Virus record (IMG/VR): IMGVR_UViG_3300020178_000002
Location: 124,001 to 188,000 of that record
DNA: 64,000 bases
Strand: one strand, 5' to 3'
Numbering within the stretch: the first letter of the stretch is position 1; each line of letters begins with the position of its first letter. Below are positions 1 through 64,000 of the stretch, one piece after another. A program made the position numbers and the translations under genes. Under the pieces are notes generated by a model. That model saw nothing but the letters and a program-made list of their open reading frames with translations. It did no database searches and was not told the origin of the DNA.

Positions 1-184
1 TTTCCTTTTTTTCTTTTGAAGTAAAAGTAAGTCTTTCTTCTTCTCAAGATACTCTAAGTTCTCAATGTTCTTTTCAAGCTCCTCTGAAAAATGATCTTTG
101 AGTTTAATTAGGTTTTCAAGCAAATCGCCTACTTGAGTACCCTCAAAGTTGACCTTAGTGCCCTCTGTCTGATTCCATTTATTC

Positions 185-3100
185 TCACTCATCTATGTCC
201 TCCAAAGCTTTTATGTCTGGGCTTGCCAGATCTATTCGAGAGAGCTTTTGTAAAGTACCCTCTACAGTATTAGTCCTTACCTTAATCCACCTGTTTCTCT
301 TCTCTCTAGCTTCCATAATAGAAAGACCAGAATTAAACAGTGAAGGCATACCTGTCACTAAAGTATGACCCTCATTAAGCATTTGAGGGTCTTCTACTAG
401 CAATCTTCTGTCTGGAACAGACAACATATCATCACTGAATGGGAATGAACCATCTCCAAGTATTGTCGAAATCAACAAATCATTTGAAGGGTGGGTGTTA
501 TCATTAACCCCTACCTTATCAATCAAATCTTCTGCTTCATATAAAGCCCAAGTTTGTCTTTCTAAAGGTATAGAGTTAAATTGCCTAATCTTATCAGCCC
601 AAGATAAGGTTCTCTCTCTAAAGAAGAAAACAAGAGCTGCTAAAGAATCATTAAGATAGGTCTTCCTCTTGTATATCTTGTAAGAGAATGGATGAATTGA
701 ATTAGGGTTAGCTGTGTAAGTTCCATTTTCAATACCAGATGTCACCCTTAGTTCATTTGAACTCACACCATTAACCAATGGTAAGAAATAATCTTCTGGA
801 TTATCATCTCCTGCATAAAACTCAACAGATATAGAGTTAGCTGTAAATGAAGTGATCTTATAAACACCTCTATTGTCATCCAAAGGACTAGGGCTACCAA
901 ACACCCCCTGTGAGTCATCACCTAAAGGTGGCTGACCATACTCATCTAAAGTGTTCGGAAGCAAACCTTGAGGATCTATGATCAAGTAATATAACTCTTG
1001 ATCATCTGCATTTAAGAGAAGATTGAAATCTACATTGGTGTCTGTTAGCTCATTTACTTGGTCTACACTTATCCCATCTACAGGCTCTGATGAATACACC
1101 TCTTCAAAGCCATGTGAGATGAACTTCTCAAAAGACTGTATTTCAGGTACTAAACTATCCCTAACCTCTACTTTAAAGTAAGAATGCAGGTCTGAAAGAG
1201 AACCCGAAACGACCTTACCTAATAAGTAGGTGTCGTCTACCTCTGAAACTCTAAACTTAAGAGTTTCATTGTCCTCTTCATCAAAACACCTTACTATATC
1301 TCCGATAGATACTGTGTCTGTAAAGAGACCTATGTTAGTACCCTGACCACTATAATCAAAGTAGTCCTCAACAGAAGCTAACCTTATTAAATCTCCCACT
1401 CTGTCTATCTGGCTAACAATCCCATATCTTTCATCATAAAGGAATCTAAAGCCTGTTAAAGTAGTATGAAGCCTTGTAAATAATTCACTAAATCTTCTAA
1501 GCCTACGAACTACAAAACCTACTTCTTCATAACCTACCCAACCTGTAGTGCCACTCACTGTGTAATCAGAAAAAGTCTTAACTTGTGAAGTAGGGTCACC
1601 CAATAAAACAGGCTCTGTACCTCTGTAATCTCTCCATAATTCTGGGAAAGAATTGTCTAAGTAAATACCCCTATAACTATTCACTGTGAATGTTATAATG
1701 TCCTCTGGTGTTATAAAGGCTTCACCATAGTCATTCCCTGCACCATCTAAGATGGAAGCAAAAGAAGCAGACCATGAACCCCCAAAAAGAACCCTCAAAG
1801 TATAAAGACCTGAAACTATAAAACCATCATATATGCTTGAAAGAGAACTTGAAGTACCTGTTAAACCACCAGCTACTTGTAAAGAGTAGTCAAAAGAACC
1901 CTCTACATCAACAATATGCAAAGAGCTGACTAAAGAAGTCTTAAGGGTATCAAATGAAAACTTATGAATACCAGCAATGGTCTGACCAGCACTGTCTAAA
2001 AGTGCTGGAAGCGAACTAAGAAGCAAAGATTGCCCATCTAAATACTCTGGGTCAGAACTTACCAAGAAAGAGCTTCCATCTAGGCTATCATATTCCAATC
2101 TCAATGCAGAAGTTGAGAAAGTCTGGTCATAAGCACCTAGAACCTCTGAACTTGGGGCAACAAGGTAATTGTCATTCAATAAGATTACAATCTCTCGATA
2201 GCCTGCATCATTGAAATGCAAACTTAGGTCTTCCATATCTGTCTCTATTCTGGCTACACCTAAGTCATAAGACACACTTGTTATGGTAGGGAATACAGCA
2301 CCTAATATAGAACTGTTTGTTAAAGATTCAGCAAAAGTTGATGAGTTATCTACCAACTCCACTGAACTTATTCTATGTGTTCCTGAGGCATGACCTTTAT
2401 CTAGATAAATTAAGTCTCCTATCTGAACATTCTCAAGGCTACCTAAATCTTCAGAAATCTCTCGAATGAAACCTCTAAAAGAAGAAAATGGAGCTAAAAC
2501 TGATGTGTATTTACCATACCTACCTGTACCTGATAAAATCTCACCAGACTCTTGTACCTCTGAGCCTACAAATAAAGATAAAGGAAGGTCAGACCTAGAT
2601 ATGTTGTGTAAAGATTTAAACCTAAGTCTATTTAAGTCAATGACCTCAATAAGCCCAGAATCAAACAGGTAAGGATCATAGCCCATCTTAGTGTTTGTAT
2701 TAATGTCTGACTCTATTAAAGTAAAACCACCACCCGACTCTTCTTTAACAAAAACACCAGAAGAAAGGATCTCAAAAACAGAGGTGACTTTCAGAGATGT
2801 CTGACCACCTCCTGCATCTAACAAGGTTTGTTCATTTGTGTTTGAATGTAAGGAGTTGAAATCGAAATCAGATATAAAATCAAGCCTGTTAGAATCAATA
2901 TAGTCAGAATTACTTAAGCCAAACTCAACATCAAGCCTGTAGTCTAAGTAGATTATAGGGTAATTATTGCCTAAGCCCATCTCTGCAACTCTTTCAGACC
3001 CTTGTCGAGTAAAGAATCTATATGCAATCACTGCACCCCAAAAATGAGATAAAGCTACTGAGTTGTAAAGCCAAGTTTCCCAAGCAGCATTAGATGGCCA

Positions 3101-6100
3101 ATTAACTTCCTCTGCCACAGTCAAGATGTTTGGTATCTGAGATTGTGTTATCTCTATGCTGTTAGCTGTATAGCCTGTCACTGATATGTTCTGTGCAAAA
3201 ACTTCTACACCATCATTGTTGACTGTTTTAATAAACCAACCAGCATCGTAAGTTAAAACAATCTGAAAAACAGAGTCTGGACCATAATAGTCATGGATCT
3301 TGATTGTTAAAGTACCACCATCAGTTGTTATCTTATCGAGTATTGAATCTATATTGTCATAGCCTGCAAATAAAATATCTGTAATTGAGCTATCCCAAGC
3401 AGATATTGAATTATTGTAGATCAACCTTTCTCTTACTGTCACACCTCTATCTAAATCTGATGCAAGCTCTACTGAAACATTTGTTAAAGAAAAAGAGTTT
3501 GCATCTGTGGGAGATTGGAAATGAGGCATTAGTAAATCCGTACCTTGTACCAAAGCCAACTCAGAGATCCCTGTAGCAGAACTACCTGCACCCAAAGACT
3601 CTGGCTTGATTAAGATCAAATCACCCTGTCTTGGACTTTGTAATGCATCTCCTGAAACAACAGAGAAATCTTCACTTGTAGTTAGGTAGCCAGATGCAAT
3701 CAGAGCACTGTTATCTCTTAAATCATCTGGGTAAACTGACTCTAAAACTCCATTATTACTTGCTTCAAGGAGAACTCTAGGGATTAACTTTTGGTTTTCA
3801 GCTAGTACATCTCTCTCGGAAAGACTCTTGAGATAAGGCAAGCTATAATCCCCTGCATCATTTACAGGCAATCCTTGTAAAGCTGGATATATAAAAGGGT
3901 CTACTGAATTATATACAAAGCTAGCCTTGCCCTCTAAAGCTGTAAGACCCTTTGGTACATTCTGATCTTCTATCTCTTTCCAAGGAAAGCTAGGGTCTTC
4001 AAAGCTAGGTAGAGAGATGTCTATGATTTCACCTGTGTTATACTTCAAGCCCACATCTGAACCGACTCTGTAAACATTCAGATTCTCCTCACTATCCAAG
4101 TCTTGATCTATGTTTTCAGATAAAGTGTCTCCAAGAACTATCTCTGCATCTGAAAGACTAACACCAGCCACCTCTAAAGTTCCTGAATTGCCATCTAAAA
4201 CAACCAAACACCCCGAAAGAAGCTTTGAGACTTTAGCTAATCTAGGCTTAGGTGGTACATCAAGACCAAACACAGAATCTAGCCTTGAAATATCACTAAC
4301 ATCAAGTATAGGCTGCATAAAATCTCCTACACTTAAAGAAAGATGTGTGCCTATACTCAAACCTTGAAAAACAAAGTCTGGGTTTCCTGTGGTAATGTCT
4401 GGTACAGAACCACCCTCTGAAATAAATCTAGCTGTATCTGGAAGCCCATTCAAATAAGGAAAATCATCAAGACTTACTGCTGATACAAGAAAAGTTGGCT
4501 GACCCTTAGATTGTAAATCAATCTCGGGAAAGCCATATGCAGAGTATGAAATAACCCTAAAGCGAGAAGGTCTTTTCTTTAATGTTAAAGAACTCAAGTT
4601 TGTTATCTGGCCTAGAGACAAGTTCTCTGCAAAAGCTATTACACTACCATTCGTGGTCTTGGCATCTCTGTCAGAATAAAGATCACCTGGAACAGTCACT
4701 GTTTGAATTTCTGTTTCAGTGGGAAATAGCCTACTGAAAATAGATGGCTCATAAGATTGCTGGTATTGAGGCAAATGACCATACCTCAAATGAGGATAAG
4801 GCAAAGTAATGTCTGTCTCTAAGCTTCTAGCCCAAGAGGTCATTACATAATCATCCATCTCATTCATGATAAGCTTCTTCTGATCCTCCATTAGACTCTT
4901 AAGAGTAGAAACATCTGGTGTCTTATCATCAACTTTAATTAAGTCAAATGCACTAGGATATAGATCAGAGTTTAAAGGATAAAGAAGCTCTTGTAGGACA
5001 TATCTAGGCTGAATCTCCCTTGTTAAAGGATCTTCTAAACCAGCACCGCCCCAATGACCTGCTTTCATTAAGTCAAACTTAAATCGACCATCTCTGTCTC
5101 CTACAACATCTCCTGTTGCCGTAGACATTATATCTTCAAGAGGTGAGACATATCCATCATAAAGCAGTACCCTAGATCGAGCCACCACATCTTCTGCAAG
5201 AATGTCATAGAAACTCAATGAACTACCATAGGTCACTGCACCATTTAATGTTCTCTTTGCACCATTCCCATTAGAGGATTGAACTCTCTTGATTAAATTG
5301 CCTGCAACTTCACCTGCATAAACATCCTCATCAACAACCCTTATGTTAAAGGTGTCTGGTGCATATACAAAACAACTAGTCTCTAAGTTTAAACCTTTAT
5401 ACTCAGAAGGCTGCTTAGAAGCCTTGTAGCTAATCTCATAACTTGGGTAACTTGCACGACCACCAGCTAAATAGATAGGGTTCAAACTTGTTAAAGCAGT
5501 ATGTAAGAAATAATAGCTTGTAGACTCTGAAACCCCTAAGCCTACGAGAATCACTAAACCTGTCTCTAAGTCTATCTTGTAGTCCTTGCCCTCTGATAAC
5601 TCGTAACCATAACCCTTCAAATGATCATATTTAATGAGGACATAAGGGTATTCAGAGATAACACCTGTTGAAACAGGCAAATTCTTCTCTCCCTCTTCCA
5701 ATATAGGTCTGTATGATACAATCAAAGAAGATGCGTCAGAAGTAAAACTGTGACCAAAACTAAATCCTTGTATAGTGATCAAGGTATAACCATCTTCGGT
5801 CAGTGTTGATTGTAGCACCTCATACAAAACACCCTCTACTCTCATCAGAGTTTGAGGCTTAAAGTAAGAAACAAAGTCTCCTTTGATTGTAAACTCTGGA
5901 CTCTTAGGCTTAGAGCGAAGCTCACAGCCCACTAAGGAAATAAATGCGTTTTGTCTGTCCACAGAGTCATAGGTCAATAGAGGTACTATAAACTTATAAA
6001 GCTTGCCTGCCTCTGTATTAGACCTACAAGGCAAAGTTGTTGTGATCTCGGATGATGAAACTGATGAAACCTCAAACCACTCAAGACCTACTTTGATCAA

Positions 6101-9100
6101 ATCCCCTGACTCAATCTCTCCTGTTAAGTCCACAGGTGTTAGGATTGTATTTGTGCCTTGGTCAATCTTAAACTTAGATGATAAAATCGAACCCGAAAGA
6201 CGAACCGCCTGTTCGCCCCCTATCGAACTTTTTACACCATAAGACACCTTGACCTTAGACTCAAGACTTACAGGCTCTCTAAAGGTAATCTGAGAGCCTG
6301 TAAAGGTGTATTCAAAACTTCTAAGCTTACGACTGTCTATATAAATAGATGGACTTAGATCAAACTCTACATCTCGACCCTCAGAATTGAATGTGTATCT
6401 CTTGTCTGATTGCCTAACGGCTTCCTCTCCCGAAACATAAAAAACCAATGTCTCAATCAAATCTTCACCATCAAGACTTGTATACAAAACCTCAAGACCA
6501 ATACCAGAATCCAAAGGCTCACTGAAACTTATAGAACCACTCGTTGGATTAAAGCTCACACCCAAAGTCTGAACCAAGAAAGAATCAAGACTTGCAAAAG
6601 GTGAACTAAGATCATCTCCAGATAAACTGACCTCTGCAATATCCTCTAAGTTTTCTCTAGGCTCTCTTATTAAGATTACATCTGATGTCACCCAATCTGA
6701 TTCAAACCAAGTCTCGCCATCCCACTCCTGAAAAACAAACCTGCCAGAGCTAGTAATAAACCTAAGATTGTCTACAGAAACTCCATCTCTATAATCAACA
6801 CCATCTACCCTAAGCCTATAAGAGTCTGACAATATATGAACGTCTTCTACATCATAATTGTAGTAAGGTGTCTTTTCCACATTCTCCTCTCGCAAAACCA
6901 CTAAAGGACAATCTTGCTCTCCACTCCTTATTAACAGCTTAGATTTAAAGTCTCTCACCTCGTCTAGTCTCAAAGTAGAGTAAACCTTATAAACCTCAAC
7001 ATCATCACTCGCTGAATAGGACTTCAAGACCTCTCCCGATAACCTAGTCAAGTCTGGTGTCTCTCCCTCAACTAAACCTTCCCTATAACCTCTCAAACAA
7101 GACCATATACCCTCTCCACTCACTAAGTCTGATGAACTTAAAGTAAACTGACCACCACCCATCACACTTTCTACTTTTACATAAAAGCTGCCCCAAGATA
7201 TAAAGTCACCTGCCCTAATTAAAGAAGAATCACCTAAAAGAGAATAAAGGCCAGAGCCTAAGTTTGTTAATGAATAACCTCGAGCTACCTCTGAACCAAG
7301 ATCTTTCTTTAATCTCAGAACTCCTTGCCTTATGTCATAGTCAACACCCTCTGTAAAAGTATCTTCTGTAAACCCTGCATCTCCAAAGTCACTCTTTACT
7401 TTTAAACTCGTACTGCCCTCAATTACACCATAGTCCAAGTTGATTGTAGATAAAGGCTCTCTTACTGAACCTCTCAAAGAACCTGAACCTATCCAATCAA
7501 AACCTAAACTGTTTACTCGATAGTCCTCTCCCTCTATTAACTTGTTCTCACCAGCCTTGTAATAACCACCATCACTATAACCACCTAAGTCTTGTCTAGG
7601 TCGGAAATTCAAAAACTGCTGCGTAGATACATCATTCACAACACCAATAGACTCTGAATCATATCTCTCATAACCCTTAACTGTACTGCCTAGCAGGTTC
7701 ATATATAAACCATTATGGCCACCTGGCATTAAACCCAATCCCTTTAACAAAATACGCTCTGACTCTGTAGATGGATAAGATACCTCATAACCCTCTTTGA
7801 TTAAAATATGACCACCTATGAAATCAACCCCATCACTACCAACAACACCTGACCTAGTGAAATCACAAACATCACCATTTGTTAGCCTAAAACTACCACT
7901 CTCCACTAACCAATTCTTCTCACTTAATTGGCTGGCATAAACTCCACCTAAACAACCTACACGACCACCATATAACTTATGACCCTCTGTCGAGACTAAC
8001 TTAGACCAACTACTCGCTAAATATACCCGACTGCCTAATATATAACCCACATTCCTATCCAACACCTTAGGCAAATCTTTAACAAATAAACACTCCAATA
8101 ACTCAGAGCCTATACCCACCCAATAACGCTTCTCACTGTAAGATAAAACTAACCTACTACCATCACTCTCAAAACCACTAGGCTCTACACCACTAGGCTC
8201 TACACCACTACCATCAGGTACAAAATCTAATGGTATATCCACTGAACCTACCACCTGACCTAAATCATAACCCACTAAGTCCAAACCACTGTGACCCAAT
8301 ACTAAACCATCATAAGATAAACCCTCTGATTCTATTGCACCATAGCTTATTCGACCATCTTCCAATAACTCCACAACTCCCCTCTCTATCTCCTCACTAA
8401 AATCTAAAACCCGAATAACCTCCATATAACCCCTATCACCATCTCTCAATAAAGGTGTCTCTATCACCGAAGGACAAGGAGATAAATATGAACCTCGACT
8501 TACCAAACTACCCTTTTCCTCTAAACCCTCTTGCCTTAAGTAAATCACTTCCTCTCCTAAATGACCCACTACTCCCAACTCTCCAGAGGGTGTATATACC
8601 ACCCCCTCTACTCCCTCTGGAATCTCACCACCATCACTTATTAAAGGGATCTCTAAACCACCTATCTCATAACTCTCTCCACCTAAAATTAATCGACCCT
8701 CTAAGCCCACAACCCCCAAATCATCACCAACTACTCCTATACTCTCTCCCTCTGTTCCCATCAATAATGACCAACTACTCCCTGACCAATAATACCTAGA
8801 ACGCTCTATGTCATTTCTAGTCCACCAAAAACCTAAACCCACTAAACCTAAACCAACATCTAAATCTGATCTGTCACTCTCTACTACTGTACCCCTATAC
8901 AATAACCTTAAACTACTACCCAAATCATCAAACACTTCCGATACAAGACCATCCCTCAAACCCGTACCATAATAATGCTTCTCTCCAACTGCATAAAGAT
9001 ATGTAAAAGATATATCCCGACTCTCTACCCCTATCTCCCCATCTCCTGCACTTATATATAAAATGTCTCCTAAATCTCCACCTATGAAATAATCCTCTCG

Positions 9101-9208
9101 ACCCTTTAATAAACCATCCTTATATGAATTGTCTAAACTCCTTAAAGCCAGAGAAGTTGAAGGACTATTGTCGTCACCACTGCGTACATCTAATATGATC
9201 TTGCTCAT
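185..9208 (-). CDS. Very large (3007 aa) putative virion structural protein (baseplate/tail-associated)
   Basis: 9 kb uninterrupted ORF, rich in G/S/D/V/L, with repeated beta-type segments (e.g. LIEGEDYRV, FTEGVDYDI, LSEGKDYKID); phage context. No enzyme motif recognised. Confidence 0.55.
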   Translation of the reverse strand: MSKIILDVRSGDDNSPSTSLALRSLDNSYKDGLLKGREDYFIGGDLGDILYISAGDGEIGVESRDISFTYLYAVGEKHYYGTGLRDGLVSEVFDDLGSSLRLLYRGTVVESDRSDLDVGLGLVGLGFWWTRNDIERSRYYWSGSSWSLLMGTEGESIGVVGDDLGVVGLEGRLILGGESYEIGGLEIPLISDGGEIPEGVEGVVYTPSGELGVVGHLGEEVIYLRQEGLEEKGSLVSRGSYLSPCPSVIETPLLRDGDRGYMEVIRVLDFSEEIERGVVELLEDGRISYGAIESEGLSYDGLVLGHSGLDLVGYDLGQVVGSVDIPLDFVPDGSGVEPSGVEPSGFESDGSRLVLSYSEKRYWVGIGSELLECLFVKDLPKVLDRNVGYILGSRVYLASSWSKLVSTEGHKLYGGRVGCLGGVYASQLSEKNWLVESGSFRLTNGDVCDFTRSGVVGSDGVDFIGGHILIKEGYEVSYPSTESERILLKGLGLMPGGHNGLYMNLLGSTVKGYERYDSESIGVVNDVSTQQFLNFRPRQDLGGYSDGGYYKAGENKLIEGEDYRVNSLGFDWIGSGSLRGSVREPLSTINLDYGVIEGSTSLKVKSDFGDAGFTEDTFTEGVDYDIRQGVLRLKKDLGSEVARGYSLTNLGSGLYSLLGDSSLIRAGDFISWGSFYVKVESVMGGGQFTLSSSDLVSGEGIWSCLRGYREGLVEGETPDLTRLSGEVLKSYSASDDVEVYKVYSTLRLDEVRDFKSKLLIRSGEQDCPLVVLREENVEKTPYYNYDVEDVHILSDSYRLRVDGVDYRDGVSVDNLRFITSSGRFVFQEWDGETWFESDWVTSDVILIREPRENLEDIAEVSLSGDDLSSPFASLDSFLVQTLGVSFNPTSGSISFSEPLDSGIGLEVLYTSLDGEDLIETLVFYVSGEEAVRQSDKRYTFNSEGRDVEFDLSPSIYIDSRKLRSFEYTFTGSQITFREPVSLESKVKVSYGVKSSIGGEQAVRLSGSILSSKFKIDQGTNTILTPVDLTGEIESGDLIKVGLEWFEVSSVSSSEITTTLPCRSNTEAGKLYKFIVPLLTYDSVDRQNAFISLVGCELRSKPKSPEFTIKGDFVSYFKPQTLMRVEGVLYEVLQSTLTEDGYTLITIQGFSFGHSFTSDASSLIVSYRPILEEGEKNLPVSTGVISEYPYVLIKYDHLKGYGYELSEGKDYKIDLETGLVILVGLGVSESTSYYFLHTALTSLNPIYLAGGRASYPSYEISYKASKQPSEYKGLNLETSCFVYAPDTFNIRVVDEDVYAGEVAGNLIKRVQSSNGNGAKRTLNGAVTYGSSLSFYDILAEDVVARSRVLLYDGYVSPLEDIMSTATGDVVGDRDGRFKFDLMKAGHWGGAGLEDPLTREIQPRYVLQELLYPLNSDLYPSAFDLIKVDDKTPDVSTLKSLMEDQKKLIMNEMDDYVMTSWARSLETDITLPYPHLRYGHLPQYQQSYEPSIFSRLFPTETEIQTVTVPGDLYSDRDAKTTNGSVIAFAENLSLGQITNLSSLTLKKRPSRFRVISYSAYGFPEIDLQSKGQPTFLVSAVSLDDFPYLNGLPDTARFISEGGSVPDITTGNPDFVFQGLSIGTHLSLSVGDFMQPILDVSDISRLDSVFGLDVPPKPRLAKVSKLLSGCLVVLDGNSGTLEVAGVSLSDAEIVLGDTLSENIDQDLDSEENLNVYRVGSDVGLKYNTGEIIDISLPSFEDPSFPWKEIEDQNVPKGLTALEGKASFVYNSVDPFIYPALQGLPVNDAGDYSLPYLKSLSERDVLAENQKLIPRVLLEASNNGVLESVYPDDLRDNSALIASGYLTTSEDFSVVSGDALQSPRQGDLILIKPESLGAGSSATGISELALVQGTDLLMPHFQSPTDANSFSLTNVSVELASDLDRGVTVRERLIYNNSISAWDSSITDILFAGYDNIDSILDKITTDGGTLTIKIHDYYGPDSVFQIVLTYDAGWFIKTVNNDGVEVFAQNISVTGYTANSIEITQSQIPNILTVAEEVNWPSNAAWETWLYNSVALSHFWGAVIAYRFFTRQGSERVAEMGLGNNYPIIYLDYRLDVEFGLSNSDYIDSNRLDFISDFDFNSLHSNTNEQTLLDAGGGQTSLKVTSVFEILSSGVFVKEESGGGFTLIESDINTNTKMGYDPYLFDSGLIEVIDLNRLRFKSLHNISRSDLPLSLFVGSEVQESGEILSGTGRYGKYTSVLAPFSSFRGFIREISEDLGSLENVQIGDLIYLDKGHASGTHRISSVELVDNSSTFAESLTNSSILGAVFPTITSVSYDLGVARIETDMEDLSLHFNDAGYREIVILLNDNYLVAPSSEVLGAYDQTFSTSALRLEYDSLDGSSFLVSSDPEYLDGQSLLLSSLPALLDSAGQTIAGIHKFSFDTLKTSLVSSLHIVDVEGSFDYSLQVAGGLTGTSSSLSSIYDGFIVSGLYTLRVLFGGSWSASFASILDGAGNDYGEAFITPEDIITFTVNSYRGIYLDNSFPELWRDYRGTEPVLLGDPTSQVKTFSDYTVSGTTGWVGYEEVGFVVRRLRRFSELFTRLHTTLTGFRFLYDERYGIVSQIDRVGDLIRLASVEDYFDYSGQGTNIGLFTDTVSIGDIVRCFDEEDNETLKFRVSEVDDTYLLGKVVSGSLSDLHSYFKVEVRDSLVPEIQSFEKFISHGFEEVYSSEPVDGISVDQVNELTDTNVDFNLLLNADDQELYYLIIDPQGLLPNTLDEYGQPPLGDDSQGVFGSPSPLDDNRGVYKITSFTANSISVEFYAGDDNPEDYFLPLVNGVSSNELRVTSGIENGTYTANPNSIHPFSYKIYKRKTYLNDSLAALVFFFRERTLSWADKIRQFNSIPLERQTWALYEAEDLIDKVGVNDNTHPSNDLLISTILGDGSFPFSDDMLSVPDRRLLVEDPQMLNEGHTLVTGMPSLFNSGLSIMEAREKRNRWIKVRTNTVEGTLQKLSRIDLASPDIKALEDIDE

Positions 9209-9217
9209 TATGTTTTC

Positions 9218-9793
9218 CTAATAAAGTAAAGCCTGTATCGGTAAAGAAGCTGGAGAAGATGGCTGACTCGGTACTCCTATTACCACTCCCGATAATACCT
9301 GACCAAGCTTCAGTAAGCTGTAGATACCTTGAGCTATACCAAAACAAATCTTCTCAGAGAAAATTATACCCTCTCCCTTTAACGAACTATTTAACAAAAC
9401 TTGCAAACTCCCTAAGTCGCAAACTAAGTTTAAACCCGTTCCTGTAAATGCCCCTACTCCCAAACCTGAAGATATACCACCAAGACTATAAGAACCCTTT
9501 ATACCCATTGTTAAAGATAAAGCTAAGTCCTTGGCCAATACTCCCTGTATACCATTACTCACAAAGCTACCTATCACAACATCTAGGCTTAAAGGTACTA
9601 TAAACTGACCCTGTATAGTTCCACTTAAACCCACTAAACCCTCTCCCTTTGTAGCTAACACCACTGTCTTAAGCCAACTCGAATAACCCAGAGAGATTCC
9701 TGTACTGACCATCTTCTGAAATTCAAAAGATGAAAGCCCTTTGACAGGATAACCATTAAAGCTACTCAAGCTTATGTCCAATATGCTTTTCAA
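9218..9793 (-). CDS. Gly-rich hypothetical protein, possibly baseplate/spike-associated
   Basis: 191-aa ORF co-oriented with, and 9 bp upstream of, the 3007-aa gene. TTG start is uncertain. Confidence 0.45.
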   Translation of the reverse strand: MKSILDISLSSFNGYPVKGLSSFEFQKMVSTGISLGYSSWLKTVVLATKGEGLVGLSGTIQGQFIVPLSLDVVIGSFVSNGIQGVLAKDLALSLTMGIKGSYSLGGISSGLGVGAFTGTGLNLVCDLGSLQVLLNSSLKGEGIIFSEKICFGIAQGIYSLLKLGQVLSGVVIGVPSQPSSPASLPIQALLY

Positions 9794-9967
9794 TGCTATA
9801 CCCTACCACTTTTTCAGTTGTCAATGCACCTTGTCTGTAAGACTCAGTGCAGGACACTGTTCTTTTTATAGCCTTAGTGCAGAATATAAATAAAGTACAA
9901 AATATATTAAACCCACAGAGAAAATGATCAAGGATTTTGATTTTTATTTTTGAACAGTTGCTAGGGC

Positions 9968-9992
9968 AAAAAAAAAGACCCCGAAGGGTCTT
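9968..9992 (-). terminator. Intrinsic terminator
   Basis: Minus strand reads AAGACCC-TTCG-GGGTCTT followed by a T run, just after the stop of 9999..10571. Confidence 0.9.
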
Positions 9993-9998
9993 GTAAGT

Positions 9999-10571
9999 CT
10001 ATATGAGTGTTACCTTTGAAATGGGTACTATACTAGACAAACCATAGTCATCAGCCCAATAAATAAATCCCATTGCGATACCATTAGGGTTAGTCTTCTC
10101 TTGTTGAAAAGGTCTCATAATATGGCCTATTGAGTTTGGTACATCTGTATGTTGTACTAAGGCATCTTTTGTATATAGGTTTATCGAGTCTGAGTGGGTA
10201 ATAGAAACAGCATTCTTTAGCAGGTCAGCTTGACCAGGTGCTGGTATAACAGGTTTCAATGTATCAGTTTTCTGTAATTTGAGATCACCTGTTTCGAGGC
10301 ATTGTATTCTAGTGAAGTTATCTTTGATCAGAGTAACGAAGTAAGTTTTGTTAACAAAGCAAAAGGTAGAGATTTCTTTTGGAGTATTTTGGGTTCTCCA
10401 TTCTCTTAGGAATTTGTTTACTTCTCTCTCATCAATGAGTTCTTTTACTAGTTCTGGATCAATGCCCCTGAAGGGGGCATGAGATGCATCTTTATATGGT
10501 TTGTGCTCTGGTTCTGTGCCATGAATGGCTTTGTATGTATTCAGAGCTTGTTCATATAGTAGAGTTTGCAT
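9999..10571 (-). CDS. Hypothetical protein, paralog of 10552..11238 (shared ~60-aa N-terminal module)
   Basis: N-terminus LYEQALNTYKAIHGTEPEHKPYKDASHAPFRGIDPELVKELIDEREVNKFLREW is nearly identical to the neighbour's. Confidence 0.8.
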   Translation of the reverse strand: MQTLLYEQALNTYKAIHGTEPEHKPYKDASHAPFRGIDPELVKELIDEREVNKFLREWRTQNTPKEISTFCFVNKTYFVTLIKDNFTRIQCLETGDLKLQKTDTLKPVIPAPGQADLLKNAVSITHSDSINLYTKDALVQHTDVPNSIGHIMRPFQQEKTNPNGIAMGFIYWADDYGLSSIVPISKVTLI

Positions 10572-11238
10572 CAGTAGAGATTTCCCCGATAAGGCAATGT
10601 TTAGAGTGATATGAGAACCATATTTTCACTATACCGTTTTCAAAAGGCTGTTTATAATCAATGCTGTGATATTGCATAGAAAGAATCCCTTTTCCTCTAT
10701 AAAAGAGTGTTGGTTGTTCTATGTGTTTAAAATGATTTTGATGGTAGTCTTTGCAAAAGATTTCCATAACACCTTTTTTTGGATAAAAGTATTTTTCAAC
10801 CAGATCTTTTTCTGAGGGTAGGAAGATTCGGCTTCTTAGAGAGCTTGCCTTTTCATAGCTAGTAAGCTGACCTACTGTATTAAAATCTTCGTTATAATCA
10901 GGGTCAGAGACTTTTTCATGGTAGGCTAGTAAGTCAATGGTTTTTACATGCACCTGGGATGTCTCTTGATTTGGCAAGCAAATGGAAGATGGCCGCCTTC
11001 GACTTTTAAAAGGTACAAAGTCATTGCTGGCATGGGCAAAGTCAATTTCTTGAGGTTTGTTTTCTTTCTTCCATTCTCTTAGGAACTTTTTTACTTCTCT
11101 TTCATCCACAAGTTCTTTTACTAGTTCAGGATCAATGCCCCTGAAGGGGGTATGAGAAGCATCTTTATATGGAAGATGGTCAGGTTCTGTGCCATGAATA
11201 GCTTTGTATGTGCTTAGAGCTTGGTTGTATAGGTTCAT
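10552..11238 (-). CDS. Hypothetical protein, paralog of 9999..10571
   Basis: Start moved to ATG 11238 (MNLYNQAL): TAATG overlap with the upstream stop, GGAG SD, and alignment with the paralog. Confidence 0.8.
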   Translation of the reverse strand: MNLYNQALSTYKAIHGTEPDHLPYKDASHTPFRGIDPELVKELVDEREVKKFLREWKKENKPQEIDFAHASNDFVPFKSRRRPSSICLPNQETSQVHVKTIDLLAYHEKVSDPDYNEDFNTVGQLTSYEKASSLRSRIFLPSEKDLVEKYFYPKKGVMEIFCKDYHQNHFKHIEQPTLFYRGKGILSMQYHSIDYKQPFENGIVKIWFSYHSKHCLIGEISTDANSTI

Positions 11239-11795
11239 TATTTTCTCCATTCGATAAGTATTGGTGTGCAATCAGGATGGACAATGCCCCATCCTTTATA
11301 ATGAGCCATTTGTTCACCGACTTTAATAGTTTTGCCTGTCAAGATGCATGAGATATCAGACTTACATTCATATAGTTTAAAGGAGTCCATTTTAATTTTC
11401 TTGGAAACCTTTAAGCCTTTGAATGAGAAGCCAGCCTTAACAGCTTTTTCTTCAAGAGCTGCTTTCTTAGAGCGAGTTTCTTTTCTTGATGCATTGAGTA
11501 CAATCTTTTTCTCTTTGCACATATCACTGATCATGCAGTTTGCACATTCAGAATTTTTTGGGCTATATTTTGAGAAGCATTTTGTCTCTTCTTTCATAAT
11601 GCTAATTGCAAAGTCTTTTTGGTAAAGGTATTCTTCAGCATCAATAACAGGCACAGGTGTTTCTTTTTGTAGTGTCAATTCAACCAAGTTAAAGTCTGGG
11701 TAAAAAGAATTGACTGTACAATTGACAGGTGTTGGAAGACCTTTAAATTCATCATTTAAGATCTTTGAGCTTTCAATTAGGTTTAAGATAGTCAT
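11238..11795 (-). CDS. Cys-rich putative zinc-binding protein
   Basis: CF-x8-ECANC-x5-C cluster and a C-terminal C..C..HxxC cluster; AAGGAG SD. Confidence 0.65.
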   Translation of the reverse strand: MTILNLIESSKILNDEFKGLPTPVNCTVNSFYPDFNLVELTLQKETPVPVIDAEEYLYQKDFAISIMKEETKCFSKYSPKNSECANCMISDMCKEKKIVLNASRKETRSKKAALEEKAVKAGFSFKGLKVSKKIKMDSFKLYECKSDISCILTGKTIKVGEQMAHYKGWGIVHPDCTPILIEWRK

Positions 11796-11806
11796 AGCAA
11801 GTCTCC

Positions 11807-12982
11807 TTATAGGTCAATAGGACACTTGTTTTGATCTCCACCATTATCTTGAGTAGTCTCATCTTCCTTTGTGACTAAGAATACTTTTACAGCAGTCTCT
11901 AATACGCTTCGAGTATCCTTATCAAAACAGTGACCTGTCAGAAAGTCTAGTGTTTCTAGTGCTGCTTCATTGAATTCCATGTCATAAATTGACATGAAGT
12001 CTTCAATATGACCCAACCATGCTAGTCCTTGTCGGATTGAGCAATCTAGTGCTAGGTATTCTTCTCGAACAGCTTTTCGTAATGCTCTAGAGCATTGAAC
12101 AATAGTTTTAATATTGTCATTATGAACCTCTGGGAAGCTTGCTTGTAAGATGTTTTCTTCAAACTTAGCACTAGGGTGTGGGATATAGATAGCACTCATA
12201 CGATTGCTCATAGAGGTATCTTTTGATTGGTAATTCATACCACGACCACCATCACCATCAACACCAGAGTTTGATGTAAAGATAAAGCGAGTGCCTTTTA
12301 GGACTTTGAACATTTCACCTGTCAATGGACAAGTAAGCATTTCTTTACCTAGCTCACAGGCTTGGCGAAGTGCTTCAATTTGCTCTGAACCAGCTCTGTC
12401 ATAGTCCGAGATAAGTATAATGGCTGGGATTTGAATAATTGCGATTACTTTGTTCTCTGTTCTCTTATCTAGATGTACAGTCCACCCCTCATTTTCCATT
12501 TCAGCCACTACATCTTGGATAGCTTGTTCATCTAGCTGATCACCGCCCTCTAAAAGTAGGCTTAGATCTCGTTTGATGGTAATTCCTTGACTAGCATGTC
12601 GAAGCATACCAGAAATTTCTTCTGTTACAGTAGCTCCATTTTCCTCTTTCATAGTCATTCGGTTGATCCAACCGCTAGCATCACCATTTGTGTTAAAGTT
12701 AAACTGTGCAAATGGCAGATTCTTTCTTGCTGCAAGGTTAATAACAAACTCGTCTTTTCCTGTACCTGTCTCACCATTGATAATGAGGTGTTGCTTTTTG
12801 CTAAAAATGACAGCTTTTTGGAATGGGTTCAGTCGAGTATCATCTTCAACGTAGTTCTTTGTGGCTTTTGCCTGTTGGAAACCTGCTTTTTCAAACTCTT
12901 CTGGGAAGATTGGTGAAACAACTTGAGGAACACCAAAAAAGTTGAGTTTCTTAATAGTATTTGTTGATGCTTTGCTACGCAT
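11807..12982 (-). CDS. MoxR/CbbQ/CobS-type AAA+ ATPase
   Basis: Walker A GETGTGKD, Walker B-like ILISDYDRA, sensor FIFTSN, arginine finger SNRM, C-terminal SIRQ; next to a VWA gene. Confidence 0.85.
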   Translation of the reverse strand: MRSKASTNTIKKLNFFGVPQVVSPIFPEEFEKAGFQQAKATKNYVEDDTRLNPFQKAVIFSKKQHLIINGETGTGKDEFVINLAARKNLPFAQFNFNTNGDASGWINRMTMKEENGATVTEEISGMLRHASQGITIKRDLSLLLEGGDQLDEQAIQDVVAEMENEGWTVHLDKRTENKVIAIIQIPAIILISDYDRAGSEQIEALRQACELGKEMLTCPLTGEMFKVLKGTRFIFTSNSGVDGDGGRGMNYQSKDTSMSNRMSAIYIPHPSAKFEENILQASFPEVHNDNIKTIVQCSRALRKAVREEYLALDCSIRQGLAWLGHIEDFMSIYDMEFNEAALETLDFLTGHCFDKDTRSVLETAVKVFLVTKEDETTQDNGGDQNKCPIDL

Positions 12983-13012
12983 ATTTAAATTCCTTTTCTT
13001 TAAAGTTTTAAC

Positions 13013-13103
13013 TACCTCTACTTATCAAATAGGGAGTAGGGGGTATTAAAAAAGTTTGTTAAAAAAATCATGCCCCCTCAGGCTCATTTGATAAGTAGAG
13101 GTA
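13013..13103. promoter_or_regulatory. Divergent promoter pair (CCCCC-N9-TTTGATAA on each strand) forming an 18-bp inverted repeat
   Basis: TACCTCTACTTATCAAAT (13013-13030) is the exact reverse complement of ATTTGATAAGTAGAGGTA (13086-13103); each copy has a C5 run 9 nt upstream of TTTGATAA; located between divergent genes. Confidence 0.7.
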
Positions 13104-13121
13104 TAGACGAAAGGAAATTAA

Positions 13122-14339
13122 ATGAAACGTAATCCATATGAACAAAAACACCCCTATTCCAACATTCGAGGGGCTTTTTACTCGGTATTAAGCCAGATGC
13201 CTCAAGATGTGAACACATCAGTGACTCATTCGGGTCAAACGTTTGCAATAAGTGGCACTTTTAAGTGGCTAGACTTTAGTAGATTCATTACTGATTGTCA
13301 CAAAGACCATGTATATTCTACTTTAATTAACAGAAGAATCGTGAAGAAAGATGTGACTCTTTATATTGCATCAGAGTTTGTGCTAAATGTGTGTGGTCTT
13401 TCTCAAAGTGAGGCAATTGCAGCAGGCTTACATGAAGGTGGACATGCTTTATGTGATATGGCTGGTTCAGACTACCCTAGTAGACAAGAATTCGACCAAC
13501 ATATCCTGCCTTACATCACTAATGAGCCAAGAGTATATTCAAATTCAGATCTAGGTAAATGGGTTAATGTACTCGCTGATGGTCGCCTTGAAAATGGAAT
13601 CAGCTTACAGTTTCCAGATGTTGAGAGGTACTTTTATGCAATTCAAAATTGGGTACACCGATTAGAAGCAGAGAATAGAGGTCAAGAGGCATCAAGTGAC
13701 TTTATGATGGCTCTTCGAGATGCTGTCAAAGGTTGGGATAATGAATCAGCGAGAGAGGTCTGGGAAGAATACTTGCCAGAAGCAAGAGATCTTGTAGAGA
13801 AACTAAAGCCAATTTGGTCAAAGGTTCTTCCAAAGAACACTAATTGGAATGAAACAGCTCATTTGCCACTCCAAGCAGCCTTAGAGATCGTCAATGCGAT
13901 CAAAGATGAGTTTGAAAATGAAAGCAAAAACCAACAGGGTCAAGATTCTCAAGATTCTGGTGGTCAAGGTTCTGGAGATCAAGATTCTGGTGGTCAAGGT
14001 TCTGATGATCAAGATTCTGATGATCAAGGCTCTGATGATCAAGATTCTGAAAGCCAAGATTCTGAAAGCCAAGATTCTGAAAGCCAAGATTCTGATGATC
14101 AAGGTCAACAAGGTCAAGACCAACAAGGTCAACAGGGTCAAGGTTCTCAAGATTCTCAAGGTTCAAGCAAAAAAGGCACACTTGAGATGTTAGAAGACCT
14201 CCTAAATGGAGAGGGCAAAGCCTTAGACCCAAATTCAGGTATGGCTGAAAACATGAGGCAAGTAGAAGAAAAACTTGGTCACAAGATTTATGTGCCAAAC
14301 AACAAACCAATAACAGAAGAAAAAAGAAGATTAAAATGA
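13122..14339 (+). CDS. CobT-N-like / HExxH metallopeptidase-like partner of the AAA+ ATPase, with acidic linker
   Basis: LHEGGH (HExxH) and NVLADGRLE motifs typical of VWA-associated N-terminal domains; QDS/QGS low-complexity tail. Confidence 0.7.
   Translation: MKRNPYEQKHPYSNIRGAFYSVLSQMPQDVNTSVTHSGQTFAISGTFKWLDFSRFITDCHKDHVYSTLINRRIVKKDVTLYIASEFVLNVCGLSQSEAIAAGLHEGGHALCDMAGSDYPSRQEFDQHILPYITNEPRVYSNSDLGKWVNVLADGRLENGISLQFPDVERYFYAIQNWVHRLEAENRGQEASSDFMMALRDAVKGWDNESAREVWEEYLPEARDLVEKLKPIWSKVLPKNTNWNETAHLPLQAALEIVNAIKDEFENESKNQQGQDSQDSGGQGSGDQDSGGQGSDDQDSDDQGSDDQDSESQDSESQDSESQDSDDQGQQGQDQQGQQGQGSQDSQGSSKKGTLEMLEDLLNGEGKALDPNSGMAENMRQVEEKLGHKIYVPNNKPITEEKRRLK
13941..14166 (+). repeat. Coding 15-bp tandem repeats (QDSDD/QDSES/QGSDD)
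   Basis: Units such as CAAGATTCTGAAAGC x3 and CAAGATTCTGATGAT. Confidence 0.9.
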
Positions 14340-15106
14340 GCAGCAGTATTGAATTAAAGGAAGTTAAAAAGAACCTATTAAAAGGCTCAAACCAAGTAAG
14401 AAGAGCATTAGAAGATTATGCTCGTGACCACACCACATATAAAGAGGGTGTGACTTTTAACAATAATAGAATGGTGTCTGGAGTAGCCAAGTCTAAACGA
14501 GGCTTAATCGACAACAAATTGTACAACACAAGAAAAAATGTAATCAAAGTGCAAGCAGGATTTAGTTTTGCCAGCGACCATAGTTCATCACTTAATTGGC
14601 ATGGCGATTGGGGTCAGATTTGTAAGCTAATTGGAGGTCTGCATGACCTCTCTGACAAGCTAAACATCAAGTCTCAATCAGCTCTAGTTAGGTTTGATTA
14701 TGATTGGGACATAGAGGGTTGTTCATCTCGGGCTATACCTCACATGGTTAGATTATTAGACCATAATCAAAAGTGGAAAGACTCATATCTTCCTCAAATC
14801 AAGAATATCCGCCCAAAAGGTGGCACAAGCCTTATCTCCTATGCAGAAGCTGCACTTAGATTAGCTAGGGAGATCCCTGATTGTACTCACAGAGTAGCTT
14901 TTTTCCTCACAGATGGAGAGTGTTCAGAAAAGGTCTACTTAGAGAGCTTGCGTCAATCTGCAGCAGCAGAGGGCATCCATCTAGTAGGTATTGGGCTAGG
15001 TGTAAAAGGTAAGGGATTACCTAATGGCATTGATGGAAGAAGTGCCGAAGAAATCAGTTTAAAGATGTGCAAGATTTTAACAGAAGTAATAAAAGGAAAG
15101 AAATAA
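14336..15106 (+). CDS. von Willebrand factor A (VWA) domain protein, CobT-C-like
   Basis: MIDAS elements DHSSS, GGT and FLTDGE, plus HLVGIGLG; ATGA overlap with the upstream gene. Confidence 0.85.
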   Translation: MSSSIELKEVKKNLLKGSNQVRRALEDYARDHTTYKEGVTFNNNRMVSGVAKSKRGLIDNKLYNTRKNVIKVQAGFSFASDHSSSLNWHGDWGQICKLIGGLHDLSDKLNIKSQSALVRFDYDWDIEGCSSRAIPHMVRLLDHNQKWKDSYLPQIKNIRPKGGTSLISYAEAALRLAREIPDCTHRVAFFLTDGECSEKVYLESLRQSAAAEGIHLVGIGLGVKGKGLPNGIDGRSAEEISLKMCKILTEVIKGKK

Positions 15107-15627
15107 TGAACCACCCACAAGTAGAATGTAGAAACAACAATTTAAATTACTTATTCACACTCAACCTCAAAGCTAGCTATAAAGACATCTTACAGCGTAG
15201 ACTAGCTATTCTGGAAGCTTGGGCTAGCAACCATAGCTTAGAGTCAGCCACAGAGCTAATCAATAACTCTATGAATGGCTACAGGGCAAAGCCAAAAGAG
15301 GTACAAAAAGCAATCTTTGGAACAAGAGGGATGATTACTTCAATCCGAAACTCTTTAAGTCGTCAAGGAAACTCTTACAATCCTTACCGACAAGTAAAGT
15401 TGGTTCGTAAAGAAGGTACTCCTTTCCTTGAAGAGCTAGGTACAAACCAACTCTGGATTCGAGGTGAGGTTATTAAAGGTCAAGCTCCACAGAAGAAAGT
15501 AAGTAATGTGCTGACTGCCATTAGACAGTGTGTAGAAAGCAACTTAAACCTACCTCTCTATATCCGCCATAAGATTGTAGAACATGATGAGACAGTTTGC
15601 CGAGATGCAAATGGAAACCCAGTATAA
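15106..15627 (+). CDS. Hypothetical protein
   Basis: Start moved to ATG 15106 (TAATG overlap with the VWA stop, AAAGGA SD). Confidence 0.7.
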   Translation: MNHPQVECRNNNLNYLFTLNLKASYKDILQRRLAILEAWASNHSLESATELINNSMNGYRAKPKEVQKAIFGTRGMITSIRNSLSRQGNSYNPYRQVKLVRKEGTPFLEELGTNQLWIRGEVIKGQAPQKKVSNVLTAIRQCVESNLNLPLYIRHKIVEHDETVCRDANGNPV

Positions 15628-15641
15628 AAGGAGATTAAACA

Positions 15642-16439
15642 ATGACTAGTTACTACAAAACAGTAAAAACAAATACATTCCTGATCCTAAATGAAAAAGG
15701 TCTGGCCATGACTAAGAAAGATATTGTAGCTGAATATCTAAGTCGTGATAGTTCACCAGAACACAACCAGGACAAGAAGCTATACAATAACATCAGTCAA
15801 GCTCTTAACAAGTTTAAGAAGCAAGGGTATATCATTAGCCCTGCTCGGGCTACCTATCAAATCAAAGAGGTTATTACAGACCTACAAACACTTGTAGACA
15901 GCAACAAAGACTTAGTGGCCACCAGCTTTGTTAGTCACAACCCTCAACCTACTACAACTACAGTAGTAGAGGAAGAAGCTACCACTACAGAGGAAGTACT
16001 CTATGTAGAGATCCCAGACCCTATTATTGAAGATCCTTTCTATATGGAGGAAGAAACAGTCATTCTTCCAGAGTGCGTATATTCCCCTCTGTCGCTAGAA
16101 GTTAGTCTGACTAATGGTAAGACCCTCACAGGAACTTATGAAGTGGCTAGACATGAAAATAACTTGCTTATTAAGAGTGGAGACAGAGTAGCGATTGTAT
16201 CTATGGAAGTAGAAGCCAATTCAGAGCATGATGCTATTAACACCTTTGTTGAGAAGGTAGTTGAAGACTTTCACCATGCACCTAATGATGTATATGGGGC
16301 TGAGAGATTCTGCAAAGTTCTTATGGTATGTGTTGACGCTCACAAGCATGACAGCCCATTAGGGGGGCTTGCTGATGACTGTCAAGACTCACTATGTCCT
16401 ATTCATAGCATTTGGTCTGATAAAGTAAAGATTGTCTAG
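15642..16439 (+). CDS. Protein with probable N-terminal winged-helix domain and C-terminal Cys/His cluster
   Basis: MTKKDIV...YNNISQALNKFKKQGYIISPARATYQI fits a wHTH pattern; C-terminal CVDAH...CQDSLCPIH; AAGGAG SD. Confidence 0.55.
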   Translation: MTSYYKTVKTNTFLILNEKGLAMTKKDIVAEYLSRDSSPEHNQDKKLYNNISQALNKFKKQGYIISPARATYQIKEVITDLQTLVDSNKDLVATSFVSHNPQPTTTTVVEEEATTTEEVLYVEIPDPIIEDPFYMEEETVILPECVYSPLSLEVSLTNGKTLTGTYEVARHENNLLIKSGDRVAIVSMEVEANSEHDAINTFVEKVVEDFHHAPNDVYGAERFCKVLMVCVDAHKHDSPLGGLADDCQDSLCPIHSIWSDKVKIV

Positions 16440-16448
16440 GAGGTTAAT

Positions 16449-16868
16449 ATGGAAGTTTTATATTGGGGTAAAGGAAGAGTTCGCTGCTTTGTAAATAGCA
16501 ACAGGAGCATCATTGTTCATTGGGGAAGAAAATCTGAACCTACTATAGAGATTAAAGGGGCTGAGATTCAGAGTGAAACAAAAGACTATATCTTATTGAG
16601 TGAACTGTCTTCTTCTGGAAGAGTCTCTGTGTCAGGTGCATCCTTTAGCTGGATGCCCGATGGCGATAGGACTCTTTTTGTCGATAACACAGGCCGAAAG
16701 CTATGGGCTAACTCTGTTGAGGTAGTAGAGGAAGAATACTTGACAGAAGAAGAAAAGCTGCAAGGGCTTAAGAAGCAACAGTTGAAAGCAAGATCTAATA
16801 GAGGTTCTCTTGTCGTTTCTTTCTGTATGCTTGCTCTTGTCGCTTACTTGCTAAGAGGATGTTTCTAA
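16449..16868 (+). CDS. Hypothetical protein with C-terminal membrane anchor
   Basis: AGGAGG SD; hydrophobic LVVSFCMLALVAYLL at the C-terminus. Confidence 0.7.
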   Translation: MEVLYWGKGRVRCFVNSNRSIIVHWGRKSEPTIEIKGAEIQSETKDYILLSELSSSGRVSVSGASFSWMPDGDRTLFVDNTGRKLWANSVEVVEEEYLTEEEKLQGLKKQQLKARSNRGSLVVSFCMLALVAYLLRGCF

Positions 16869-16869
16869 G

Positions 16870-16891
16870 CCCCCCCTGTTCTCTTTGATAA
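16870..16891 (+). promoter_or_regulatory. CCCCC-N9-TTTGATAA promoter-like motif
   Basis: Same motif as 13073-13094; 30 nt upstream of ATG 16921. Confidence 0.6.
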
Positions 16892-16920
16892 GGAGTGGTG
16901 AACATAGAAAGGATTTTATT

Positions 16921-17361
16921 ATGGTATACGATATGATTATGAACACGTTAGAGTCGCCCTTACTTTTGGGCACTGCTGCTTTCCTAGTGCTGACTGCTCT
17001 AGTGAAGCTACTAAGACCCAGCTCTGTTGAAGCACAGTTTAGAGATATGGTTGATCTCGATCTTTCCTCTCATGTTAGAGAGAAGATTCTTGAGATTCAG
17101 GAGAAGCACCCAGAGAGCTGTCGCTCTTGTTATGCCACTGCTACTAACCCTCTGTTCTTGACTGATGATTCCGAAGAGGAAGAGTGTCCTGATTGCTATG
17201 CGATTGGGCTTGACCCTTATGATACGGATAAGAAGCTGAAGAAGCAGGGTCAGTATATGGTGTCTACCCTGTATGGTGTAGATCCTCTTTACCGAGGGTA
17301 CTCGCTGCCAGGTGGTAAGCTACTTGCCATGATCGAAGATGATATGTCTGAAGATGATTGA
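16921..17361 (+). CDS. Membrane-anchored protein with two CxxC motifs
   Basis: Start moved to ATG 16921 (AAAGGA SD); N-terminal hydrophobic helix; CRSC and CPDC. Confidence 0.7.
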   Translation: MVYDMIMNTLESPLLLGTAAFLVLTALVKLLRPSSVEAQFRDMVDLDLSSHVREKILEIQEKHPESCRSCYATATNPLFLTDDSEEEECPDCYAIGLDPYDTDKKLKKQGQYMVSTLYGVDPLYRGYSLPGGKLLAMIEDDMSEDD

Positions 17362-17496
17362 GTCTCGCTTGAGTCTCGATCTCTCAGAACCCGAACAAAA
17401 AAACAATGGGCGGTTTGGGACTCCCCAAATAGCCATATTGAAAACGTATTGAAAATGACAGGTCGAATTTGAAACCATGTTTAAACGATGGTTTCC

Positions 17497-17534
17497 ATGC
17501 CCCTTTGAGCCGATGGCTCTGGGGGCATTTTTTT
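17497..17534 (+). terminator. Intrinsic terminator
   Basis: ATGCCCCT..GAGCC-GAT-GGCTC.GGGGGCAT followed by a T run. Confidence 0.8.
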
Positions 17535-17550
17535 ATAGAGAGGATTTATT

Positions 17551-17904
17551 ATGAAAGATAGAGAGTACACAGAGATTGTTAATGGCAAGAGAGTAGCTCA
17601 CCAAGAATTGATTTTATATTATTATCGTGAAGATCGCAAAGTGGTCATAAGCAAAGTGCTTAAAGAGTTGAATTTCGTAGAGGTTGAGGGCTTAGTATCT
17701 AATGATGTGTATTTCATTAACTCTAAGGACTGTGATCTTAGAGTTAAATGGACATTTCCTACTCAACTAGAAATTGGATTTTGTAGTATTGAGAAGGAAG
17801 TTTGGTTTGATGATGAAGAAGATTCTTATAGAGACTTCAAATTTGTGAAAAGGTTTATTGAGGCAGTTAGGCAATGTTGGGAGGGTGTAGAAGATGTTGG
17901 GTGA
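17551..17904 (+). CDS. YTExVNGKR...IRxxW family small protein
   Basis: YTEIVNGKRV, VLKELNF, VRQCW. Confidence 0.8.
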   Translation: MKDREYTEIVNGKRVAHQELILYYYREDRKVVISKVLKELNFVEVEGLVSNDVYFINSKDCDLRVKWTFPTQLEIGFCSIEKEVWFDDEEDSYRDFKFVKRFIEAVRQCWEGVEDVG

Positions 17905-18035
17905 TTATACGGAAGTAGTTAATGGTAAGAGAGTCCCTTTAAAGCATTTAAAGGGTGAGATACCATCGTATGTATCTTTATGACATAGTGAGTTGTATCC
18001 TTAGAGACATAAGAGCAGCTTGGGAAAAGGGTTAG
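17894..18035 (+). pseudogene. Internally deleted, frameshifted member of the YTExVNGKR...IRxxW family
   Basis: ATG 17894 gives MLGDYTEVVNGKRVPL... with a stop at 17983; the +1 frame reads ...ILRDIRAAWEKG-stop 18035. Confidence 0.7.
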
Positions 18036-18143
18036 TCTCTCAGGAGGGGGGGGTCTTATATATGAGCGTTTTTGGAAAAGCGGTGTTGAAGAAGTGGTCT
18101 CATATATTATTTGGGTTTGTGGATTTTGGGTTTGATTTTGAAA

Positions 18144-18196
18144 GGGGGTTTTAGATTTTTCTAAGCCCCCTTTTTTGTTTTGATAATAAGGGTAAA
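18144..18196 (+). promoter_or_regulatory. Terminator-like hairpin fused to the CCCC-N8/9-TTTGATAA promoter motif (copy 1)
   Basis: GGGGG..TTAG/CTAA.CCCCC hairpin plus T run; 18167-18196 is identical to 18982-19011 (30 bp). Confidence 0.65.
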
Positions 18197-18214
18197 CATA
18201 AGAAAGGATTTAAG

Positions 18215-18613
18215 ATGGTATTTATTTACAGCAACAATTTCGGACATCTTGCACATAAGAGATTTTTTGATGTCTTGGAAGTGAATGGGGGAGAGGTATT
18301 AGCAAAGCTTGACAGTGGTGAGGATTTGCTAGTTTGCTTTGATGGTTTCTTAACAGAATTAGCAAATGGTCATGTGGTTTATGATGTGGGAGTATTTGAC
18401 CCAGAGAAGAGTTATGAGGATCTGGACAAGTACTATGGTTTGATAGTGGGGGATGTCTTACATATCAGCAAGTCATTCTCTGAGATAGAGAATAAGGCTT
18501 TTGATATGGGAGAGGGTCTTAACTTGGACAAGGCTGGTTCAGAGTTGGACAAGATAGAGGATTTGGAATCAGAATTGAAGTTGAAGAAAGAGAGGCTTGG
18601 TTATGTTAGGTGA
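18215..18613 (+). CDS. Hypothetical protein
   Basis: 132-aa ORF with AAAGGA SD, downstream of the promoter motif. Confidence 0.75.
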   Translation: MVFIYSNNFGHLAHKRFFDVLEVNGGEVLAKLDSGEDLLVCFDGFLTELANGHVVYDVGVFDPEKSYEDLDKYYGLIVGDVLHISKSFSEIENKAFDMGEGLNLDKAGSELDKIEDLESELKLKKERLGYVR

Positions 18614-18941
18614 TTTTACTCAAGTGGTTGATGGTAAGAGGGTAGCTCTTGAGAGTTTGAAGAATGAGTTCTTTTCAGATGATATTTTTGATCTTCAATT
18701 TACTTTATTCAAAGAGCTTAATTTTATATTTGTTGGTGAGGAGTCTGGTCTTAGTACCTACAGACATGCAGTGGACTCGTCATTAGAGATAGTTTATGAA
18801 TATGATAACACTTTTGCTTTTAAGTATAAGGATAGTTTTTTAAGGATTGAGCTTAAGAATGGTATTTGTGTTTATGATGGTGTTGAGACTTTTCTATCGA
18901 GTATAAGATCTGTTTGGGCTAAGGGAAAAGACTCACATTAA
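18603..18941 (+). CDS. YTExVNGKR...IRxxW family small protein
   Basis: ATG 18603; FTQVVDGKRV, LFKELNF, IRSVW. Confidence 0.8.
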   Translation: MLGDFTQVVDGKRVALESLKNEFFSDDIFDLQFTLFKELNFIFVGEESGLSTYRHAVDSSLEIVYEYDNTFAFKYKDSFLRIELKNGICVYDGVETFLSSIRSVWAKGKDSH

Positions 18942-18959
18942 GTTTGTGGTTTTGGGAGT

Positions 18960-19011
18960 GGGGGGGTTTAGAAAAAACTAACCCCTTTTTTGTTTTGATA
19001 ATAAGGGTAAA
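18960..19011 (+). promoter_or_regulatory. Terminator-like hairpin fused to the promoter motif (copy 2)
   Basis: GGGGTTTAG-A6-CTAACCCC plus T run plus TTTGATAATAAGGGTAAA. Confidence 0.65.
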
Positions 19012-19037
19012 TGGAACGATTAAAGGAGATTAAGATT

Positions 19038-19283
19038 ATGGATAGATTTTTAAGTTTAGTATCTTTGTTCTTTTTCCTCTTGGGTATATCTTGTTTTGGC
19101 AATTTGCCTATGCCTTACAAGGGTGGTTCAACAGGATATATTTGTGAGGGTTACGAGGGTATTCAGTTAGTAGAGATGATGACAACGAACAGTAGAAAGT
19201 TTTTTGGAGAAGACAAGGTGCTGTCTTATGCCTATATATATAAGACATGTGAGATAGTGGAGTTACCGACAAATGGGAATTAA
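19038..19283 (+). CDS. Putative small lipoprotein
   Basis: Start moved to ATG 19038 (AAGGAG SD); hydrophobic signal ending LGISC (lipobox-like). Confidence 0.6.
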   Translation: MDRFLSLVSLFFFLLGISCFGNLPMPYKGGSTGYICEGYEGIQLVEMMTTNSRKFFGEDKVLSYAYIYKTCEIVELPTNGN

Positions 19284-19452
19284 GATAATTTACACAGTAT
19301 TAGCTTTTGTATTTGGTTACTTGGCATTGGGTTTCTTTTTAGAGAGGTCAATAAATAAGAATGGTTTTTGGAGTATGGCGAACTTGAAGTTGATCTTTTA
19401 TTTCAATGTTGTATTTGCTGGTTTGTTTTACTACTTGAGGTATTGGCTATGA
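19273..19452 (+). CDS. 59-aa two-helix membrane protein (not in the ORF track)
   Basis: Manual translation MGIKIIYTVLAFVFGYLALGFFLERSINKNGFWSMANLKLIFYFNVVFAGLFYYLRYWL; fills the gap, GGAG SD, ATGA overlap with the next gene. Confidence 0.65.
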   Translation: MGIKIIYTVLAFVFGYLALGFFLERSINKNGFWSMANLKLIFYFNVVFAGLFYYLRYWL

Positions 19453-19799
19453 GATACACAAAGGTAGAGAATGGCCAGAGGGTTTGGTCTTCAGATTCCG
19501 CAGCTATGACTTTATATCAAGATGCACGAATGGATGCAGGTGGTTTAGGTTCAAGTTATTTTAATGTTATGCTTAAACATGCTTTATTGGAGTGTGGTTT
19601 TAAAGAGCTTGCGGAGAATACTCTGATATATGTGCTTGGTGATCCTCCATTGGGTTCACCTCTTCTTGGAGGTCGTGTGCAGATAATGACTTACAATAAT
19701 TTGTATAGGAAGAAGATATCTGTAGCGAGTGAAAAAGGTTTGGAAGAGGTTAAGGACATATTGCAGTTATTTGATTTAATAAGGAGTCATTGGAAATGA
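19449..19799 (+). CDS. YTExVNGKR...IRxxW family small protein
   Basis: Start moved to ATG 19449 (GAGGT SD); YTKVENGQRVW, ALLECGF, IRSHWK. Confidence 0.8.
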   Translation: MRYTKVENGQRVWSSDSAAMTLYQDARMDAGGLGSSYFNVMLKHALLECGFKELAENTLIYVLGDPPLGSPLLGGRVQIMTYNNLYRKKISVASEKGLEEVKDILQLFDLIRSHWK

Positions 19800-20116
19800 G
19801 TTTAACAGAGGTAGTTAATGGTAAGAGGGATTGGGCTGAAGTGTTTTTGCCAGCATATCTAAACAGGACACTTATGGCATCTAATTTGGATATGCATATG
19901 ATAGGTGAGGTTTTAGAGGAGTGTGGCTTCTCGAAAGAGTATGGCAAAGAGCTTTGGTTTCTGGGAGAGCCTTTTTGTGATCATATGAGGGGTCAGATAG
20001 AAATACTCTCATCTGGTCAGGGTCAGGGGATTTCTATAAGGTCATCAGAGCACATGGAAACGATCACAGATTTTAATTTATTTTTTGAGAAGATTAGGGA
20101 ACATTGGGAGTTATGA
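19796..20116 (+). CDS. YTExVNGKR...IRxxW family small protein
   Basis: ATG 19796 (ATGA overlap); LTEVVNGKRDW, VLEECGF, IREHW. Confidence 0.8.
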   Translation: MSLTEVVNGKRDWAEVFLPAYLNRTLMASNLDMHMIGEVLEECGFSKEYGKELWFLGEPFCDHMRGQIEILSSGQGQGISIRSSEHMETITDFNLFFEKIREHWEL

Positions 20117-20454
20117 GTTTAACAGAGGTAGTTAATGGCAAGAGGGATTGGACAGATCTTAATTCAGTGGCAGGTAGGTATAAGGCTGCTCTTGAGTATG
20201 TTGATGCCACTAGTGATTTTAATGAAATACTTAAAGGAGCTTTGCTTGAGTGTGGTTTTAAGGAGGCAGAGAACAGGTATGTTTACAAACTTGGAGAGCC
20301 TATTAGTGAGGATCATGGTCATGCTCGAGTTATGGTTTATACTTATATGAGTTTGAAAACTTTTGGTTTTATTAAGGTGACGAGTAGAAATGGTATAGAA
20401 GAGGTTAATGATATATCAGAGTTATTTAATTTAATAAGGAGACATTGGAAATGA
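20113..20454 (+). CDS. YTExVNGKR...IRxxW family small protein
   Basis: ATG 20113 (ATGA overlap); LTEVVNGKRDW, ALLECGF, IRRHWK. Confidence 0.8.
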   Translation: MSLTEVVNGKRDWTDLNSVAGRYKAALEYVDATSDFNEILKGALLECGFKEAENRYVYKLGEPISEDHGHARVMVYTYMSLKTFGFIKVTSRNGIEEVNDISELFNLIRRHWK

Positions 20455-20828
20455 GTTTAACAGAGATTGTTAATGGTAAGAGAGATTGGACAAAAGAGGG
20501 TAAGCAGGTTATCCAGAACATTTTGAGTTGGGGCATGGACAAGGGCAACTATATGATGTTAGAGGACATTCTAACATTGGAGCTTGAGAAGACAGATTTC
20601 TCAAAAAAGGTATTGTGTGGAGATGGTAAGCGTAAGGCAATATGGGAGTCAGAGTGGGGTTGTTTGATTTACCTTGACTTGGACATGGAGACAGAGGTGG
20701 ATTCAACTTTCCATGTGAGCCTATTAAACTACAGGGGTTTTGATTCTACTAACATTCTGGATTTATGGGGTTTGATCAGACAAACTTGGGTTTGGAAGCA
20801 AAAGAACGATGCATGGGAAAACAGGTAA
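20451..20828 (+). CDS. YTExVNGKR...IRxxW family small protein
   Basis: ATG 20451 (ATGA overlap); LTEIVNGKRDW, LEKTDF, IRQTW. Confidence 0.8.
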   Translation: MSLTEIVNGKRDWTKEGKQVIQNILSWGMDKGNYMMLEDILTLELEKTDFSKKVLCGDGKRKAIWESEWGCLIYLDLDMETEVDSTFHVSLLNYRGFDSTNILDLWGLIRQTWVWKQKNDAWENR

Positions 20829-20921
20829 GCTTTTTCGATATCTTGTACCCCCCTCTTTCTTTCGATTCTTCAAAGTAATACCGATCAGGCAAGAGTTTGG
20901 TGTTTAAGTCCTTGAGTTTAG

Positions 20922-20950
20922 AAGCAGGCCATTAGGTCTGCTTTTTTTTT
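20922..20950 (+). terminator. Intrinsic terminator
   Basis: AAGCAGGCC-ATTA-GGTCTGCTT plus T run. Confidence 0.85.
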
Positions 20951-21023
20951 GTCTGGAGCTTGCCAATTTATAAGTCTGTGTGAAAGGATATAAGTATCCC
21001 ACTTTTTCAAAGGAGCATGAGTC

Positions 21024-21176
21024 ATGGAAATCATAATAACAGATAAGATGCTTGAAGACTTAAAGAGAGAGTCGGAGAGACCTTTTTTGCAACTACCCCT
21101 ACCAGAGCCAGACTTTAAAAAGAAGAAAGAGGCTAAGAAAAAAGAACCTAAGAGGGTGATAATTATAGACATTTAA
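21024..21176 (+). CDS. 50-aa hypothetical protein (not in the ORF track)
   Basis: AAGGAG SD; MEIIITDKMLEDLKRESERPFLQLPLPEPDFKKKKEAKKKEPKRVIIIDI. More credible than the antisense ORF 20918..21172. Confidence 0.65.
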   Translation: MEIIITDKMLEDLKRESERPFLQLPLPEPDFKKKKEAKKKEPKRVIIIDI

Positions 21177-21253
21177 TAAAGTTTTTTCGACCTTATTAAA
21201 AAAATTCTATAATAGATATCGTAGTTTTAATATTTTTAAAAGGTTGTTAAAAA

Positions 21254-21688
21254 ATGGTTTTAGATGAAATGAGTTTGTTTGATCACTTCTTCCAAACGTT
21301 ATACAGTTTGGGAGTCTCGACAGACAATGAGTTATATTACAGTGAGTCAGAAGATTGTATTGAGGGTAAATACCTTCTTGTGGACTTTAAGATTCCAGAT
21401 ATGGTGTGTCACCACAAAGCTTACTTAGAGGGTGGTGAGATTAAAGAGAAGACAGTTTACTATAGACCTCAAGAGGTTAGGATTTTAAACCTTCTGCGAT
21501 CTTCTTACCCTGACATTGAGTTTGAAGTATCTTTAAGAGAAGAGCATTTTTCAAGAATTAACCTTGAAGCTGACTTTGATGATGATCTGAATGACTTCTT
21601 CAATACCTTAGACATTAAGGGAGTGGAAGTTCCTACTTTTGGTAAACCTCTAAGTTATGTGAATATTGTGATTGATGGAAGAGATTGA
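21254..21688 (+). CDS. Acidic hypothetical protein
   Basis: 144-aa ORF with AAAGG SD. Confidence 0.7.
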   Translation: MVLDEMSLFDHFFQTLYSLGVSTDNELYYSESEDCIEGKYLLVDFKIPDMVCHHKAYLEGGEIKEKTVYYRPQEVRILNLLRSSYPDIEFEVSLREEHFSRINLEADFDDDLNDFFNTLDIKGVEVPTFGKPLSYVNIVIDGRD

Positions 21689-22088
21689 AGTTTCAGTTAG
21701 TTTAACAAAGCTTGAGGGGGATCAGGTTGTCTGGTTGCAACCTTCTTATAAAGCGTTGCCTTTTGACATGATTGCCCTTGAGGTAGCTTGTTATTTCGAC
21801 AGACATATAAAAAGCCCTGCCTTCCATGTTTTTGAGACAGATTACTCAGATTTCACTTTTAGGGTAGAGGTCTCTTTAGCGGATTGTTGGACAGTTTGCT
21901 TCAAGAAGAAGAAAAATAGGGAAAGTCTTAATTTCAAGGTTTGGGGAGCGATATATGGTTTCGACTTAGTATCAGAAGAAGAGTCAAAGACTTGGGCTTA
22001 CCCTTTTTTCTTTTCAGAAATCACAGAAGAAAGTTTCTGGGTTCACTTAGAAAATTTCAGTGGGAAGAAGTTAAGATGGAAGGGTTGA
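21672..22088 (+). CDS. Hypothetical protein, possible distant member of the YTExVNGKR family
   Basis: SLTKLEGDQVVW resembles SLTEVVNGKRDW, but the C-terminal IRxxW is absent. Confidence 0.6.
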   Translation: MMEEIEVSVSLTKLEGDQVVWLQPSYKALPFDMIALEVACYFDRHIKSPAFHVFETDYSDFTFRVEVSLADCWTVCFKKKKNRESLNFKVWGAIYGFDLVSEEESKTWAYPFFFSEITEESFWVHLENFSGKKLRWKG

Positions 22089-22133
22089 TTTACTTAACCT
22101 TATTTATAAGTTTTTTAATAGGGTTGTTTATTT

Positions 22134-22169
22134 AGGCAGGTTCTCATATGAGGCTCTGCCTTTTTTTTT
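22134..22169 (+). terminator. Intrinsic terminator
   Basis: AGGCAG..CTCA-TA-TGAG..CTGCCT plus T run. Confidence 0.8.
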
Positions 22170-22212
22170 GTTTATAGTCTCCATGCATTATTAATGTGAA
22201 AGGCATGGAACT

Positions 22213-23049
22213 ATGAACAAAATACAGAGATTAGAAGCAAGAGTAGCTAGGCTTGAAAAAGAGTCTTTTATTTCGGCTCAAAAAGTATGGGATACAGCAA
22301 ACAGCATACTCCCTCAATTAAACAGGCTTAAGGGTGCTGCGAAAGAGCTGATTAGACTAGTGACAGGTGCTATACGCAGTGTTTGGGCAGAGTTGAATTT
22401 AATAGTTCGCAAGAAGAACAAGAAGAAGATACTTGGTTATTTGGAAGCTTCTTTTGAAGAAACTATAAAGAATGCTTTCCAGCCATTTGTCTCGGTGTCA
22501 GAGCCACCAGAGCTTGTGGCATTCTTGCCAGGCAATCTATTAGGTTCTACTTTTAGGTTCAAGAATAGGAAGTATCAGCTTAAAGAGTTATTAAGGCATG
22601 ATGCTGTGACAGGTCAAGGTGCTTACAATGCATATAATGAGTGGGTCACAGAGTATGGGTTATACTTGGACTATATGATGGATAAGTACCCAAGACCAGA
22701 CAGCAAAGTGGGCAAGAAGGTTGTTTATCAGATGATGGAGAACCTGAAAATAGGGAGACTTAGCAAACTTGCTTGGAAGTTTTTTAACATTTGGATAAAG
22801 GTAAGTTCCCAGATTGGTTTAGTGGTTGGTTTAGCGACAGCTTTATCTGCACTTTCTTTAGCTGTGGGTGTGAGAGGGGCAGTGAAAACATTTACTACTC
22901 TCCTTAATAATAAGATAGACAAGGAGATAGGTAAGACAGACTTAGCTAGTAATCCTTTGTTTGACCCTAACAAGACAGCCTCTCAAAGGAAGCTTTCATC
23001 TTTAGCTTTAGTGACCTTAGTGTTAGAGGACATTCACTATTCTTATTAG
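22213..23049 (+). CDS. Leader-tagged protein, distant member of the 27.8-32.7 kb hydrophobic paralog family
   Basis: Leader MNKIQRLEARVARLEKES; AYNEWVTEY matches AYxSWxxDY; hydrophobic stretch; KTAS before a short C-terminal tail. Confidence 0.75.
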   Translation: MNKIQRLEARVARLEKESFISAQKVWDTANSILPQLNRLKGAAKELIRLVTGAIRSVWAELNLIVRKKNKKKILGYLEASFEETIKNAFQPFVSVSEPPELVAFLPGNLLGSTFRFKNRKYQLKELLRHDAVTGQGAYNAYNEWVTEYGLYLDYMMDKYPRPDSKVGKKVVYQMMENLKIGRLSKLAWKFFNIWIKVSSQIGLVVGLATALSALSLAVGVRGAVKTFTTLLNNKIDKEIGKTDLASNPLFDPNKTASQRKLSSLALVTLVLEDIHYSY

Positions 23050-23095
23050 TTTTTTTATTGTTGCCAATAGGCAGAATAAACTAAGGACAAGAGCC

Positions 23096-23431
23096 ATGAC
23101 ATCAGAGAACCAGAATAAAATGATAGAGTTGATATTCAAGATTTTGAGTGTCCTCGTAATTCCGTTTGGGGCATATATAATTTCAATGTCAACAGACATT
23201 AAGTTATTAGAGCAGAAGCTTCAATCTCAAGAAGAGAAAGTTTCCCAGATTATTTTAAAAGTAGAGAAGCTAGATAAAGATGTTGCAGAGGGTTGGAGCA
23301 ACATTAAGCTTAATACTCAAGAAGTACGACAGATGAAAGAGATGATCACAAATCAGTCTCAGATGGTTAGAGAAGTGTATGAGTATGTGCTGAGACAACA
23401 GGGGGGGAGAAGACAAGGCAGAGGAAACTAA
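23096..23431 (+). CDS. Membrane-anchored coiled-coil protein (possible lysis accessory)
   Basis: N-terminal TM (LIFKILSVLVIPFGAYII) followed by a heptad pattern. Confidence 0.6.
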   Translation: MTSENQNKMIELIFKILSVLVIPFGAYIISMSTDIKLLEQKLQSQEEKVSQIILKVEKLDKDVAEGWSNIKLNTQEVRQMKEMITNQSQMVREVYEYVLRQQGGRRQGRGN

Positions 23432-23432
23432 A

Positions 23433-23768
23433 ATGAAAAAGTTCCTCATATTGTCTCTTAGTCTAACTTTATTAATGTGCATTGCTGGTTTAAAAGCTCA
23501 GAGAGTAGAAAAAAAAGAAATTAAGTTGCTTGAATCTCAGGTTGAGGTGGTAGATATAAAGAAGAACCGAGAGGTTGAATCTTTAATGTATGAAACCCAA
23601 GCATTGATGAAAGAAACTTGTAAGCTTCATCAACTGCTTATAAAGGAAAAGACCAATGAGCAACGAAAGTCAAACACCAGTAGAACCACAGAGCGTAGGC
23701 ACACTCACAGAGGAAGAAATGGGTATGATTGCCCAGCTTCGTCAAGCAGCCACCCAACTTCTAAATAA
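23433..23768 (+). CDS. Protein with N-terminal signal/anchor sequence
   Basis: MKKFLILSLSLTLLMCIAG; 3' part overlaps the next gene by about 110 nt. Confidence 0.55.
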   Translation: MKKFLILSLSLTLLMCIAGLKAQRVEKKEIKLLESQVEVVDIKKNREVESLMYETQALMKETCKLHQLLIKEKTNEQRKSNTSRTTERRHTHRGRNGYDCPASSSSHPTSK

Positions 23769-23961
23769 TCTTGGTCAGCTTGAGCTTCGTAAGAGCCAGA
23801 TTGTAGCTCAACTTCAGAGAAATGAGGGGCAAGCCCAACAAATTCTTGTTGATGCTAAGAATCGTTTAGGTATTCCAGAGGGTGCTGCTTGGCAAGTACA
23901 AGAGAATGGTGAAGTTCTCGCTGTGATGCCTTCTGAAGAGGAGACTAGCACAGAGGGCTAA
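23656..23961 (+). CDS. Small coiled-coil hypothetical protein
   Basis: 101 aa, AAGGA SD, followed by a terminator. Confidence 0.75.
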   Translation: MSNESQTPVEPQSVGTLTEEEMGMIAQLRQAATQLLNNLGQLELRKSQIVAQLQRNEGQAQQILVDAKNRLGIPEGAAWQVQENGEVLAVMPSEEETSTEG

Positions 23962-23992
23962 TACTTTAATTGACCCTTTTATCTAGTGTTTT

Positions 23993-24035
23993 AAGAGCTC
24001 TATTGCCATCATGTTGGTAGTAGAGCTTTTTTTTT
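23993..24035 (+). terminator. Intrinsic terminator
   Basis: AAGAGCTCTATTGCCA / TGGTAGTAGAGCTTTT stem plus T run. Confidence 0.85.
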
Positions 24036-24072
24036 GTTTATTGATAGCCTTCTTATAAGATAAAGAAAGGCT

Positions 24073-24597
24073 ATGGTAATGAAAAAAGAGATTGAAAAAT
24101 TAAAAGAAAAGGCAGACCTTAGTTTGCATAGGAAAAGTAATATCTCTGTTCTCATAGAAGAGTTTAAAGAGATTACCATGACCTTAGCAGCAGATGTTCA
24201 TACTGAGAGGAATATGTTTGAGTTAAGGCAGTATCAGCATTTGATTGATCTGCTCAATAGCATTAGAAAAAGAAACTCTCTGATAGAAAGGCAAACCAAA
24301 CTACCTTTCTACAATCTGGTTCAAGCATACCATCTATCTTTATACTTCACTTCATTAAGATATGTCCTAAAAGATAACAAGTCTCCAGAATTTGAGAAAA
24401 TAGACGAGATCATGGAAGATGTGGACTTTATTTTAGAAGAAGGAAAAAAAGTCATTTCAAAGTTCCATCACCAGATGCTTGAAAGAAAAGCAAATGAAAC
24501 AAAGCAAGCAATCATAAAAAGGCTTTCCAGAATAGACCGATTATTAAATAGGTTTATGAGAAAGAAAGCAGCAGAACTGTCTAACTCAAAGCTGTAG
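24073..24597 (+). CDS. Helical hypothetical protein
   Basis: 174-aa ORF; C-terminal KKAA motif. Confidence 0.7.
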   Translation: MVMKKEIEKLKEKADLSLHRKSNISVLIEEFKEITMTLAADVHTERNMFELRQYQHLIDLLNSIRKRNSLIERQTKLPFYNLVQAYHLSLYFTSLRYVLKDNKSPEFEKIDEIMEDVDFILEEGKKVISKFHHQMLERKANETKQAIIKRLSRIDRLLNRFMRKKAAELSNSKL

Positions 24598-24606
24598 GGT
24601 ATTAGT

Positions 24607-25977
24607 ATGTCGCATGGTTGGTACAATAGTAGAAGTCCTTGGCCTCTACCACCTAAAAACACAGTAGCTGTTTCTCCTTTTAAAAAAGGAGAGATTGATG
24701 TCAGGTGGGATAACCCATCTCTCCTTCATGGTAACGAGGGCTGGATTATAAGAGGTGTAAATATATACCGCTCTAGTAACTCTGATAGAGGGATGTATCG
24801 GAGAGTTAATGTAGTTCCTGTTGGTGGTGGTCTATATAGAGATCAAATGCATACATGGACAGTACATGAAGAAGTGGTTGAGGGTTCTGCATGGATTAGT
24901 TTTGGAGATCAAGCAGAAGACCCTTATAGGTTTCAAACTAAGTTCCCTATAGCCAAACTTAATGGTGTGCATGAAGCAGGTGATTGCTCTAAAGATGTTG
25001 TAGTCACAATAGATGGAGAGGTAGTTCCTGTTTCTATGGTTCTTGGAGAGCTAAGACAAGTCATCTTGTATTATCTAGGTGTAGAGACTGACAATGCTAT
25101 TACTTTGAGAAAAGAAGCGAAGCTTGAGATAACAGAGAACTCTGTTGTTAAAGTAAGTTATCTTGCATATGACCCTAGCAGCAGGCTGGGTGTGGGTGTA
25201 GACAGAAGAGACTTCTATCGACTAACTACAGTTGCAGAAGATCCCCTAACAGGCAGACTTCACGAAACACCTTTAGATCAGTGTCAGCCTTTCTCAGATA
25301 GAGAGGTTGAAAAGATAGACTATATGTGGAGAGAAGGTATCCGAAGAAACAATTGGATATTAGAGCAAGGTGGTGAGAGAGTAAAGCTCTTTACTAGAAA
25401 GCAAGTAGGAGAGCCTTGTTTCTGTACTGCTTTCAACAGGGAAACCTTAGCTTACTCAAAGCAACCAGACAGTCTTTGCAAGATTTGTTTCGGTGTTGGT
25501 ATCAAGGGTGGCTATGAAGGTCCTTATGATATAATCATAGCTACAGATGAGACAGAGAAAAGAATTGTTCAGGAAGACAAGGGTCGGAGAAAAGAACACA
25601 GCTATGAGGTCTGGATAGGGCCTAGTCCTATTGTTTCTCAGAAAGACTTCATTGTTAAAGTGAACAATGACAGATACTCTATTGGTGCTGTGAGATACCC
25701 ATCTAACAGGGGTAATATTCTACAACAGCATTTTAACATAGCTTATTTAGACAGTGGAGACATTAGATATAACTTCCCTATAGAGGGAGTGCCTGTCTAT
25801 TGGGCAAAGACTCAATATGGCTATTGGCCTCAAAGAGATACTTACACAGCTCGTTCTGATGCAAAGTATCCTTTGGTTCAAGACACAGCTTACCCTACGG
25901 GGTCAAACAGACCAGATGTTGCTGACGCTTTGGAGAATAAAGGCAGGACAGCGACATGGGAAAATCAAAACTATTAG
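24607..25977 (+). CDS. Putative neck/head-closure protein with N-terminal FN3-like region
   Basis: IDVRWDNP...GVNIYRS and FYRLTTV (FN3-like); CFC...CKICFGVGIKGGY motif that I associate with large-myovirus neck proteins. Confidence 0.5.
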   Translation: MSHGWYNSRSPWPLPPKNTVAVSPFKKGEIDVRWDNPSLLHGNEGWIIRGVNIYRSSNSDRGMYRRVNVVPVGGGLYRDQMHTWTVHEEVVEGSAWISFGDQAEDPYRFQTKFPIAKLNGVHEAGDCSKDVVVTIDGEVVPVSMVLGELRQVILYYLGVETDNAITLRKEAKLEITENSVVKVSYLAYDPSSRLGVGVDRRDFYRLTTVAEDPLTGRLHETPLDQCQPFSDREVEKIDYMWREGIRRNNWILEQGGERVKLFTRKQVGEPCFCTAFNRETLAYSKQPDSLCKICFGVGIKGGYEGPYDIIIATDETEKRIVQEDKGRRKEHSYEVWIGPSPIVSQKDFIVKVNNDRYSIGAVRYPSNRGNILQQHFNIAYLDSGDIRYNFPIEGVPVYWAKTQYGYWPQRDTYTARSDAKYPLVQDTAYPTGSNRPDVADALENKGRTATWENQNY

Positions 25978-25986
25978 GAGAATAAA

Positions 25987-26799
25987 ATGAAAAGAACAAT
26001 AAGAGAACTTGAATCTAGGATTGCTAGACTCGAGAAACATTCATCAAAGAAAACTGCTATGAAGATAATTCACAGAGAGTTGATAGAATACCTGAAAAAG
26101 AAAAATCTTAAGAATGTGGGTAAGAGTGAGCCACTAGAATATGGTGGGCTATCGAGAAAAATAGGATTTGAATTTACGCTTATCCTTAACGACAATGAAT
26201 ACGAGGAGATGACTAAGTTCTTCAATAAGAATAAAAAATATAATAATGAGATAGTCATCAACGATGATGCTGTTGACGACATTATTGAACACCATTTAGA
26301 TGAAGACGAATACTTTGCACCTAGTAATGCTAGATACTCAGGGGGTAGTCCTTTTTGCATTCTTTCCCTATATAAAAATGGGTTGTTTACTCTTACAGTC
26401 GAAATGACTGTTCATAAGAAAAAAACTCCAAAGATTCCTACACCCCTTCAAAAGATTAACTTAGGGATAGGGAAAACTGTTTTTGATATCAAGAAATTGA
26501 CAACAGACTTGTGGATGCTTTTAAAAGACCAAATTGCATTCAAGCTAGAATCAATGGGTAGGGAAGAAGAAGAGCTAGAAGACCTTGCAAATCAGTATAT
26601 GATGAAAGTCCGTTTAGTTATGGATGCTGATGGGTTCTATTTTTTAAGGGTTAAGTCAGGAAGAAATCACTATATTCTTGACATGGAAGACACAGAAAAA
26701 CATGAGATTACAAACTCCAGAGGAAGATACACACAGAAAGCTCTAGAAAGACACCTAGACTTAAACTATGACGACTACACAAGATGGAAAGTAAAATGA
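25987..26799 (+). CDS. Leader-tagged hypothetical protein
   Basis: MKRTIRELESRIARLEKHSSKKTA leader; AGGAG SD. Confidence 0.8.
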   Translation: MKRTIRELESRIARLEKHSSKKTAMKIIHRELIEYLKKKNLKNVGKSEPLEYGGLSRKIGFEFTLILNDNEYEEMTKFFNKNKKYNNEIVINDDAVDDIIEHHLDEDEYFAPSNARYSGGSPFCILSLYKNGLFTLTVEMTVHKKKTPKIPTPLQKINLGIGKTVFDIKKLTTDLWMLLKDQIAFKLESMGREEEELEDLANQYMMKVRLVMDADGFYFLRVKSGRNHYILDMEDTEKHEITNSRGRYTQKALERHLDLNYDDYTRWKVK

Positions 26800-27230
26800 A
26801 AAGAACAGCACATGAAATAATTAGAAGTCTTGAACTTAGAGTAGCTAGACTTGAGAAGCAATCATCACATACAACATATAAGTTAAGTCCAGTTAGACCT
26901 GGACTTAAGAAGTACTTAGAAAATAAACTTAAGAGCATCCTTAGCGAAAGTGGCTATGGTGAAGATTCTTTTGAGGGGGTTGACAGAGTATTTCTTCAGT
27001 GGGATTTAGGAAATAGCTGGGGTGCAGATAACTACTTTGCAATTGGAGTAGACTCAGGTGCAGATACCTTTAGACTTATTTTGGATGATCATAAACCCAG
27101 TGACTTTGGAGATATAGATCCTTATGATGGAGATCCCAGAGGGCCTATTGATTGGACTCCTAAAAAAGTAAACCAAACTAAGCTAATGGATGCACTAGAA
27201 GAATACGATAATGATCTTTGGGAGATCTGA
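26796..27230 (+). CDS. Leader-tagged hypothetical protein
   Basis: Start moved to ATG 26796 (ATGA overlap); MKRTAHEIIRSLELRVARLEKQSS. Confidence 0.8.
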   Translation: MKRTAHEIIRSLELRVARLEKQSSHTTYKLSPVRPGLKKYLENKLKSILSESGYGEDSFEGVDRVFLQWDLGNSWGADNYFAIGVDSGADTFRLILDDHKPSDFGDIDPYDGDPRGPIDWTPKKVNQTKLMDALEEYDNDLWEI

Positions 27231-27790
27231 TGGTTTTTGATTTAAGAAAAGTTAAAAGAAAACCTGAGAGTAATCTTTTAAGTGACAAGAACAAATGGGA
27301 CTTGAGAACTTATAAGGTAAGACGAAATGTTTTTCCTAATGCAAAAGCTCTGGGTGAAAAAGGGATAGATAAAGAGATCATTAAGATCTTTGGGGAAGAG
27401 TTTGTTAAAGCTATTGTAGAAGAAGCAAAGAAAGCTTCTTCTAAAGGTGCGTCTATCCCTAAGTCAGAGGATTTTTATAACTCTTTCAGTTATGAGATAA
27501 CAAAGGGTGGGAAGATAAAGATACATAGCACATGGAAGTGGGTTAATAAGTACCTTCAAGCTAAGTCACCTTATGAGATGAACATCTATAGAAGAAGAGG
27601 TGAAAGCAAAGTAATTCCCTTAAGGACAAAAGATGGTGGTGTTGTTTTCAGGCAAGCACCTCTTATAGGTTCTAAAGGTTGGATTCACCCTGCAATCTTG
27701 AAATATAATTTCATTGAAGTAGGTCTCAAGAAAGGTGAGGAGAGAGCCATTCGAAGGGCTTTAACTTATATACAGACATCCAGATCTTAA
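27230..27790 (+). CDS. Basic protein, possible neck/tail-completion component
   Basis: Start moved to ATG 27230 (GGAG SD); C-terminal WIHPA...FIE pattern; morphogenesis context. Confidence 0.45.
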   Translation: MVFDLRKVKRKPESNLLSDKNKWDLRTYKVRRNVFPNAKALGEKGIDKEIIKIFGEEFVKAIVEEAKKASSKGASIPKSEDFYNSFSYEITKGGKIKIHSTWKWVNKYLQAKSPYEMNIYRRRGESKVIPLRTKDGGVVFRQAPLIGSKGWIHPAILKYNFIEVGLKKGEERAIRRALTYIQTSRS

Positions 27791-27846
27791 TATTCCATTT
27801 ATATCACCCTTAGCTTGTAAAAAGTGTAATCAGCGAGGGTTATATA

Positions 27847-28947
27847 ATGAATAAAGTATCTGCACAGCAAATCAGATCTCTTGAGGTCAGAATAGCTAGG
27901 CTTGAAAAAGAAGCTGGCTTTCAAGAGTTTATGGAAAGTGTCTCTAGTACATTTAAAAGCATAGTTAACATTCCTAAAAACATGGTGATTAGGATAATAA
28001 ATGCTTTTAAAGAAATTTTTACAACTGTAGAACTGTCATTAGAAGACGAAGAAAAAACAATTGAAAATGCACTTGGCTTTTTATTGGGTTCTCGCATCTT
28101 TAGAGCAATGGCTGGAGTCATAACAACAACAGATGATTTGCCTACGATTGTTAAATTCAATAGGAAGCAGCCTTTAAAGTCTACATTCACGGGTGGGCTT
28201 GCAGGAAAGGCTAAGGTTCAATTAAAGAACCTTATTAAGCGTTATAATGAAACAAACCAGACAAGAATGAAGTCTGCCTATCTTTCATGGTATTCAGATT
28301 TCAAGCACATCCTAAACCCAAAAATTAAAGAAGTTGAGGGTGTTGAATTTGCACTTCGAGAAATCAAGAAGGTCTCAAAGTTAGCATATAGGTTCTTGTC
28401 TTCAATCATCTCTGTATTAGGTGGTGTTGTTGCTATTAAAGGGACAGTGATCTCAACTCTGCTATTTATACTAGGTAGGATCTTTTTGCAGAAGTATGGT
28501 TTTCCAGTAGGAAGACCTAGTGAATGGACTCAAAATGAAGTTGTTTTTTCAAAGGTCACTGTTGAACCCGTAAATGCTACTATACATAGGAATGTAATAG
28601 ACGTTACCAGAGATAGATATAGTGATTATAAGAAACTTTCTCCTATACAAAAGCAGATTTTTGTTGAAAAAATACATGCTAAGGTAGAACAACACCCAAT
28701 GAAAAATTGGCAACCAGATTCAGCAGCTAACCTTCAAGATGTTAAGGATTGGATTAGATGGAAGCCTATTCAGTTTACCACAGCAATCTTGACACCTATT
28801 TTAGCACTCATTGAAACAATTATGTACAAGTGGGTGATTAAGACAGACGAATATGATGAAATGGTAAAAGAGCTAGAATCAAGAAATAAGAAAGCTTCTC
28901 AATACCCAACACTCTCTTATTTAACTCAGATTTTAGAAGGCAGGTGA
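27847..28947 (+). CDS. Leader-tagged hydrophobic paralog 1
   Basis: MNKVSAQQIRSLEVRIARLEKEAG; STFTGG; two hydrophobic segments; KKASQYP tail. Confidence 0.85.
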   Translation: MNKVSAQQIRSLEVRIARLEKEAGFQEFMESVSSTFKSIVNIPKNMVIRIINAFKEIFTTVELSLEDEEKTIENALGFLLGSRIFRAMAGVITTTDDLPTIVKFNRKQPLKSTFTGGLAGKAKVQLKNLIKRYNETNQTRMKSAYLSWYSDFKHILNPKIKEVEGVEFALREIKKVSKLAYRFLSSIISVLGGVVAIKGTVISTLLFILGRIFLQKYGFPVGRPSEWTQNEVVFSKVTVEPVNATIHRNVIDVTRDRYSDYKKLSPIQKQIFVEKIHAKVEQHPMKNWQPDSAANLQDVKDWIRWKPIQFTTAILTPILALIETIMYKWVIKTDEYDEMVKELESRNKKASQYPTLSYLTQILEGR

Positions 28948-28950
28948 GAC

Positions 28951-30051
28951 ATGAATAAGGTATCAGCACAACAAATTAGATCTCTTGAGCTTAGGATAGC
29001 TAGGCTTGAAAAAGAGGCTGGCTTTATAGATGATATGGTAGGTGTCTTTAAAAAGACACTCAACATACCTAAGAATATGTTCTTAAAGATACTTTATGCC
29101 TTCAAAGAAGTTTATGATGATGTTGTTGTATGGAACACAGAATCAGAATCTAAGGCTATGGATTCATTAGGTGCATTATTGGGCATAAGAATATTTAGAT
29201 CTTTAGCTGGTGTTATAACTACAAGTGAGGGTTTACCTAAAATTGTCAAGTTCAACTACTCTGACCCTTTAAGCTCAACCTTCACAGGTGGACTTGCAAT
29301 GAAGTCTAATATCCCTCTTAAGAAGCTTATCAATATGTATGAGGGTGAGAACCAGACCAGAATGAAGAGAGCTTACACTTCATGGTATGCAGACTATAAA
29401 GAAATCATAAACCCTTCTGTCTCTGATAGAGAAGCGATTGATATTTTCTTAGATCTTTGTAAAAGAGGTGGGAAGTGGCTCTATCGCTTAATGACTGCCC
29501 TTATAGGTTTGGTTGGTATAGCGACTCTTAAGTCCACAGTCATATTCAACATCATTATTATGGTTGTACAGAGATATGTGCAGATAGGGATGTTTGATTT
29601 TCGAAATATGGATAAGAGAATTCTGGACTTCCAAGAAACAACAGTAAAGTATATAGACATAAAATCTGTTAAGTATCTTGAAGCAGAGGGTGTTATTGAA
29701 AACACTCACAAATTCATATCTGATGTTCTGGTTGGTGGGAGAGGGTATGTTCCTCGAAAAGAAGTAAAGGAATTTACTCTCGCTATTGTTGAAAAGCCCT
29801 TGCAGAAATACCAACCTATTGATTTTGTGTCTTGGAAAAAAGTTAGAGAGTACATGACACAAAACTACACTACCTTTATTGGTGTTTTCCTAACAGGATT
29901 CTTAGCTCTACTTGAGAAAGCACTTTATAAATGGGTCTTTAAAACAGAAGACTATGAAAAGATGAAAGCTGAAAGTGATGCAATGGGCAAGACAGCTTCT
30001 AAATACCCTGCAATTGCTTATATGGCTAGAAAGCTAGAAAGCTATTTATGA
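28951..30051 (+). CDS. Leader-tagged hydrophobic paralog 2
   Basis: Same leader; STFTGG; KTASKYP tail. Confidence 0.85.
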   Translation: MNKVSAQQIRSLELRIARLEKEAGFIDDMVGVFKKTLNIPKNMFLKILYAFKEVYDDVVVWNTESESKAMDSLGALLGIRIFRSLAGVITTSEGLPKIVKFNYSDPLSSTFTGGLAMKSNIPLKKLINMYEGENQTRMKRAYTSWYADYKEIINPSVSDREAIDIFLDLCKRGGKWLYRLMTALIGLVGIATLKSTVIFNIIIMVVQRYVQIGMFDFRNMDKRILDFQETTVKYIDIKSVKYLEAEGVIENTHKFISDVLVGGRGYVPRKEVKEFTLAIVEKPLQKYQPIDFVSWKKVREYMTQNYTTFIGVFLTGFLALLEKALYKWVFKTEDYEKMKAESDAMGKTASKYPAIAYMARKLESYL

Positions 30052-30632
30052 TATACTCGCTTCAATGTACCTACTCAAATGGCATAAGAATAAACTCTTT
30101 AAATATATCACTTGCTAATGGACAGTCTTTCGATTGCCCAAAGCAAACATATGATACTAATAAAGAAATCCAAGCTCTGGTGTCCTCTGGTATGTTGAAG
30201 CTAAAAGTAAAAGAACACAAGTCTGGCCTTAGAGCGAACTCTAATAAACGAGTTTTACGAAGCAACCCGACTAATGAGAGAGTTGTAGAGAGAGTTGTAG
30301 AGAGAGTTGTTGAATCCCCAATAGACATGGATGCAATCACTAGGAATGTAGTTGAGCAAATAGGTGCTGTACTATCTCCTGAGATATTGGCTCAAGCAAT
30401 TGCAGCACAACTCCCTACTGTCCAAGCTAATTACCCACAGAAAAATGAGGGTAATAGTTCTTTTATGTCTTCTAGTGAAGACAATCTAATGTTTATCCCC
30501 TCTACTATTGTAGATAGAAATACTGTTGCTTCTAAATCCTCTGCCTCTGAAAGCATATCGGAAGACTCTGATGGTCTTGCTGATGCTATGGCTGCTTTAA
30601 AAGCAATGAAAAAGAAGAAAGGTCAAACCTAA
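30048..30632 (+). CDS. Hypothetical protein with ERVV x3 repeat
   Basis: 194 aa, overlapping both neighbours; 12-bp coding repeat GAGAGAGTTGTA. Confidence 0.75.
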   Translation: MIYSLQCTYSNGIRINSLNISLANGQSFDCPKQTYDTNKEIQALVSSGMLKLKVKEHKSGLRANSNKRVLRSNPTNERVVERVVERVVESPIDMDAITRNVVEQIGAVLSPEILAQAIAAQLPTVQANYPQKNEGNSSFMSSSEDNLMFIPSTIVDRNTVASKSSASESISEDSDGLADAMAALKAMKKKKGQT

Positions 30633-31564
30633 TGAATAAAGTATCTGCACAGCAAATCAGATCTCTTGAAATGAGAATTGCCAGACTCGAAAGAGAGGCT
30701 GGTCTTAAAGAAATCTTTGATGACATCTCTGGATTTGTTAAAGGTGTTGTTAACATTCCTAAAAACTTCATCAAGAAAATCATCAATGTTTTCAAAGATG
30801 TTGGAAACAACCTAACTGTCCTTCTTTCAAAACAAGAAGATAGGATTGTTAGAGCCCTTAAATCTGCATTGGGAATCCGAGTAGCTGCGACTCTTGAAGG
30901 CTTTGTTATAGATACTAGAGATCTTCCTATCATTGTAGACTTTAATCTTATGAATCCTATTAAGTCTACTTTCACAGGTGGCAATGCAGGATCTTCAAAA
31001 GTATCTTTGGACAAGTTGGCATCTCTCTATGATGGAGAAGAAGCTAGAAGAATTAAGTCAGCTTTCCTTTCATGGAAATCAGACTACCTTCCTTCTTTAA
31101 ATGCATTACAAGGAAAAGATGATGTTGGAGTTATTAAGGGCTTTCTAAAACTGATACAAAGGTCATCTAAACTGCTTTACAGATTCTTGAAGATTGCTCT
31201 AAGCATATTCAGCATTGCCCAGCTTATTGCAGCACCTTGGGGATCTTGGGTTTTAGGTTTAGCTATGGTCTTCATAGGGAATCATAATATGTTGCCTATA
31301 TCAGCCGACTATACTCTTCTAACAGATAAGAGTCTAGCTAATATTATGGATGCCAAAGACTTCTTACCTCGTAATGAAGTTCCATTGTTGAAATCTTTTG
31401 GTCCTGCTATTATCACTACTGTTCTTAAGATTCTTGAAAAAGCATTCTATCGCTATGGTGTTAATGTTGATGCCTTTGACGAGGAATCTATGGGTAGAAC
31501 AGCTTCTCAATTCCCAAGAGTTGCTTCTGTAACTAGAAGACTCGAACACTACGCTTACGCTTAA
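30632..31564 (+). CDS. Leader-tagged hydrophobic paralog 3
   Basis: Same leader; STFTGG; RTASQFPRVAS tail. Confidence 0.85.
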   Translation: MNKVSAQQIRSLEMRIARLEREAGLKEIFDDISGFVKGVVNIPKNFIKKIINVFKDVGNNLTVLLSKQEDRIVRALKSALGIRVAATLEGFVIDTRDLPIIVDFNLMNPIKSTFTGGNAGSSKVSLDKLASLYDGEEARRIKSAFLSWKSDYLPSLNALQGKDDVGVIKGFLKLIQRSSKLLYRFLKIALSIFSIAQLIAAPWGSWVLGLAMVFIGNHNMLPISADYTLLTDKSLANIMDAKDFLPRNEVPLLKSFGPAIITTVLKILEKAFYRYGVNVDAFDEESMGRTASQFPRVASVTRRLEHYAYA

Positions 31565-31615
31565 TATCTTATTTATCATTAGCTTCCTGTGAAAAAAACA
31601 CAGGGGGCTGATGAT

Positions 31616-31747
31616 ATGACAAGATACCAGATGAAAAGATTAGAGATGAGGATTTCCAGAAAACTCGAAAGGAAGTCCAAACTTCAACTTCAGCGTATCT
31701 ATCAGAGATTAGCTTCTTTAGAAAAAGAGGTTAAATCCAATGAATAA
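31616..31747 (+). CDS. 43-aa peptide made of two leader-like motifs (not in the ORF track)
   Basis: MTRYQMKRLEMRISRKLERKSKLQLQRIYQRLASLEKEVKSNE; AGGGGG SD; own TA-N5-TTTAT motif. Confidence 0.65.
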   Translation: MTRYQMKRLEMRISRKLERKSKLQLQRIYQRLASLEKEVKSNE

Positions 31748-32669
31748 AGTATCTGCACAGCAAATCAGATCTCTTGAAATGAGAATAGCTAGACTTGAAA
31801 GAGAAGCTAGCTTTCAAGATGTTTTGGATGACATCAGTGGTTTTGTTAAAGGTGTTGTTAATATCCCTAAGAACTTTATTAAAAACATCATCAATGTTTT
31901 GAAGGATGTAGGTAACAACCTTAAAGCAACTTTTGCTGAACAGCGTGAAGTTATTTGTGAAGCCCTAGAGTCTGCATTGGGAATCCGAGTAGCTGCTACT
32001 CTACAAAACTTTATTGTAGATACCAGAGACATGCCTGTTATCGTTGAGCTCAATGTAATGAACCCAATCAAGTCGATATTCACAGGTGGTAAAGCTGGTT
32101 CTTCAAAGTATGCTCTTGATAAGCTGGCATCTCTTTATGACCGTGAAAGGTCTAAAAGAATCAAGTCTGCATACCTCTCTTGGAAGTCAGACTACTCTTC
32201 TCAAATAGATATTCTTCAAGGAAAATTTGATGAGTCTAACTCTGTTAAAAGATTAATGAAGTTTCTTCAAAGAAGCTCTAAGGTTGCTTATAGATTTTTC
32301 AAAGTTCTTTTCAGCATAGTCTCTATGACAGAGGTTATTGCAGCACCTTGGGGCTCTTGGATTATTGACCTAGCAACAATTACAGTAGGGTCACTTGATC
32401 TAATACCATTTTTACCAAAAGAGTCATGGACTCTTAGTAAAGTTGAAAGTATCACTGGTTTATCTTTCACTACCAATACCCTGAGTAAAAGTGTGGTCAA
32501 GACAATCCCTGCTACAATAGTCACCTCTGTTCTTAAGCTTCTTGAAAAAGCATTCTATCGCTATGGTGTTAATGTTGACGCTTTTGACGAGGAATCTATG
32601 GGTAGAACAGCTTCTCAATTCCCAAGAGTTGCTTCTATAACTAGAAGACTTGAAAACTATATCCTTTAG
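31740..32669 (+). CDS. Leader-tagged hydrophobic paralog 4
   Basis: Same leader; close paralog of 30632..31564 with a near-identical 3' end. Confidence 0.85.
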   Translation: MNKVSAQQIRSLEMRIARLEREASFQDVLDDISGFVKGVVNIPKNFIKNIINVLKDVGNNLKATFAEQREVICEALESALGIRVAATLQNFIVDTRDMPVIVELNVMNPIKSIFTGGKAGSSKYALDKLASLYDRERSKRIKSAYLSWKSDYSSQIDILQGKFDESNSVKRLMKFLQRSSKVAYRFFKVLFSIVSMTEVIAAPWGSWIIDLATITVGSLDLIPFLPKESWTLSKVESITGLSFTTNTLSKSVVKTIPATIVTSVLKLLEKAFYRYGVNVDAFDEESMGRTASQFPRVASITRRLENYIL

Positions 32670-32683
32670 AAAGGCTCGAAAGA

Positions 32684-33091
32684 ATGAATAAAGTATCTGC
32701 ACAGCAAATCAGATCTCTTGAAATGAGAATAGCTAGACTCGAAAGAGAGGCTGGTCTTATAGACCATTTCTATAAATCTCCATACAAAGAAAAACTAAGC
32801 CCTGAAGATATAATAAAAGGCTTTATTAAAGTTTTTAATCGTGCTTGTAGACATGGAAGTGTTATGTCTATCTACTCAGACCCATATGAAAATGATTTCA
32901 TCCTTACCTTGAGACTTAACATCGGGATTGTAAAAATAAAAGTTTCTATAGATGGGGAATTGATAGAGGTCTATAAAAATGATGGTGCTGTATACACAAG
33001 GCTTATGGCATCTTTTGAATACAAAGATATTAAAAAGGGAATGGTCAAGGTTGTTAAAGCCCTTGAAGCTAAATCTATTTACTATGTATAA
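32684..33091 (+). CDS. Leader-tagged hypothetical protein with unrelated body
   Basis: Identical MNKVSAQQIRSLEMRIARLEREAG leader, then no visible similarity to paralogs 1-4. Confidence 0.8.
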   Translation: MNKVSAQQIRSLEMRIARLEREAGLIDHFYKSPYKEKLSPEDIIKGFIKVFNRACRHGSVMSIYSDPYENDFILTLRLNIGIVKIKVSIDGELIEVYKNDGAVYTRLMASFEYKDIKKGMVKVVKALEAKSIYYV

Positions 33092-33151
33092 AGCTTTTAT
33101 TGTTTAGAGGTATAATAATAACAAACCCCTAAAGAATAAGGAGACTCTATC

Positions 33152-34144
33152 ATGAGTAAAGGTGTAGGATTAGATATTGGAACTATGAACCTTGTTTCAT
33201 CAAGAATGAATAAGAAAGAAGTTTCAATCAGAAGAATGAGAGACTTGTTTATTGACCTGCCTGCTTCTGCAAAGAAAATGCTTAAGTTAGGTTCGGTTTC
33301 ATATATTGAGTCTGACGAGCATTTATTGGTTCTTGGCGATGAAGCTATGGAAGTTGCAAATATGTTCGGCAGAGAGGGTCGTAGACCCCTTAAAGCAGGT
33401 CTTGTCTCTCCAGACGAGATTGACTCCCTCACAGTTCTTGGTCACATGGTTAAAGATGTGCTTGGAGAGCCTTCACATGAGGGTGAGCATTGCTACTTCT
33501 CTATCCCAGCAGCACCTGTTGATGTTCAAATGGATGTTGTTTACCACAAGGGAGTATTTACTCGCATTGTTCAAGAATGTGGATATACCCCTCACCCAGC
33601 AAATGAAGCTATGGCTATTGTATTTGCAGAGACAGCTAAAGAGGGCTTCTCAGGCATTGGCATTAGTTTTGGTTCAGGTATGACCAACATTGCTCTTGCA
33701 ATTAACACCATTGAGGGTCTCAGCTTCTCAGTTGCTAGAGGTGGGGATTGGATTGACCAAGGTGCTGCAAGATCAGTTGGTGGTACAGCCTCTAAGATGT
33801 GTGCTGTCAAAGAGAAAGGCATTGACCTTAATGCACCTAAGAATAGAGAAGAAGAAGCAATCTCCTTTTACTATAAGGCTTTGATTGAACATGCTCTTGA
33901 TAACATTGCTCAACAGTTTGTAATGAAGGGTGGACACCTTACTCTCAACAAGCCTATTCCAATTGTAGTAGGTGGTGGAACAAGTCTAGCTGGTGGGTTC
34001 ATGGATTTCTTTAGAGAGGTCTTTGAAACTAAGCGTAAGCGTTTCCCTATCGAGATCTCTGAGGTACGTCATGCTTCTGACCCATTCCATGCAGTTAGCA
34101 AGGGTATGTTAGTTCTTGCCCAACAAGAGTATGACGAGGATTGA
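33152..34144 (+). CDS. Actin-fold (MreB/FtsA/ParM superfamily) ATPase
   Basis: Phosphate-1 GLDIGTMN, connect NEAMA, phosphate-2 GISFGSGMTNI, adenosine VVGGGTSL; AAGGAG SD. Confidence 0.85.
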   Translation: MSKGVGLDIGTMNLVSSRMNKKEVSIRRMRDLFIDLPASAKKMLKLGSVSYIESDEHLLVLGDEAMEVANMFGREGRRPLKAGLVSPDEIDSLTVLGHMVKDVLGEPSHEGEHCYFSIPAAPVDVQMDVVYHKGVFTRIVQECGYTPHPANEAMAIVFAETAKEGFSGIGISFGSGMTNIALAINTIEGLSFSVARGGDWIDQGAARSVGGTASKMCAVKEKGIDLNAPKNREEEAISFYYKALIEHALDNIAQQFVMKGGHLTLNKPIPIVVGGGTSLAGGFMDFFREVFETKRKRFPIEISEVRHASDPFHAVSKGMLVLAQQEYDED

Positions 34145-34150
34145 TTAAAC

Positions 34151-34196
34151 AAAAAAAGAAGCCCCACTCCCCAATTAAGGGAAGCAGGGCTTCTTT
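34151..34196. terminator. Bidirectional terminator between convergent genes
   Basis: A7-GAAGCCC..TCCC / GGGA..GGGCTTC-TTT. Confidence 0.75.
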
Positions 34197-34229
34197 AATA
34201 AAAATCGTAGGGCTTAATCCAAGTGGATG

Positions 34230-34523
34230 TTAGATAAGTTCAATGCCTTCAGAATCATATATATGATGACCCATTCTCTCGGAGAGAAGATGAAGAAGTA
34301 CCTTATCTGCTGGTAATGTTATAGTTTCAGAGTCACCATTTGAAAAATGGACTTTTCGGTTTCTTGAGTCAAACTCTATGAAACCGATATTACTTCCATC
34401 ATGGGAATCTTTTTCAACATGTCTTTGAAGTAAGTCAAAGTTGATCTTTACCGCAGCTTCTTTTTCGAGTCTAGCGATTCTCATTTCTAGTTCAGAAATA
34501 ATTTTTTGAGCTGATTTGTTCAT
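34230..34523 (-). CDS. Leader-tagged small hypothetical protein
   Basis: MNKSAQKIISELEMRIARLEKEAA; AAGGAG SD; TA-N5-TTTAT at 34562-34575 on the minus strand. Confidence 0.8.
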   Translation of the reverse strand: MNKSAQKIISELEMRIARLEKEAAVKINFDLLQRHVEKDSHDGSNIGFIEFDSRNRKVHFSNGDSETITLPADKVLLHLLSERMGHHIYDSEGIELI

Positions 34524-34577
34524 CAGTATCTCCTTATTGTTTGTTATGTTATGTAGTTTATATAAATAGATTATTAA

Positions 34578-35516
34578 TTAGAAGTTGAAGATACAATCCT
34601 CAGGAAGTTTATCTTCTCTCCAACGCTCTAAGATAGGGTGACGAATAGCACCTGTCGGGTACTGTCCATACCCTTTAATTTCAGCAACACGACCTACGAA
34701 CTTTTCCATTTGGTCTCGAGGTCCTGTCTCTCCAAGAGAACCTACAACACGAAGATTGCCTTCTTTGTCATAGAATCCATAGTTGAGTCCTACATAACCT
34801 TTTGACCAAGGATCTGTGTGAAGACCCTCTGGGTAGAGTTTGCCATCAGTGCCAACCTCTCCAGGTCGGACTCTCCACTCGCTTGGCTTTGCATTAGCGT
34901 CTACAATCACAACGTCATAGTTGTCAGTAAACTTTAACTTAGCCCAAGAAGAACGGCTATTTGCTTTGTAAGGTGCGTTCACATCTTTTAGCATAATACC
35001 CTCATGTCCTCGCTCTAAAGCGATTTGCATGAGATCCTCAGTGTTATTCTCTCCCATGCTGTAAATCTCTGAAAGACAAAGATTTGAGAATGAAGAATCG
35101 AAAACACTTTCAAGGATAGCTCTACGCTCTTTCCATGAGAGGTCTCCTACATATTGTCCGTTGTGATAAACAATATCGAAAGCTGAAAAAACAAGGCTCT
35201 CTGGAGACTCGGCTCTAAGGTTGGAAACTCGGTCAGAACCCTCTGCACCTTCTCTGGGGATAATCTCTCCATCAAGAAGTGTTCCTGCTGGAACTTCTGC
35301 TTGAGCATGACTTAGACACTTAATGTCTTTTCCGATTCGTGACCATGCCACGTTATTTGAAATAAGACATCGGTGTCCATCGAGCTTCATTTCAGCAATG
35401 TAGTCTGATGACCCATTAACTTTATCCACCAACTTTTCTTTTGCAGTCTTCGCAAGTTGGGGGCGAAGAAACTTATAAACACCACAAGGTGAACTTACAT
35501 CAATTTTCTTTGGCAT
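34578..35516 (-). CDS. lig: ATP-dependent DNA ligase
   Basis: Motif I EMKLDGHR (KxDG), III LDGEI, IIIa FDIV, IV EGIMLK, V KLK, and OB-fold IRHP...WREDK. Confidence 0.92.
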   Translation of the reverse strand: MPKKIDVSSPCGVYKFLRPQLAKTAKEKLVDKVNGSSDYIAEMKLDGHRCLISNNVAWSRIGKDIKCLSHAQAEVPAGTLLDGEIIPREGAEGSDRVSNLRAESPESLVFSAFDIVYHNGQYVGDLSWKERRAILESVFDSSFSNLCLSEIYSMGENNTEDLMQIALERGHEGIMLKDVNAPYKANSRSSWAKLKFTDNYDVVIVDANAKPSEWRVRPGEVGTDGKLYPEGLHTDPWSKGYVGLNYGFYDKEGNLRVVGSLGETGPRDQMEKFVGRVAEIKGYGQYPTGAIRHPILERWREDKLPEDCIFNF

Positions 35517-35552
35517 ATCTGATTTCCTTTTCTATCTGTTTGTTAATATTAC

Positions 35553-35574
35553 TTATCAAATAGATAGGTGGGGG
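35553..35574 (-). promoter_or_regulatory. CCCCC-N9-TTTGATAA promoter-like motif upstream of the ligase
   Basis: Reverse complement reads CCCCC-ACCTATCTA-TTTGATAA. Confidence 0.65.
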
Positions 35575-35583
35575 TCAGATATA

Positions 35584-36393
35584 TTAGATGTAAGGAACAG
35601 ATTTTGGTCTCTTGTCTACAATGCGATATTCGTTACCGAATTTATCTTTAACATAGAGACTTTTTAAGTCACTAGAAACTCTAAGCTTTCTCTTGTATTT
35701 CTTCATAGTTTCTACATTAATGAGTTCTACACTTTGATTCCTTTTGTAGTACTTATTAATCATGTAGACATTTGGGTGACTATCGCTTACAAGGAAAGCT
35801 CCTATGATGCCAATGCTTGTGTATTTACTATCTTTGAATCCCTCAAGCTGCTCAGGTGTAACATTTTTATTCTTATTTGCACGAACACCACTCATGTCAG
35901 TATTCATAAATATAGCATCTTTAAAACTATTATTAATAATAGTAGATCTTTCTAGGCTTGCCTCTCGAAAAGAGACTCCATTCAAATTATTATGCATAAA
36001 ACTTGAGTTGTCTAGTGAAGCAATGTTGAAATATGCCCCTGTAAGATTACTTTCGTCAAAGGTAGACCTCTGAAGGTCACAGCCCGAGAACTCTGCATAT
36101 ATAGCTTTACATTTGAAAAGATGAACATTACCTTTGCTTAATTGTAACTGTGTAGTTAGCATTGTGCAATTTATAAATTTGGTATCTTTAAAACTACATC
36201 GCCCTAAGTTTGCACCACTAAGGATACAATTTTTAAAAGTAGTGCCATGAAGTTTTGTCTCTGAAAGATTTGCACTTGTGAAATCCACACCTGTGAATGT
36301 CTTATTAGAGAGATCTATTTCTTCAAGACTTGCGTGTTGTAAGTTCTTATTTCCAGCCATTAGTTGGTCTACAGAAAATTGATGTGCTGACAT
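35584..36393 (-). CDS. Pentapeptide-repeat protein
   Basis: A[DN][LF]xx periodicity (ASLEE IDLSN...VDFTS ANLSE...ANLGR...SNLTG AYFNI ASLDN). Confidence 0.9.
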   Translation of the reverse strand: MSAHQFSVDQLMAGNKNLQHASLEEIDLSNKTFTGVDFTSANLSETKLHGTTFKNCILSGANLGRCSFKDTKFINCTMLTTQLQLSKGNVHLFKCKAIYAEFSGCDLQRSTFDESNLTGAYFNIASLDNSSFMHNNLNGVSFREASLERSTIINNSFKDAIFMNTDMSGVRANKNKNVTPEQLEGFKDSKYTSIGIIGAFLVSDSHPNVYMINKYYKRNQSVELINVETMKKYKRKLRVSSDLKSLYVKDKFGNEYRIVDKRPKSVPYI

Positions 36394-36459
36394 TTTTCAT
36401 TTCCTTTGTCTGTTTTGTATAGTGGGTAATAGATAGGTTATAAAATAGAGGTGTTCTTC

Positions 36460-36921
36460 ATGTGGAAAACAGGGTCTAACAGGAAAGTTATTTTCTCAGA
36501 CATACTTTCCTTTATAAGCAATTCTCTAAAGTACGAGAGCAGAGTAGTAGTAGGTACAGATAGCCAGCCTCACAGAGAAGGCTCTCTTTTCGTAACTGCC
36601 ATTACAGTAATGTCGGTTTCGGTAGACTATGATTGTAGATACTTCTACCTCAAACACCCACCAAAAGTAGCTCATGGTTTATTTGACAGATTGTTTAGTG
36701 AGACACAACACTCTTTAGATATTGCTTCTGAAATAAGAGAGAGCATACCCTCAGTGAGTATTGAGATTCACTTAGATATAAGTCCATCTGATTCCAAAAG
36801 CAGAACTTCTCAATATGCAAACTCTCTTGTATCTCTGGTTCATGGTTATGGTTATAATCAGGTTAAAGTTAAACCAGAGGCATGGTGTGCTAGTGCCATA
36901 GCAGATTTCCACTCTAAATAG
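36460..36921 (+). CDS. Ribonuclease H-like YkuK family protein
   Basis: VGTDSQ, RLFSETQHS, EIHLDI, KPEAWCASAIAD. Confidence 0.8.
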   Translation: MWKTGSNRKVIFSDILSFISNSLKYESRVVVGTDSQPHREGSLFVTAITVMSVSVDYDCRYFYLKHPPKVAHGLFDRLFSETQHSLDIASEIRESIPSVSIEIHLDISPSDSKSRTSQYANSLVSLVHGYGYNQVKVKPEAWCASAIADFHSK

Positions 36922-36960
36922 TCTAGGATTCATATAAGTCCTCTTAAAAGGAGACTTATA

Positions 36961-37332
36961 TTGAAATACACCGAAATAAAAAATGGCCTTAGAGTGCTTA
37001 CTGTGGATGCTATTGGGATAATCAATGAAGCAAAGTTCCAGGCTGAAGAAGAAAAGGCAATAGAAGTAGTTGTAGCTGCTTTAGAAGAAGCAGGGTTCAA
37101 AAAGAAAGATGAGTCCCAACCAGATCGTGTTTTGATTATGGTACATAATTCAGAAAGCTTCCCTATTGAGATTTACTTTTTCTTGCCAGCATACACAGGA
37201 GGTTTTGTTCTTCAAAGTGGCTGGGAGATTATAGGTTGGCATAATAATAGTCAAAGCATAAATGAGATGAAGAACATCTTCAGCCATATAAGATCTTGCT
37301 GGAAGCAACAGTTTAAGAAGGATTCTTTATAA
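36961..37332 (+). CDS. Dispersed member of the YTExVNGKR...IRxxW family
   Basis: YTEIKNGLRV, ALEEAGF, IRSCWK; AAGGAG SD. Confidence 0.75.
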   Translation: MKYTEIKNGLRVLTVDAIGIINEAKFQAEEEKAIEVVVAALEEAGFKKKDESQPDRVLIMVHNSESFPIEIYFFLPAYTGGFVLQSGWEIIGWHNNSQSINEMKNIFSHIRSCWKQQFKKDSL

Positions 37333-37681
37333 ACACATAGTGAAGATATACAGAGGACAGCAAGTAATAGCTTTCACTCTTATGTCTTTTAGACTTTGCT
37401 TTTGTTAAGAAGCCATCTGGGTCAAGTTCTAAAAACTTATACTTCTTTGCTATTCTCTTAAAAGTAGATACCATTCTTCTAATGACAGCTTTTCTTTCTG
37501 GAGTCGCAAGATAGCCATCAAAAGTAGTAAAGGTCTTAGAGGTTTCAAAAGCAAAGGGTCTGATTGAGATGCTGTATAAAACACCCTCTTCACGAATTCT
37601 TTCCAGCTTGAAAGTCACTTGTACTTTGTACTTTAAAGAAGATTTAAGCTCTTCTATGAACTCTTGAAGATAGTCTTCCAT
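37313..37681 (-). CDS. Hypothetical protein
   Basis: 122-aa ORF in a minus-strand operon. Confidence 0.7.
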   Translation of the reverse strand: MEDYLQEFIEELKSSLKYKVQVTFKLERIREEGVLYSISIRPFAFETSKTFTTFDGYLATPERKAVIRRMVSTFKRIAKKYKFLELDPDGFLTKAKSKRHKSESYYLLSSVYLHYVFIKNPS

Positions 37682-37684
37682 ACT

Positions 37685-38044
37685 TTATCTCCATGCAGTG
37701 CAGATTGTCTTGTAGGATTGTGCTTGTCGCTGTTGCTGTCTCTGTTGTTCCTGCTGCTGTTGTTCCTGTGGATGAGGTAAACGATAAGGAACTTTTACCT
37801 CATCTGGGTAAAGCGACAGCACATCTAGTTGCTCTGTTTTGAAATCTTTCTTGACCACCTTCTTAAACCTTAGATGGCACATAGGGTCTGGATCATAAAC
37901 TTCCACGAGAGTGTATGGCATTGCATGCCCACCACATTGTGGCAGGTGTCCACAGTGGGAGTGTTCTGGTCTGAATACATACTCAGGCAAAAGGTAAGTA
38001 CAAGAAGATAGTAGAGTAAAAAGCAAGATGTGTATCAGTCTCAT
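37685..38044 (-). CDS. Putative lipoprotein with Gln-rich stretch
   Basis: MRLIHILLFTLLSSC lipobox; HSHCGHLPQC; poly-Q region. Confidence 0.65.
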   Translation of the reverse strand: MRLIHILLFTLLSSCTYLLPEYVFRPEHSHCGHLPQCGGHAMPYTLVEVYDPDPMCHLRFKKVVKKDFKTEQLDVLSLYPDEVKVPYRLPHPQEQQQQEQQRQQQRQAQSYKTICTAWR

Positions 38045-38047
38045 ATT

Positions 38048-39163
38048 TTAGCCTTCCCACTCATCAAATTCCATGATGTCAACTTCAAGTTTTTCTATGG
38101 GTGTAAATTTTAGTTTAATCTTACCGAGAATCTTCTCAAGCTCATTTTGTGTATTTGCTCTGACTCTAGCTCTATTTGGTTTTAAGAACTCAACAGTGAT
38201 TCTATCTCCTGTACCCCATTCAAGAGTTCTGTCTCTACCAGCCATTTCTGTGACTCTAAAGAAAGCAAAGCCTGGTTTATCCTCATCATTTATAACAAGA
38301 GGATCACCATATTGGGTATCTAAGTAAACTTTGTAGCCCATATCTTTTAGTTTGTTATAAACATCTTCTGCTTTAGGTACATTTGTCTCATCATAGATAG
38401 CAAGTCCAAGACCTAGAACTTCGCTTATAAAGTATGCCAGATCCCAATTATCACTTGAGAACTTCATCTTTGGGTGGAAGATGTTTGTGATCACAGGTGT
38501 TGTTCCAACATGCTTTAGCTTCCTATCAATACCTAGATTTTCAAAGTTCCAATCTCGGTCATTCTTATTTTCATGGAATCCTTCAATTAGCTCTAACTTA
38601 TCTTCTAAAGTCTTCCCAGATGAGTTAATGGCTTTAGAAACTTCTCGAGTGTCTCGATCTCTCATGTCTTTAGAGATATCAACAACGACCTCTTTCAAAT
38701 CTTCCATGTCATTAACATCAACTTCACTCTCAAGCATTTCCTTGATTCTGTTTTTAACATTTGATGAAAGGGGGGTGTTTGCAGCCTTCATGTTCTCAAG
38801 TCTTGCAATCCTATTGCTTAACTCTTGAATCTTACTTTGTGAAGATAGACTTGAAACTCTCAGTTTGAGGTATTTCTTAAGAGTCATACCAGGCTCTTCT
38901 TGCCTAGAAGATAAAGAAAGTGGGAATTGATATGAGGGCAGGAAGCCTGACTTGAACTGTCCTGTATATAAACCACCTTCACCATCTATGTGTAAGACTA
39001 CTCTTTTAGTATATCCACTTTCTGAAGAAACTTCCAAATCCTGTGTGAGGTAAGGGTGGTCTTTATCTACACTTGGTCTACCCACAGGTTTTACAAAGTA
39101 CCCTGATGTTTCAAGGTGGTTGTTTAATGACATGATTGCAGGTACAAGATATTTCGTGATCAT
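38048..39163 (-). CDS. Two-part protein with an internal leader-like motif
   Basis: Internal SKIQELSNRIARLENMKAA at about residue 110-130. Confidence 0.75.
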   Translation of the reverse strand: MITKYLVPAIMSLNNHLETSGYFVKPVGRPSVDKDHPYLTQDLEVSSESGYTKRVVLHIDGEGGLYTGQFKSGFLPSYQFPLSLSSRQEEPGMTLKKYLKLRVSSLSSQSKIQELSNRIARLENMKAANTPLSSNVKNRIKEMLESEVDVNDMEDLKEVVVDISKDMRDRDTREVSKAINSSGKTLEDKLELIEGFHENKNDRDWNFENLGIDRKLKHVGTTPVITNIFHPKMKFSSDNWDLAYFISEVLGLGLAIYDETNVPKAEDVYNKLKDMGYKVYLDTQYGDPLVINDEDKPGFAFFRVTEMAGRDRTLEWGTGDRITVEFLKPNRARVRANTQNELEKILGKIKLKFTPIEKLEVDIMEFDEWEG

Positions 39164-39292
39164 AATTTCTTCCTTATCTTTTTATTTTAAAGACTCTAAC
39201 CATAAATAAGATACAAATCCTAGTTATTAGCACTCTTTCCTTATCCTATAGTTTATTTATTGTATAAGATAAGAAAAAAATAGGAGAAGAAA

Positions 39293-40195
39293 ATGAAAGT
39301 CAACTTCAAAGGAAGAGAGGTCTCTCTAACAACCGTTGAAAACTACGCTTCAGACAAGAGACATCCCGACCACAAAGACGCAGTTTCGTTCTTAAAGAAG
39401 AGTGAGAACGAAAAAAAGCCCTCACAGCAGAAGAAGCAGGTTGGATTCGACAACTACAAAAGACAGGGTGTTTCCGAATTGAGAGACCCTAAGAAGCTCC
39501 AAGAAATAGAGAGCCTCGCAAAGAAGCTAAAAGTGAAGCCAAATGCAGACGATGCTCATATGTCAGAAAGTTTGGTGCGTTCTGAAGGAGTTTTCAACGA
39601 CTACTCTTTGCAAAATGCAGGGGCTGAGAAGATATTTGAACCAGAGATGGAGGGAGAACTTCAAGATCTCCTTTATCCTGATGAAGCCCAAGTACATGAC
39701 TATGATGTGTACCACTTCGGAAAGATCAAAGTCCCCACTTTAAAAGAGCTTGAGTCTGCATATGAGGCAGATCTAGAAGCTGGTAAGTACGACAATGTTT
39801 ATGAAAAAGACCACGAAGCGGTGATCAAATATGTTAGGAAGAATTTTGAAGACATTAAAGCAGCCTTCGAGAAACAAAACCAAATTCGTGAGTTAAGGCA
39901 GCAGATCGAATCTGAAAAGAATGATGTACAAGAACGAGCCGAGACAAGATCAGACCAGCTAAAGAAGTTGATCGAGGTTTCTGAAAGCCTTGAAGACCTA
40001 AAGATGTTTGAGGATGAGATAGTAGAGTTGTCAAAGACTTATCTGGAAGGCGAGTCTCTTCTATCAGACAAGTCACTTGAAAAAACATTCAAGAAAAAGA
40101 GGAAAGGTCTTAAAAAGAATGCCTCTTTGAAGATAGCTTCCTATGTTCTCTCTCATATTAAAGAAGAGATAAAGAGCCTTAAGACCACCTTGTAA
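39293..40195 (+). CDS. Charged helical protein, probable head-internal protein
   Basis: K/E-rich; C-terminal KNASLKIAS tail; TA-N5-TTTAT upstream. Confidence 0.6.
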   Translation: MKVNFKGREVSLTTVENYASDKRHPDHKDAVSFLKKSENEKKPSQQKKQVGFDNYKRQGVSELRDPKKLQEIESLAKKLKVKPNADDAHMSESLVRSEGVFNDYSLQNAGAEKIFEPEMEGELQDLLYPDEAQVHDYDVYHFGKIKVPTLKELESAYEADLEAGKYDNVYEKDHEAVIKYVRKNFEDIKAAFEKQNQIRELRQQIESEKNDVQERAETRSDQLKKLIEVSESLEDLKMFEDEIVELSKTYLEGESLLSDKSLEKTFKKKRKGLKKNASLKIASYVLSHIKEEIKSLKTTL

Positions 40196-40270
40196 ATCTC
40201 CACTCTCTTTTAGATGATAGACTCTTTATAATTCACCTGAAGCGACAAACACAGCTAAGGAGGATTAAAG

Positions 40271-41374
40271 ATGTTTCATCATTTAACAATGGCCGTAAGA
40301 GATAGGATGATTAAAGAGTTAAAGACATACTGGCAAGATCACCCTAGATATGAAACCCTTGCTAAAAACATACAGGGGAAATATGCTTTTGATGAAAGGC
40401 CACAGTTTGGAATGGTAGTTAAAACTTCTGGAGCAAGCAATGTGGTATTGAGCCCAGATAACTTTATAGGTCACATAAAAGGCTTTACTACTCTTGCAAA
40501 AGTTAAGGGTAAAAAGAGTGTCTCTATTGAGTGGGTCAAGGAAGACAGAAACACAAAAGCTCAAGAGGGTATCTACCACATACAAGTACAAAAAGACTCT
40601 ATGGTTGAAGATCCTAATGCATATCTTTTTGTGATTCAAAGATATGTTTCACGAAAAGAGTCTGCACCTTTGTTTACAGATCCAAGCACAATAGAACTAA
40701 ACTATGTTCCTTTTGCTGACTCTTTAAGAATAAGAGAAGCCCCTTCTGGGAGGGTTTTAGGGGCTTCTGAGTATGCTATTAATGGTTCTACTATTACATT
40801 ACTAGAAGAAGTGCAAAGAGGCTTATCTTTAAGTGTGGAGTATACTAGCAAAGATGATTTCTTAGAAGGCCCTTTCAGTGTTTGTCCAGACCATGTTTAC
40901 AGGAACATCATTCCAGGCATAATGATTTCAGTAGGCAGGTGGATAGAAGCAGGGGATGAGCAGATAATAGTTGTGACAGAAAACTTAGAGCTTATTGCAA
41001 GAGAATATGGTGGCAGGTGGGATATAAGTGTAGACATAGACTTAGTTGCAAGAGATGTTCATTCTCAGGCAGACATATCTGATAGAACTGTTGTTTGGCT
41101 TTGGTCAACTTTAAGACCGAAGCTTGCTAATATGGGTCTTGAGATGTCGGATGTGAGTTTGGGTGGCGAGGGTGAAGAAGTATATGATGAGAATGGTGAT
41201 GATTACTTCTACACCGCTAGTATAAGCTTAAGCATACAAGCGGATTGGTTTATTCATTTCCCAGTTCTTATACCTATTAGAGGGGGTGCTGTGGACAGCA
41301 TTGCAGTAGAACAAATAGACTCACCTGTTGTTGGACTTGGGAACACCAACAGCTTCATTCAGAGGTTGATGTAA
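40271..41374 (+). CDS. Putative tail terminator/completion-like structural protein
   Basis: Just upstream of the sheath; C-terminal ISVDIDLVARD...YFYTASISLSIQADW pattern; AAGGAGG SD. Confidence 0.45.
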   Translation: MFHHLTMAVRDRMIKELKTYWQDHPRYETLAKNIQGKYAFDERPQFGMVVKTSGASNVVLSPDNFIGHIKGFTTLAKVKGKKSVSIEWVKEDRNTKAQEGIYHIQVQKDSMVEDPNAYLFVIQRYVSRKESAPLFTDPSTIELNYVPFADSLRIREAPSGRVLGASEYAINGSTITLLEEVQRGLSLSVEYTSKDDFLEGPFSVCPDHVYRNIIPGIMISVGRWIEAGDEQIIVVTENLELIAREYGGRWDISVDIDLVARDVHSQADISDRTVVWLWSTLRPKLANMGLEMSDVSLGGEGEEVYDENGDDYFYTASISLSIQADWFIHFPVLIPIRGGAVDSIAVEQIDSPVVGLGNTNSFIQRLM

Positions 41375-41647
41375 AAAATCTAAGAGTTTTTCTTTATCCT
41401 CTAATGAAACAAAGATTGGAGCTTTCTCTCCAACATAAGCTCCTTGTGTATTAAATTCAAAGTGATCTTCAGCCTCGAGATAAGCTTCTTCCTTAGAGAG
41501 AGTATTTGGGTTTCTCTTTAAAAACTCTTCTGCCCAATATTTAATAAGCTTATCTTTGTCATAAACAACTGCAAAAGGTTGATATGAGAGTCCGATAATC
41601 ATGTTGTTAAAAATATCTCTTGGTTCAAGTAAGATAAGTTTTTCCAT
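41321..41647 (-). CDS. Conserved small phage hypothetical protein
   Basis: AVVYD...EAEDHFEFNTQGAYVGEKAPIF motif recalled from other phage proteins; AAGGAG SD. Confidence 0.7.
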   Translation of the reverse strand: MEKLILLEPRDIFNNMIIGLSYQPFAVVYDKDKLIKYWAEEFLKRNPNTLSKEEAYLEAEDHFEFNTQGAYVGEKAPIFVSLEDKEKLLDFLHQPLNEAVGVPKSNNR

Positions 41648-41747
41648 ACCACTCTCCTTTGATTCATTTCTTTAACATACCATAGGGCTATCAATAGTTT
41701 ATTTATCTTATCACTACATAAGTGAACATCTTATAAGCTGGGTGGTT

Positions 41748-42182
41748 ATGCCAATACTAAAGTTTCAATGTCAATCTTGTGGTCTACTTCAAAGAAAAAG
41801 AGTTCCTACACAGAAAGAGTCTATAGACTGTTCATGTGGAGAGAAAGCTTTTTTAGAAGGAAGTACACCTAATTCTTCCGTTGGGTTTTCTGCTGATGTG
41901 GAAGGCACAATGAGGGTACAGACTTCAGGTATTGAATCTTTTGACCTAAACTTTGATAGAGTCATAGGCGAAGAATCGAAGCAAAGATGGGATACTATTT
42001 ATCAAAGAAGAAAAGATAAGTGGGACATAATCCATAGCAATGAAGGCACTAACGGCTATGACATCATGAGACTACCTGACGGACATTATGAGTCCTTGCC
42101 TAAGCAAGCTAAGATGTTCCGAGATGCCCGTGAGGAAAATATGAGCAAACTTAAATCTCAAAATAAATCAGTGAAGGAGTAG
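41748..42182 (+). CDS. FmdB-like zinc-ribbon protein
   Basis: MPILKFQCQSCG...CSCG. Confidence 0.7.
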   Translation: MPILKFQCQSCGLLQRKRVPTQKESIDCSCGEKAFLEGSTPNSSVGFSADVEGTMRVQTSGIESFDLNFDRVIGEESKQRWDTIYQRRKDKWDIIHSNEGTNGYDIMRLPDGHYESLPKQAKMFRDAREENMSKLKSQNKSVKE

Positions 42183-42186
42183 TCTA

Positions 42187-45100
42187 ATGGCTATCGAAGG
42201 AAGCAGCTATCTGCCACCTGGTGTCTATACCAACACCATTTTTGAAACACAAAACCAGAATCAAGCTCTGGTACAAGGTCGTGTGCCTACACTTATAGGT
42301 ACAGGTCGTGAAACAGTTATTAGTACAGGAAATATTCTTGTCAGAGGTTCATCTTCAACAGTAGATCAACGTATTGTAGAAGAAGACCCTACTGGAAGAA
42401 TGGTCTCTGGTGTAGATGGGAATGGAAATTACATCTACACTGATTATAGTGAGGGTGCTAACCAACTACAAGTTAGACACTTTCCTATTGTATCAGGAGA
42501 TGGTTCTGGAAGTACAACTAATGTCCCTAGCTCTGTAACAGTTTCTATTAATGGAACAAACACAGTCATTATCTCTTTAGATGGTGCAAATGGTTTGATC
42601 ACTTTAGCAGAAGCACCTAAAGAGGGTGATGATGTAAGAGTCTCTTACTTCTTTAATAGAACAGACACTTTGGTAGAGGGTGAAAACCTTTCAAGCCAAG
42701 TATCTCCTCAAGACACAGAGCTTTTGGGTAGCAACTCTAACTTTGTTATTGATGCAAGCTCAAATACTCTTATCCTTACTGTGGATGGCGAGACTGGTGT
42801 TATCACTCTCCCTAATGGAGCCGCTGGTGATAGAGCCAACTCTCTACAAAGAGTTATTGCTACTCTTAATGGTGCTGGTCTAGCAACCCTCGAAGCAGAC
42901 TCTTACACTGATGCAGAAGGCAATGACAATCTTATCCTTACTGCAAAAGGTTCTATTCTTGTAGGTAATGGTACAGCGAATTTCTCTGTTGGTGTTTATA
43001 ACAACCAAACAGGAACAGCTCGTAATCGTACTTTCTACACTCAATATGGACCTATTGTAGATGGAAGCAATGGTGGTGTGGTCACTACCGACACATCACT
43101 TGTCACTATCCGAGTTAATGGTGTTGAAGTGACACCTGCTTCTGTCGATGGTGCAAATGGATCTATTACTTTAGCTCTAGCTCCTGTAGTAGACTCAAGC
43201 ATTGAGGTTGATTACTACCACAATACATTCCAAGATCAGTTTGATTACATTCCAGGCAGAGACATTACCTCTATCGACAGAGTTTCTTTAGTTGCTTCTG
43301 GTGGTGGTGGACCATCTTTGTTTGTTCAAGATGTTGACTTTGTTCTTTCAGAGGATCGAATTGTCTGGGGATCTGCTTCTGTGGTATCTGCTGGTTCAAT
43401 TCAAGAGGGTGAAGTTGCTTTCGGAAGCAATCAAATCAGTTCTTCTTTAAGAGATGAGAAAGCATATCTTGTTGAATGTTCTTCTGTTTCAACAACAACT
43501 ATCCCACCTCGAGTTCTCTCAAATACTTTCAAGCTTCCTTTCCAACCTGTAGATGGTTCAGGTTTAGGTAAACCAACTAGAAGAACAGATCTCGTTGAAG
43601 TAAGAACTGGGGTTTCTTTAGCAGATGCTTTGGAGAGAAGTCCTGCCACAGTTGTTAAAGTAGACCCTGTAAATTCACAAGTGGTTCTATCCTCAGCAGT
43701 TCCAACAAACCATAAGGTTTTTGCAAGCTTCTACTACTCAAACATCCAAGACAGCTTTGGCACTTCAGCTTATGTTGTGGAGGTAGAGAGTGTTGGTGCT
43801 TCTGGCATTGGTACATATTCTCTTTCATCTCCTACTAGAACCTTCTATAGTGTTGATTTGGAGAGTAAGGGTGTAGATCTTCAAGAAGTTACTTTAACAT
43901 TCCCTTCTGGATCTGAAGCAAGATCTGGTGCTAGGATTGCTGATGGAACTCCTGTTTCAGAGAATGTGACTGTTGAAATCAGAAACTATGATGAAACACC
44001 TGCATTTTTCTTCTCTGAAGGCTTTGGTGACTACTTCCTAATTCAAGGTTCTTCTGACACCTTAGCGATGGAAATTGATCTTCAAGCAACTACTGTTGAT
44101 TTTTCTGCCCCAATGGGTGCTGGTAGAAATGGTAATATTACAACAGTTGTCGGTGGGGTTCTTCCTTATGATGCTGCATCTAACAATACCAACTATGGTG
44201 CAACAGCTTTAACAAGAGCTATGACTCTTACTGTTGATGGTATTACATTTGCAGAGGCTTCAATTAATGGTGTTGGTGATGATGTAGAAGATTGGGTTTC
44301 TGCAATCAATACTGTTGCTGATGCAGAAGCACCTGTTTACACTTCAATGTCAGCATTTGGTGCTTGGGAAGCTAAAGCCAACACCTATGCCTCTTTCAAG
44401 TTCAGATATGTAGGTGATAGCAATGGTTCAAGTGTTGCTACTGCTACTATCCAAGCTGCTGTGTATTTAAGTCAAACAGATCTTGCTAATGCTGTATCTA
44501 CAGCTATCACGAATGCAATCGCAAATGATATTGTAAATGCAAATGCAGACTTCACAGGGTTAAGCTTAACCTGTGGTGTAGATAGCTTGAGTAGATTGAC
44601 TTTCTCATTGGACTCGCTTCCTAATCTGAATGATACTTATGGCTTCATTGAGTTTATTTCAGATACAGATACCTCGTTCTTAACAATTGCTGGTATTGAC
44701 TATGATACTGAAAATAACACTACAAATGGAAATGGTACTCAGACTAAGTTCGGATATCTTCCTGTAGCAGCTTTCTCAAGAACAACCCTTACCTCTGGAG
44801 AGCTTAGAGATAGACTCATCCTTAAGGGCAGAACTGTGGTTGGTAATTCTTACTATCCTGTTTCTGACCTTGGTGTTTCAATTGATCAAGGTACAAGAGT
44901 AGAGGATGCTGGTTTTGAAGTTGGAACAGTAGTTCCTTCAGTAAGAACATCAGTAGTAGATGCTCCAAGTATTCTTTTGAGACTCGGTTGGTCAGAAGTT
45001 GATGGCGATGGTATACCTGCAAAGACTCTTTACAGCACAGGCAATGACCAGAACAACACTCTATCTTTAGAGATTGATGGTCAGACTATCAACATCACTC

Positions 45101-46998
45101 TAAATGATGCTACTGCTCAAGGTAATCTGACTTCAATTACAGATATCCTAACAGACATTTCTGGAGACTTGGCTGGAAGTGCTACTGCACATATTGAGGG
45201 TGCTGGTATTCGCATTGTAAATGCTAATGCAAACATCAGCTCTTACATTAAAGTTGGTGCAGGCACAGGGAACAGTGCATTTGGTGTCACAGAGGGAGAT
45301 TCTGTCTCTGCTGTGGGTGTAAGTGCTAAAGCTGTTGTTTCTTCTCTTATGAGTCATTCTGAAGCTAAAGCTAATTTCTCTACCTCTTTGTTCTCAACAG
45401 AGCCACAAGCAAATGCTGCTGTTGGTTATTATGCAGACAAAGCTGTTGCATATGTGTTCAAGAATCAAGTTGGCAGAGAGTATGTTGGATTTGAGAGTCT
45501 TTCTACAGGAAATTCATCTATCCTTGAAGTCACTGGTGGAAGAATTGCAACAACTAAGGGCAATGGTCTTAAGCTTGTTGTAGGCTCTGGTGCAGTAGGT
45601 GAGGAAGCATATCAAGGATTTGTTGTTACTTCAGACAATGCACAAGGTTCTGGTTCTGCAAACACCTCTCGACTAAATGATGCTGTTGGTGCAGATGGTA
45701 TCATTGGTCAAACATATATAGATGAAGTGACAGGCTTAACCTTTACTTTACTTGAGAGAGAAGGTGGTATTGATTATCCTACAGGTGCAGATGCACAGAT
45801 TAGTTTCAAGGTAGGTACTGTCTTCACATCTAATGCGAATATCCCGACTCCAGCTATTCCAGGTGTTTCATTGATTGTATCTAACACTTTAGATACTTCT
45901 ATTGGTGATACTGCATTGGTTGAAGTTTTTAATAAAGAAGGTAATGAGCCAAACTTAGGTCAGGTTTATTATGTTGACTTTACTAGAATTCGTACTGAGT
46001 TTAATACTCGTACCTTCTCTAGTCTTGCAGATGTCATTTCAACCTATGGTGAGATCAGCCCAAATAACTCTTTGAGTCTTGGTGCTTTGTTAGCTTTCTC
46101 AAATGGTGCAACTGCAATAGCCTGTAAGCAAGTTCAACTTGAAGCAGGAGAGTCAAGCTTAAGTGAAGATCAAGTGGTTCAAGCAATCCAAGACCTTGAG
46201 GGTGAGATTGTTCCAGGATTGACACCATCTGTTATTGTTCCTTTGTACCCAGCCACTACAGCGATTGTTTCTGCAATCTCTAACCACTGTGACATTCAGT
46301 CCTCTTTGCGTTATCGTTCAGAGCGTAGAGCTGTTTTGGGTGTAAGAGCTGGAACACAACCTAGAGAAGTACAGTCTCTAGCACAATCTGCAAACAACAC
46401 AAGAATCTGTATTGTCTATCCAGACCTTGCAAACGTTTCTTATGTAGATGGAAATGGTATCACTCAAACAATTCTTGTCGGTGGTGAGTATGTTGCTGTT
46501 GCAACAGCTTTAGCAACAAGCAATCCTTCTATTGATAGTGCTACTCCTTGGACAGGTCGTTCTATTGCAGGTATTTCTTCACTTGCTCGTCTACTTGACG
46601 AGGTAGATGCAAATGCAACTGCAAATGCAGGTGTTACAGTTCTTTCTCAAAGAGCTGATGGCATTAAGGTAAGACATGGCTTAACTACAAACATGACTTC
46701 TGTTCTTACAAAGACTCCTACTGTTATCCAGATTGCAGATGACGTTCAGATTCGCTCTAGGAACTTACTTTCACGCTATGTAGGGGTTAAGTTCGTACCT
46801 CAAGTGATTCAGCAAATAGAGGGTAGATTAAACGCTTTCTTTAAGCAACTTGTAAGAGATCAAATCATTTCAACTTACACAGGTCTTTCAGTGTCGAGAG
46901 ATGCAACTGACCCAACTCAGTTGAATGTTGAAGTTTTCTACAAGCCTGTTTACCCACTTCTATATATCCAATTTACTTTCACAGTACAGGGTAGCTAA
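42187..46998 (+). CDS. Contractile tail sheath protein (1603 aa, large insertions)
   Basis: N-terminal YLPPGVYT; C-terminal sheath domain (HCDIQSSLRYRSERRAV, VRHGLTT, YVGVKF, VEVFYKPVYPLLYIQFTFTV). Confidence 0.9.
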   Translation: MAIEGSSYLPPGVYTNTIFETQNQNQALVQGRVPTLIGTGRETVISTGNILVRGSSSTVDQRIVEEDPTGRMVSGVDGNGNYIYTDYSEGANQLQVRHFPIVSGDGSGSTTNVPSSVTVSINGTNTVIISLDGANGLITLAEAPKEGDDVRVSYFFNRTDTLVEGENLSSQVSPQDTELLGSNSNFVIDASSNTLILTVDGETGVITLPNGAAGDRANSLQRVIATLNGAGLATLEADSYTDAEGNDNLILTAKGSILVGNGTANFSVGVYNNQTGTARNRTFYTQYGPIVDGSNGGVVTTDTSLVTIRVNGVEVTPASVDGANGSITLALAPVVDSSIEVDYYHNTFQDQFDYIPGRDITSIDRVSLVASGGGGPSLFVQDVDFVLSEDRIVWGSASVVSAGSIQEGEVAFGSNQISSSLRDEKAYLVECSSVSTTTIPPRVLSNTFKLPFQPVDGSGLGKPTRRTDLVEVRTGVSLADALERSPATVVKVDPVNSQVVLSSAVPTNHKVFASFYYSNIQDSFGTSAYVVEVESVGASGIGTYSLSSPTRTFYSVDLESKGVDLQEVTLTFPSGSEARSGARIADGTPVSENVTVEIRNYDETPAFFFSEGFGDYFLIQGSSDTLAMEIDLQATTVDFSAPMGAGRNGNITTVVGGVLPYDAASNNTNYGATALTRAMTLTVDGITFAEASINGVGDDVEDWVSAINTVADAEAPVYTSMSAFGAWEAKANTYASFKFRYVGDSNGSSVATATIQAAVYLSQTDLANAVSTAITNAIANDIVNANADFTGLSLTCGVDSLSRLTFSLDSLPNLNDTYGFIEFISDTDTSFLTIAGIDYDTENNTTNGNGTQTKFGYLPVAAFSRTTLTSGELRDRLILKGRTVVGNSYYPVSDLGVSIDQGTRVEDAGFEVGTVVPSVRTSVVDAPSILLRLGWSEVDGDGIPAKTLYSTGNDQNNTLSLEIDGQTINITLNDATAQGNLTSITDILTDISGDLAGSATAHIEGAGIRIVNANANISSYIKVGAGTGNSAFGVTEGDSVSAVGVSAKAVVSSLMSHSEAKANFSTSLFSTEPQANAAVGYYADKAVAYVFKNQVGREYVGFESLSTGNSSILEVTGGRIATTKGNGLKLVVGSGAVGEEAYQGFVVTSDNAQGSGSANTSRLNDAVGADGIIGQTYIDEVTGLTFTLLEREGGIDYPTGADAQISFKVGTVFTSNANIPTPAIPGVSLIVSNTLDTSIGDTALVEVFNKEGNEPNLGQVYYVDFTRIRTEFNTRTFSSLADVISTYGEISPNNSLSLGALLAFSNGATAIACKQVQLEAGESSLSEDQVVQAIQDLEGEIVPGLTPSVIVPLYPATTAIVSAISNHCDIQSSLRYRSERRAVLGVRAGTQPREVQSLAQSANNTRICIVYPDLANVSYVDGNGITQTILVGGEYVAVATALATSNPSIDSATPWTGRSIAGISSLARLLDEVDANATANAGVTVLSQRADGIKVRHGLTTNMTSVLTKTPTVIQIADDVQIRSRNLLSRYVGVKFVPQVIQQIEGRLNAFFKQLVRDQIISTYTGLSVSRDATDPTQLNVEVFYKPVYPLLYIQFTFTVQGS

Positions 46999-47051
46999 TA
47001 CTTTCTTTATTAAAGGATCATTCTTAGTTTAAGATTAACTAGGAGTGATCC
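46997..47051 (+). promoter_or_regulatory. TA-N5-TTTAT motif followed by a 15-bp hairpin occluding the SD
   Basis: GGATCATTCTTAGTT (47015-47029) pairs with AACTAGGAGTGATCC (47037-47051), which contains AGGAG. Confidence 0.7.
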
Positions 47052-47054
47052 AAA

Positions 47055-47525
47055 ATGTTAGAAAGAAAATTAAGAAACCTTTTTCTGAGGGTTGCTAAAT
47101 TAGAAGCAGCTTCAGAAGAATCTGCATTCTTTGATAACCCTCTTAAAAAGAACGTTAGAGAGTTCGCAGAGTCAGAAGCTATCTCTAACGATCTGGAAGT
47201 TGCTCAGAATGCAACTCATGATGTAGGGCCTAAATCTCCCTTACTTATGAGAAGCGAAGCTCTTGTCGCTCCACCAACTCCTTCCGAGATAAAGAAGAAG
47301 CCAGGTGGGTCAGAGTTCTCTACTTTAAATCAATTGGTTATTGAGACAGAAGAAAAAGTACCTGTTCAAAAACCAAAAGGTTCAGAACCACCACCAGCAT
47401 CTTTGGCCGAAGGTAAGGAAAAAGATCTTGTTGAAAAGGCTAATGAGAGAGAAGAAGTCTCCAAAAGAGAGAAACTCAAGGCCATCAAAGAAGTAATGAA
47501 AAAGAAGTCTAAGTATAGGAGATAA
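47055..47525 (+). CDS. Leader-tagged low-complexity protein
   Basis: MLERKLRNLFLRVAKLEAAS. Confidence 0.75.
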   Translation: MLERKLRNLFLRVAKLEAASEESAFFDNPLKKNVREFAESEAISNDLEVAQNATHDVGPKSPLLMRSEALVAPPTPSEIKKKPGGSEFSTLNQLVIETEEKVPVQKPKGSEPPPASLAEGKEKDLVEKANEREEVSKREKLKAIKEVMKKKSKYRR

Positions 47526-47528
47526 GTC

Positions 47529-48089
47529 ATGTCTAACGAATTAAATATCACATCAGAAGATCTTCAAGTAATGAAACATGGAGATAGAAGCCCTGTGACA
47601 GCAGGTGCTTCATTAAGAAACACAGGTTGGAAAGCAGGTGTCTGGGTTAAATATGTCGAAGAAGAAAATACAGCATCTGAATATACAGTAGCTCTTTCTG
47701 ATGGTGTGTATGCTACTGGATTCCTCATGTATGGCAGTGAAGACTATTCAAATGCTAGACAAAGCACATATAGAAACTTTACCTCATATCAGCAAACAGG
47801 GCCTCTAGCTTCTGCTTCTGGTGCTGCTGTCCTAACAATGGTTATGGGTGGGGGTAGATTCTTATTTACCCAATATGAAAGATTCAATCTTGATGGTCAA
47901 GGTAATAGAACCATTCCTGCGAACTACCAACTTAATGAAAACTTAAAGGTTTCAGAAAATGGTCTGCTTTGTAATGATGGAGATGTTGCTCTATTAGCTA
48001 AAACAGGTGGAGCTATCTCTCTTCTAGTTGGAGTTTGCTGTAAGACTCCTAATACAGATGGGAAACTAGGCTTAGACCTTAAGTATTAG
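47529..48089 (+). CDS. Putative virion structural protein (decoration-like)
   Basis: 186 aa, Gly-rich beta type. Its C-terminal NENLKVSENGLLCND...VGV parallels GESLFASVNGYLTND...IGV in 55964..56545. Confidence 0.5.
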   Translation: MSNELNITSEDLQVMKHGDRSPVTAGASLRNTGWKAGVWVKYVEEENTASEYTVALSDGVYATGFLMYGSEDYSNARQSTYRNFTSYQQTGPLASASGAAVLTMVMGGGRFLFTQYERFNLDGQGNRTIPANYQLNENLKVSENGLLCNDGDVALLAKTGGAISLLVGVCCKTPNTDGKLGLDLKY

Positions 48090-48098
48090 GAGAGAATC

Positions 48099-48638
48099 AT
48101 GTTAAAGCTTTCATCTTTTGCACAGAAAATATTAGAAGAAGTAGAAAAAAGAGAAGCAGAACTAGAGAACCTTGTTAGAAGGTCTGCTATTCTTGAAGAC
48201 CAGAGATGGTTCTATCCTCTTTTGGCAGGCCACTTTGAAGAAGCGATTCAAAAAGCAAGTGACCCTAAAGTCAAAGATATAATAGAAGAGATAAGATCTA
48301 ATGTAGATGAGGGCTTAGATCCGATAGATGACTTTACATGGTTTATCTCTGTCCACCATAAGAAACTTCGTAAGAGAAACCTAAGAAAGAACATGGGCTT
48401 TTTAGACTTTATAAAGTCTATGAAGAAACTTGCTTCTGATATTAAGAAGAAAGGTCTTAGAGTAAAGTTTAATACTACCTACACACCTAATGGGTTTTCT
48501 TTATCTGGATTCATGGTTTCAGAAACTGATATGGATGACAAAGGTGTGTTCGATGTTAATGTTAAAGGGAACGCATACTCTAAGTCTGAAGTAGAAGACT
48601 TGCTTGAAGTTATTTTCCAAAGAGTAAGCTTCAACTAA
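48099..48638 (+). CDS. Hypothetical protein with weakly leader-like N-terminus
   Basis: AQKILEEVEKREAELENLVRRSA; internal KKLAS; AGGAG SD. Confidence 0.7.
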   Translation: MLKLSSFAQKILEEVEKREAELENLVRRSAILEDQRWFYPLLAGHFEEAIQKASDPKVKDIIEEIRSNVDEGLDPIDDFTWFISVHHKKLRKRNLRKNMGFLDFIKSMKKLASDIKKKGLRVKFNTTYTPNGFSLSGFMVSETDMDDKGVFDVNVKGNAYSKSEVEDLLEVIFQRVSFN

Positions 48639-49285
48639 GTCTCTGACCACTTAAAGAATCTGTCATTCTCTTTGTGAGTTATACCCTTACGCTTCACTTT
48701 ACCTGCTTTCTTCCCACGCACATATCTTTCAAAGTCGGTGAAGTGTTTCTTCTCTAAGGGTGTAAGGTCTTCCTTTTCTATCCCACCCTCAATGAATAAC
48801 CAAAATCTGGCAGAGGCTCTAGCAACCCAGAAAGCATCTGCTTGGTGATTGTTCCATCTTTTAGCACCTTGGCCTTCAGTAGCCTTCTTTGCAGCATCTA
48901 CCATATCTGCTTTACCCATTTTCCAGCCTTTTGGTCGATTGAGGAAATCTGCAGCATGGGCTTTAACTTGATTGGGTGAGAGATAAACTGTGTCTACCTT
49001 TTCAAGCATAAGGGCTTCATTGCTGTATAAAAACAATCCATACATACCCTCTGAATACAAGTCATTAAAGATTGGAGACTCTATCCCTACTCTTAATGTT
49101 TCTGTAGGGTGATTGCTTCTGAGTGTTTTAATAATCTCCATTAAACCATCTCTTAAATCTATATATCTTTTAACAAACAGTGTTGAGGTATCTGTTTTCA
49201 TAGTTCCTTTGTCCATGAACGCACCCTCATCAGAAATAAGAGTCCAGCCAAAGTTTCTTAGTGATGGGTCTAGTCCTAGAATCAT
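48635..49285 (-). CDS. ruvC: RuvC-like Holliday junction resolvase
   Basis: ILGLDPSLRNFGW (catalytic D), GIESP (E), PNQVK, KADMV, HQADAF. Confidence 0.85.
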   Translation of the reverse strand: MILGLDPSLRNFGWTLISDEGAFMDKGTMKTDTSTLFVKRYIDLRDGLMEIIKTLRSNHPTETLRVGIESPIFNDLYSEGMYGLFLYSNEALMLEKVDTVYLSPNQVKAHAADFLNRPKGWKMGKADMVDAAKKATEGQGAKRWNNHQADAFWVARASARFWLFIEGGIEKEDLTPLEKKHFTDFERYVRGKKAGKVKRKGITHKENDRFFKWSET

Positions 49286-49364
49286 ATCTTATTCTCCTTT
49301 GTTTACTTGGTTAGTATATTTATATTTTGTTTATATCTAAACCAAGAAAAAAAGGAGGTGGTCA

Positions 49365-49985
49365 ATGAGTAATGAGAAAGATATGGGTTTGTTGCCTATC
49401 ATGAGTCCCTTATACAATCTAAGGGAGATTACTAAACAAATGGCTCTACTAGAAGACCATTTGAACCACCCTCGAAAAAGATGTCCTGACTGTATCCGAA
49501 AACATTTTTTAACAATAGAAGCTCTTTTTGAAGAAGCAGTCTCCTTAGACAAAACATTTGAATATGGTGAATACTTGGATGGCAAAGCCCAGACTATGAG
49601 AGATATGCAAGCTCATTGGTTAGATAATGATGGTGATGATAGCTATCTAGAGCTTGCACAAGGACTCAGGGCAATCCGAAAAGACTTTGCCCCTATTTGT
49701 TTTGATGTTAGAAAAATGGCAAGTACAAGAAGTCACATCTGTTCTGTCTATAAAGGTCGGCTTTTTTTTTCAACAAAAACCACAACAGAGGTTGAGGAAG
49801 AGAAAATAGAGTCTCTTGTTAGAAAAAACCCTACAAAAAAGCCACCTCGAAAAGACCTTCGAAAAAATAGGTATGAAATGCCAGATCAAGATTTAGAGGG
49901 TACAGGCAGAGGCGATGGTGGAGACAGGGATTTGTCTCGCAGAGACCATAAGATGGCTAGGAACATTCTTAAAAGATGGTGTTGA
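49365..49985 (+). CDS. Two-part hypothetical protein with H/CxxC/H metal-binding N-domain
   Basis: NLREITKQMALLEDHL...RCPDCIRKHFLTIE; RKMAS linker; basic C-terminal part. Confidence 0.75.
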   Translation: MSNEKDMGLLPIMSPLYNLREITKQMALLEDHLNHPRKRCPDCIRKHFLTIEALFEEAVSLDKTFEYGEYLDGKAQTMRDMQAHWLDNDGDDSYLELAQGLRAIRKDFAPICFDVRKMASTRSHICSVYKGRLFFSTKTTTEVEEEKIESLVRKNPTKKPPRKDLRKNRYEMPDQDLEGTGRGDGGDRDLSRRDHKMARNILKRWC

Positions 49986-49986
49986 T

Positions 49987-52743
49987 ATGTTTGATCATAT
50001 ACTAAAAGAGCTAAGAGTCTCTAAAACTTTGCTGGATAAAACATCTGAAGCTCTTAGAAAGAGAGCTGAAGATAAAGAAATTCTTCAAAAAGCTAGAGAG
50101 TCCTTAAAGGATAAAAAATATAAAGACCCCGAGAACAATAAGGAGATCTCTTTTAGTACTGCATACAATAGGAAAGTACCTCAAGCCCAACAAGACCTCC
50201 AGAAAGCCCTCTCCAAAGTCAGGTCTGAAGGTCAAGAAGAAGGTTCAGTGGATACTAGTGGCCTAAATGAAGAACAAGTAGATCTTCTTGAAAGAATAGC
50301 GAAAGGTAAAAAGACCAGCGATATGTCTCTGGTTGAGCAGAGAACCTTAAGAGAGTCTTTGGCCTTACTTTTTGATGCTCAGGACACATTGAAAAAAGAT
50401 GGAGTTGAAGAACCTTTAAAGACAGCAGAGCCTAAGAAGAAAAAACAGTATGCTAAAAAGGTAAAAAAGAAAGTAGTCGAGAAGGGTGAGAAAGTTGTCA
50501 AAAGTCTTAAAAAAGAGAAAGATTTACCAGAAGACACTACCATAGAAGATATTGTAGATGTAGACACCCTAGCTGAAACACATTCTGAAGATGCAAATGC
50601 CATAGATACTACTTTAAAGAAGCAAGAGAGCAGCAGGAAAGATAAGCTTAAGAAGAGGTTTCAAGAGCAAGAACAGAAAGCAGACAAAGATAAAGGTGCA
50701 ATCTTAAAGAGTCTGGAGAAATCCATAGACTCTTTTTCTCAGAAAGCTATTGAAGACCTTGAGGATAAGATAAAAGATGTTAAAGAGTCTTTGCAAAACA
50801 AATCCCATTCTAAAGACAAGCTTGATGATCTTGAAGAACAGCTTGAAGATCTTGAGTACCAGAAAGACATAAGAGAGCTAAATGCAAAAAATACCCAAGC
50901 GAAGTATCAAAAATCATTAAAAGATGCATTGGAAAACATACCTGATTTTGATGATGAACAAACAAAGAAGCTTTCCGAGTCCTATGCTAAAATGGGTGGT
51001 GATCTAGTAAGGAAACTAGAGGATATAGAAGATCTCAAGAGCTTTGTAGATGATAACCTATCAGAGTTAGAAAACTTAGATGAGTCTAGTGAGGAGTATG
51101 CAGAAAATGTAGGTAAACTAATGGCTCTTAAAACAATGAAAGAGGAAGTTATTAGTGACCCTACATTTGGCTTTTCTCCACCAGCTAAGAATTCAAGTCC
51201 AGAATTCTTAGAGGAATACAAAGAGTTTTTAGGGGAAGAACAAAGAAAGAAGTTCAATTCTTTCACCCCCGAAGAAAGAAATTCTGCTAGTTCAAAGCTT
51301 GCGTATGAAAAAGAAGACTTAATGGACATAATAGATGACGCAAGTACTTCACCAGAAAAAAGAGAGGAAGCCCAAAGGAGACTTTTCTTAGTTAAAGAAA
51401 CCGAATCAGCTCTCAACACCTCTCGAATACTGAATGGAGAAGACCCTATAGATGGTTATTACTATGTGGATGAGAATCTTTTAAATATAGCTAAGACTGA
51501 TGATGGTGAATATAATGAAAGTCTAGTCAAAGCTATCTCTGTTATTTCAAAGACAGATGTTTCAAATGAAGAGATGAGAAGCATTGTAGATACTGCTCTA
51601 AAAGATATGCCATTAGAACAGTGGGAGTCCATAGTTGGAGATTCTGAAATATACAATAGTATGAAAGGTCCTTTAGATCCTCTTTACTGTCCCATACACC
51701 CAGACAATATAGCAAAGGGTGTTAGTGGAGAAACAGTAAACAGAAAAGAAGATTGTCCTAGACCTGTTAGTGAGGACATGATCAACACTATCAAAGACAC
51801 TATCAACAAATCCTATTTAGATATACAGACCTCATTTAAAGCTCAATCTAAGAAGAAGTCTCTAACAACTCGTAAGAACAAAAACCTATCTAAGTTTCTA
51901 CATGAAAACCAAGATGATTTTATGGAGAAGCTAGTAAGTGGGGTAGGAAAAGATGGCAATCCAATAACAGACGAAGAAAAGGAAGACTTCATGAATTTCT
52001 TCTTCATGAAGATAAGAGGACTCAGTGTTTTGAATCTTGACCTGCAAGGTGAAAAGATCACAGGTGTTCGAGACATTATGAAGCAACTAAATCGTGTTCG
52101 AAAATTGGATGGGGCAGAGAAGATAAGAGCAACAGAAGAGCTTAAGAAGGTTTTTCTTGATTTAATGGAGAAAGATCCTATCGAAAAGCAGTCTTCTTTT
52201 AATAATCTATTTATTGACTATACTAATACCTATGGAGGTGTATTCATGCACAAAAAATCAACAACATACCAAGACTACCAGAAAAGAAGTAAAGACTTCA
52301 AAGTAGGTATGAAAGTATATTACTTTTGGGAGGGCAACAGTAGCCAACCTGGAGTAGTTGTTGCTGTCTACCCTTCTATTGGTATGGTAGATGTCGAATA
52401 CCCTCATGGCAGTCAAAGAATCCCTGTCGAAGAACTTATCGTTGATGCTTCAGGAGATGTCAAGGCATTGCCTGAGTCAACGATTCCAGGTGGCAGGGGG
52501 GTTGTTCCTGTAAGTGCGAGAGTAGCAAATAACTACTTGAAAAAAGCTATTTATTGGAGAAATATAAATAGAAGATACAAGCTATGTAAAGGTGAAGACC
52601 CCAACAAGCCAAACTGCCCAAAGTGTAAAACCCAAATGGGTAAAACAGTTTATAAGAGAAGAGACTCACAGAGCGAAAGACTATTTGCCTGCCCTAGTTG
52701 TCTCTTTGTTATCAAGTCCTCTGATATTGAAGGAGCAAACTAA
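49987..52743 (+). CDS. Large charged coiled-coil head-region protein with C-terminal SH3-like and zinc-ribbon domains
   Basis: Start moved to ATG 49987; K/E/D-rich; C-terminal FKVGMKV...PGVVVAV and CPKC...CPSC; probable in-frame internal start at 52246. Confidence 0.7.
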   Translation: MFDHILKELRVSKTLLDKTSEALRKRAEDKEILQKARESLKDKKYKDPENNKEISFSTAYNRKVPQAQQDLQKALSKVRSEGQEEGSVDTSGLNEEQVDLLERIAKGKKTSDMSLVEQRTLRESLALLFDAQDTLKKDGVEEPLKTAEPKKKKQYAKKVKKKVVEKGEKVVKSLKKEKDLPEDTTIEDIVDVDTLAETHSEDANAIDTTLKKQESSRKDKLKKRFQEQEQKADKDKGAILKSLEKSIDSFSQKAIEDLEDKIKDVKESLQNKSHSKDKLDDLEEQLEDLEYQKDIRELNAKNTQAKYQKSLKDALENIPDFDDEQTKKLSESYAKMGGDLVRKLEDIEDLKSFVDDNLSELENLDESSEEYAENVGKLMALKTMKEEVISDPTFGFSPPAKNSSPEFLEEYKEFLGEEQRKKFNSFTPEERNSASSKLAYEKEDLMDIIDDASTSPEKREEAQRRLFLVKETESALNTSRILNGEDPIDGYYYVDENLLNIAKTDDGEYNESLVKAISVISKTDVSNEEMRSIVDTALKDMPLEQWESIVGDSEIYNSMKGPLDPLYCPIHPDNIAKGVSGETVNRKEDCPRPVSEDMINTIKDTINKSYLDIQTSFKAQSKKKSLTTRKNKNLSKFLHENQDDFMEKLVSGVGKDGNPITDEEKEDFMNFFFMKIRGLSVLNLDLQGEKITGVRDIMKQLNRVRKLDGAEKIRATEELKKVFLDLMEKDPIEKQSSFNNLFIDYTNTYGGVFMHKKSTTYQDYQKRSKDFKVGMKVYYFWEGNSSQPGVVVAVYPSIGMVDVEYPHGSQRIPVEELIVDASGDVKALPESTIPGGRGVVPVSARVANNYLKKAIYWRNINRRYKLCKGEDPNKPNCPKCKTQMGKTVYKRRDSQSERLFACPSCLFVIKSSDIEGAN

Positions 52744-52744
52744 G

Positions 52745-54133
52745 ATGGCATTTTTAAGGTACGCAAAAGCTAATGTAGTTCGCCCTCAAGTACACGGGCT
52801 AGATTGGGACAAAGTAAGAGTTGCTTCTGGTAATAGGCAACTAAACCAATCTTTAAAGAAAAAAGCTGAAGATATTCTAGGGGAGGCATTTACCCCAGAT
52901 AGATTTCTTTTAACACATGCTACTATCGTATGTTCTGTAGATTCTGTAACGCCTCCAAATACAAAAACAGGATCTATTAAAGAAGGTGGCTTTACTATAA
53001 ACAGAAAGTATTCTGATTACAGAATCTCAAAGGAGACTGACAAGTATATTAATAATAACCTAGACTCATGGTCTAGAGGTGTTATTAAAAGATCTTATCA
53101 GACTTTCATAGGTTCTCATAACTTTGTAGAGCATGTTCAAGTAGAAGAGCTTTCTAAGGGCAAAATCATTGATGCTGTTTTAAGAGACATTGGTGAAAGC
53201 CTCTATGTAGATATTCTAGTAGCTACTGATAGGAAACACAAAGACCTTGTAGAGCAGATTCTCTCTGGCCAGATGAACTCTATGTCTATGGGTTGTTCAG
53301 TCGATTTTACTATTTGTACTAAATGTGGTCACGTTGCAGCAGACGAAACTGAAATGTGTTCACATGTGAAGTATGAAAAAGGAAATACATTCTTTGATGA
53401 CCAAGGCAATAAGCACAGAGTTGCTGAGTTATGTGGTCACGAAGATGTGGGTGAGACTGCTGGTGTTACTTTTATTGAGGCTTCTTGGGTTGCAACTCCT
53501 GCTTTTCCAGGTGCGGTTGCTAGAAATACCATTGAAATACCCTCTTCTGATAACCCCTCAGAAGTTCCTTCAAAATGGGTAGATAAATCTGCAAGCCTTT
53601 CTTTAACTTCTGCTTTTGGAATGGAAGAAGAAGAAGAATCTGAAGAAGGTGGAGATAAAGAACCAGCAGACGAGTCTCTCCTTAAGAAGCTAGATTCAGT
53701 ATATGAGCAAGCTATCATAGACAGATTCAAGAATAAGCTTGAAACTGAGATGAAGAAAGAGAAAGCTCAAGAGAAACTCTATCCTCCCACAAGTCAATCT
53801 TCTGTAGCCCAGAACGACACTGTGATTAAAGAAGGAAAGAAAGTCTCAACCAGAGAGTATACTAAAGCATTAGATATTTCTGTAAAGACAGCTTCTAATT
53901 TAGAAGAAGCACTCTTTAACATTGCTTTAGTAAACAATCACTTTGGTGTCAGCATCCCTTCTCACCTTTATAAGATAGCCAGTAAGCTAGGAAGCACTTC
54001 TAAATATGCATCTGTTCAAGATTATATTGAGAAAGCTGTAAGCCTACATGGTAAAGCATTATCGGAGAAAGATTCTTTCATCTTAATTCGGTTAGCAAAA
54101 ATAACATCCCTTAACAACTTCGGGCAGAAATAA
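52745..54133 (+). CDS. Prohead maturation protease (HK97/herpes assemblin-like) with Zn-binding insertion
   Basis: Start moved to ATG 52745 (AAGGAG SD); NFVEH, GKIIDA, SMSMGC, CTKCGH...CSH, FIEASWVATPAFPGA; upstream of scaffold and capsid genes. Confidence 0.8.
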   Translation: MAFLRYAKANVVRPQVHGLDWDKVRVASGNRQLNQSLKKKAEDILGEAFTPDRFLLTHATIVCSVDSVTPPNTKTGSIKEGGFTINRKYSDYRISKETDKYINNNLDSWSRGVIKRSYQTFIGSHNFVEHVQVEELSKGKIIDAVLRDIGESLYVDILVATDRKHKDLVEQILSGQMNSMSMGCSVDFTICTKCGHVAADETEMCSHVKYEKGNTFFDDQGNKHRVAELCGHEDVGETAGVTFIEASWVATPAFPGAVARNTIEIPSSDNPSEVPSKWVDKSASLSLTSAFGMEEEEESEEGGDKEPADESLLKKLDSVYEQAIIDRFKNKLETEMKKEKAQEKLYPPTSQSSVAQNDTVIKEGKKVSTREYTKALDISVKTASNLEEALFNIALVNNHFGVSIPSHLYKIASKLGSTSKYASVQDYIEKAVSLHGKALSEKDSFILIRLAKITSLNNFGQK

Positions 54134-54169
54134 AGTCTTGCCCTCTACGATATGAAAGGACTATGCCTT

Positions 54170-55819
54170 ATGTCTAGGTATTCCCGTTCTAAGTCTCGCA
54201 TGACTTCAGCTCGAAAAAGTCGTGTTCGCAAAGCAACCTCATCAGTTCCAGGTTATGATAATCTAGGTTGGGATCACTTCGGTCACCCTGCTTCAGCAGA
54301 ACAACCAGATCTTGAAGAATATGGTATTGATTCTGATTTCGGTGAAGGTGTTCGCAAAGGTCCTTATGAGGACAGCCCTGCACCTGCTTCTTACTCATGG
54401 GAGCCTGATCACCCTGCACACTCAAAGAAAGCTCTAAAGAGTGCTATGGAGCGTAAAGCTGCTAAGTGCATTCGTATTGCTGAGTCTCGTCTTGGTAAGT
54501 TTGCTTCTCAACGTGAGATCGAAGATCTTGCACTTCGCTTCATGGATCTTCCTAACAGTGTAATCAACTCAAGAGTTGCTAGCATTGAAGACCCAATGGC
54601 TGAAGAAATTGATGCTATGCATGATATGTATGCAGAAGACATTGATCCAATGGCTGAAGAAGTCGAAGGTATGATGTACGCAGAAGACCCTATGGCTGAA
54701 GAGGTTGAAGGCATGATGTATGCTGAAGACCCTATGGCTGACCTTATGTATGACGACATGGATGACGACATGGGTATGATGGCAGACCTTATGGATGACT
54801 CTATGGATGATTCTATGGATATGATGGCAGACCTTATGGATGACTCTATGGATGATTCTATGGATATGATGGCAGACCTTATGGATGATTCTATTGATGA
54901 CGACATGGATATGATGGCTGACCTTATGGATGATGACATGGGTGATTCTATTGATGACGACATGGGTATGATGGCTGAAAGTCTTTTCGCTATGGAGCAT
55001 GACGCTATGGAGCATGACGCTATGGAGCATGGCATGTTTGCAAGCATTGATGAGCCTGTAGCAGACGACATGGGCGACATCATGGCAGACTTGTTTGGAG
55101 AAGAAACTGAGAGTGAAGCTGATATCCTAGCTGACGAAGTTGCTAGTCTTAAAGCTGCAAATGCCAGACTAGCTCGCAAAGTAAGAAATCTTAGCAGAAC
55201 TGTAAACGCTTCTAAAGCAGAGGAAGTAAAAGCAGAAGAGACTGAGGCAGAAGAAACTGAAAGCACCGAAGAGAAAGTAGCTCGTATCGAGAGACTTGCA
55301 AACGCTTTAGCTGACTACATGGCTGAGATGGAGCGTACTGCTGCTGAAGAGGAAGAAGCTAAAGAGGAAGAAGCTCCTAAAGAAGAAGCTAAAGAAGAAG
55401 CTCCTAAAGAGGAAGCTAAAGAAGAAGCTCCTGCTGAGAAGAAAGCTTATAACTCAATGGCAGATATTCTTGCAGAGCTTGAAGTAGAGAGTGAAGAAGT
55501 TGATCCTATGGCAGAAGAGCTTGAGCCTGTAGCTGAAGACCCAATGGGACTAGACAGTGTGGCTGACATGCAAATTGATGCTCGTCTTGCTTCTATCTTC
55601 ACTGCTGGTGAAGAAGGTGAAGTTGCAGAAGAAACTGAAGCAGAAGAAACTGAAGCAGAAGAAACTGATGCTGGTAAGAAAGCTTCATATCGCCCAAGCA
55701 CTCAAGCTCGTCAAGCATCTGTAAAGACTCTTGGAAACATCAGTCGTGAAGCTTCAAGCTCTGATGAACTCAGCAAGCTTTGGGAATCTGCTCCAGACGT
55801 AAGCAAATTCTTCGGTTAA
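54170..55819 (+). CDS. Capsid scaffold-like acidic protein with Met/Asp repeats
   Basis: Start moved to ATG 54170; highly acidic, low complexity, coiled coil; between protease and capsid genes. Confidence 0.75.
   Translation: MSRYSRSKSRMTSARKSRVRKATSSVPGYDNLGWDHFGHPASAEQPDLEEYGIDSDFGEGVRKGPYEDSPAPASYSWEPDHPAHSKKALKSAMERKAAKCIRIAESRLGKFASQREIEDLALRFMDLPNSVINSRVASIEDPMAEEIDAMHDMYAEDIDPMAEEVEGMMYAEDPMAEEVEGMMYAEDPMADLMYDDMDDDMGMMADLMDDSMDDSMDMMADLMDDSMDDSMDMMADLMDDSIDDDMDMMADLMDDDMGDSIDDDMGMMAESLFAMEHDAMEHDAMEHGMFASIDEPVADDMGDIMADLFGEETESEADILADEVASLKAANARLARKVRNLSRTVNASKAEEVKAEETEAEETESTEEKVARIERLANALADYMAEMERTAAEEEEAKEEEAPKEEAKEEAPKEEAKEEAPAEKKAYNSMADILAELEVESEEVDPMAEELEPVAEDPMGLDSVADMQIDARLASIFTAGEEGEVAEETEAEETEAEETDAGKKASYRPSTQARQASVKTLGNISREASSSDELSKLWESAPDVSKFFG
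54590..55030 (+). repeat. Coding tandem repeats (EDPMAEEVEGMMYA; 45-bp MADLMDDSMDDSMDM; 15-bp AMEHD)
   Basis: Exact 45-bp units at 54779-54823 and 54824-54868, plus degenerate copies. Confidence 0.9.
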
Positions 55820-55963
55820 TCCGAGAATTGTTTAATAGTTTGTTTATAGCAAACGCATAACTAATGGAACTATTGGGGTTGGGTTTTGACCCACCTCTTC
55901 TTTTATTAACACACTACTCACTTGATTACAGTGAGTATGAGCAAATCACATAGGAGATTAACT

Positions 55964-56545
55964 ATGGCTCTACTTGGACAAGCAAGTGGTGGGTTCACTG
56001 AGAGCAGCTCTGCTCTTCGTATTTTGCACGTTGGTGTTCGTAACACTGTCGGTCAACTTACAGAAGACAGCTTCACTCAGACCAACCCCCCAATCGAAAC
56101 TACTGCTGCTAGAGTAAGTACTTCAGCAGGTCTTTTAACCAACGCTCTTGGTATTCTTTCAGGCTCTATTGCATTCGCAAGACCTGACGAGGGTGCTAAC
56201 TATCATGGTGGTCCTTCTGCAAGAGTTGCTGCTAGCGACCGTGTTCTTGGTGTTTTCATCAACAATGCTTCTGGCAATGCTTTTGAGAACCAACCTGGTG
56301 TAGCAAGCAACAGAGGACCTTATGTTTCAGCACAAGGTACTTATGCTAACCGTCTTTATGAGACATCACAAACAGGTGCTGATGTTGCTCTCACTTACAC
56401 CATTGGTGAATCACTATTTGCTTCTGTAAATGGTTACTTAACTAATGACACAAATGAGAGAGCTTTTGATGAGACTGTTATCGGTGTTCTTAAAATCTCT
56501 CCGGACTCTAGCTCAGACGAGTTGGTTTACGATCAACGCATCTGA
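55964..56545 (+). CDS. Putative capsid decoration/cement protein
   Basis: Start moved to ATG 55964 (AGGAG SD); immediately upstream of the major capsid gene; Gly/Ser/Ala-rich. Confidence 0.6.
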   Translation: MALLGQASGGFTESSSALRILHVGVRNTVGQLTEDSFTQTNPPIETTAARVSTSAGLLTNALGILSGSIAFARPDEGANYHGGPSARVAASDRVLGVFINNASGNAFENQPGVASNRGPYVSAQGTYANRLYETSQTGADVALTYTIGESLFASVNGYLTNDTNERAFDETVIGVLKISPDSSSDELVYDQRI

Positions 56546-56563
56546 TAGGAAAGGAAGTATATT

Positions 56564-57442
56564 ATGAGTAATACAGTTGATAATTCAGTAAAACAAAAGA
56601 TCATTAGCGACTACATCAAGACCCCTCAAGGTCGTGCAAAGCTAGCTGCTTCAATGACTCAACCTCTTCGTCTTCGCCGTGACTATACAAGCGTTGGTCG
56701 TAAGACCTTCCTTGTTGAGCAACTTCCTGATGGTGCGTTGCCTATTTACGACAAAGACCCAGACGTAACAGCTTTCGTAGTTGGTGAAGAAGGCGAGAAC
56801 ATTCTTGCTATCACCAAGCCTCGTCGTGTTATCTTCCCTCTCTTTGAGATTGCTTCTAACCCTGAGATTCCTTTAACTCAGATCAAGGAAAGACGCTTCG
56901 ATCTTATCGAGAGAGCACAGGATCTTGCTAGAGCACAAATTCAGGCTGCTGAAGACGAGCGTGTATTCGCTATTCTTGACGCAGTTGCAGCTAATGGTTT
57001 CGACAGCGTTTCTGGTCAAACCAATGCTGACATTCCTGTTATCGCTCCTCTTAATGGTGCTGTTCTTGCTGACGCATACAGCCTAATTGAGAGACATGAC
57101 CTTAGAGTTGCCCGTGTATTTATGAATGCTAGAGACTATGCTGACATTCGTAAGTTCGGTCGTGACATTCTCGATATCGAGAGTCAAGCAGCCCTTCTCA
57201 AGACAGGTCTACAAGCAACTCTTTGGGGTGCTCAAATCATCACAAGTCGTCTTGTTCCTGTTGGTACAGTTTATGTTTGTTGTGAGCCAGAAATGTTCGG
57301 TCGTATCCCTGTTCGTACAGAGTTGACTGTTCTTTCTGCTGACGATCCAAAAGCTCGTACAATCGGCTTCTCTTGCTTCGAGAATCTAGGTATCGGTGCT
57401 TATAACCCTCGTGGTCTTGCTAGACTTACTGTTACTCGCTAA
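56564..57442 (+). CDS. Major capsid protein (HK97 fold)
   Basis: 292 aa; PLFEIASNPEI...RRFDLIERAQ...IQAAEDERVF, VFMNARDYADIRK, LWGAQIITSRLVPVG; strongly biased codons; terminator follows. Confidence 0.88.
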   Translation: MSNTVDNSVKQKIISDYIKTPQGRAKLAASMTQPLRLRRDYTSVGRKTFLVEQLPDGALPIYDKDPDVTAFVVGEEGENILAITKPRRVIFPLFEIASNPEIPLTQIKERRFDLIERAQDLARAQIQAAEDERVFAILDAVAANGFDSVSGQTNADIPVIAPLNGAVLADAYSLIERHDLRVARVFMNARDYADIRKFGRDILDIESQAALLKTGLQATLWGAQIITSRLVPVGTVYVCCEPEMFGRIPVRTELTVLSADDPKARTIGFSCFENLGIGAYNPRGLARLTVTR

Positions 57443-57492
57443 TCATTAGCTAAGTAAATGACCTAGAGTCTAGGTCAAGGGTTATCGAAATT

Positions 57493-57527
57493 AAACCTCA
57501 ACTTCTTCTGGGAGTTGGGGTTTTTTT
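57493..57527 (+). terminator. Intrinsic terminator of the capsid operon
   Basis: AAACCTCAACTTC / GGAGTTGGGGTTT stem plus T run. Confidence 0.85.
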
Positions 57528-57628
57528 ATTTATAGTCCTCCTTAGCTTTGATACTACTTAAAACTTGATCATTCCAAACCCTAGTATTTCGTTTATAGCT
57601 CCCATAGACAAAACAAGGAGTAAAAAAA

Positions 57629-58231
57629 ATGAAGCTGTTCAATACAAAAAGAAGCCTAGCAATACATCCAGGTAGTCTTAGACTAAACCACACCAAGTTC
57701 TTAAACGATTGGTCTAGAAGTAAAGCAGGACCTAAAGATTTTGTTATCTTCTTTAAAGGTGGAAAGTACCTTAAAGTCTCTTTCAACCAGAACTCTCCTC
57801 ACTATAAGAGATCTGTACCGAAGTTTGACAGAAATAAGGTGTTTGGTCTTGCTACTAAAATTCCAAGAGATGGGAAATGGCAATTTGTAGCTTATGTTTA
57901 TGACAATGAACATAATCTGAGACAACTAACTGTCACAGGAGAAACCACTGCCAGAAAAGCTCTCAAAAAAGGTATTCTTGAAATGAGAGAGTATTATGTT
58001 CGCATAAACGGACTCCTTTTAAGAAGTCCAGAAAAAAAACTAGAAGATGCCCTCAAGTCACATGATTGGTGGCACATGATGAGCGATGACCATAGAGTAT
58101 GGAGAGCTGGTGAGAGTAGTATGGAGAAAATCAAGAGCCTGTTAGATAAAGTGGACGATGCCACAGGTAAAGAACTTTGGTTAAAGTATGCACCAGATCA
58201 GTTTAAAGGTTATTATAGTAACAACTCTTAA
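57629..58231 (+). CDS. Hypothetical protein with C-terminal HDW...SDD motif
   Basis: LKSHDWWHMMSDDHRVWRAG; AAGGAG SD; TA-N5-TTTAT upstream. Confidence 0.7.
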   Translation: MKLFNTKRSLAIHPGSLRLNHTKFLNDWSRSKAGPKDFVIFFKGGKYLKVSFNQNSPHYKRSVPKFDRNKVFGLATKIPRDGKWQFVAYVYDNEHNLRQLTVTGETTARKALKKGILEMREYYVRINGLLLRSPEKKLEDALKSHDWWHMMSDDHRVWRAGESSMEKIKSLLDKVDDATGKELWLKYAPDQFKGYYSNNS

Positions 58232-58249
58232 CTTTAAGGAGATGACTCA

Positions 58250-58786
58250 ATGAGGATCTTTCTGTTTTTACTATTCTTGACCCTTCCCTTATCTGCTCAT
58301 GCAGAAGAAGAACCTATACATAGACCTTGGGAAGCTAGTCTTGGTAATACCCAAATGTTTATTGGCTGGTATAAAAAGGGTTCTTACCCTGTACCAACTT
58401 CTTCTGCCACTTTAATTCTTTCAAGAGAAGTGGTTTTTGACTTCTCATTGTGGGCTGTATTCAATCTCCCTCTTAATTCTAACAGAAGAGTTACAGAAGA
58501 GGGTTTACTTGTAGAGAGCCAAACACCACCTACTTTTATGTTAGGTCTTAGTTATGAGTTTATCAGGTATGGAATGAGTGAGGGTAGGAGTCTAGGTCTT
58601 GATGCAGGATTTTCTGTAGGTAGACCTCTAACTCTTGAGGGTCAACTCTTTCCTGTAGGTGCGTTTAGATTAAAACTCCTTACAAAACAAGATAGCTCTA
58701 TGTATGCTGGAATAACAACCTCACCTTATAACCCAGAGGGTGATTTGGTTTGGGGCTTGATCTCTGGCATGGGATATAAGTTTTAA
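58250..58786 (+). CDS. Secreted, probable outer-membrane beta-barrel protein
   Basis: Signal peptide ending AHA; alternating amphipathic strands; C-terminal GMGYKF. Confidence 0.6.
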   Translation: MRIFLFLLFLTLPLSAHAEEEPIHRPWEASLGNTQMFIGWYKKGSYPVPTSSATLILSREVVFDFSLWAVFNLPLNSNRRVTEEGLLVESQTPPTFMLGLSYEFIRYGMSEGRSLGLDAGFSVGRPLTLEGQLFPVGAFRLKLLTKQDSSMYAGITTSPYNPEGDLVWGLISGMGYKF

Positions 58787-58852
58787 AAAAAAGTACCCCC
58801 CTTTAATTAATCAGATAACAATAAGTATCTATTTTATTAAAGGAGAAAAATT

Positions 58853-59113
58853 ATGAATGAGAAGATTGTATTAAGTATTTTGTTTGTTCTAGGTATTGCA
58901 GCACTTGTCTATGGTCTTAATAGAGAGAGCCTTGAAAGTGCTGTAGGTGAGGACAAGACATACAGCATTAGCTGTGAAACCCCAAAGGGTTGGGTAGAGT
59001 ACAAGACCCACAGAAAACCTTTTGAAGCAAGTTGGAGGCGAGGTGGGGTTTGGTATTTTGAAACCCTAGAGGGTAAGAACATTACCTCTACCAAGTGTCA
59101 CAGCGAAGAATAA
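58853..59113 (+). CDS. Small membrane-anchored protein
   Basis: N-terminal TM; two Cys; AAGGAG SD; variant CCCCCC-N9-TCAGATAA upstream (58796-58818). Confidence 0.7.
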   Translation: MNEKIVLSILFVLGIAALVYGLNRESLESAVGEDKTYSISCETPKGWVEYKTHRKPFEASWRRGGVWYFETLEGKNITSTKCHSEE

Positions 59114-59198
59114 TAAGTTATCTCTCTAAAATAAGAAACCCCATAGGTTTTTTTGATAATAGGCTTATTAGCAGTCATTAATCAAAGGAGTGTAAAAG

Positions 59199-59765
59199 AT
59201 GAAGAAATCTGCAAATGAAATTATTCAAAATCTTGAAACCAGAGTAGCCCAGCTTGAAAAGAAGTCTGCTCGAAAGTTCTCCCTATCCGCAGACTACCAT
59301 TATGTGTTTAAGCGTAGTTATTATGCTAAGTCTGTAGAGCGAGTAGACCATTCTAAGGTTCTCTTTGAGGGCCCTAAAAAGAAGTTTATTCCTCAAGGTT
59401 GGTCATATGGAGTTGATGAGATCAATTCTTTTGTTGAGAGAGATTTGATTCAGGAGATTGGTAAGATCCAAAAAGAGATCGAGGAAGTTTTTTATGCAAG
59501 TGGAGTTGACCCAACAGAGTTAAGGGAAGATTTCGAGGACTCTGGCAACAAGTTTGAGTGGGTGTTGGTTGCTCAAGGTCGTGCGTATGAGGGAGAGGTT
59601 TTGAAACTCGCCTATGTACGCATTAAAGATAAGACCTACAACTTCTATGTAGCACCCTCAATCGAAATTAAGGTTCTCAACACAAAAGGCAGGGCTGTTA
59701 AGGCAAACTACATCCTTAATACCCTAGCATCCGAGCTAGGTATGAGAACTGTCCGTATCGGTTAA
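59199..59765 (+). CDS. Leader-tagged hypothetical protein
   Basis: MKKSANEIIQNLETRVAQLEKKSA; AAGGAG SD. Confidence 0.8.
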   Translation: MKKSANEIIQNLETRVAQLEKKSARKFSLSADYHYVFKRSYYAKSVERVDHSKVLFEGPKKKFIPQGWSYGVDEINSFVERDLIQEIGKIQKEIEEVFYASGVDPTELREDFEDSGNKFEWVLVAQGRAYEGEVLKLAYVRIKDKTYNFYVAPSIEIKVLNTKGRAVKANYILNTLASELGMRTVRIG

Positions 59766-59808
59766 GAACGTCTAGTAGGTTTGGACTATGAAAGTGGTCA
59801 GCTAAATT

Positions 59809-59847
59809 AAGCCCTGCTACCCTTATTGGGTGGTGGGGGTTTTTTTT
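59809..59847 (+). terminator. Intrinsic terminator (direct-repeat copy 1)
   Basis: AAGCCCTGCTACCC-TTATT-GGGTGGTGGGGGTTT plus T run. Confidence 0.85.
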
Positions 59848-59902
59848 GTTTGTTTATAGTCCTAGGTGTCGTGTACCCTCACCAATACCATAAGGATTAG
59901 CT

Positions 59903-60802
59903 ATGAGAAGAATAGCATCAGAAATACTCAGAGAATTAGAGATAAGAGTAGCCCATTTAGAGGGTATGAGCCAAGATGACATGAGAAAGTCTATTGAGGT
60001 TGTGATAGAAAAAACTCCATCAAAGGTAAGAATAGATTATGTTGAGTTCCCTAAAACCCAAGAAGAGTTTTTAGAGATAGAAGCAAAGAACTTACCTGTT
60101 GTTTTTTATAATTGCCCTCTTGGAACAGAGATGGCAAGCCGATTAGATTTATTTAAGTCAGGCTTTAATCCTGTTGTGCAAGCAAGGCTTGCAGACAGAA
60201 AAAGCAAAGATATTGGTGAGGAAGTAGATATTAATCTCAAAGACCTTTTAAGGTCAAATTTTAACAATGGTACTCGATATGTAGGAAAACAACGTCTTAT
60301 GAAAGTAGGTTTGAAAAAACTGTTGGGTGTCAATCTTTATGAGAGAGGTCAGATTCTAGATGGGATGGAGGTGAGTTCTGCAAATATGTGGTGTGGGCCT
60401 AAAGGTTGTATTACACCATTACACCTCGACACAATTAACAACTTAGCATGGAACATATACGGACAAAAAACATGGTTTTTAGTGAGCCCAGAAGATATGT
60501 ACCACAATGCTTACTTAGAGCCATTCAAAGAGCCTTATGAAGAAGACTACAAAGGTGATTGGGATAGGAATGATAATAAAAGATCCCCTACTTTTTCAAA
60601 GATGACAGGGAATCCTTTAAAAAGCTTCGATAAGTTCCCGAAAGCTAGGGATATAAAATACCACAAGGTTGTTTTTCGGGAAAATGAGATACTGTATCTT
60701 CCTGCCTATTGGGGGCATTATGTTAAGACCGACTCTGACTCTTTGATGATTAACCACTGGTATGATGAAGTGCCAATTATTCTTAGATCTGAAAGAAAAT
60801 AA
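59903..60802 (+). CDS. Leader-tagged JmjC/cupin Fe(II)-2-oxoglutarate oxygenase
   Basis: NMWCG...TPLHLD (HxD), GQKTW, ILYLPAYWGHYV (distal H), INHW; leader MRRIASEILRELEIRVAHLEG. Confidence 0.88.
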   Translation: MRRIASEILRELEIRVAHLEGMSQDDMRKSIEVVIEKTPSKVRIDYVEFPKTQEEFLEIEAKNLPVVFYNCPLGTEMASRLDLFKSGFNPVVQARLADRKSKDIGEEVDINLKDLLRSNFNNGTRYVGKQRLMKVGLKKLLGVNLYERGQILDGMEVSSANMWCGPKGCITPLHLDTINNLAWNIYGQKTWFLVSPEDMYHNAYLEPFKEPYEEDYKGDWDRNDNKRSPTFSKMTGNPLKSFDKFPKARDIKYHKVVFRENEILYLPAYWGHYVKTDSDSLMINHWYDEVPIILRSERK

Positions 60803-60810
60803 ATTAGAAG

Positions 60811-60850
60811 AAGCCCTGCTACCCTTATTGGGTGGTAGGGGTTTTTTTTT
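60811..60850 (+). terminator. Intrinsic terminator (direct-repeat copy 2)
   Basis: AAGCCCTGCTACCC-TTATT-GGGTGGTAGGGGTTT plus T run; one mismatch to copy 1. Confidence 0.85.
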
Positions 60851-60899
60851 GTTTATTAACTTGTGTTATAAGTAAAGAGAATAACACAAGGGGATAATC

Positions 60900-62267
60900 A
60901 TGGAAGCTCCAGAAATAGACAAAAGAACTTTAAACTTCAAAGACAGGTCTTTGTCAGAGTTTCAAAAGTTAATCAAGTCTCTAAAAAAGTACTCTGATCA
61001 GATTAAATCAGAAATAGATGAGGACACCAAGAGACTTAGAGAACTGAAGATTCTTTTAGAGAGCCTTCCTCAAGTTAGAAACTATATTAGAAAGTTTGTA
61101 GGTCCTCTTAGAGAAGATACGTTTAAGTCAAAGAGGAATAAGACCCTGAAGCTATTAGCTGAGAACCTGTTAGGTCTGAAAACTTTAGAAGAGGTCTTGG
61201 CTGAAAAGGAAAAGATTGCTCTCAAGTCTAGGAGAGACATTCAACTTTATAAAGGTCAGAAAGAATACTTGAAGATCATACCTAAAGAGATAAGGGTATT
61301 CTTGCCAGATACTATCACAATAGATGTAGATTCAGAGGGTAGGGTAAAGAGAATAGGTGAGTTGTTTGCGAACAAGACTTATACGCTCACAGAAAAGCTC
61401 TCTAATCAACGAAAACTCTTAGAGAGGTATAGTGACATAAGTTCCTCACTAAAAAGCGGTCTAAGCTCAAATAAAGAGCAGGAGAGGATTTCATCACTTA
61501 TTAGCTTAATAATATTAGAGACAGGTATTCGACCAGGTAGAAAAGGAAACAGAATCTTAAAAGATGAAGATGAGATTCAGACATTTGGTGCAACTACTCT
61601 AAGAAGAAGCCATGTTAAGTTTTTGAGTGATGGTACAGCCCAGCTTACTTTTAAAGGTAAGAAAGGTGCAACAAACAAAGCCATTGTTAGAGACTCTGAT
61701 GTGGTTTCAGAGTTAAAAAGAATCTCAAAGAGTTGTAAGGGGGAAGACTGTCTCTTTAAGTATGAAGATGGTTCAGATTACACTTACTCCCACCTCAAAG
61801 ATTTCTTTAACAAAAACTTTGAGGGTCTAAAGATCACAGACTTTAGAAAGTTAAGAGCAACAGAAGAAGTATTTAACTTACTCAAAGAAGAAAGAAACAA
61901 CTTACTTTCAAAAATAAAATCCTATTCTGACTTAGAAGCAGCAGAGGCAGAGAAGAAGACTGTAGCTGAAATCTGTAAGGTTTTAACTAAAGCCCATGAG
62001 CAGGCACAGATAGCCCTGTCACATGATTCTTCTAGGACTACAAAACAATCTTACATAAACCCAGAAGTCATTCTTCACTTCTTAAGCACGGCAAACTTGA
62101 AAGGGTCTTTAAAAGACACTATTCTAAAAGGAAAGACGAAACTACACTTTGATCCTCAAATGTTTTTAAGGCAGTCTCAAAGAGTAGCTTCGTCTTTTAA
62201 ATTTTCTGGTGAAGTATCAGGGTTCACCCTACATAACATGGTAGAATTGTTAGAACACATTATTTAA
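60900..62267 (+). CDS. DNA topoisomerase IB (poxvirus/bacterial type)
   Basis: Catalytic pentad visible in GIRPG, FKGKKG, DFRKLRAT, LSH and KQSYINP; FGATTL motif. Confidence 0.88.
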   Translation: MEAPEIDKRTLNFKDRSLSEFQKLIKSLKKYSDQIKSEIDEDTKRLRELKILLESLPQVRNYIRKFVGPLREDTFKSKRNKTLKLLAENLLGLKTLEEVLAEKEKIALKSRRDIQLYKGQKEYLKIIPKEIRVFLPDTITIDVDSEGRVKRIGELFANKTYTLTEKLSNQRKLLERYSDISSSLKSGLSSNKEQERISSLISLIILETGIRPGRKGNRILKDEDEIQTFGATTLRRSHVKFLSDGTAQLTFKGKKGATNKAIVRDSDVVSELKRISKSCKGEDCLFKYEDGSDYTYSHLKDFFNKNFEGLKITDFRKLRATEEVFNLLKEERNNLLSKIKSYSDLEAAEAEKKTVAEICKVLTKAHEQAQIALSHDSSRTTKQSYINPEVILHFLSTANLKGSLKDTILKGKTKLHFDPQMFLRQSQRVASSFKFSGEVSGFTLHNMVELLEHII

Positions 62268-62277
62268 GGGGTTTTTT

Positions 62278-62838
62278 ATGAGTAATGACTTTGGTGGGGG
62301 TAATGAAAGATCTCTCTATATTCCAATGAGTGAAATAGAGATGGAGTTTATCCATAGACTTGTAGAGGCAAAAGAAATCTATGTAGAGATACATGGCTGG
62401 GGTCACATCAACCAACCAACTATTACCTTTGGAGATAAGAATCTTCATGTTGGTTTTAAGATGTTCTTTGACAGACCAAACTTTCCAATGCCTGTTTACT
62501 TCTTTGATATGGAACTTAAGACTAGATCAAACATTACTCTTTTTAGGGAGAAGATGTCTGCCATGTATGGGGGAGAGCCTTTGAGTGTAATGGAGGGCTT
62601 AGAGCTTGATATGGTCTGGGATATATCTATCAAATACATAGACCCTAAACTAATAAAAGCCTTGATGCCAAACACTTTAGGTTTAACAACAAGGCTTCAA
62701 GATACTGCCACTCATGATATTACAGTGACAGGTAATATGTCTCTGAATCGAGACTTAAAAGAAAAGGCTTACCATTTAGATCAAATGGAAAAACTAATAA
62801 AGGCCGATAACATGCGAAAGATAAAGACTAACTCTTAA
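62278..62838 (+). CDS. Hypothetical protein
   Basis: 186-aa ORF co-oriented with topoisomerase IB. Confidence 0.7.
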   Translation: MSNDFGGGNERSLYIPMSEIEMEFIHRLVEAKEIYVEIHGWGHINQPTITFGDKNLHVGFKMFFDRPNFPMPVYFFDMELKTRSNITLFREKMSAMYGGEPLSVMEGLELDMVWDISIKYIDPKLIKALMPNTLGLTTRLQDTATHDITVTGNMSLNRDLKEKAYHLDQMEKLIKADNMRKIKTNS

Positions 62839-64000
62839 AGAGACTTGGATAGTACAGTACTAACTGTCTCCCATACTTTCTTAGGGTAGACCAAACATAC
62901 TTTTGAAGATCCACATCGTTTTCAAGTAGTCCACTAATACGAATATGTCTCATATTGTGAGAGTCTGGCTTATTGAAACCAACATTATCTTTCAAGGAAG
63001 CACCATCGCAACGCTCTAGCATTAGATTTAATGCGTCAAAAATATCTTGAGCTTGCTGAGAGTCTGGTGTAGGCAATAGCTTCGAATCGCCAAGAGATTT
63101 CTTAATAGATTTAACTTTCAATGAAGCTTGAGCTTTCATGAGCTTATCAGAAGCTCTTTTAATTGCTTTTTCTCGAGCTTTCATTCTAGCTTCTCTATCT
63201 AAAACACTCTCTTCTTTGATTTGAGAACTAAGGCCATTCTGGTTGCTATTTGGTGTATATTCAATAGAGCCTTCTGCATCAATTGCAGCGTGGATCATTT
63301 TAGCCTTACTATCTAAGATGTTGTATAAGTGAACATCAAGAGAGCAGTTGCTTACTAATCTGATATATTGAAGATTAGAAGCAGTCTGACCGATACGACA
63401 AATTCGATCTTCAGCTTGTAGATTAAGAGCAGGATTCCACTCTAGGTCTACAAAAATCATCTTACTTGCATTTGTAAGAGTAAGACCAACACCACCAGCT
63501 TTGATTGTTAAGGCAATGCCTTTTAGAAATCCATCTTGAAATTTATGAACAAGGTTATTTCTTTCTACAAGACTAGTATCAGATGTAATCACACCCCATC
63601 CATCTCTGACAGAAAGAGCTTCTACAGGTGCTTTATGTGCAGAGAAAACAACTAGAGGTTCATCAGCTTCTTCAAAACTCTCAACAAGATTTAACAAAGC
63701 TGGGATCTTATCTTTAGCAAGCTTTGCCCTTGCTTCTGAGAACTCTTGGAAGTCTGGCAAGCTATCTTGGACTCGAACATCTTTAATCTTCTCATATGCA
63801 ATCTCTAGCATCTGGAAAAGACTTTGATCTTTCACTTCTACAAGCATATCTTGATATTGCTTAGGTGGCAAGTCAGTTAAAACATCAGACTTGAGTCTGC
63901 GTTTCATAACTTTCTTTAACAATAAAGGAACTTCATTAGTAGGTGTTCCAAATTTCCAGCCATACATTCCTTTAGAAGCATTCATGCTAGAGGTGAAGTG
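62828..64000 (-). CDS. SNF2/HARP-like helicase, C-terminal part (5' end outside the window)
   Basis: RRLKSDVLTDLPPK, LVVFSAH, AGGVGLTLT, WNPALNLQAEDRICRIGQ; the frame stays open to position 64000. Confidence 0.9.
   Translation of the reverse strand, partial: HFTSSMNASKGMYGWKFGTPTNEVPLLLKKVMKRRLKSDVLTDLPPKQYQDMLVEVKDQSLFQMLEIAYEKIKDVRVQDSLPDFQEFSEARAKLAKDKIPALLNLVESFEEADEPLVVFSAHKAPVEALSVRDGWGVITSDTSLVERNNLVHKFQDGFLKGIALTIKAGGVGLTLTNASKMIFVDLEWNPALNLQAEDRICRIGQTASNLQYIRLVSNCSLDVHLYNILDSKAKMIHAAIDAEGSIEYTPNSNQNGLSSQIKEESVLDREARMKAREKAIKRASDKLMKAQASLKVKSIKKSLGDSKLLPTPDSQQAQDIFDALNLMLERCDGASLKDNVGFNKPDSHNMRHIRISGLLENDVDLQKYVWSTLRKYGRQLVLYYPSLFKS

What the first reader, a model, noticed from the sequence alone, without database searches (positions are those of the whole stretch)
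13022..59159. Non-canonical promoter class CCCC(C)-N8/9-TTTGATAA
Seen at 13022-13043(-), 13073-13094, 16870-16891, 18166-18186, 18982-19001, 35553-35574(-) and 59139-59159, with a variant at 58796-58818. All copies are intergenic, about 27-40 nt upstream of a start codon, in the gene's orientation, and usually preceded by an A or T tract. They mostly precede accessory genes, the AAA+/VWA module and the ligase. The motif does not match sigma70 TTGACA-N17-TATAAT. Inference: an early/middle promoter read by a phage-encoded or unusual host factor.
Basis: partly seen in the sequence, partly recalled or inferred. Interest (0 to 1): 0.6.

Follow-up and report, generated by a model that had tools for sequence, protein, structure and literature searches.

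The report
Phage-specific promoter class, C-run plus TTGATAA
A short two-part DNA signal (a run of C, 8-9 bases, then TTGATAA) sits just upstream of 23 non-structural genes of an uncultured 312-kb jumbo phage. It is very probably a phage-specific promoter, possibly read through a divergent sigma factor that the phage encodes; this is a familiar kind of phage regulation with a new sequence.

Summary
The window lies in a 312,136-bp virus record. A weight-matrix scan of the whole genome finds 23 sites. All 23 are intergenic, all point the same way as the next gene, and 22 lie 27-47 nt before a start codon. None scores above 12 inside genes, and none above 8 in a reversed-genome control.

The consensus is an A/T-rich tract, CCCCC, N8-9, (T/A)T(T/C)GATAA, then W-A at +8/+9. 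Only 3-4 C-runs double as terminator arms.

Genes downstream are non-structural: MoxR-like AAA+ ATPase, DNA ligase, SNF2 helicase, MetRS, pentapeptide proteins and small ORFs.

Relatives with about 55% protein identity lack the motif. Orthologous genes there carry a different clade-specific signal, GTAACCCCTTATYTATA. A second class, TAGTyTnTTTATA, is conserved in both.

I found no phage RNA polymerase, MotA or AsiA. The genome does encode a divergent two-domain sigma-70-family protein (genome 5319-5933, minus strand). A distant relative that carries a homologue of it has FliA-type promoters (CTAAA-N15-GCCGATAG).

Best reading: a phage-specific early/middle promoter, with TTGATAA as the -10 box. 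The start site and the factor that reads it are not shown.

The parts
13022..13043 (-). Class-A site CCCCC-N9-TTTGATAA, 39 nt before the ATG of the MoxR-like AAA+ gene 11807-12982(-); one half of a divergent pair
   Evidence: (score 35.8); gene:
13073..13094 (+). Class-A site CCCCC-N9-TTTGATAA, 27 nt before the ATG of 13122-14339(+), 405 aa with no family match; other half of the divergent pair
   Evidence: (score 40.9); orthologues in G001/G002 carry GTAACCCCTTATCT... upstream
16870..16891 (+). Class-A site C7-N7-CTTTGATAA, 29 nt before the ATG at 16921 (146-aa ORF)
   Evidence: (score 31.5)
18166..18186 (+). Class-A site CCCCC-N8-TTTGATAA, 28 nt before the ATG at 18215. Its C-run is also the 3' arm of a terminator-like hairpin (about 18144-18170) followed by a T-run
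   Evidence: score 36.2; hairpin -15.0 kcal/mol
18982..19001 (+). Class-A site CCCC-N8-TTTGATAA, 36 nt before the ATG at 19038. Its C-run is also the 3' arm of a terminator-like hairpin (about 18960-18985) followed by a T-run
   Evidence: score 34.9; -8.9 kcal/mol
35553..35574 (-). Class-A site CCCCC-N9-TTTGATAA, 36 nt before the ATG of the ATP-dependent DNA ligase 34578-35516(-)
   Evidence: PF01068, E 9e-22; score 33.9; the G001 orthologue (72% identity) carries TAACCCCTAATCTATA upstream
58796..58818 (+). Weak variant CCCCCC-N8-TCAGATAA, 34 nt before the ATG at 58853 (86-aa ORF)
   Evidence: (score 16.5)
59139..59159 (+). Class-A site CCCC-N9-TTTGATAA, 39 nt before the ATG at 59199 (188-aa ORF). 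Next on the same strand are a 299-aa ORF (59903-60802), which has its own class-B-like box about 44 nt upstream, and the topoisomerase IB gene (60900-62267)
   Evidence: (score 29.9)

Best explanation
The motif is a phage-specific promoter class of an uncultured 312-kb jumbo phage. (T/A)T(T/C)GATAA is the -10-type box. By analogy with the FliA-type box GCCGATAA at -15 to -8, the A of 'GA' would be the flipped -11 base, and transcription would start 8-9 nt after the box, at the conserved W-A. The C-run then lies at about -29 to -25 and an A/T-rich tract lies further upstream. The class drives non-structural genes for DNA metabolism, host takeover and accessory functions, so it is probably early or middle. 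In that model the C-terminal helix-turn-helix reads the upstream element and the sigma-2-like domain reads the GATAA box. Shown here: the motif, its statistics, its position relative to genes, its replacement by another signal at orthologous genes in relatives, and the presence of a sigma-like gene.
For: There are 23 sites, all intergenic and co-oriented, 27-47 nt before start codons, with none in genes or in a reversed-genome control. Internal spacing is fixed at 8-9 nt. Position +8 is W in 23/23 sites and +9 is A in 17/23. Relatives G001 and G002 share 210 and 132 of 330 proteins at a median 55% identity. They have no class-A sites (one weak hit, score 13.5, in G002) but 101 and 63 copies of yGTAACCCCTTATyTATA. 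Orthologues of class-A genes carry that signal in 4 of 9 cases (G001) and 4 of 5 (G002), against about 3-4% of other orthologues (Fisher p 3e-4 and 5e-5). For the sigma candidate: TIGR02937 matches nearly full length in the protein (E 9e-5) and, below threshold, in all 7 homologues tested. The family profile's best PDB match is a sigma-H factor. The AlphaFold model has pLDDT 80 and shows four helices, a linker, then four helices. All of the top ~50 Foldseek PDB matches are sigma factors, including phiEco32 gp36 and sigma-28. Contigs whose sigma is 62-70% identical carry C-rich-N-ATTGATAA sites, while the 55% clade carries the GTAACCCC signal. Between those two clades the helix-turn-helix is the least conserved part of the protein (44% against 81% for the core-binding part). 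The distant relative LR745208.1 has a homologue of the sigma, and about 38 of its upstream regions carry CTAAAAAgt-N11-GCCGATAGG only 15-25 nt before start codons. That is the FliA geometry described in PMC12784957, and the GATA box there can only be a -10 element. No multisubunit or T7-like RNA polymerase, MotA or AsiA was found.
Against: No transcript 5' ends were available. The sigma matches are all below the curated cut-offs. If GATAA is the -10 box, the C-run (about -29 to -25) lies 3-5 bp closer to it than a canonical -35 element, so a standard sigma-4 contact is not a natural fit. The sigma factor could equally serve the second class (TAGTyTnTTTATA). Motif type and sigma clade are both inherited vertically, so their agreement is not independent evidence. 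No class of promoter that the unmodified host enzyme would use first has been identified with confidence. The host is unknown.
Confidence: 0.5

Rival explanations
1. The host sigma factor reads the site with phage help. A host sigma (the primary one, or a FliA-like one) reads the imperfect GATAAK box, and a phage DNA-binding protein bound to the C-run near -27 supplies the missing -35 contact, as MotA/AsiA do at T4 middle promoters.
For: The upstream element lies 11-14 bp from the -10-like hexamer, the same geometry as the T4 MotA box (own knowledge). The genome encodes other helix-turn-helix proteins conserved in the relatives: a 189-aa protein with two sigma-4-like HTH domains at genome 209720-210289(-), and a Myb/GcrA-like protein at 120025-120618(-). 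The GATAA core matches the FliA -10 box (PMC12784957).
Against: There are no MotA or AsiA homologues. The box lacks the GCC of FliA promoters and has no positioned TAAA. The position that would be -7 is G as often as T, which is poor for a primary sigma. Only one canonical FliA-type site exists in the genome, and it lies inside a gene. The near-invariance of the boxes exceeds what host housekeeping promoters usually show.
Confidence: 0.22
2. The motif is an operator rather than a promoter. A phage regulator binds the C-run/TTGATAA site, which overlaps promoters of another kind.
For: The two short conserved blocks with fixed spacing would also suit a two-domain DNA-binding protein. One site (genome 14555) has TTTGATAA in an inverted repeat with TTATCAAA.
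Against: No other conserved promoter-like element accompanies the 23 sites within the 27-47 nt left before the start codons. Strict co-orientation with genes and the W-A at +8/+9 fit a promoter. Palindromy is absent at the other sites.
Confidence: 0.08
3. The C-run is only the descending arm of intrinsic terminators of the upstream genes, and TTGATAA alone is the promoter. The coupling would then be a by-product of terminator-promoter junctions.
For: At window 18166 and 18982 and at genome 2438 the C-run pairs with an upstream G-run and is followed by a T-run. G-run and C-run words are enriched in intergenic DNA generally.
Against: Only 6 of 23 C-runs pair with an upstream G-run. Two of those are just the divergent pair facing each other, and one lacks a T-run. 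The 3' end of the C-run keeps an 8-9 nt distance from the box whether or not a hairpin is present. Only 2 intergenic, co-oriented TTTGATAA boxes lack a C-run.
Confidence: 0.05
4. An undetected phage-encoded RNA polymerase, carried in the virion or made early, reads the motif as a single-enzyme promoter, as in N4, phiKZ or crAss-like phages.
For: Many large proteins of this phage have no family match. In relatives the orthologous signal is a 17-nt near-invariant block ending in TATA, which looks like a T7-group promoter.
Against: Pfam models for both multisubunit catalytic subunits and for T7-like polymerases find nothing. The only conserved DxDGD protein looks like a baseplate hub. No T7-type motif B/C was found outside the DNA polymerase. 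A sigma factor in the genome implies that host core enzyme is used.
Confidence: 0.07

Closest known systems
phiEco32 gp36-dependent middle/late promoters (PMC12276001)
   Same: The phage encodes a distant two-domain sigma homologue that replaces the host sigma on host core enzyme. Its promoters have a phage-specific -10-region consensus unlike TATAAT. gp36 (PDB 9m7y_F) is among the structural matches of the protein found here.
   Different: The gp36 consensus is AATGTA centred at -11.5. It has no C-run element and works with a co-factor, gp79. There is no detectable sequence similarity to gp36, and the phage here is a 312-kb myovirus-like jumbo phage, not a 77-kb podovirus.
Sigma-28 / FliA / sigma-D promoters, TCTAAAG(-36..-30) and GCCGATAA(-15..-8) (PMC12784957)
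   Same: The GATAA core of the -10 box is shared. The spacer is C/G-rich. A distant relative of this phage (LR745208.1) has the full FliA-type architecture, CTAAA-N15-GCCGATAG, at about 38 upstream regions.
   Different: Here GCC is replaced by TTT (or ATT, TTC). There is no positioned TAAA. The conserved upstream element is a C-run lying where FliA promoters have their non-conserved spacer. The downstream genes have nothing to do with flagella.
T4 middle promoters (MotA box at -30 plus a sigma-70 -10 element; sigma appropriation by AsiA/MotA); own knowledge
   Same: The architecture is alike: a -10-type element plus an upstream element closer than -35 (11-14 bp), in front of genes for DNA metabolism.
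   Different: The MotA box sequence (TGCTTtA) is absent, and there are no MotA or AsiA homologues.
SPO1 gp28 and gp33/34 sigma cascade (mentioned in PMC13401047) and T4 late promoters (TATAAATA, gp55); own knowledge
   Same: Temporal promoter classes are defined by phage sigma-like proteins. The second class here, TAGTyTnTTTATA, is a single extended -10-type block, like T4 late promoters.
   Different: The consensus sequences differ. Only one sigma-like gene was detected here, and no gp55 or gp33 homologues were sought or found.

Membership tests
Canonical sigma-70 promoter | TTGACA-N16-18-TATAAT with T-12, A-11 and T-7 | tested here: not met
   If TTGATA were the -35 element, the -10 would fall on the ribosome-binding site. 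As a -10 element, GATAAK has G at -12 and G as often as T at -7. Genome-wide, canonical matches are not enriched in intergenic DNA (5 of 63).
Sigma-28/FliA-type promoter | -10 box GCCGATAA, including the GC extended -10 | tested here: inconclusive
   The GATAA core is invariant in 23/23 sites, but the three preceding bases are TTT, ATT, TTC or similar, never GCC.
Sigma-28/FliA-type promoter | -35 TAAA placed 15 bp upstream of the -10 box | tested here: not met
   The region is A/T-rich, but no TAAA sits at a fixed position and the C-run occupies -29 to -25. The full pattern occurs once in the genome, inside a gene. It is met in the relative LR745208.1.
T4 middle (MotA-dependent) promoter | MotA box (a/t)(a/t)(a/t)TGCTTtA centred at -30, plus MotA and AsiA proteins | tested here: not met
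   The motif has a C-run instead. PF09114 and PF09010 are absent from the genome.
Phage-sigma-dependent promoter class (phiEco32 / SPO1 type) | The phage encodes a sigma-70-family protein | tested here: met
   The 204-aa ORF at genome 5319-5933(-) has these supports: TIGR02937 nearly full length at E 9e-5, below the cut-off; all 7 homologues tested also match below threshold; the family profile's best PDB match is a sigma-H factor; the fold is sigma-2 plus sigma-4, and all of the top ~50 structural matches are sigma factors.
Phage-sigma-dependent promoter class (phiEco32 / SPO1 type) | The phage sigma binds core RNA polymerase and starts transcription at these sites | not testable with these tools
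   This needs in vitro transcription or 5'-end mapping.
Intrinsic terminator (as the explanation of the C-run) | GC-rich hairpin followed by a T-run | tested here: not met
   This holds at 3 of 23 sites only. 17 of 23 C-runs are unpaired.
Single-subunit (T7/N4-like) or multisubunit phage RNA polymerase promoter | The phage encodes such a polymerase | tested here: not met
   PF00940, PF00562, PF00623 and PF04542 give no match at E <= 1. The control search for PF00940 found nothing in any genome, so that single result is weak. Motif searches found nothing convincing.

The most novel reading that the evidence does not exclude
A lineage of uncultured jumbo and huge phages carries its own two-domain sigma factor, and its promoter specificity has changed clade by clade. 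LR745208.1 has a canonical FliA-type site (CTAAA-N15-GCCGATAG). G001/G002 have GTAACCCCTTATYTATA. This phage and its nearest kin have C-run-N8/9-TTGATAA. The most distant kin examined, a 528-kb phage, has GGATCATCT-N12/13-AGAGTAG. That would be a natural series of mutually orthogonal sigma/promoter pairs, with an unusually short distance between the upstream element and the -10 box.
Probability: 0.3. Interest if true: 0.65.

Novelty: new variant of a known kind. Interest (0 to 1): 0.5.

Why it matters
Temporal promoter classes have been defined experimentally in only a handful of jumbo phages, nearly all of which bring their own RNA polymerases. This is an uncultured clade that appears to rely on host core enzyme plus a very divergent sigma factor. 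It has at least two sharply defined promoter classes that can be read directly from the sequence. One class is replaced by a different signal in sister clades while the other is kept. That gives an annotation key for a genome in which most genes have no family match: it marks which genes belong to which expression class. It also offers a testable case of sigma/promoter co-divergence and candidate orthogonal expression parts. If the sigma link fails, what remains is still a well-supported but ordinary finding: a phage-specific promoter consensus.

Tried and rejected
- **Phage RNA polymerase.** Pfam models for Rpb2_6, Rpb1_2 and the T7-like polymerase gave nothing. The 1363-aa protein with a conserved DMDGD motif (genome 61133-65224) looked like a candidate, but it has no PDB or Pfam match and its ESM-Atlas neighbours are Mu gpP / gp44-like baseplate hub proteins, so I rejected it.
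- **Sigma70_r2 Pfam model alone.** It missed the sigma factor. The broader TIGR02937 model found it.
- **TTGACA-16-TATATT upstream of the sigma gene.** It lies inside the neighbouring divergent gene, and its conservation in kin can be explained by coding constraint. I do not use it as evidence.
- **Function of genes behind the second promoter class.** Of ten tested against PHROGs, two had a match and neither settles the matter (an unnamed family and a GroEL-like chaperonin). The label 'late/structural' for class B therefore remains a guess.
- **Nearest annotated phages.** None was found by DNA. By DNA polymerase, only the unannotated LR745208.1 at 44% identity.
- **Host.** The phage MetRS is closest (about 50%) to MAGs labelled Alphaproteobacteria. 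This is too weak to name a host.
- **Orthologue mapping to LR745208.1.** It failed: only 23 shared proteins in the first 260 kb, and none of them sits behind a box.
- **Contig ends as proxies for transcript ends.** They gave nothing.
- **Not run.** I did not run complex prediction, because a pass would not tell which promoter class the sigma factor reads. Only genetic code 11 was used.


Full report
**1. Where the window lies**

The window is bases 124001-188000 of a 312,136-bp IMG/VR virus record with direct terminal repeats, estimated 100% complete. GC content is about 38%. The window has no tRNA genes and no DNA-level relative among deposited phages. My own simple gene caller gave 330 genes covering 92.6% of the genome. 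Strong Shine-Dalgarno words (AAGGAG, AAAGGA) dominate the upstream regions.

**2.

- CCCC-N7-10-TTTGATAA occurs at seven distinct places in the window, against 0.01 expected.
- TTTGATAA alone is not enriched. The signal is its coupling to the C-run.
- Across the whole genome, the relaxed pattern with WTTGATAA gives 18 sites.
- A weight matrix built from those 18 finds 23 sites scoring above 11.5.
- All 23 are intergenic. The best in-gene scores are 11.2 and 8.5, and a reversed-genome control has nothing above 8.
- All 23 point towards the next gene. 21 have a Shine-Dalgarno sequence, a start codon and an ORF of at least 30 codons; 20 of them lie 27-47 nt downstream (median 38) and one at 78. 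One more site has a called gene at 38 nt.

**3. Anatomy of the motif**

Positions are counted from the last A of TTGATAA, taken as 0.

- Positions -32 to -24 are A/T-rich.
- C is present in 16-18 of 18 sites at -20 to -17.
- The spacer is 8-9 nt and weakly T-rich.
- Next comes W-T-T/C-G-A-T-A-A.
- Downstream: K at +1, A at +2/+3, G at +4 and +6, W at +8 (23/23) and A at +9 (17/23).
- Outside these blocks there is no similarity, so this is not a dispersed repeat.

**4. The C-run is not a terminator by-product**

Six of the 23 C-runs can pair with an upstream G-run. Two of these are simply the divergent pair at 13022/13073 facing each other, and one has no T-run. The remaining three are terminator-like: window 18166, window 18982 and genome 2438. 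At those three sites the C-run seems to serve twice.

**5. What lies downstream**

The genes behind class-A sites are:

- a MoxR-like AAA+ ATPase, supported by a weak AAA_5 match and PHROG 249;
- an ATP-dependent DNA ligase;
- an SNF2 helicase, a methionyl-tRNA synthetase, pentapeptide-repeat proteins, a DUF6011 protein and, as second gene in a unit, a C5 DNA methylase;
- many small ORFs with no family match.

No recognisable virion gene follows a class-A site. Early or middle expression is therefore a reasonable inference, but it has not been measured. No VWA domain was detected in the neighbouring genes I tested.

**6. Other upstream signals in the same genome**

- *Class B.* TAGTyTnTTTATA lies 30-49 nt before about 32 genes.
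- *CATATAA.* This box lies 15-40 nt before about a dozen genes.
- *tTGTATAATa.* This lies before tRNA genes near 307-309 kb.
- *Canonical sigma-70 promoters.* TTGACA-N16-18-TATAAT matches are not enriched between genes (5 of 63).

**7. Relatives**

The DNA polymerase finds IMG/VR relatives at 65-72% identity. I fetched two of them whole: G001 (375,691 bp) and G002 (226,698 bp). They share 210 and 132 of the 330 proteins, at a median identity of 55%.

Neither has a convincing class-A site: the exact pattern is absent from both and the matrix gives one weak hit (13.5) in G002. Their upstream regions are dominated by two other signals:

- yGTAACCCCTTATyTATA, with 101 and 63 copies of the TAACCCC core;
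- ttAATAGTTTnTTTATA, which is plainly the counterpart of class B.

Orthologues of class-A genes (the AAA+ ATPase, its divergent neighbour, the ligase and the DUF6011 protein) are preceded in G001/G002 by the GTAACCCC signal. The counts are 4 of 9 and 4 of 5, against about 3-4% of other orthologues, with Fisher p values of 3e-4 and 5e-5.

So the regulatory position is conserved while the sequence has been replaced in one class and kept in the other. That pattern fits a lineage-specific recognition factor better than a host housekeeping sigma.

**8.

There is no match to multisubunit RNA polymerase, T7-like polymerase, MotA or AsiA. The Sigma70_r2 model alone also found nothing.

The broad sigma-70-family model TIGR02937 does match a 204-aa ORF at genome 5319-5933 (minus strand), over positions 8-162 of 165, at E 9e-5. 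This is below the curated cut-off. The supporting evidence is consistent:

- All seven homologues tested, from other phages, match the same model, likewise below the cut-off.
- One distant homologue is labelled a sigma-24 family protein by JGI.
- The alignment shows the familiar blocks: DPEEVLQEVYKGILIRNKGKCPFD...STY, and a C-terminal helix-turn-helix.
- The family profile's best PDB match is a sigma-H factor.
- The AlphaFold model has pLDDT 80 and shows four helices, a disordered linker, then four helices.
- All of the top ~50 Foldseek PDB matches are sigma factors, among them ECF sigma-L, sigma-H and sigma-E, phiEco32 gp36 and sigma-28.

I accept it as a divergent two-domain sigma factor. 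Two further helix-turn-helix proteins are conserved in the relatives: genome 209720-210289 and 120025-120618.

**9. Does the sigma factor go with this class?**

The evidence is circumstantial.

- Contigs whose sigma is 62-70% identical (L081, L083, L085) carry C-rich-N-ATTGATAA sites before genes. In L081, a CCCCC-N8-ATGTATAA site lies 57 nt upstream of a tRNA cluster.
- The clade whose sigma is about 55% identical (G001) carries the GTAACCCC signal instead.
- Between the two clades, the C-terminal helix-turn-helix is the least conserved part of the protein (44% identity). The core-binding block is 81% identical and the whole protein 59%. Class B is conserved across both clades, so the divergent DNA-reading helix fits the divergent class better.
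- All of this is confounded by common descent.

**10. A more distant relative gives the best clue to the box**

LR745208.1 is 485 kb, 56% GC, 44% identical in DNA polymerase, and carries a homologue of the sigma factor. In its first 260 kb, about 38 of 220 upstream regions hold cGATTTCrCTAAAAAgt, then 11 C-rich bases, then GCCGATAGGgtattgagg. This lies only 15-25 nt before the start codon.

That is the FliA/sigma-28 architecture: -35 TCTAAAG at -36 to -30 and -10 GCCGATAA at -15 to -8, with the A at -11 flipped out (PMC12784957). So close to the start codon, the GATA box can only be a -10 element.

By resemblance, TTTGATAA in this phage would be the same kind of box with GCC changed to TTT. 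The start site would then fall 8-9 nt downstream, which is exactly where W-A is conserved. The C-run would lie at about -29 to -25, in or next to what is the spacer in FliA promoters.

That is 3-5 bp closer than a canonical -35 element. It is the main weakness of a plain two-domain sigma model, and the reason an activator-assisted model remains a serious rival.

A 528-kb phage holding a still more distant homologue shows yet another two-block signal, GGATCATCT-N12/13-AGAGTAG.

**11. Comparison with known systems**

[quoted passage not shown] The closest sequence analogue is the FliA box (PMC12784957). The geometry recalls T4 middle promoters, but their proteins and box are absent.

The finding is therefore a new variant of a known kind of regulation. 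The consensus, the C-run element and the clade-to-clade replacement are new. The principle is not.

**12. Limits**

- I have no transcript data.
- Gene calls are my own and crude.
- The host is unknown. The only hint is a MetRS about 50% identical to those of MAGs labelled Alphaproteobacteria.
- The sigma assignment rests on sub-threshold sequence matches plus a predicted fold.

Noticed in passing
window about 22168-22176(+), 23047-23058(+), 34561-34569(-), 39249-39260(+), 40218-40229(+), 59850-59858(+); about 32 sites genome-wide: A second promoter-like class, TAGTyTnTTTATA, lies 30-49 nt before start codons. It is conserved as ttAATAGTTTnTTTATA in relatives G001/G002, unlike the class under study. 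It may be the late class, but the functions of the downstream genes are unknown.
   Followed up: partly
genome 5319-5933(-) = L009:5319-5933:-, outside the window: A divergent two-domain sigma-70-family protein of 204 aa, syntenic with a thymidine kinase gene in all kin. All family matches are below the curated thresholds. The predicted fold matches sigma factors only.
   Followed up: yes
LR745208.1 (loci L118-L130): About 38 of 220 upstream regions carry a textbook FliA/sigma-28-type promoter, CTAAAAAgt-N11-GCCGATAGG, 15-25 nt before start codons, in a 485-kb uncultured phage. Either its own sigma factor has FliA-like specificity or it uses the host's FliA.
   Followed up: partly
G001 and G002 (loci L035-L065): The 17-nt signal yGTAACCCCTTATyTATA occurs 101 and 63 times (TAACCCC core). 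It is often followed by a GAGG...CCTC hairpin and sometimes by a TCATATAA box. It aligns in register with the second class (TTAATAGTTTGTTTATA), differing mainly at four positions (CCCC against TAGT).
   Followed up: partly
L132 (JGI 3300025697, 528-kb contig): Another two-block upstream signal, GGATCATCT-N12/13-AGAGTAG, appears before several small genes around a distant homologue of the sigma factor.
   Followed up: no
genome 307085-309100, outside the window: tTGTATAATa occurs three times in the tRNA region. Two copies lie 10 and 48 nt upstream of tRNA-Met and tRNA-Arg. It is an extended -10-like box distinct from the other classes. The genome has 6 tRNA genes.
   Followed up: partly
window 14436-14442, 36931-36937 and about a dozen more sites genome-wide: A CATATAA box lies 15-40 nt before about a dozen start codons. 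It occurs as TCATATAA 55 times in G001, sometimes in tandem downstream of the GTAACCCC signal. It may be the class read by the host sigma factor.
   Followed up: partly
window 185-9208(-): A 3007-aa ORF with no Pfam match at all, lying downstream on the same strand as the AAA+ gene cluster.
   Followed up: no
window 42187-46998(+): A 1603-aa protein whose C-terminus matches the phage tail-sheath C-terminal domain and whose N-terminus weakly matches DUF2460. That is an unusually long sheath-like protein.
   Followed up: no
window 60900-62267(+): A eukaryotic/poxvirus-type topoisomerase IB domain (PF01028, E 4e-17), which is rare in phages.
   Followed up: no
genome 28900-30426(+), 20241-21185(+), 291060-291995(-): A phage-encoded methionyl-tRNA synthetase and two pentapeptide-repeat proteins sit directly behind, or in the same unit as, class-A sites. 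The MetRS is about 50% identical to those of MAGs labelled Alphaproteobacteria.
   Followed up: partly
genome 209720-210289(-) and 120025-120618(-): Two conserved small DNA-binding proteins: one with two sigma-4-like HTH domains, the other with Myb/GcrA-like and sigma-4-like HTH domains. They are candidate co-regulators of one of the promoter classes.
   Followed up: partly

What the first reader, a model, noticed from the sequence alone, without database searches (positions are those of the whole stretch)
17551..20828. Tandem array of hypervariable ~110-125-aa genes with conserved ends, where one gene's C-terminal motif encodes the next gene's RBS
Seen: six intact genes (17551, 18603, 19449, 19796, 20113, 20451), one relic (17894) and a dispersed copy (36961) share mainly three anchors: N-terminal [YFL]T[EQK]xxNG[KQL]R, central LxExxF and C-terminal IRxxW. 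Four are chained by ATGA overlaps. The junction DNA is a repeat: 19743-19834 and 20398-20489 are ~90 bp near-copies, and 20078-20151 is a third. The codons for I-R-x (ATAAGGAG) supply the Shine-Dalgarno for the next gene. Inference: junction repeats let cassettes be gained, lost or swapped by recombination while staying translationally coupled, like an accordion of anti-defence or host-interaction variants.
Basis: partly seen in the sequence, partly recalled or inferred. Interest (0 to 1): 0.75.

Follow-up and report, generated by a model that had tools for sequence, protein, structure and literature searches.

The report
Chained small-gene family in a jumbo phage
A giant salt-marsh phage carries a row of seven related but very different small genes of unknown function, joined so that the end of each gene carries the ribosome-binding site for the next; relatives show whole genes moved or lost exactly at these joints.

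Summary
Six intact genes, one relic and one dispersed copy form a true paralog family: every member is found by a profile built from the others. The family has no Pfam, PHROG, NCBIfam, PADLOC or PDB sequence match. Its confidently modelled alpha/beta-sandwich fold matches nothing above noise.

The window is part of a 312-kb salt-marsh jumbo-phage contig. T3 to T6 are chained by ATGA overlaps. Chained members spell the motif Arg as AGG plus a purine codon, giving AAGGAG 9 nt before the next ATG. Terminal members use AGA. A distant array (about 25% identity) does the same.

- **No accordion.** Each of four relatives has one copy of each of the six array orthogroups. Paralogs are old (20-45% identity); orthologs are 44-100% identical.
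- **Junction recombination is supported.** T5 sits after T4 in two relatives and before T3 in two others, with breakpoints inside the 40-55-nt junction repeats.
- **Other supporting changes.** The 5' modules have been swapped between paralogs. One cassette is intact, a relic, or absent, depending on the relative.
- **Faster evolution.** dN/dS is higher in the array than in most flanking genes.

Function is inferred only: diversified small binders used in host takeover or counter-defence.

The parts
17497..17528 (+). GC-rich hairpin followed by a T-run (terminator-like), upstream of the first unit
   Evidence: strand folding gives -23.1 kcal/mol, z -3.5
17551..17904 (+). T1, family member, 117 aa, pI 4.8
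   Evidence: Against L003, codons 1-58 carry 1 change; codons 59-117 have pN/pS 1.41
17894..18035 (+). Relic of a T2b-type member. Both conserved ends are kept, about 190 nt of the middle is deleted, and the frame is shifted. It overlaps the T1 stop by 11 nt
   Evidence: The gene is intact and chained to T1 in L006 and L022, and wholly deleted in L003
18140..18196 (+). Stem-loop terminator plus copy 1 of the 30-nt perfect repeat (18167-18196); a PeSL-like intergenic element
   Evidence: -20 kcal/mol, z -4.4
18215..18613 (+). P8, a 132-aa acidic non-family protein. Its last 11 nt overlap the start of T2
   Evidence: In L006 it lies upstream of T1 instead
18603..18941 (+). T2 (T2a type), family member, 112 aa. 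Last gene of its unit; motif Arg codon is AGA
18960..19011 (+). Weaker stem-loop plus copy 2 of the 30-nt perfect repeat (18982-19011)
19038..19283 (+). m81: small protein with a hydrophobic N-terminal leader and two conserved Cys (the ORF is open from 19011). It has AAGGAG 9 nt before the ATG at 19038
   Evidence: It is homologous to the gene just upstream of the distant L012 array (E 5e-6)
19273..19452 (+). m59: 59-aa protein with two hydrophobic segments. It ends LRYWL and overlaps T3 by ATGA
19449..19799 (+). T3, family member, 116 aa. Its 3' end reads ATA AGG AGT CAT TGG AAA TGA
19796..20116 (+). T4, family member, 106 aa. Its 5' 39 nt are T5-like. It has a diverged patch at 19843-19910
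20113..20454 (+). T5, family member, 113 aa. This is the cassette that lies before T3 in L003 and L006
   Evidence: AF2 model pLDDT 93.5
20451..20828 (+). T6, family member, 125 aa. Last gene of the chain, with a long C-terminal tail; motif Arg codon is AGA
   Evidence: AF2 model pLDDT 85.3 with the same topology
19726..19841 (+). Junction repeat, T3 3' end plus T4 5' end
   Evidence: 84% identical to 20381-20496 over 116 nt
20078..20156 (+). Junction, T4 3' end plus T5 5' end. The 5' 44 nt are 93% identical to the T4 5' end
20381..20496 (+). Junction repeat, T5 3' end plus T6 5' end
20920..20955 (+). Terminator-like hairpin plus T-run that closes the chained unit
36961..37332 (+). T7, dispersed family member, 123 aa, TTG start, just after an RNase H-like gene. 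Motif Arg codon is AGA

Best explanation
**What it is (shown).** This is a lineage-specific multigene family of small (100-130 aa), mostly acidic, soluble alpha/beta-sandwich proteins. It belongs to a clade of marine and salt-marsh jumbo phages. The genes sit in a plastic 3.4-kb segment arranged as three short units: T1 plus relic, P8-T2, and m81-m59-T3-T4-T5-T6. Each unit is bounded by a stem-loop.

**Cassette structure (shown).** Every cassette starts with the same N-terminal beta-hairpin codons. Every cassette ends with the same C-terminal helix motif (LFxxIRxxW).

**Dual-use 3' end (shown from sequence; function inferred).** In chained cassettes the protein stops 1-2 residues after the Trp. 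The Arg is spelled AGG followed by a purine-rich codon. The 3' end therefore carries AAGGAG, a 9-nt spacer and the ATGA stop/start for whichever cassette follows.

**Recombination (inferred from comparison of relatives).** The conserved 3' end of one gene plus the conserved 5' end of the next make a 45-116-bp repeat. Homologous recombination at these repeats moves, converts or deletes whole cassettes in frame. The translationally coupled chain is not broken.

**Evolution (shown).** The family evolves by slow birth-and-death and shuffling of old, individually retained paralogs, not by rapid copy-number change.

**Function (inferred only).** Each paralog probably uses the shared scaffold to present a different surface and bind a different host or defence target. 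That would make them host-takeover or counter-defence proteins.
For: **Family and fold.**
- Paralogy is confirmed by leave-one-out profiles.
- Thirteen further members, at roughly 18-31% identity to T5, keep the same anchors.
- Two members model confidently with the same topology: hairpin, two helices, four strands, C-terminal helix.

**Ribosome-binding site in the motif.**
- The Arg codon and tail length track chaining.
- The distant L012 array puts AGGGAGG or AGAGGGG in the same I-R-x codons, 6-9 nt before the next start.
- The phage uses Shine-Dalgarno sites generally: 34 of 57 ORFs, against a 10% background. Independent genes also show AAGGAG with a 9-nt spacer, for example m81.

**Junction identity beyond protein constraint.**
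- In the 5' modules of T4, T5 and T6, 9-10 of 10-11 identical residues use the same codon. About 4 are expected from codon usage.
- In T3 against T5, the gene ends share 17 of 18 codons and the body 18 of 31.

**Recombination at junctions.**
- W and L001 have the order T3-T4-T5-T6. L003 and L006 have T5-T3-T4-T6, with all cassettes intact and chained.
- BLAST blocks overlap by 40-55 nt exactly at the junction repeats.
- The 5' end of W T4 differs at 3 of 39 nt from W T5, but at 7-8 of 39 from its own orthologs. The 5' peptide of L006 T5 equals that of L003 T4.
- T2b is intact, a relic, or absent, depending on the relative.

**Old paralogs.** There are six orthogroups, each with one copy in each of four relatives. 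Inter-group branches are long.

**Faster evolution.** dN/dS is mostly about 0.2-0.6 and up to 1.56 (T1) for array genes against L003 and L006. It is 0.01-0.3 for most flanking genes, with a few exceptions. The C-terminal half of T1 has pN/pS 1.41.

**Arrays elsewhere.** Chained arrays recur in distant relatives L012, L017 and L020.
Against: - No functional evidence of any kind exists. Fold matches (frataxin, type III secretion chaperones, toxin-immunity proteins) stay at Z 6.2 or below, within noise.
- Only one order change and one gain/loss locus were seen among four lineages, and those lineages are not independent.
- The 5' exchange rests on 39-nt segments.
- Synonymous conservation next to start codons could reflect selection on translation initiation rather than recombination.
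- The T4-to-next junction has only AGGGA at 12 nt or GGGAG at 2 nt, so the embedded site is not uniformly good.
- The m59|T3 junction is chained without a family 3' end, so coupling does not need the motif.
- Contigs from RNA libraries match the array, but this does not prove transcription.
Confidence: 0.6

Rival explanations
1. This is an ordinary old tandem paralog family. Junction similarity is only the sum of protein constraint on the two conserved ends and selection on the translation-initiation region. The few rearrangements are incidental, and the junctions have no special role as recombination modules.
For: - Paralogs are ancient, and each array orthogroup has one copy in every relative.
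- IRxxW is kept in unchained members too, so it is a protein constraint first.
- A Shine-Dalgarno site inside the upstream gene, with an ATGA overlap, is commonplace in phage operons (general knowledge).
Against: - Synonymous identity at junctions exceeds both the codon-usage expectation and the gene body.
- The 5' modules do not follow orthology.
- The transposition breakpoints coincide with the repeats.
Confidence: 0.22
2. The chained paralogs are subunits of one hetero-oligomeric assembly, for example a virion-internal or regulatory complex. Translational coupling would then serve stoichiometry.
For: - Five genes are tightly coupled by overlaps.
- All four chained orthogroups are kept in every relative.
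- The conserved ends could form a common interface (inference).
Against: - Gene order is not fixed.
- T1, T2 and T7 are encoded apart from the chain.
- dN/dS is raised and the surfaces diverge.
- There is no positive evidence for assembly.
Confidence: 0.08
3. The operon is an envelope or superinfection-exclusion (immunity-type) module. The membrane proteins m81 and m59 are the effectors, and the T proteins are cytoplasmic immunity-like or chaperone-like partners.
For: - The m81 homolog sits directly upstream of arrays in both close and distant relatives.
- Weak, noise-level fold resemblance to toxin-immunity proteins and type III secretion chaperones recurs for both models.
Against: - T1, T2 and T7 lie in units without m81 or m59.
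- Fold scores are not above background.
- L001 has lost most of m81 while keeping the chain.
Confidence: 0.1

Closest known systems
PeSL-mediated modular shuffling in hyperplastic regions of T4-type phages (PMC2839356, PMC4122927)
   Same: - Short repeats flank small non-essential genes of unknown function. Recombination between the repeats explains the insertions, deletions and swaps that separate close relatives.
- This array also holds a stem-loop plus a 30-nt perfect intergenic repeat after each T2-type gene.
   Different: - The main repeats here are coding: the 3' end of one paralog plus the 5' end of the next. They carry a ribosome-binding site and an overlapping start, not a promoter and terminator.
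- The shuffled units are members of one protein family.
- Promoter activity and mini-circles were not tested.
Genomic accordions (poxvirus K3L, cited in PMC13359090; T4 dmd-tifA amplification, PMC9391042; SegB-driven amplification, PMC13096335)
   Same: Both involve tandem copies of small host-interaction genes in a large virus, generated by recombination between repeats.
   Different: - Accordions are recent, near-identical copies whose number changes within populations.
- Here the paralogs are 20-45% identical, each orthogroup is single-copy in every relative, and no copy-number variant was seen.
Translationally coupled operons with ATGA stop/start overlaps
   Same: Four consecutive ATGA overlaps, each with a Shine-Dalgarno-like sequence inside the upstream gene.
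   Different: - The site is embedded in the most conserved motif of the family.
- Its presence depends on synonymous codon choice, which tracks whether a gene follows.
Frataxin/CyaY-like and chaperone- or immunity-like alpha-beta-alpha sandwiches
   Same: The core is one helix, an antiparallel sheet and a C-terminal helix. Top VIA matches for both models are frataxin/CyaY, at Z 5.5-6.2.
   Different: - There is no sequence match to PF01491.
- Z is below the noise mark of 7-8.
- The family adds an N-terminal hairpin and an extra helix.
- Only the general arrangement is shared.

Membership tests
Genomic accordion (recent tandem amplification) | Copies are near-identical in sequence | tested here: not met
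   Paralogs are 20-45% identical in protein. Inter-group branches are 0.6-2.8 substitutions per site.
Genomic accordion (recent tandem amplification) | Copy number varies among close relatives or within populations | tested here: not met
   Each of the six array orthogroups has one copy in W, L001, L003 and L006. L010, L011, L015 and L016 carry the same array as the window. No joints changing copy number were seen in contigs of four runs, though contigs hide rare variants.
PeSL-type modular shuffling | A repeated intergenic motif made of a stem-loop terminator plus an early promoter | tested here: inconclusive
   The stem-loops and the 30-nt perfect repeat are present at 18140-18196 and 18960-19011, and are conserved in L003 and L006. 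The sigma-70 consensus scan found no promoter there. The host promoter type is unknown.
PeSL-type modular shuffling | Differences between relatives are bounded by the repeats | tested here: met
   This holds for the coding junction repeats: the T5 transposition blocks overlap by 40-55 nt at the repeats. For the intergenic repeat, the P8-T2 unit lies between the two copies, and P8 lies elsewhere in L006.
Translationally coupled gene chain | Stop/start overlap, with a ribosome-binding site inside the upstream gene | tested here: met
   There are four ATGA overlaps, with AAGGAG 9 nt upstream at T3|T4 and T5|T6. Coupling itself cannot be tested with these tools.
Frataxin/CyaY (PF01491) | Sequence match to the family profile, or a fold match clearly above background | tested here: not met
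   No Pfam hit at E up to 1. VIA Z is 6.2 or below and Foldseek E is above 0.05.
Any described phage or defence-related family (Pfam, PHROGs, NCBIfam, PADLOC, PDB sequences) | Significant profile match | tested here: not met
   The 5.8-billion and 1.84-billion protein searches returned only unnamed proteins.
T4 internal-protein (IP) type locus | A conserved N-terminal leader that is a cleavable capsid-targeting peptide, not part of the fold | tested here: not met
   The N-terminal 13 residues are modelled as a beta-hairpin of the domain, with pLDDT 93-97. The residue after the invariant Thr is E, K or Q, so no conserved Glu cleavage site exists. Cleavage itself cannot be tested here.

The most novel reading that the evidence does not exclude
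The family is a new class of phage counter-defence or host-takeover binders, built as self-contained cassettes. Each coding 3' end is at once a structural helix, a portable ribosome-binding site and start for the next gene, and half of a recombination site. It would be a coding-sequence counterpart of PeSL regulatory cassettes. Co-infecting jumbo phages could then exchange and reorder specificities in frame without ever breaking expression.
Probability: 0.2. Interest if true: 0.7.

Novelty: new variant of a known kind. Interest (0 to 1): 0.5.

Why it matters
- **A clean natural example.** One short stretch appears to serve three roles at once: protein motif, ribosome-binding site and recombination substrate. 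This suggests how large phages could reshuffle small accessory genes without losing expression.
- **A new family to test.** The work defines an unannotated protein family with a confident fold model, about 20 distinct metagenomic relatives, and repeated array organisation. It is a concrete candidate set for host-takeover or anti-defence screens in jumbo phages.
- **A correction.** A tandem array with conserved joints need not be a rapid accordion.

Tried and rejected
**Searches with no informative result.**
- Near-identity DNA search against 50,697 phage records: no match.
- tblastn of T5 against phages: nothing meaningful.
- Pfam, PHROGs, NCBIfam and PADLOC scans, and a PDB profile search: nothing.
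- Foldseek against PDB, BFVD, AFDB clusters and Swiss-Prot; ESM Atlas; VIA-align wide. Only noise-level alpha/beta-sandwich matches came back: frataxin, Mediator Med17, type III secretion chaperones, TriTu immunity.

**Complex prediction.** Complex prediction on T3+T4+T5+T6 gave 'no answer' (score 0.00). This is evidence neither for nor against binding.

**Searches that failed or added little.**
- The search for related loci with the wide alignment failed for lack of a conserved stretch.
- The metagenome scan with T6 returned only the window's own contig and one identical copy.

**Specific hypotheses rejected or left open.**
- P8 against the 193-aa gene in the distant array: no significant similarity.
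- The 30-nt repeat as a genome-wide promoter motif: it occurs only twice, both inside the array.
- The C-terminus of m59 (LRYWL) as a remnant of the family motif: the spacing differs (R-x-W against R-x-x-W). This is left open.
- A cleavable N-terminal leader of the T4 IP type: rejected on the model and on the non-conserved Glu.
Full report
**1. What the window is.**
- The window is part of a 312,414-bp contig from a salt-marsh metagenome (Ga0181596_10000003; IMG/VR UViG_3300020178_000002).
- It encodes a 1603-aa protein ending in a tail-sheath C-terminal domain, a DNA ligase, an RNase H-like protein and a type IB topoisomerase.
- No sequenced phage is close. A conserved 456-aa protein is 47% identical to one in a 485-kb uncultured phage and only distantly similar to Bacillus phage G.
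- It is therefore a jumbo phage with an unknown host. Shine-Dalgarno cores precede 34 of 57 large ORFs, against a 10% background.

**2.
- A profile of the seven intact proteins finds only these eight loci in a six-frame scan.
- Each member is recovered by a profile built without it, with E from 4e-4 to 2.5e-20.
- Pairwise identity is 20-45%.
- In a 36-sequence alignment that includes distant metagenomic members, the invariant residues are T4, G9, R11, R109 and W112. L44, E46, F49 and I108 are nearly invariant.
- ATGA overlaps join m59|T3, T3|T4, T4|T5 and T5|T6.
- 19726-19841 and 20381-20496 are 84% identical over 116 nt. The 44-nt 5' segment is repeated four times.

**3. Anatomy.** The segment holds three units, each closed by a stem-loop with a T-run.
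- **Unit A:** T1, then a relic that overlaps the T1 stop.
- **Unit B:** P8 (132 aa, acidic, not a family member), then T2 with an 11-nt overlap.
- **Unit C:** m81 (hydrophobic leader, two Cys), m59 (two hydrophobic segments), then T3, T4, T5 and T6, all overlapping.
- A 30-nt perfect repeat follows the stem-loops after the relic and after T2, and occurs nowhere else in the window. The wider element is conserved in L003 and L006.
- The relic keeps about 75 nt of the 5' end and about 70 nt of the 3' end of a T2b-type gene. It has lost about 190 nt between them and is frameshifted.

**4. The ribosome-binding site inside the motif**.
- All 12 chained T3, T4 and T5 genes in four genomes spell the motif Arg as AGG, followed by AGT, AGA, ACT, AAG, GAA or GAG. 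They end 1-2 residues after the Trp.
- For T3 and T5 in the window this gives AAGGAG, nine bases, then ATG. The independent gene m81 uses the same site and spacing.
- The terminal genes T2, T6 and T7 use AGA followed by TCT or CAA, and carry 7-12-residue tails.
- Genome-wide, AGG is 19% and AGA 55% of Arg codons.
- In a TARA Oceans metagenome contig (L012), whose members are about 25% identical to those here, three chained genes place AGGGAGG or AGAGGGG in the same I-R-x codons, 6-9 nt before the next start.
- Exceptions: T4 offers only AGGGA at 12 nt. T1 uses a later GGGAGGG. One terminal gene (L006 T2b) has AGG.
- The motif itself is a protein constraint, since it is present in unchained members. 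Its codon spelling is what tracks chaining.

**5. Relatives.** Three syntenic contigs were fetched, L001, L003 and L006. Smaller ones were also fetched.
- A maximum-likelihood tree gives six orthogroups. Each has one member per genome, with short branches inside groups and long ones between them.
- Orders are as follows:

| Relative | Gene order |
|---|---|
| W | T1-relic-P8-T2-m81-m59-T3-T4-T5-T6 |
| L001 | as W, but most of m81 is deleted and its start is fused to m59 (m68) |
| L003 | T1-P8-T2-m81-m59-T5-T3-T4-T6-x118 |
| L006 | P8-T1-T2b-m81-m59-T5-T3-T4-T6-x100 |

- So T5, or equivalently the T3-T4 block, has moved while every cassette stayed intact and chained.
- In BLAST, the colinear blocks of W against L003 or L006 overlap by 40-55 nt exactly at the junction repeats. 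This is what recombination within the repeats would leave.
- The start codon travels with the upstream 3' end. T3 starts with ATG after m59, and with GTG after T5.
- T2b is intact and chained to T1 in L006 and L022, a relic in W and L001, and cleanly absent in L003.
- Copy number is therefore stable, but order and content are not fixed.

**6. Junction identity beyond protein constraint.**
- Among the 5' modules of T4, T5 and T6, 9-10 of 10-11 identical degenerate residues use the same codon. About 4 are expected from codon usage. Pairs involving the unchained T7 are at expectation.
- For T3 against T5, the same codon is used at 17 of 18 identical residues in the gene ends, against 18 of 31 in the body.
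- The 5' modules do not follow orthology. The W T4 module differs at 3 of 39 nt from W T5, but at 7-8 of 39 from the T4 of L003 and L006. The 5' peptide of L006 T5 equals that of L003 T4.
- These segments are short. Selection on initiation regions could contribute.

**7. Rates.**
- Against L003 and L006, array genes mostly have dN/dS of about 0.2-0.6, reaching 0.93-1.56 for T1. Most flanking genes are at 0.01-0.3, with a few exceptions.
- T1 of W and L003 differ by one change in codons 1-58. In codons 59-117 they differ by 25.8 nonsynonymous and 4.2 synonymous changes, giving pN/pS 1.41.
- T4 differs between the otherwise 97-100% identical W and L001 only in codons 14-65, with pS 0.30. This looks like an imported patch. 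A seawater run carries a diverged version of the same patch.

**8. Structure and function.**
- T5 and T6 model confidently, with pLDDT 93.5 and 85.3. Both have the same plan: N-terminal hairpin, two helices, a four-stranded antiparallel sheet and a C-terminal helix.
- No library gives a match above noise. The recurring top hits are frataxin/CyaY, type III secretion chaperones and toxin-immunity proteins, at Z 6.2 or below.
- Most members are acidic, with pI 4.6-6.
- Contigs from RNA libraries match parts of the array at 100% identity. This does not prove transcription.
- Function is therefore inferred from context only. The genes are small, soluble, fast-evolving, individually retained paralogs in a plastic region of a large phage. 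That fits diversified binders for host takeover or counter-defence.

**9. Comparison and verdict.**
- The closest described process is PeSL-mediated modular shuffling in T4-type hyperplastic regions (PMC2839356, PMC4122927). Here the repeats are coding junctions of one protein family and carry a ribosome-binding site.
- It is not a genomic accordion in the sense of PMC9391042, PMC13096335 or the poxvirus case cited in PMC13359090.
- The family is new to the libraries searched. The architecture is a new variant of known kinds.
- Interest is moderate. The anatomy and evolutionary evidence are clear, and function is unknown.

Noticed in passing
window 27847-28947, 28951-30051, 30632-31564 (+): A second tandem paralog family: three adjacent genes of 366, 366 and 310 aa, about 40% identical to one another. 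No PHROG match.
   Followed up: no
window 9999-10571 and 10552-11271 (-): Two adjacent, overlapping genes share a stretch of about 190 nt at 80-86% identity. It shows up as cross-hits in BLAST against all three relatives, so they are probably paralogs.
   Followed up: no
window 20829-20867; L003:11544-11900; L006:10762-11064: L003 and L006 carry an extra gene just after T6 (118 and 100 aa, hydrophobic N-terminus, shared C-terminal half). It is absent from the window and from L001. Loose contig ends in a seawater run suggest that variant has it too.
   Followed up: partly
L001:9798-10004 against window 19011-19452: L001 has lost most of m81. The remaining start is fused in frame to m59, giving a 68-aa product. 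The downstream chain is unchanged.
   Followed up: partly
window 185-9208 (-): A 3007-aa ORF with no Pfam match at E 0.001 or below.
   Followed up: no
window 42187-46998 (+): A 1603-aa protein with a weak DUF2460 match near the N-terminus and a tail-sheath C-terminal domain at its end. This is unusually long for a sheath protein.
   Followed up: no
window 60900-62267 (+): A eukaryotic-type DNA topoisomerase I (type IB) catalytic core, E 3.6e-17.
   Followed up: no
window 11807-12982 (-) and 14336-15106 (+): An AAA+ protein matches the phage 'porphyrin biosynthesis' (CobS-like) PHROG at E 1.2e-11. Its Pfam AAA_5 hit is sub-threshold (17.2 bits against a cut-off of 22). A 256-aa protein lies nearby whose sequence looks von Willebrand A-like by eye. 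A weak AAA_5 gene also lies in the flank of the distant family locus L021.
   Followed up: no
window 19434-19452: The membrane protein m59 ends LRYWL, with AGG in the Arg codon and an ATGA overlap. This mimics the family's 3' end, but the spacing is one residue shorter. Whether it is a remnant or convergence is unresolved.
   Followed up: partly

What the first reader, a model, noticed from the sequence alone, without database searches (positions are those of the whole stretch)
22174..60890. Recurrent RBS-occluding hairpins coupled to the late motif: a translational lock on late and cargo genes
Seen: stems whose 3' arm contains or abuts the SD or start codon: 22174-22214, 24044-24074 (ATAGCCTT/AAGGCTAT), 27799-27847, 31581-31609 (AGCTTCCTGTG/CACAGGGGGCT), 39240-39289, 40230-40267, 47015-47051 (15 bp), 49293-49358, 59149-59189, 59857-59899 and 60860-60890 (CTTGTGTTAT/ATAACACAAG). 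The sequences differ but the architecture is the same, and in the clearest cases the loop lies ~20-27 nt after TTTAT. Established: T4 genes e, soc and I-TevI are silenced on early read-through mRNA by such hairpins and freed when a late promoter starts inside them. Inference: the same logic is applied here to many genes, keeping cargo untranslated until heads assemble.
Basis: partly seen in the sequence, partly recalled or inferred. Interest (0 to 1): 0.72.

Follow-up and report, generated by a model that had tools for sequence, protein, structure and literature searches.

The report
Promoter-coupled hairpins masking ribosome sites
In this uncultured 312-kb marine jumbo phage and its relatives, about a third to a half of the internal late promoters are followed by an RNA hairpin that hides the next gene's ribosome binding site. 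This resembles a known phage T4 device, but it is used far more widely and mostly between late genes.

Summary
Eight of the 11 named stems fold far better than shuffles (z -2.9 to -9.3), two are weak, and one sits in a different promoter class and is not significant.

The "late motif" is a 17-nt promoter-like element, TTnnTAGTYTnTTTATA. It lies 33-56 nt before about 80 genes, including the sheath operon and the capsid (MCP) operon, and it is conserved in relatives that share only 41-43% capsid-protein identity.

In three genomes, the 8-12 nt right after TTTAT are specifically complementary to the gene's own Shine-Dalgarno (SD)/start region:
- Own versus permuted partners: -2.7 kcal/mol, p=4e-10, with 33% of leaders in the top 5%.
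- This holds only when the promoter lies downstream of a co-directional gene.
- Divergent promoters, promoter-less junctions and the second (early-like) promoter class show nothing beyond chance.
- Orthologous leaders of one conserved gene keep the hairpin with different sequence and register. In one relative the promoter itself lies inside the 5' arm.

This pattern supports an action on read-through transcripts, as in T4 genes e, soc and I-TevI.

Not supported:
- The early-versus-late logic. The hairpins sit mostly at late-to-late junctions, and none of 8 early-to-late junctions has one.
- The "cargo" story.

The transcription start site is unmapped, so relief of masking in promoter-initiated mRNA is inferred, not shown.

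The parts
22171..22217 (+). TTTAT (22171-75) directly after a terminator T-run. The stem core is TCCATGC 22180-86 / GCATGGA 22203-09, with outer pairs reaching TTTAT and the AU of the start codon at 22213.
   Evidence: z -3.8; -17.4 kcal/mol; -2.6 if the 5' end is at +13
24037..24074 (+). TTTAT (24037-41) after a terminator. The stem is ATAGCCTT 24044-51 / AAGGCTAT 24067-74 and masks the SD AAGG and the first ATG at 24073 (a second ATG is at 24079).
   Evidence: (z -3.2)
27798..27847 (+). TTTAT (27798-802), with the upstream stop codon inside the motif (cTTAATAttcca). An imperfect stem ACCCTTAGC / GCGAGGGT plus UUAUAU / AUAUAA covers the SD GAGGG and the A of ATG 27847.
   Evidence: (z -2.9)
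31572..31618 (+). TTTAT (31572-76). A 17-bp perfect stem (31575-91 / 31599-615) runs from the AU of TTTAT to the base before ATG 31616 of a 43-aa ORF (31616-31747). The SD GGGGG lies inside the 3' arm.
   Evidence: z -9.3, -25.7 kcal/mol; -8.7 remains with a 5' end at +13
39240..39295 (+). A long-range stem, CUUAUCCUAU / AUAGGAGAAG, encloses TTTAT (39252-56). The leader downstream of TTTAT is itself unstructured. The intergenic region is divergent.
   Evidence: z -3.3; -1.1 from TTTAT on
40225..40273 (+). TTTAT (40225-29). A weak interrupted stem, AAUUCACCU..GC / GC..AGGAGGAUU, lies over the SD.
   Evidence: (z -2.0)
47006..47057 (+). TTTAT (47006-10), 8 nt after the sheath gene's stop codon. 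A 15-bp stem (47015-29 / 47037-51, with 2 G-U pairs) has the SD AGGAG in its middle. ATG is at 47055, and the product is K/E-rich.
   Evidence: z -5.8, -21.3 kcal/mol; -11.7 remains at +13
49293..49367 (+). Divergent intergenic region. The 5' arm UCUCCUUU is the antisense of the SD of gene 48635-49285(-), and the 3' arm holds the SD of gene 49365. Two TTTAT copies lie in the loop.
   Evidence: (z -3.6)
57592..57631 (+). TTTAT (57592-96). A 5-bp stem GCUCC / GGAGU lies over the SD.
59139..59201 (+). Leader of the other promoter class (CCCC-N-TTGATAA at 59139-59159). The named stem 59149-89 is not significant.
   Evidence: (z -0.9)
59853..59905 (+). TTTAT (59853-57) after a terminator. The stem AGUCCU / AGGAUU lies over the SD and precedes the JmjC/cupin gene.
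   Evidence: (z -1.8)
60852..60902 (+). TTTAT (60852-56) after a terminator. A 10-bp stem CUUGUGUUAU / AUAACACAAG abuts and overlaps the SD AAGGGG and precedes the type IB topoisomerase gene.
   Evidence: z -4.1; -13.3; -1.1 at +13

Best explanation
**What it is.** A promoter-coupled mask on the translation initiation region.

**Parts**
- The late promoter-like element is TTnnTAGTYTnTTTAT(A).
- It is followed in all contexts by a C/T-rich stretch at +6..+13, counted from the first T of TTTAT.
- Where the promoter lies behind a co-directional gene, the 8-12 nt after TTTAT have evolved gene-specific complementarity to that gene's own SD and start codon. The stem often extends into TTTAT itself.

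**How it works**
- *Shown:* the complementarity, its coupling to the promoter, its dependence on context, and its conservation across the clade.
- *Inferred:* on RNA that reads through the promoter from upstream, the RNA copy of the promoter-proximal segment folds back on the SD and AUG and blocks 30S binding.
- *Inferred:* RNA started at the promoter itself begins about 7-10 nt after TTTAT, the geometry of a -10-type element. It therefore lacks most of the 5' arm and is translated.

**Net effect.** Translation of the gene is tied to its own promoter and insulated from read-through. This is the T4 e/soc/I-TevI principle, but here it is applied to dozens of genes and mainly between late transcription units, so it sets dosage or unit boundaries rather than an early/late switch.
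For: **Motif**
- TTTAT peaks 35-54 nt before the ATG. The upstream T..TAG element is conserved.
- TAATAGTYTCTTTAT (<=1 mismatch) occurs 27 and 16 times in two relatives and 0 times in the reversed control.

**Masking above shuffles**
-.

**Context test**
- Co-directional L leaders: dMFE -3.0 to -3.7 kcal/mol against shuffles, with 32% at MFE rank <=0.05.
- Divergent L leaders: dMFE -0.2 to -0.6, with 7% at rank <=0.05. The difference has p=5e-7 to 5e-5.
- Promoter-less junctions are near chance.

**Partner-permutation test**
- Own duplex -8.96 against -6.01 kcal/mol for permuted partners, p=4.6e-7. Divergent leaders are not significant.
- Third genome: -11.7 against -7.4, p=1.4e-5.

**Where the complementarity lies**
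- It is concentrated at +3..+14 (p=4e-10), weaker at +13..+20, and absent in divergent leaders.

**Stems reach the promoter**
- Stems pair with TTTAT more often in the co-directional context.
- Six of 8 distinct orthologous leaders of a conserved 194-aa gene keep an SD-masking hairpin with different sequence and register.
- In L063 the anti-SD CCUC lies upstream of TTTAT, inside the 5' arm.

**Effect of the assumed 5' end**
- Predicted SD pairing falls from about 0.8 to 0.4-0.5 as the 5' end moves from +5 to +15.
- Seven of 9 window hairpins collapse with a 5' end at +13.

**Polymerase**
- No phage RNA polymerase or sigma factor was found. This is compatible with host polymerase and -10-type geometry.

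**Precedent**
- T4, in PMC3014915 and PMC2988022.
Against: - The start site is unmapped. The metatranscriptome contigs are too sparse (depth 2-6) and may include DNA.
- If transcription starts at or just after TTTAT(A), as with T7-like or jumbo-phage non-canonical polymerases, the whole hairpin is also in the promoter's own mRNA.
- The two strongest stems (31616 and 47055) would keep -8.7 and -11.7 kcal/mol with a 5' end at +13.
- The C-rich anti-SD-like stretch after TTTAT also exists at divergent promoters. Part of the pairing is therefore a by-product of promoter composition.
- Most masks sit at late-to-late junctions. There the benefit of silencing read-through RNA is not obvious.
- Six of 8 leaders that directly follow a terminator carry a hairpin, although read-through should already be low there.
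- All structures are predicted, none probed.
- Gene starts come from my own simple caller.
Confidence: 0.45

Rival explanations
1. The hairpin is also part of the promoter's own mRNA, because transcription starts at or just after TTTAT(A). It would act as a 5'-terminal stem-loop that stabilises the late mRNA, sets a low constitutive translation rate, or both.
For: - Stems begin 1-5 nt after TTTAT.
- The strongest conserved purine after the motif is the A at +5.
- The contiguous 16-17-nt motif resembles the promoters of single-subunit or non-canonical phage polymerases, which reach to +1 (my own knowledge).
- An unrecognised polymerase could hide among the giant ORFans.
- 31616 and 47055 stay masked under any plausible start site.
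Against: - Divergent L promoters carry the same motif at the same spacing, yet show no excess structure and no specific complementarity. A 5' stabiliser should not depend on the upstream neighbour.
- Stems extend into TTTAT or across it.
- A mask of -13 to -25 kcal/mol would nearly abolish translation.
Confidence: 0.2
2. It is a translational-coupling device. On polycistronic read-through RNA the hairpin loops out the inserted promoter cassette and brings the upstream stop codon, which lies inside the motif (TAA or TAG), next to the downstream start. The terminating ribosome then melts the outer pairs that hold the AUG and re-initiates.
For: - The hairpins occur only in co-directional contexts.
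- The upstream stop codon lies 5-10 nt before TTTAT, inside the motif.
- The base of the stem lies at TTTAT on one side and at or next to the ATG on the other.
- Promoter-less junctions have short gaps and need no such loop-out.
Against: - The SD pairs with +6..+14, which a ribosome parked on the stop codon does not reach. This is an inference from the known ribosome footprint.
- Six of 8 leaders preceded by a terminator also have hairpins.
- No direct evidence.
Confidence: 0.15
3. It has little or no dedicated function. The pairing is a by-product of a C-rich promoter-proximal stretch meeting a G-rich SD, of mutually complementary divergent SDs, and of the reader having selected the best stems.
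For: - The C-rich stretch occurs in all contexts.
- 49293 is exactly such a by-product.
- The class-wide excess of SD pairing over shuffles is modest: 0.46 against 0.37, and 0.53 against 0.46.
- Three of the 11 named stems are weak.
Against: - The partner-permutation test removes generic complementarity and is still highly significant in three genomes.
- Orthologous leaders keep the hairpin with different sequences.
- The signal depends on context.
Confidence: 0.1
4. They are intercistronic processing or 3'-end stabilising hairpins, of the T7 promoter plus RNase III site type, which serve the upstream mRNA.
For: - The hairpins occur only in co-directional contexts.
- T7 pairs several promoters with RNase III sites (my own knowledge).
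- A few stems are 15-17 bp long.
Against: - Most stems are 7-12 bp, too short for RNase III.
- Promoter-less junctions lack them.
- Leaders that already have a terminator upstream still carry them.
- The 3' arm is centred on the SD.
Confidence: 0.07

Closest known systems
Phage T4 RBS-sequestering hairpins with an embedded late promoter (genes e, soc, 49, I-TevI/II/III, segB; mobE of Aeh1)
   Same: - A stem-loop masks the SD and/or the AUG.
- A compact late promoter lies in or next to the DNA that encodes the 5' arm.
- The structure needs RNA coming from upstream.
- The sequences differ from gene to gene (PMC3014915, PMC2988022).
   Different: - The promoter is different: TTnnTAGTYTnTTTATA rather than TATAAATA.
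- It is used at about 30-55% of co-directional late promoters (dozens per genome) rather than at about ten genes.
- It lies mostly at late-to-late junctions, not at early-to-late ones.
- The start sites and the effect on translation are not demonstrated here.
Translational coupling by structure (MS2 coat/replicase-lysis, bacterial operons)
   Same: The downstream initiation site is masked by pairing with upstream RNA, and the arrangement is co-directional only.
   Different: - The 5' arm lies downstream of the upstream stop codon, not inside the coding region.
- The hairpins are tied to internal promoters and are absent from promoter-less junctions.
5'-terminal stabiliser stem-loops (E. coli ompA leader, T7 phi10 leader; own knowledge)
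   Same: The stem starts within a few nucleotides of the presumed 5' end of the mRNA.
   Different: Those do not mask the SD and do not depend on the upstream neighbour. Here, divergent promoters lack the stems.
T7 promoter plus RNase III site modules (own knowledge)
   Same: A phage promoter is immediately followed by an intercistronic hairpin.
   Different: T7 sites are about 20-bp irregular helices outside the SD. Here the stems are 7-17 bp and centred on the SD.

Membership tests
T4-type promoter-embedded RBS hairpin | A stem-loop sequesters the SD and/or the start codon. | tested here: met
   - Predicted folds.
- Above shuffles and above permuted partners.
- The structures are predicted, not probed.
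T4-type promoter-embedded RBS hairpin | A promoter lies in or directly next to the sequence that encodes the 5' arm. | tested here: met
   - The 5' arm lies at +1..+14 after TTTAT.
- The stem reaches TTTAT in 35/73 co-directional leaders.
- The promoter lies inside the arm in L063.
- Promoter function is itself inferred from motif, position and conservation.
T4-type promoter-embedded RBS hairpin | Transcripts from that promoter start inside or after the 5' arm. | not testable with these tools
   - Read laying on metatranscriptome contigs gave depth 2-6 and no pile-ups of 5' ends.
- Sequence gives only bounds: the start must lie before +22.
- Masking is predicted to be relieved from about +13.
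T4-type promoter-embedded RBS hairpin | Longer transcripts from upstream traverse the site. | tested here: inconclusive
   - The hairpins are restricted to co-directional contexts.
- One RNA-library contig spans 59651-59881, across TTTAT, but DNA carry-over cannot be excluded.
T4-type promoter-embedded RBS hairpin | The upstream transcripts belong to an earlier temporal class (early or middle versus late). | tested here: not met
   - 36 of 52 strong duplexes lie downstream of another L unit.
- 0 of 8 early-class-to-L junctions in this genome have one.
- The classes are inferred from motifs only.
5'-terminal mRNA stabiliser stem-loop | Present on the promoter's own transcript whatever the upstream context. 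| tested here: not met
   Divergent L leaders show no excess structure and no specific complementarity.
Intrinsic terminator | A G+C-rich stem followed by a U-run. | tested here: not met
   The 3' arms are followed by the spacer and the ATG, not by T-runs. True terminators lie upstream of TTTAT at 22137-70, 23993-24036, and before 59853 and 60852.
RNase III processing site (T7 type) | An irregular helix of about two turns (about 20 bp). | tested here: not met
   Most stems are 7-12 bp. Only 31575 (17 bp) and 47015 (15 bp) come close.

The most novel reading that the evidence does not exclude
The late promoter of this phage clade is a self-insulating cassette. Its own RNA copy (UUUAU plus the C-rich 8-12 nt that follow) serves as a built-in anti-SD/anti-AUG arm. 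Every internal promoter can therefore be tuned, by a few substitutions, to silence read-through RNA or to couple it to upstream translation, looping the promoter out between the upstream stop codon and the downstream start. This would be a genome-wide rule for how a 300-kb phage sets protein dosage along long late-gene arrays.
Probability: 0.15. Interest if true: 0.7.

Novelty: new variant of a known kind. Interest (0 to 1): 0.5.

Why it matters
- If the inferred start sites hold, this is the first case where the T4-style "promoter inside the RBS hairpin" device is a general organising principle rather than a curiosity of a few genes. It would apply to a third to a half of internal late promoters, in at least three genomes that are 41-43% identical in capsid protein.
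- It would be used between late units, which points to dosage or unit insulation rather than timing.
- It gives a sequence-level rule for predicting expression units in uncultured jumbo phages: the promoter motif plus complementarity to the gene's own initiation region.
- It yields two new promoter-like motifs for a clade with no cultured member.

Tried and rejected
- **Start-site mapping.** One read-laying run laid four metatranscriptome runs on 55400-61399. Only short contigs of depth 2-6 came back, with no 5' pile-ups, so it is uninformative.
- **Cultured relatives.** Megablast against phages found nothing. tblastn with the capsid protein found one uncultured huge phage.
- **Transcription machinery.** Pfam models for RNA polymerase beta and beta', T7-like polymerase and sigma-70 region 2 found nothing in the genome. 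The T7-family control rang nowhere, so that negative is weak. Pfam, PHROGs and PDB scans of all ORFs of 800 aa or more gave tail fibre, baseplate, helicase, ribonucleotide reductase and intein hits, and no polymerase.
- **Archaeal TATA-box reading of TTTATA, with the start about 26 nt downstream in the loop.** Rejected, because in the shortest leaders the SD begins 22 nt after the first T, and because the terminators are bacterial-type stems with T-runs.
- **Column-wise covariation on a MAFFT alignment of orthologous leaders (A1).** Abandoned, because the stems are in different registers. I used per-sequence folds instead.
- **ATAA/TAAA words in the SD-ATG spacer as partners of TTTAT.** No enrichment.
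- **Identity of the strongly masked 47055 gene.** The Atlas gave no family. The product is K/E-rich with low model confidence, and it is not a tail tube.
- **tblastn of the 43-aa ORF.** No homologue in the two relatives.
- **Specific complementarity upstream of the motif (-20..-6).** Not significant as a class.

Full report
**Source and gene calls**

The window is bases 124001-188000 of a 312,136-bp IMG/VR virus record with terminal repeats and 38% G+C, from salt-marsh metagenomes. It has no cultured relative.

I called 323 genes with my own Markov-plus-SD caller. SD use is strong, mostly AGGAG-like and 11-14 nt before the ATG. In the window, PHROGs and Pfam identify:
- a 1603-aa tail sheath (42187-46998);
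- a head protease (52745-54133);
- a probable capsid gene (54170-55819).

Elsewhere in the genome they identify baseplate J and an Mtd-like fibre.

**The motif**

TTTAT is not random.
- Its distance to the next ATG peaks sharply at 35-54 nt, with 84 sites in those four 5-nt bins against a background of about 5 per bin.
- The sites share an upstream element, giving TTnnTAGTYTnTTTAT(A).
- In co-directional settings the upstream stop codon (TAA or TAG) is part of the motif. Elsewhere the motif abuts a terminator T-run.
- The same element, at the same distance, is found in relatives with only 41-43% capsid-protein identity. TAATAGTYTCTTTAT with at most 1 mismatch occurs 27 and 16 times in two of them, and never in the reversed control.
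- It precedes the sheath, capsid and fibre operons. PolA and DnaB lie behind neither this motif nor the second class. 'Late promoter' is therefore plausible but inferred.

A second class, CCCC-N8-14-TYGATAA, has 7 distinct sites in the window against 0.2 expected. It fronts small ORFs and looks early.

**The named stems**

Eight of 11 fold far better than 200 dinucleotide shuffles. Two are weak. One (59149) belongs to the second class and is not significant.
- The best is one my gene caller had missed: a 17-bp perfect stem running from the AU of TTTAT to the base before ATG 31616.
- The 49293 stem is the trivial complementarity of two divergent SDs.

**Class-wide tests**

I folded each leader from the end of TTTAT to ATG+12 and shuffled only the part upstream of the SD.

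| Leader class | Mean P(SD paired upstream): observed / shuffled | Rank <=0.05 | MFE rank <=0.05 |
|---|---|---|---|
| L (TTTAT), this genome, n=77 | 0.46 / 0.37 | 12/77 (p=4e-4) | 14/77 |
| Other leaders, this genome | 0.37 / 0.36 | 6.5% | 7.9% |
| Early-like class, this genome | 0.16 / 0.21 | 5.6% | 5.6% |
| L, 375-kb relative | 0.53 / 0.46 | 12% | 25% |
| Other leaders, 375-kb relative | 0.42 / 0.42 | 6.2% | 11% |

The average structure puts the 5' arm at +2..+14 after TTTAT and the 3' arm at -6..-12 from the ATG.

**The decisive pattern is context**

- L leaders behind a co-directional gene carry the excess: dMFE -3.0 to -3.7 kcal/mol, with 32% at MFE rank <=0.05.
- L leaders in divergent intergenic regions, with the same motif quality and spacing, carry none: dMFE -0.2 to -0.6, with 7% (p=5e-7 to 5e-5).

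A shuffle-free control agrees. The duplex between TTTAT+15 nt and the gene's own SD..ATG segment is -8.96 kcal/mol, against -6.01 for other genes' segments in co-directional leaders (p=4.6e-7, with 31.5% in the top 5%). In divergent leaders it is -5.16 against -5.03.

A third genome (297 kb, 47% G+C) repeats the result: -11.7 against -7.4 kcal/mol (p=1.4e-5) for co-directional leaders, and no significant difference for divergent ones.

Pooling the three genomes, the specific complementarity sits at +3..+14 (p=4e-10). It is weaker at +13..+20 and absent upstream of the motif as a class.

**Conservation**

- Among 21 orthologous L-L pairs, SD pairing correlates (rho 0.44, p=0.049). Among 122 non-L pairs rho is 0.07.
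- A conserved 194-aa gene has homologues on 22 viral contigs. Six of 8 distinct leaders keep an SD-masking hairpin (z -2.8 to -7.3) with different sequences and registers.
- In this genome and in L045 the stem includes part of TTTAT.
- In L063 the anti-SD CCUC lies upstream of TTTAT, and the whole motif is inside a -29 kcal/mol 5' arm. That structure can form only on RNA that reads through the promoter.
- More generally, MFE stems pair at least 3 nt of TTTAT with the SD..ATG region in 35/73 co-directional against 11/45 divergent leaders (p=0.012).

**What this means**

A function on the promoter's own mRNA, such as 5' stabilisation, should not care about the upstream neighbour. A generic intercistronic element should also occur at promoter-less junctions. 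Neither holds. The data fit an element that acts on read-through RNA and is built from the promoter-proximal sequence, as in T4 e, soc, 49 and I-TevI (PMC3014915, PMC2988022).

**Limits**

- *The start site is unknown.*
  - Metatranscriptome contigs were too thin to show it.
  - Sequence bounds it before +22.
  - Predicted SD pairing drops from about 0.8 to 0.4-0.5 as the assumed 5' end moves from +5 to +15.
  - With +13, a -10-type geometry, 7 of 9 window hairpins collapse, but 31616 and 47055 keep -8.7 and -11.7 kcal/mol.
  - No phage polymerase or sigma factor was recognised. This weakly favours host polymerase geometry, but it is not proof.
- *A C/T-rich, anti-SD-like stretch at +6..+13 exists at divergent promoters too*. 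Part of the pairing is therefore built into the promoter.
- *The temporal logic fails.* Strong duplexes lie mostly behind other L units (36 of 52), and none of 8 early-class-to-L junctions has one. The role is therefore more likely insulation or coupling among late units.
- *Nothing supports 'cargo'.* The masked genes are ORFans, a JmjC/cupin protein, a type IB topoisomerase and a pentapeptide-repeat protein.

**Verdict**

The architecture is real, coupled to the promoter, dependent on context and conserved across the clade. It is a variant of the T4 device in mechanism, with the relief step and the biological rationale still to be shown.

Noticed in passing
window 13022-13094, 16870-16891, 18166-18186, 18982-19001, 35553-35574(-), 59139-59159; 18 sites genome-wide: A second promoter-like class, CCCC(C)-N8-14-TYGATAA(G/T), lies 34-54 nt before small ORFs. 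It has 7 distinct sites in the window against 0.2 expected. Its leaders are unstructured (P SD paired 0.16), so it is probably early.
   Followed up: partly
window 55915-55937, and L005/L006/L008/L010/L011 downstream of the capsid gene: A hairpin TACTCAC/GTGAGTA just after the capsid gene is kept in relatives as TACTCTCT/AGAGAGTA, a compensatory change. It does not touch the SD. It may be a stabiliser or processing element for the capsid mRNA.
   Followed up: no
window 54134-54169: A conserved stem, GGGCAG..CUUGCCC, lies in the 36-nt gap between the protease and capsid genes. It is also present in all relatives seen, and no promoter motif is there.
   Followed up: no
window 185-9208 (-): A 3007-aa ORF has no Pfam, PHROG or PDB sequence match and a very strong negative GC skew (-0.38 to -0.48).
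   Followed up: partly
window 59903-60802 and 60900-62267: A JmjC/cupin-like hydroxylase and a type IB topoisomerase (eukaryote/poxvirus-type catalytic core) are each behind a terminator, the late motif and a hairpin.
   Followed up: partly
G000:240716-243391 (L083) and G000:252721-255843 (L085): The ribonucleotide reductase large subunit and a second 1040-aa protein carry inteins with LAGLIDADG domains.
   Followed up: no
window 21000-40999: Sigma-70-type promoter-like sites are depleted (36 against 52.6 expected). A few leaders outside the window (PolA region, G000:93040-93118; G000:18770-18842) look sigma-70-like instead.
   Followed up: no
L005, L006, L008, L011 (e.g. L006:4680-4730) and G000:12430-12476: A paralogous leader family, TTTAT-N8-ATAAGTGATCTC..AACCAAUGGAGAA, has a variable C-rich 8 nt followed by a conserved block starting at +13. 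This may mark the 5' end of the RNA.
   Followed up: no
window 49310-49335: The divergent region carries TATAAATA, the T4 late consensus, on the minus strand as the complement of TATTTATA in front of gene 48635-49285(-). This is probably a coincidence of the AT-rich palindrome-like core.
   Followed up: no
L034-L036 (2940-3000): Relatives with 60% identical topoisomerase use TTGTAGTCTATTAATA, with TTAAT in place of TTTAT. It is followed by CCCCCCC, complementary to the SD GGAGGGG. The architecture is the same with a variant core.
   Followed up: no
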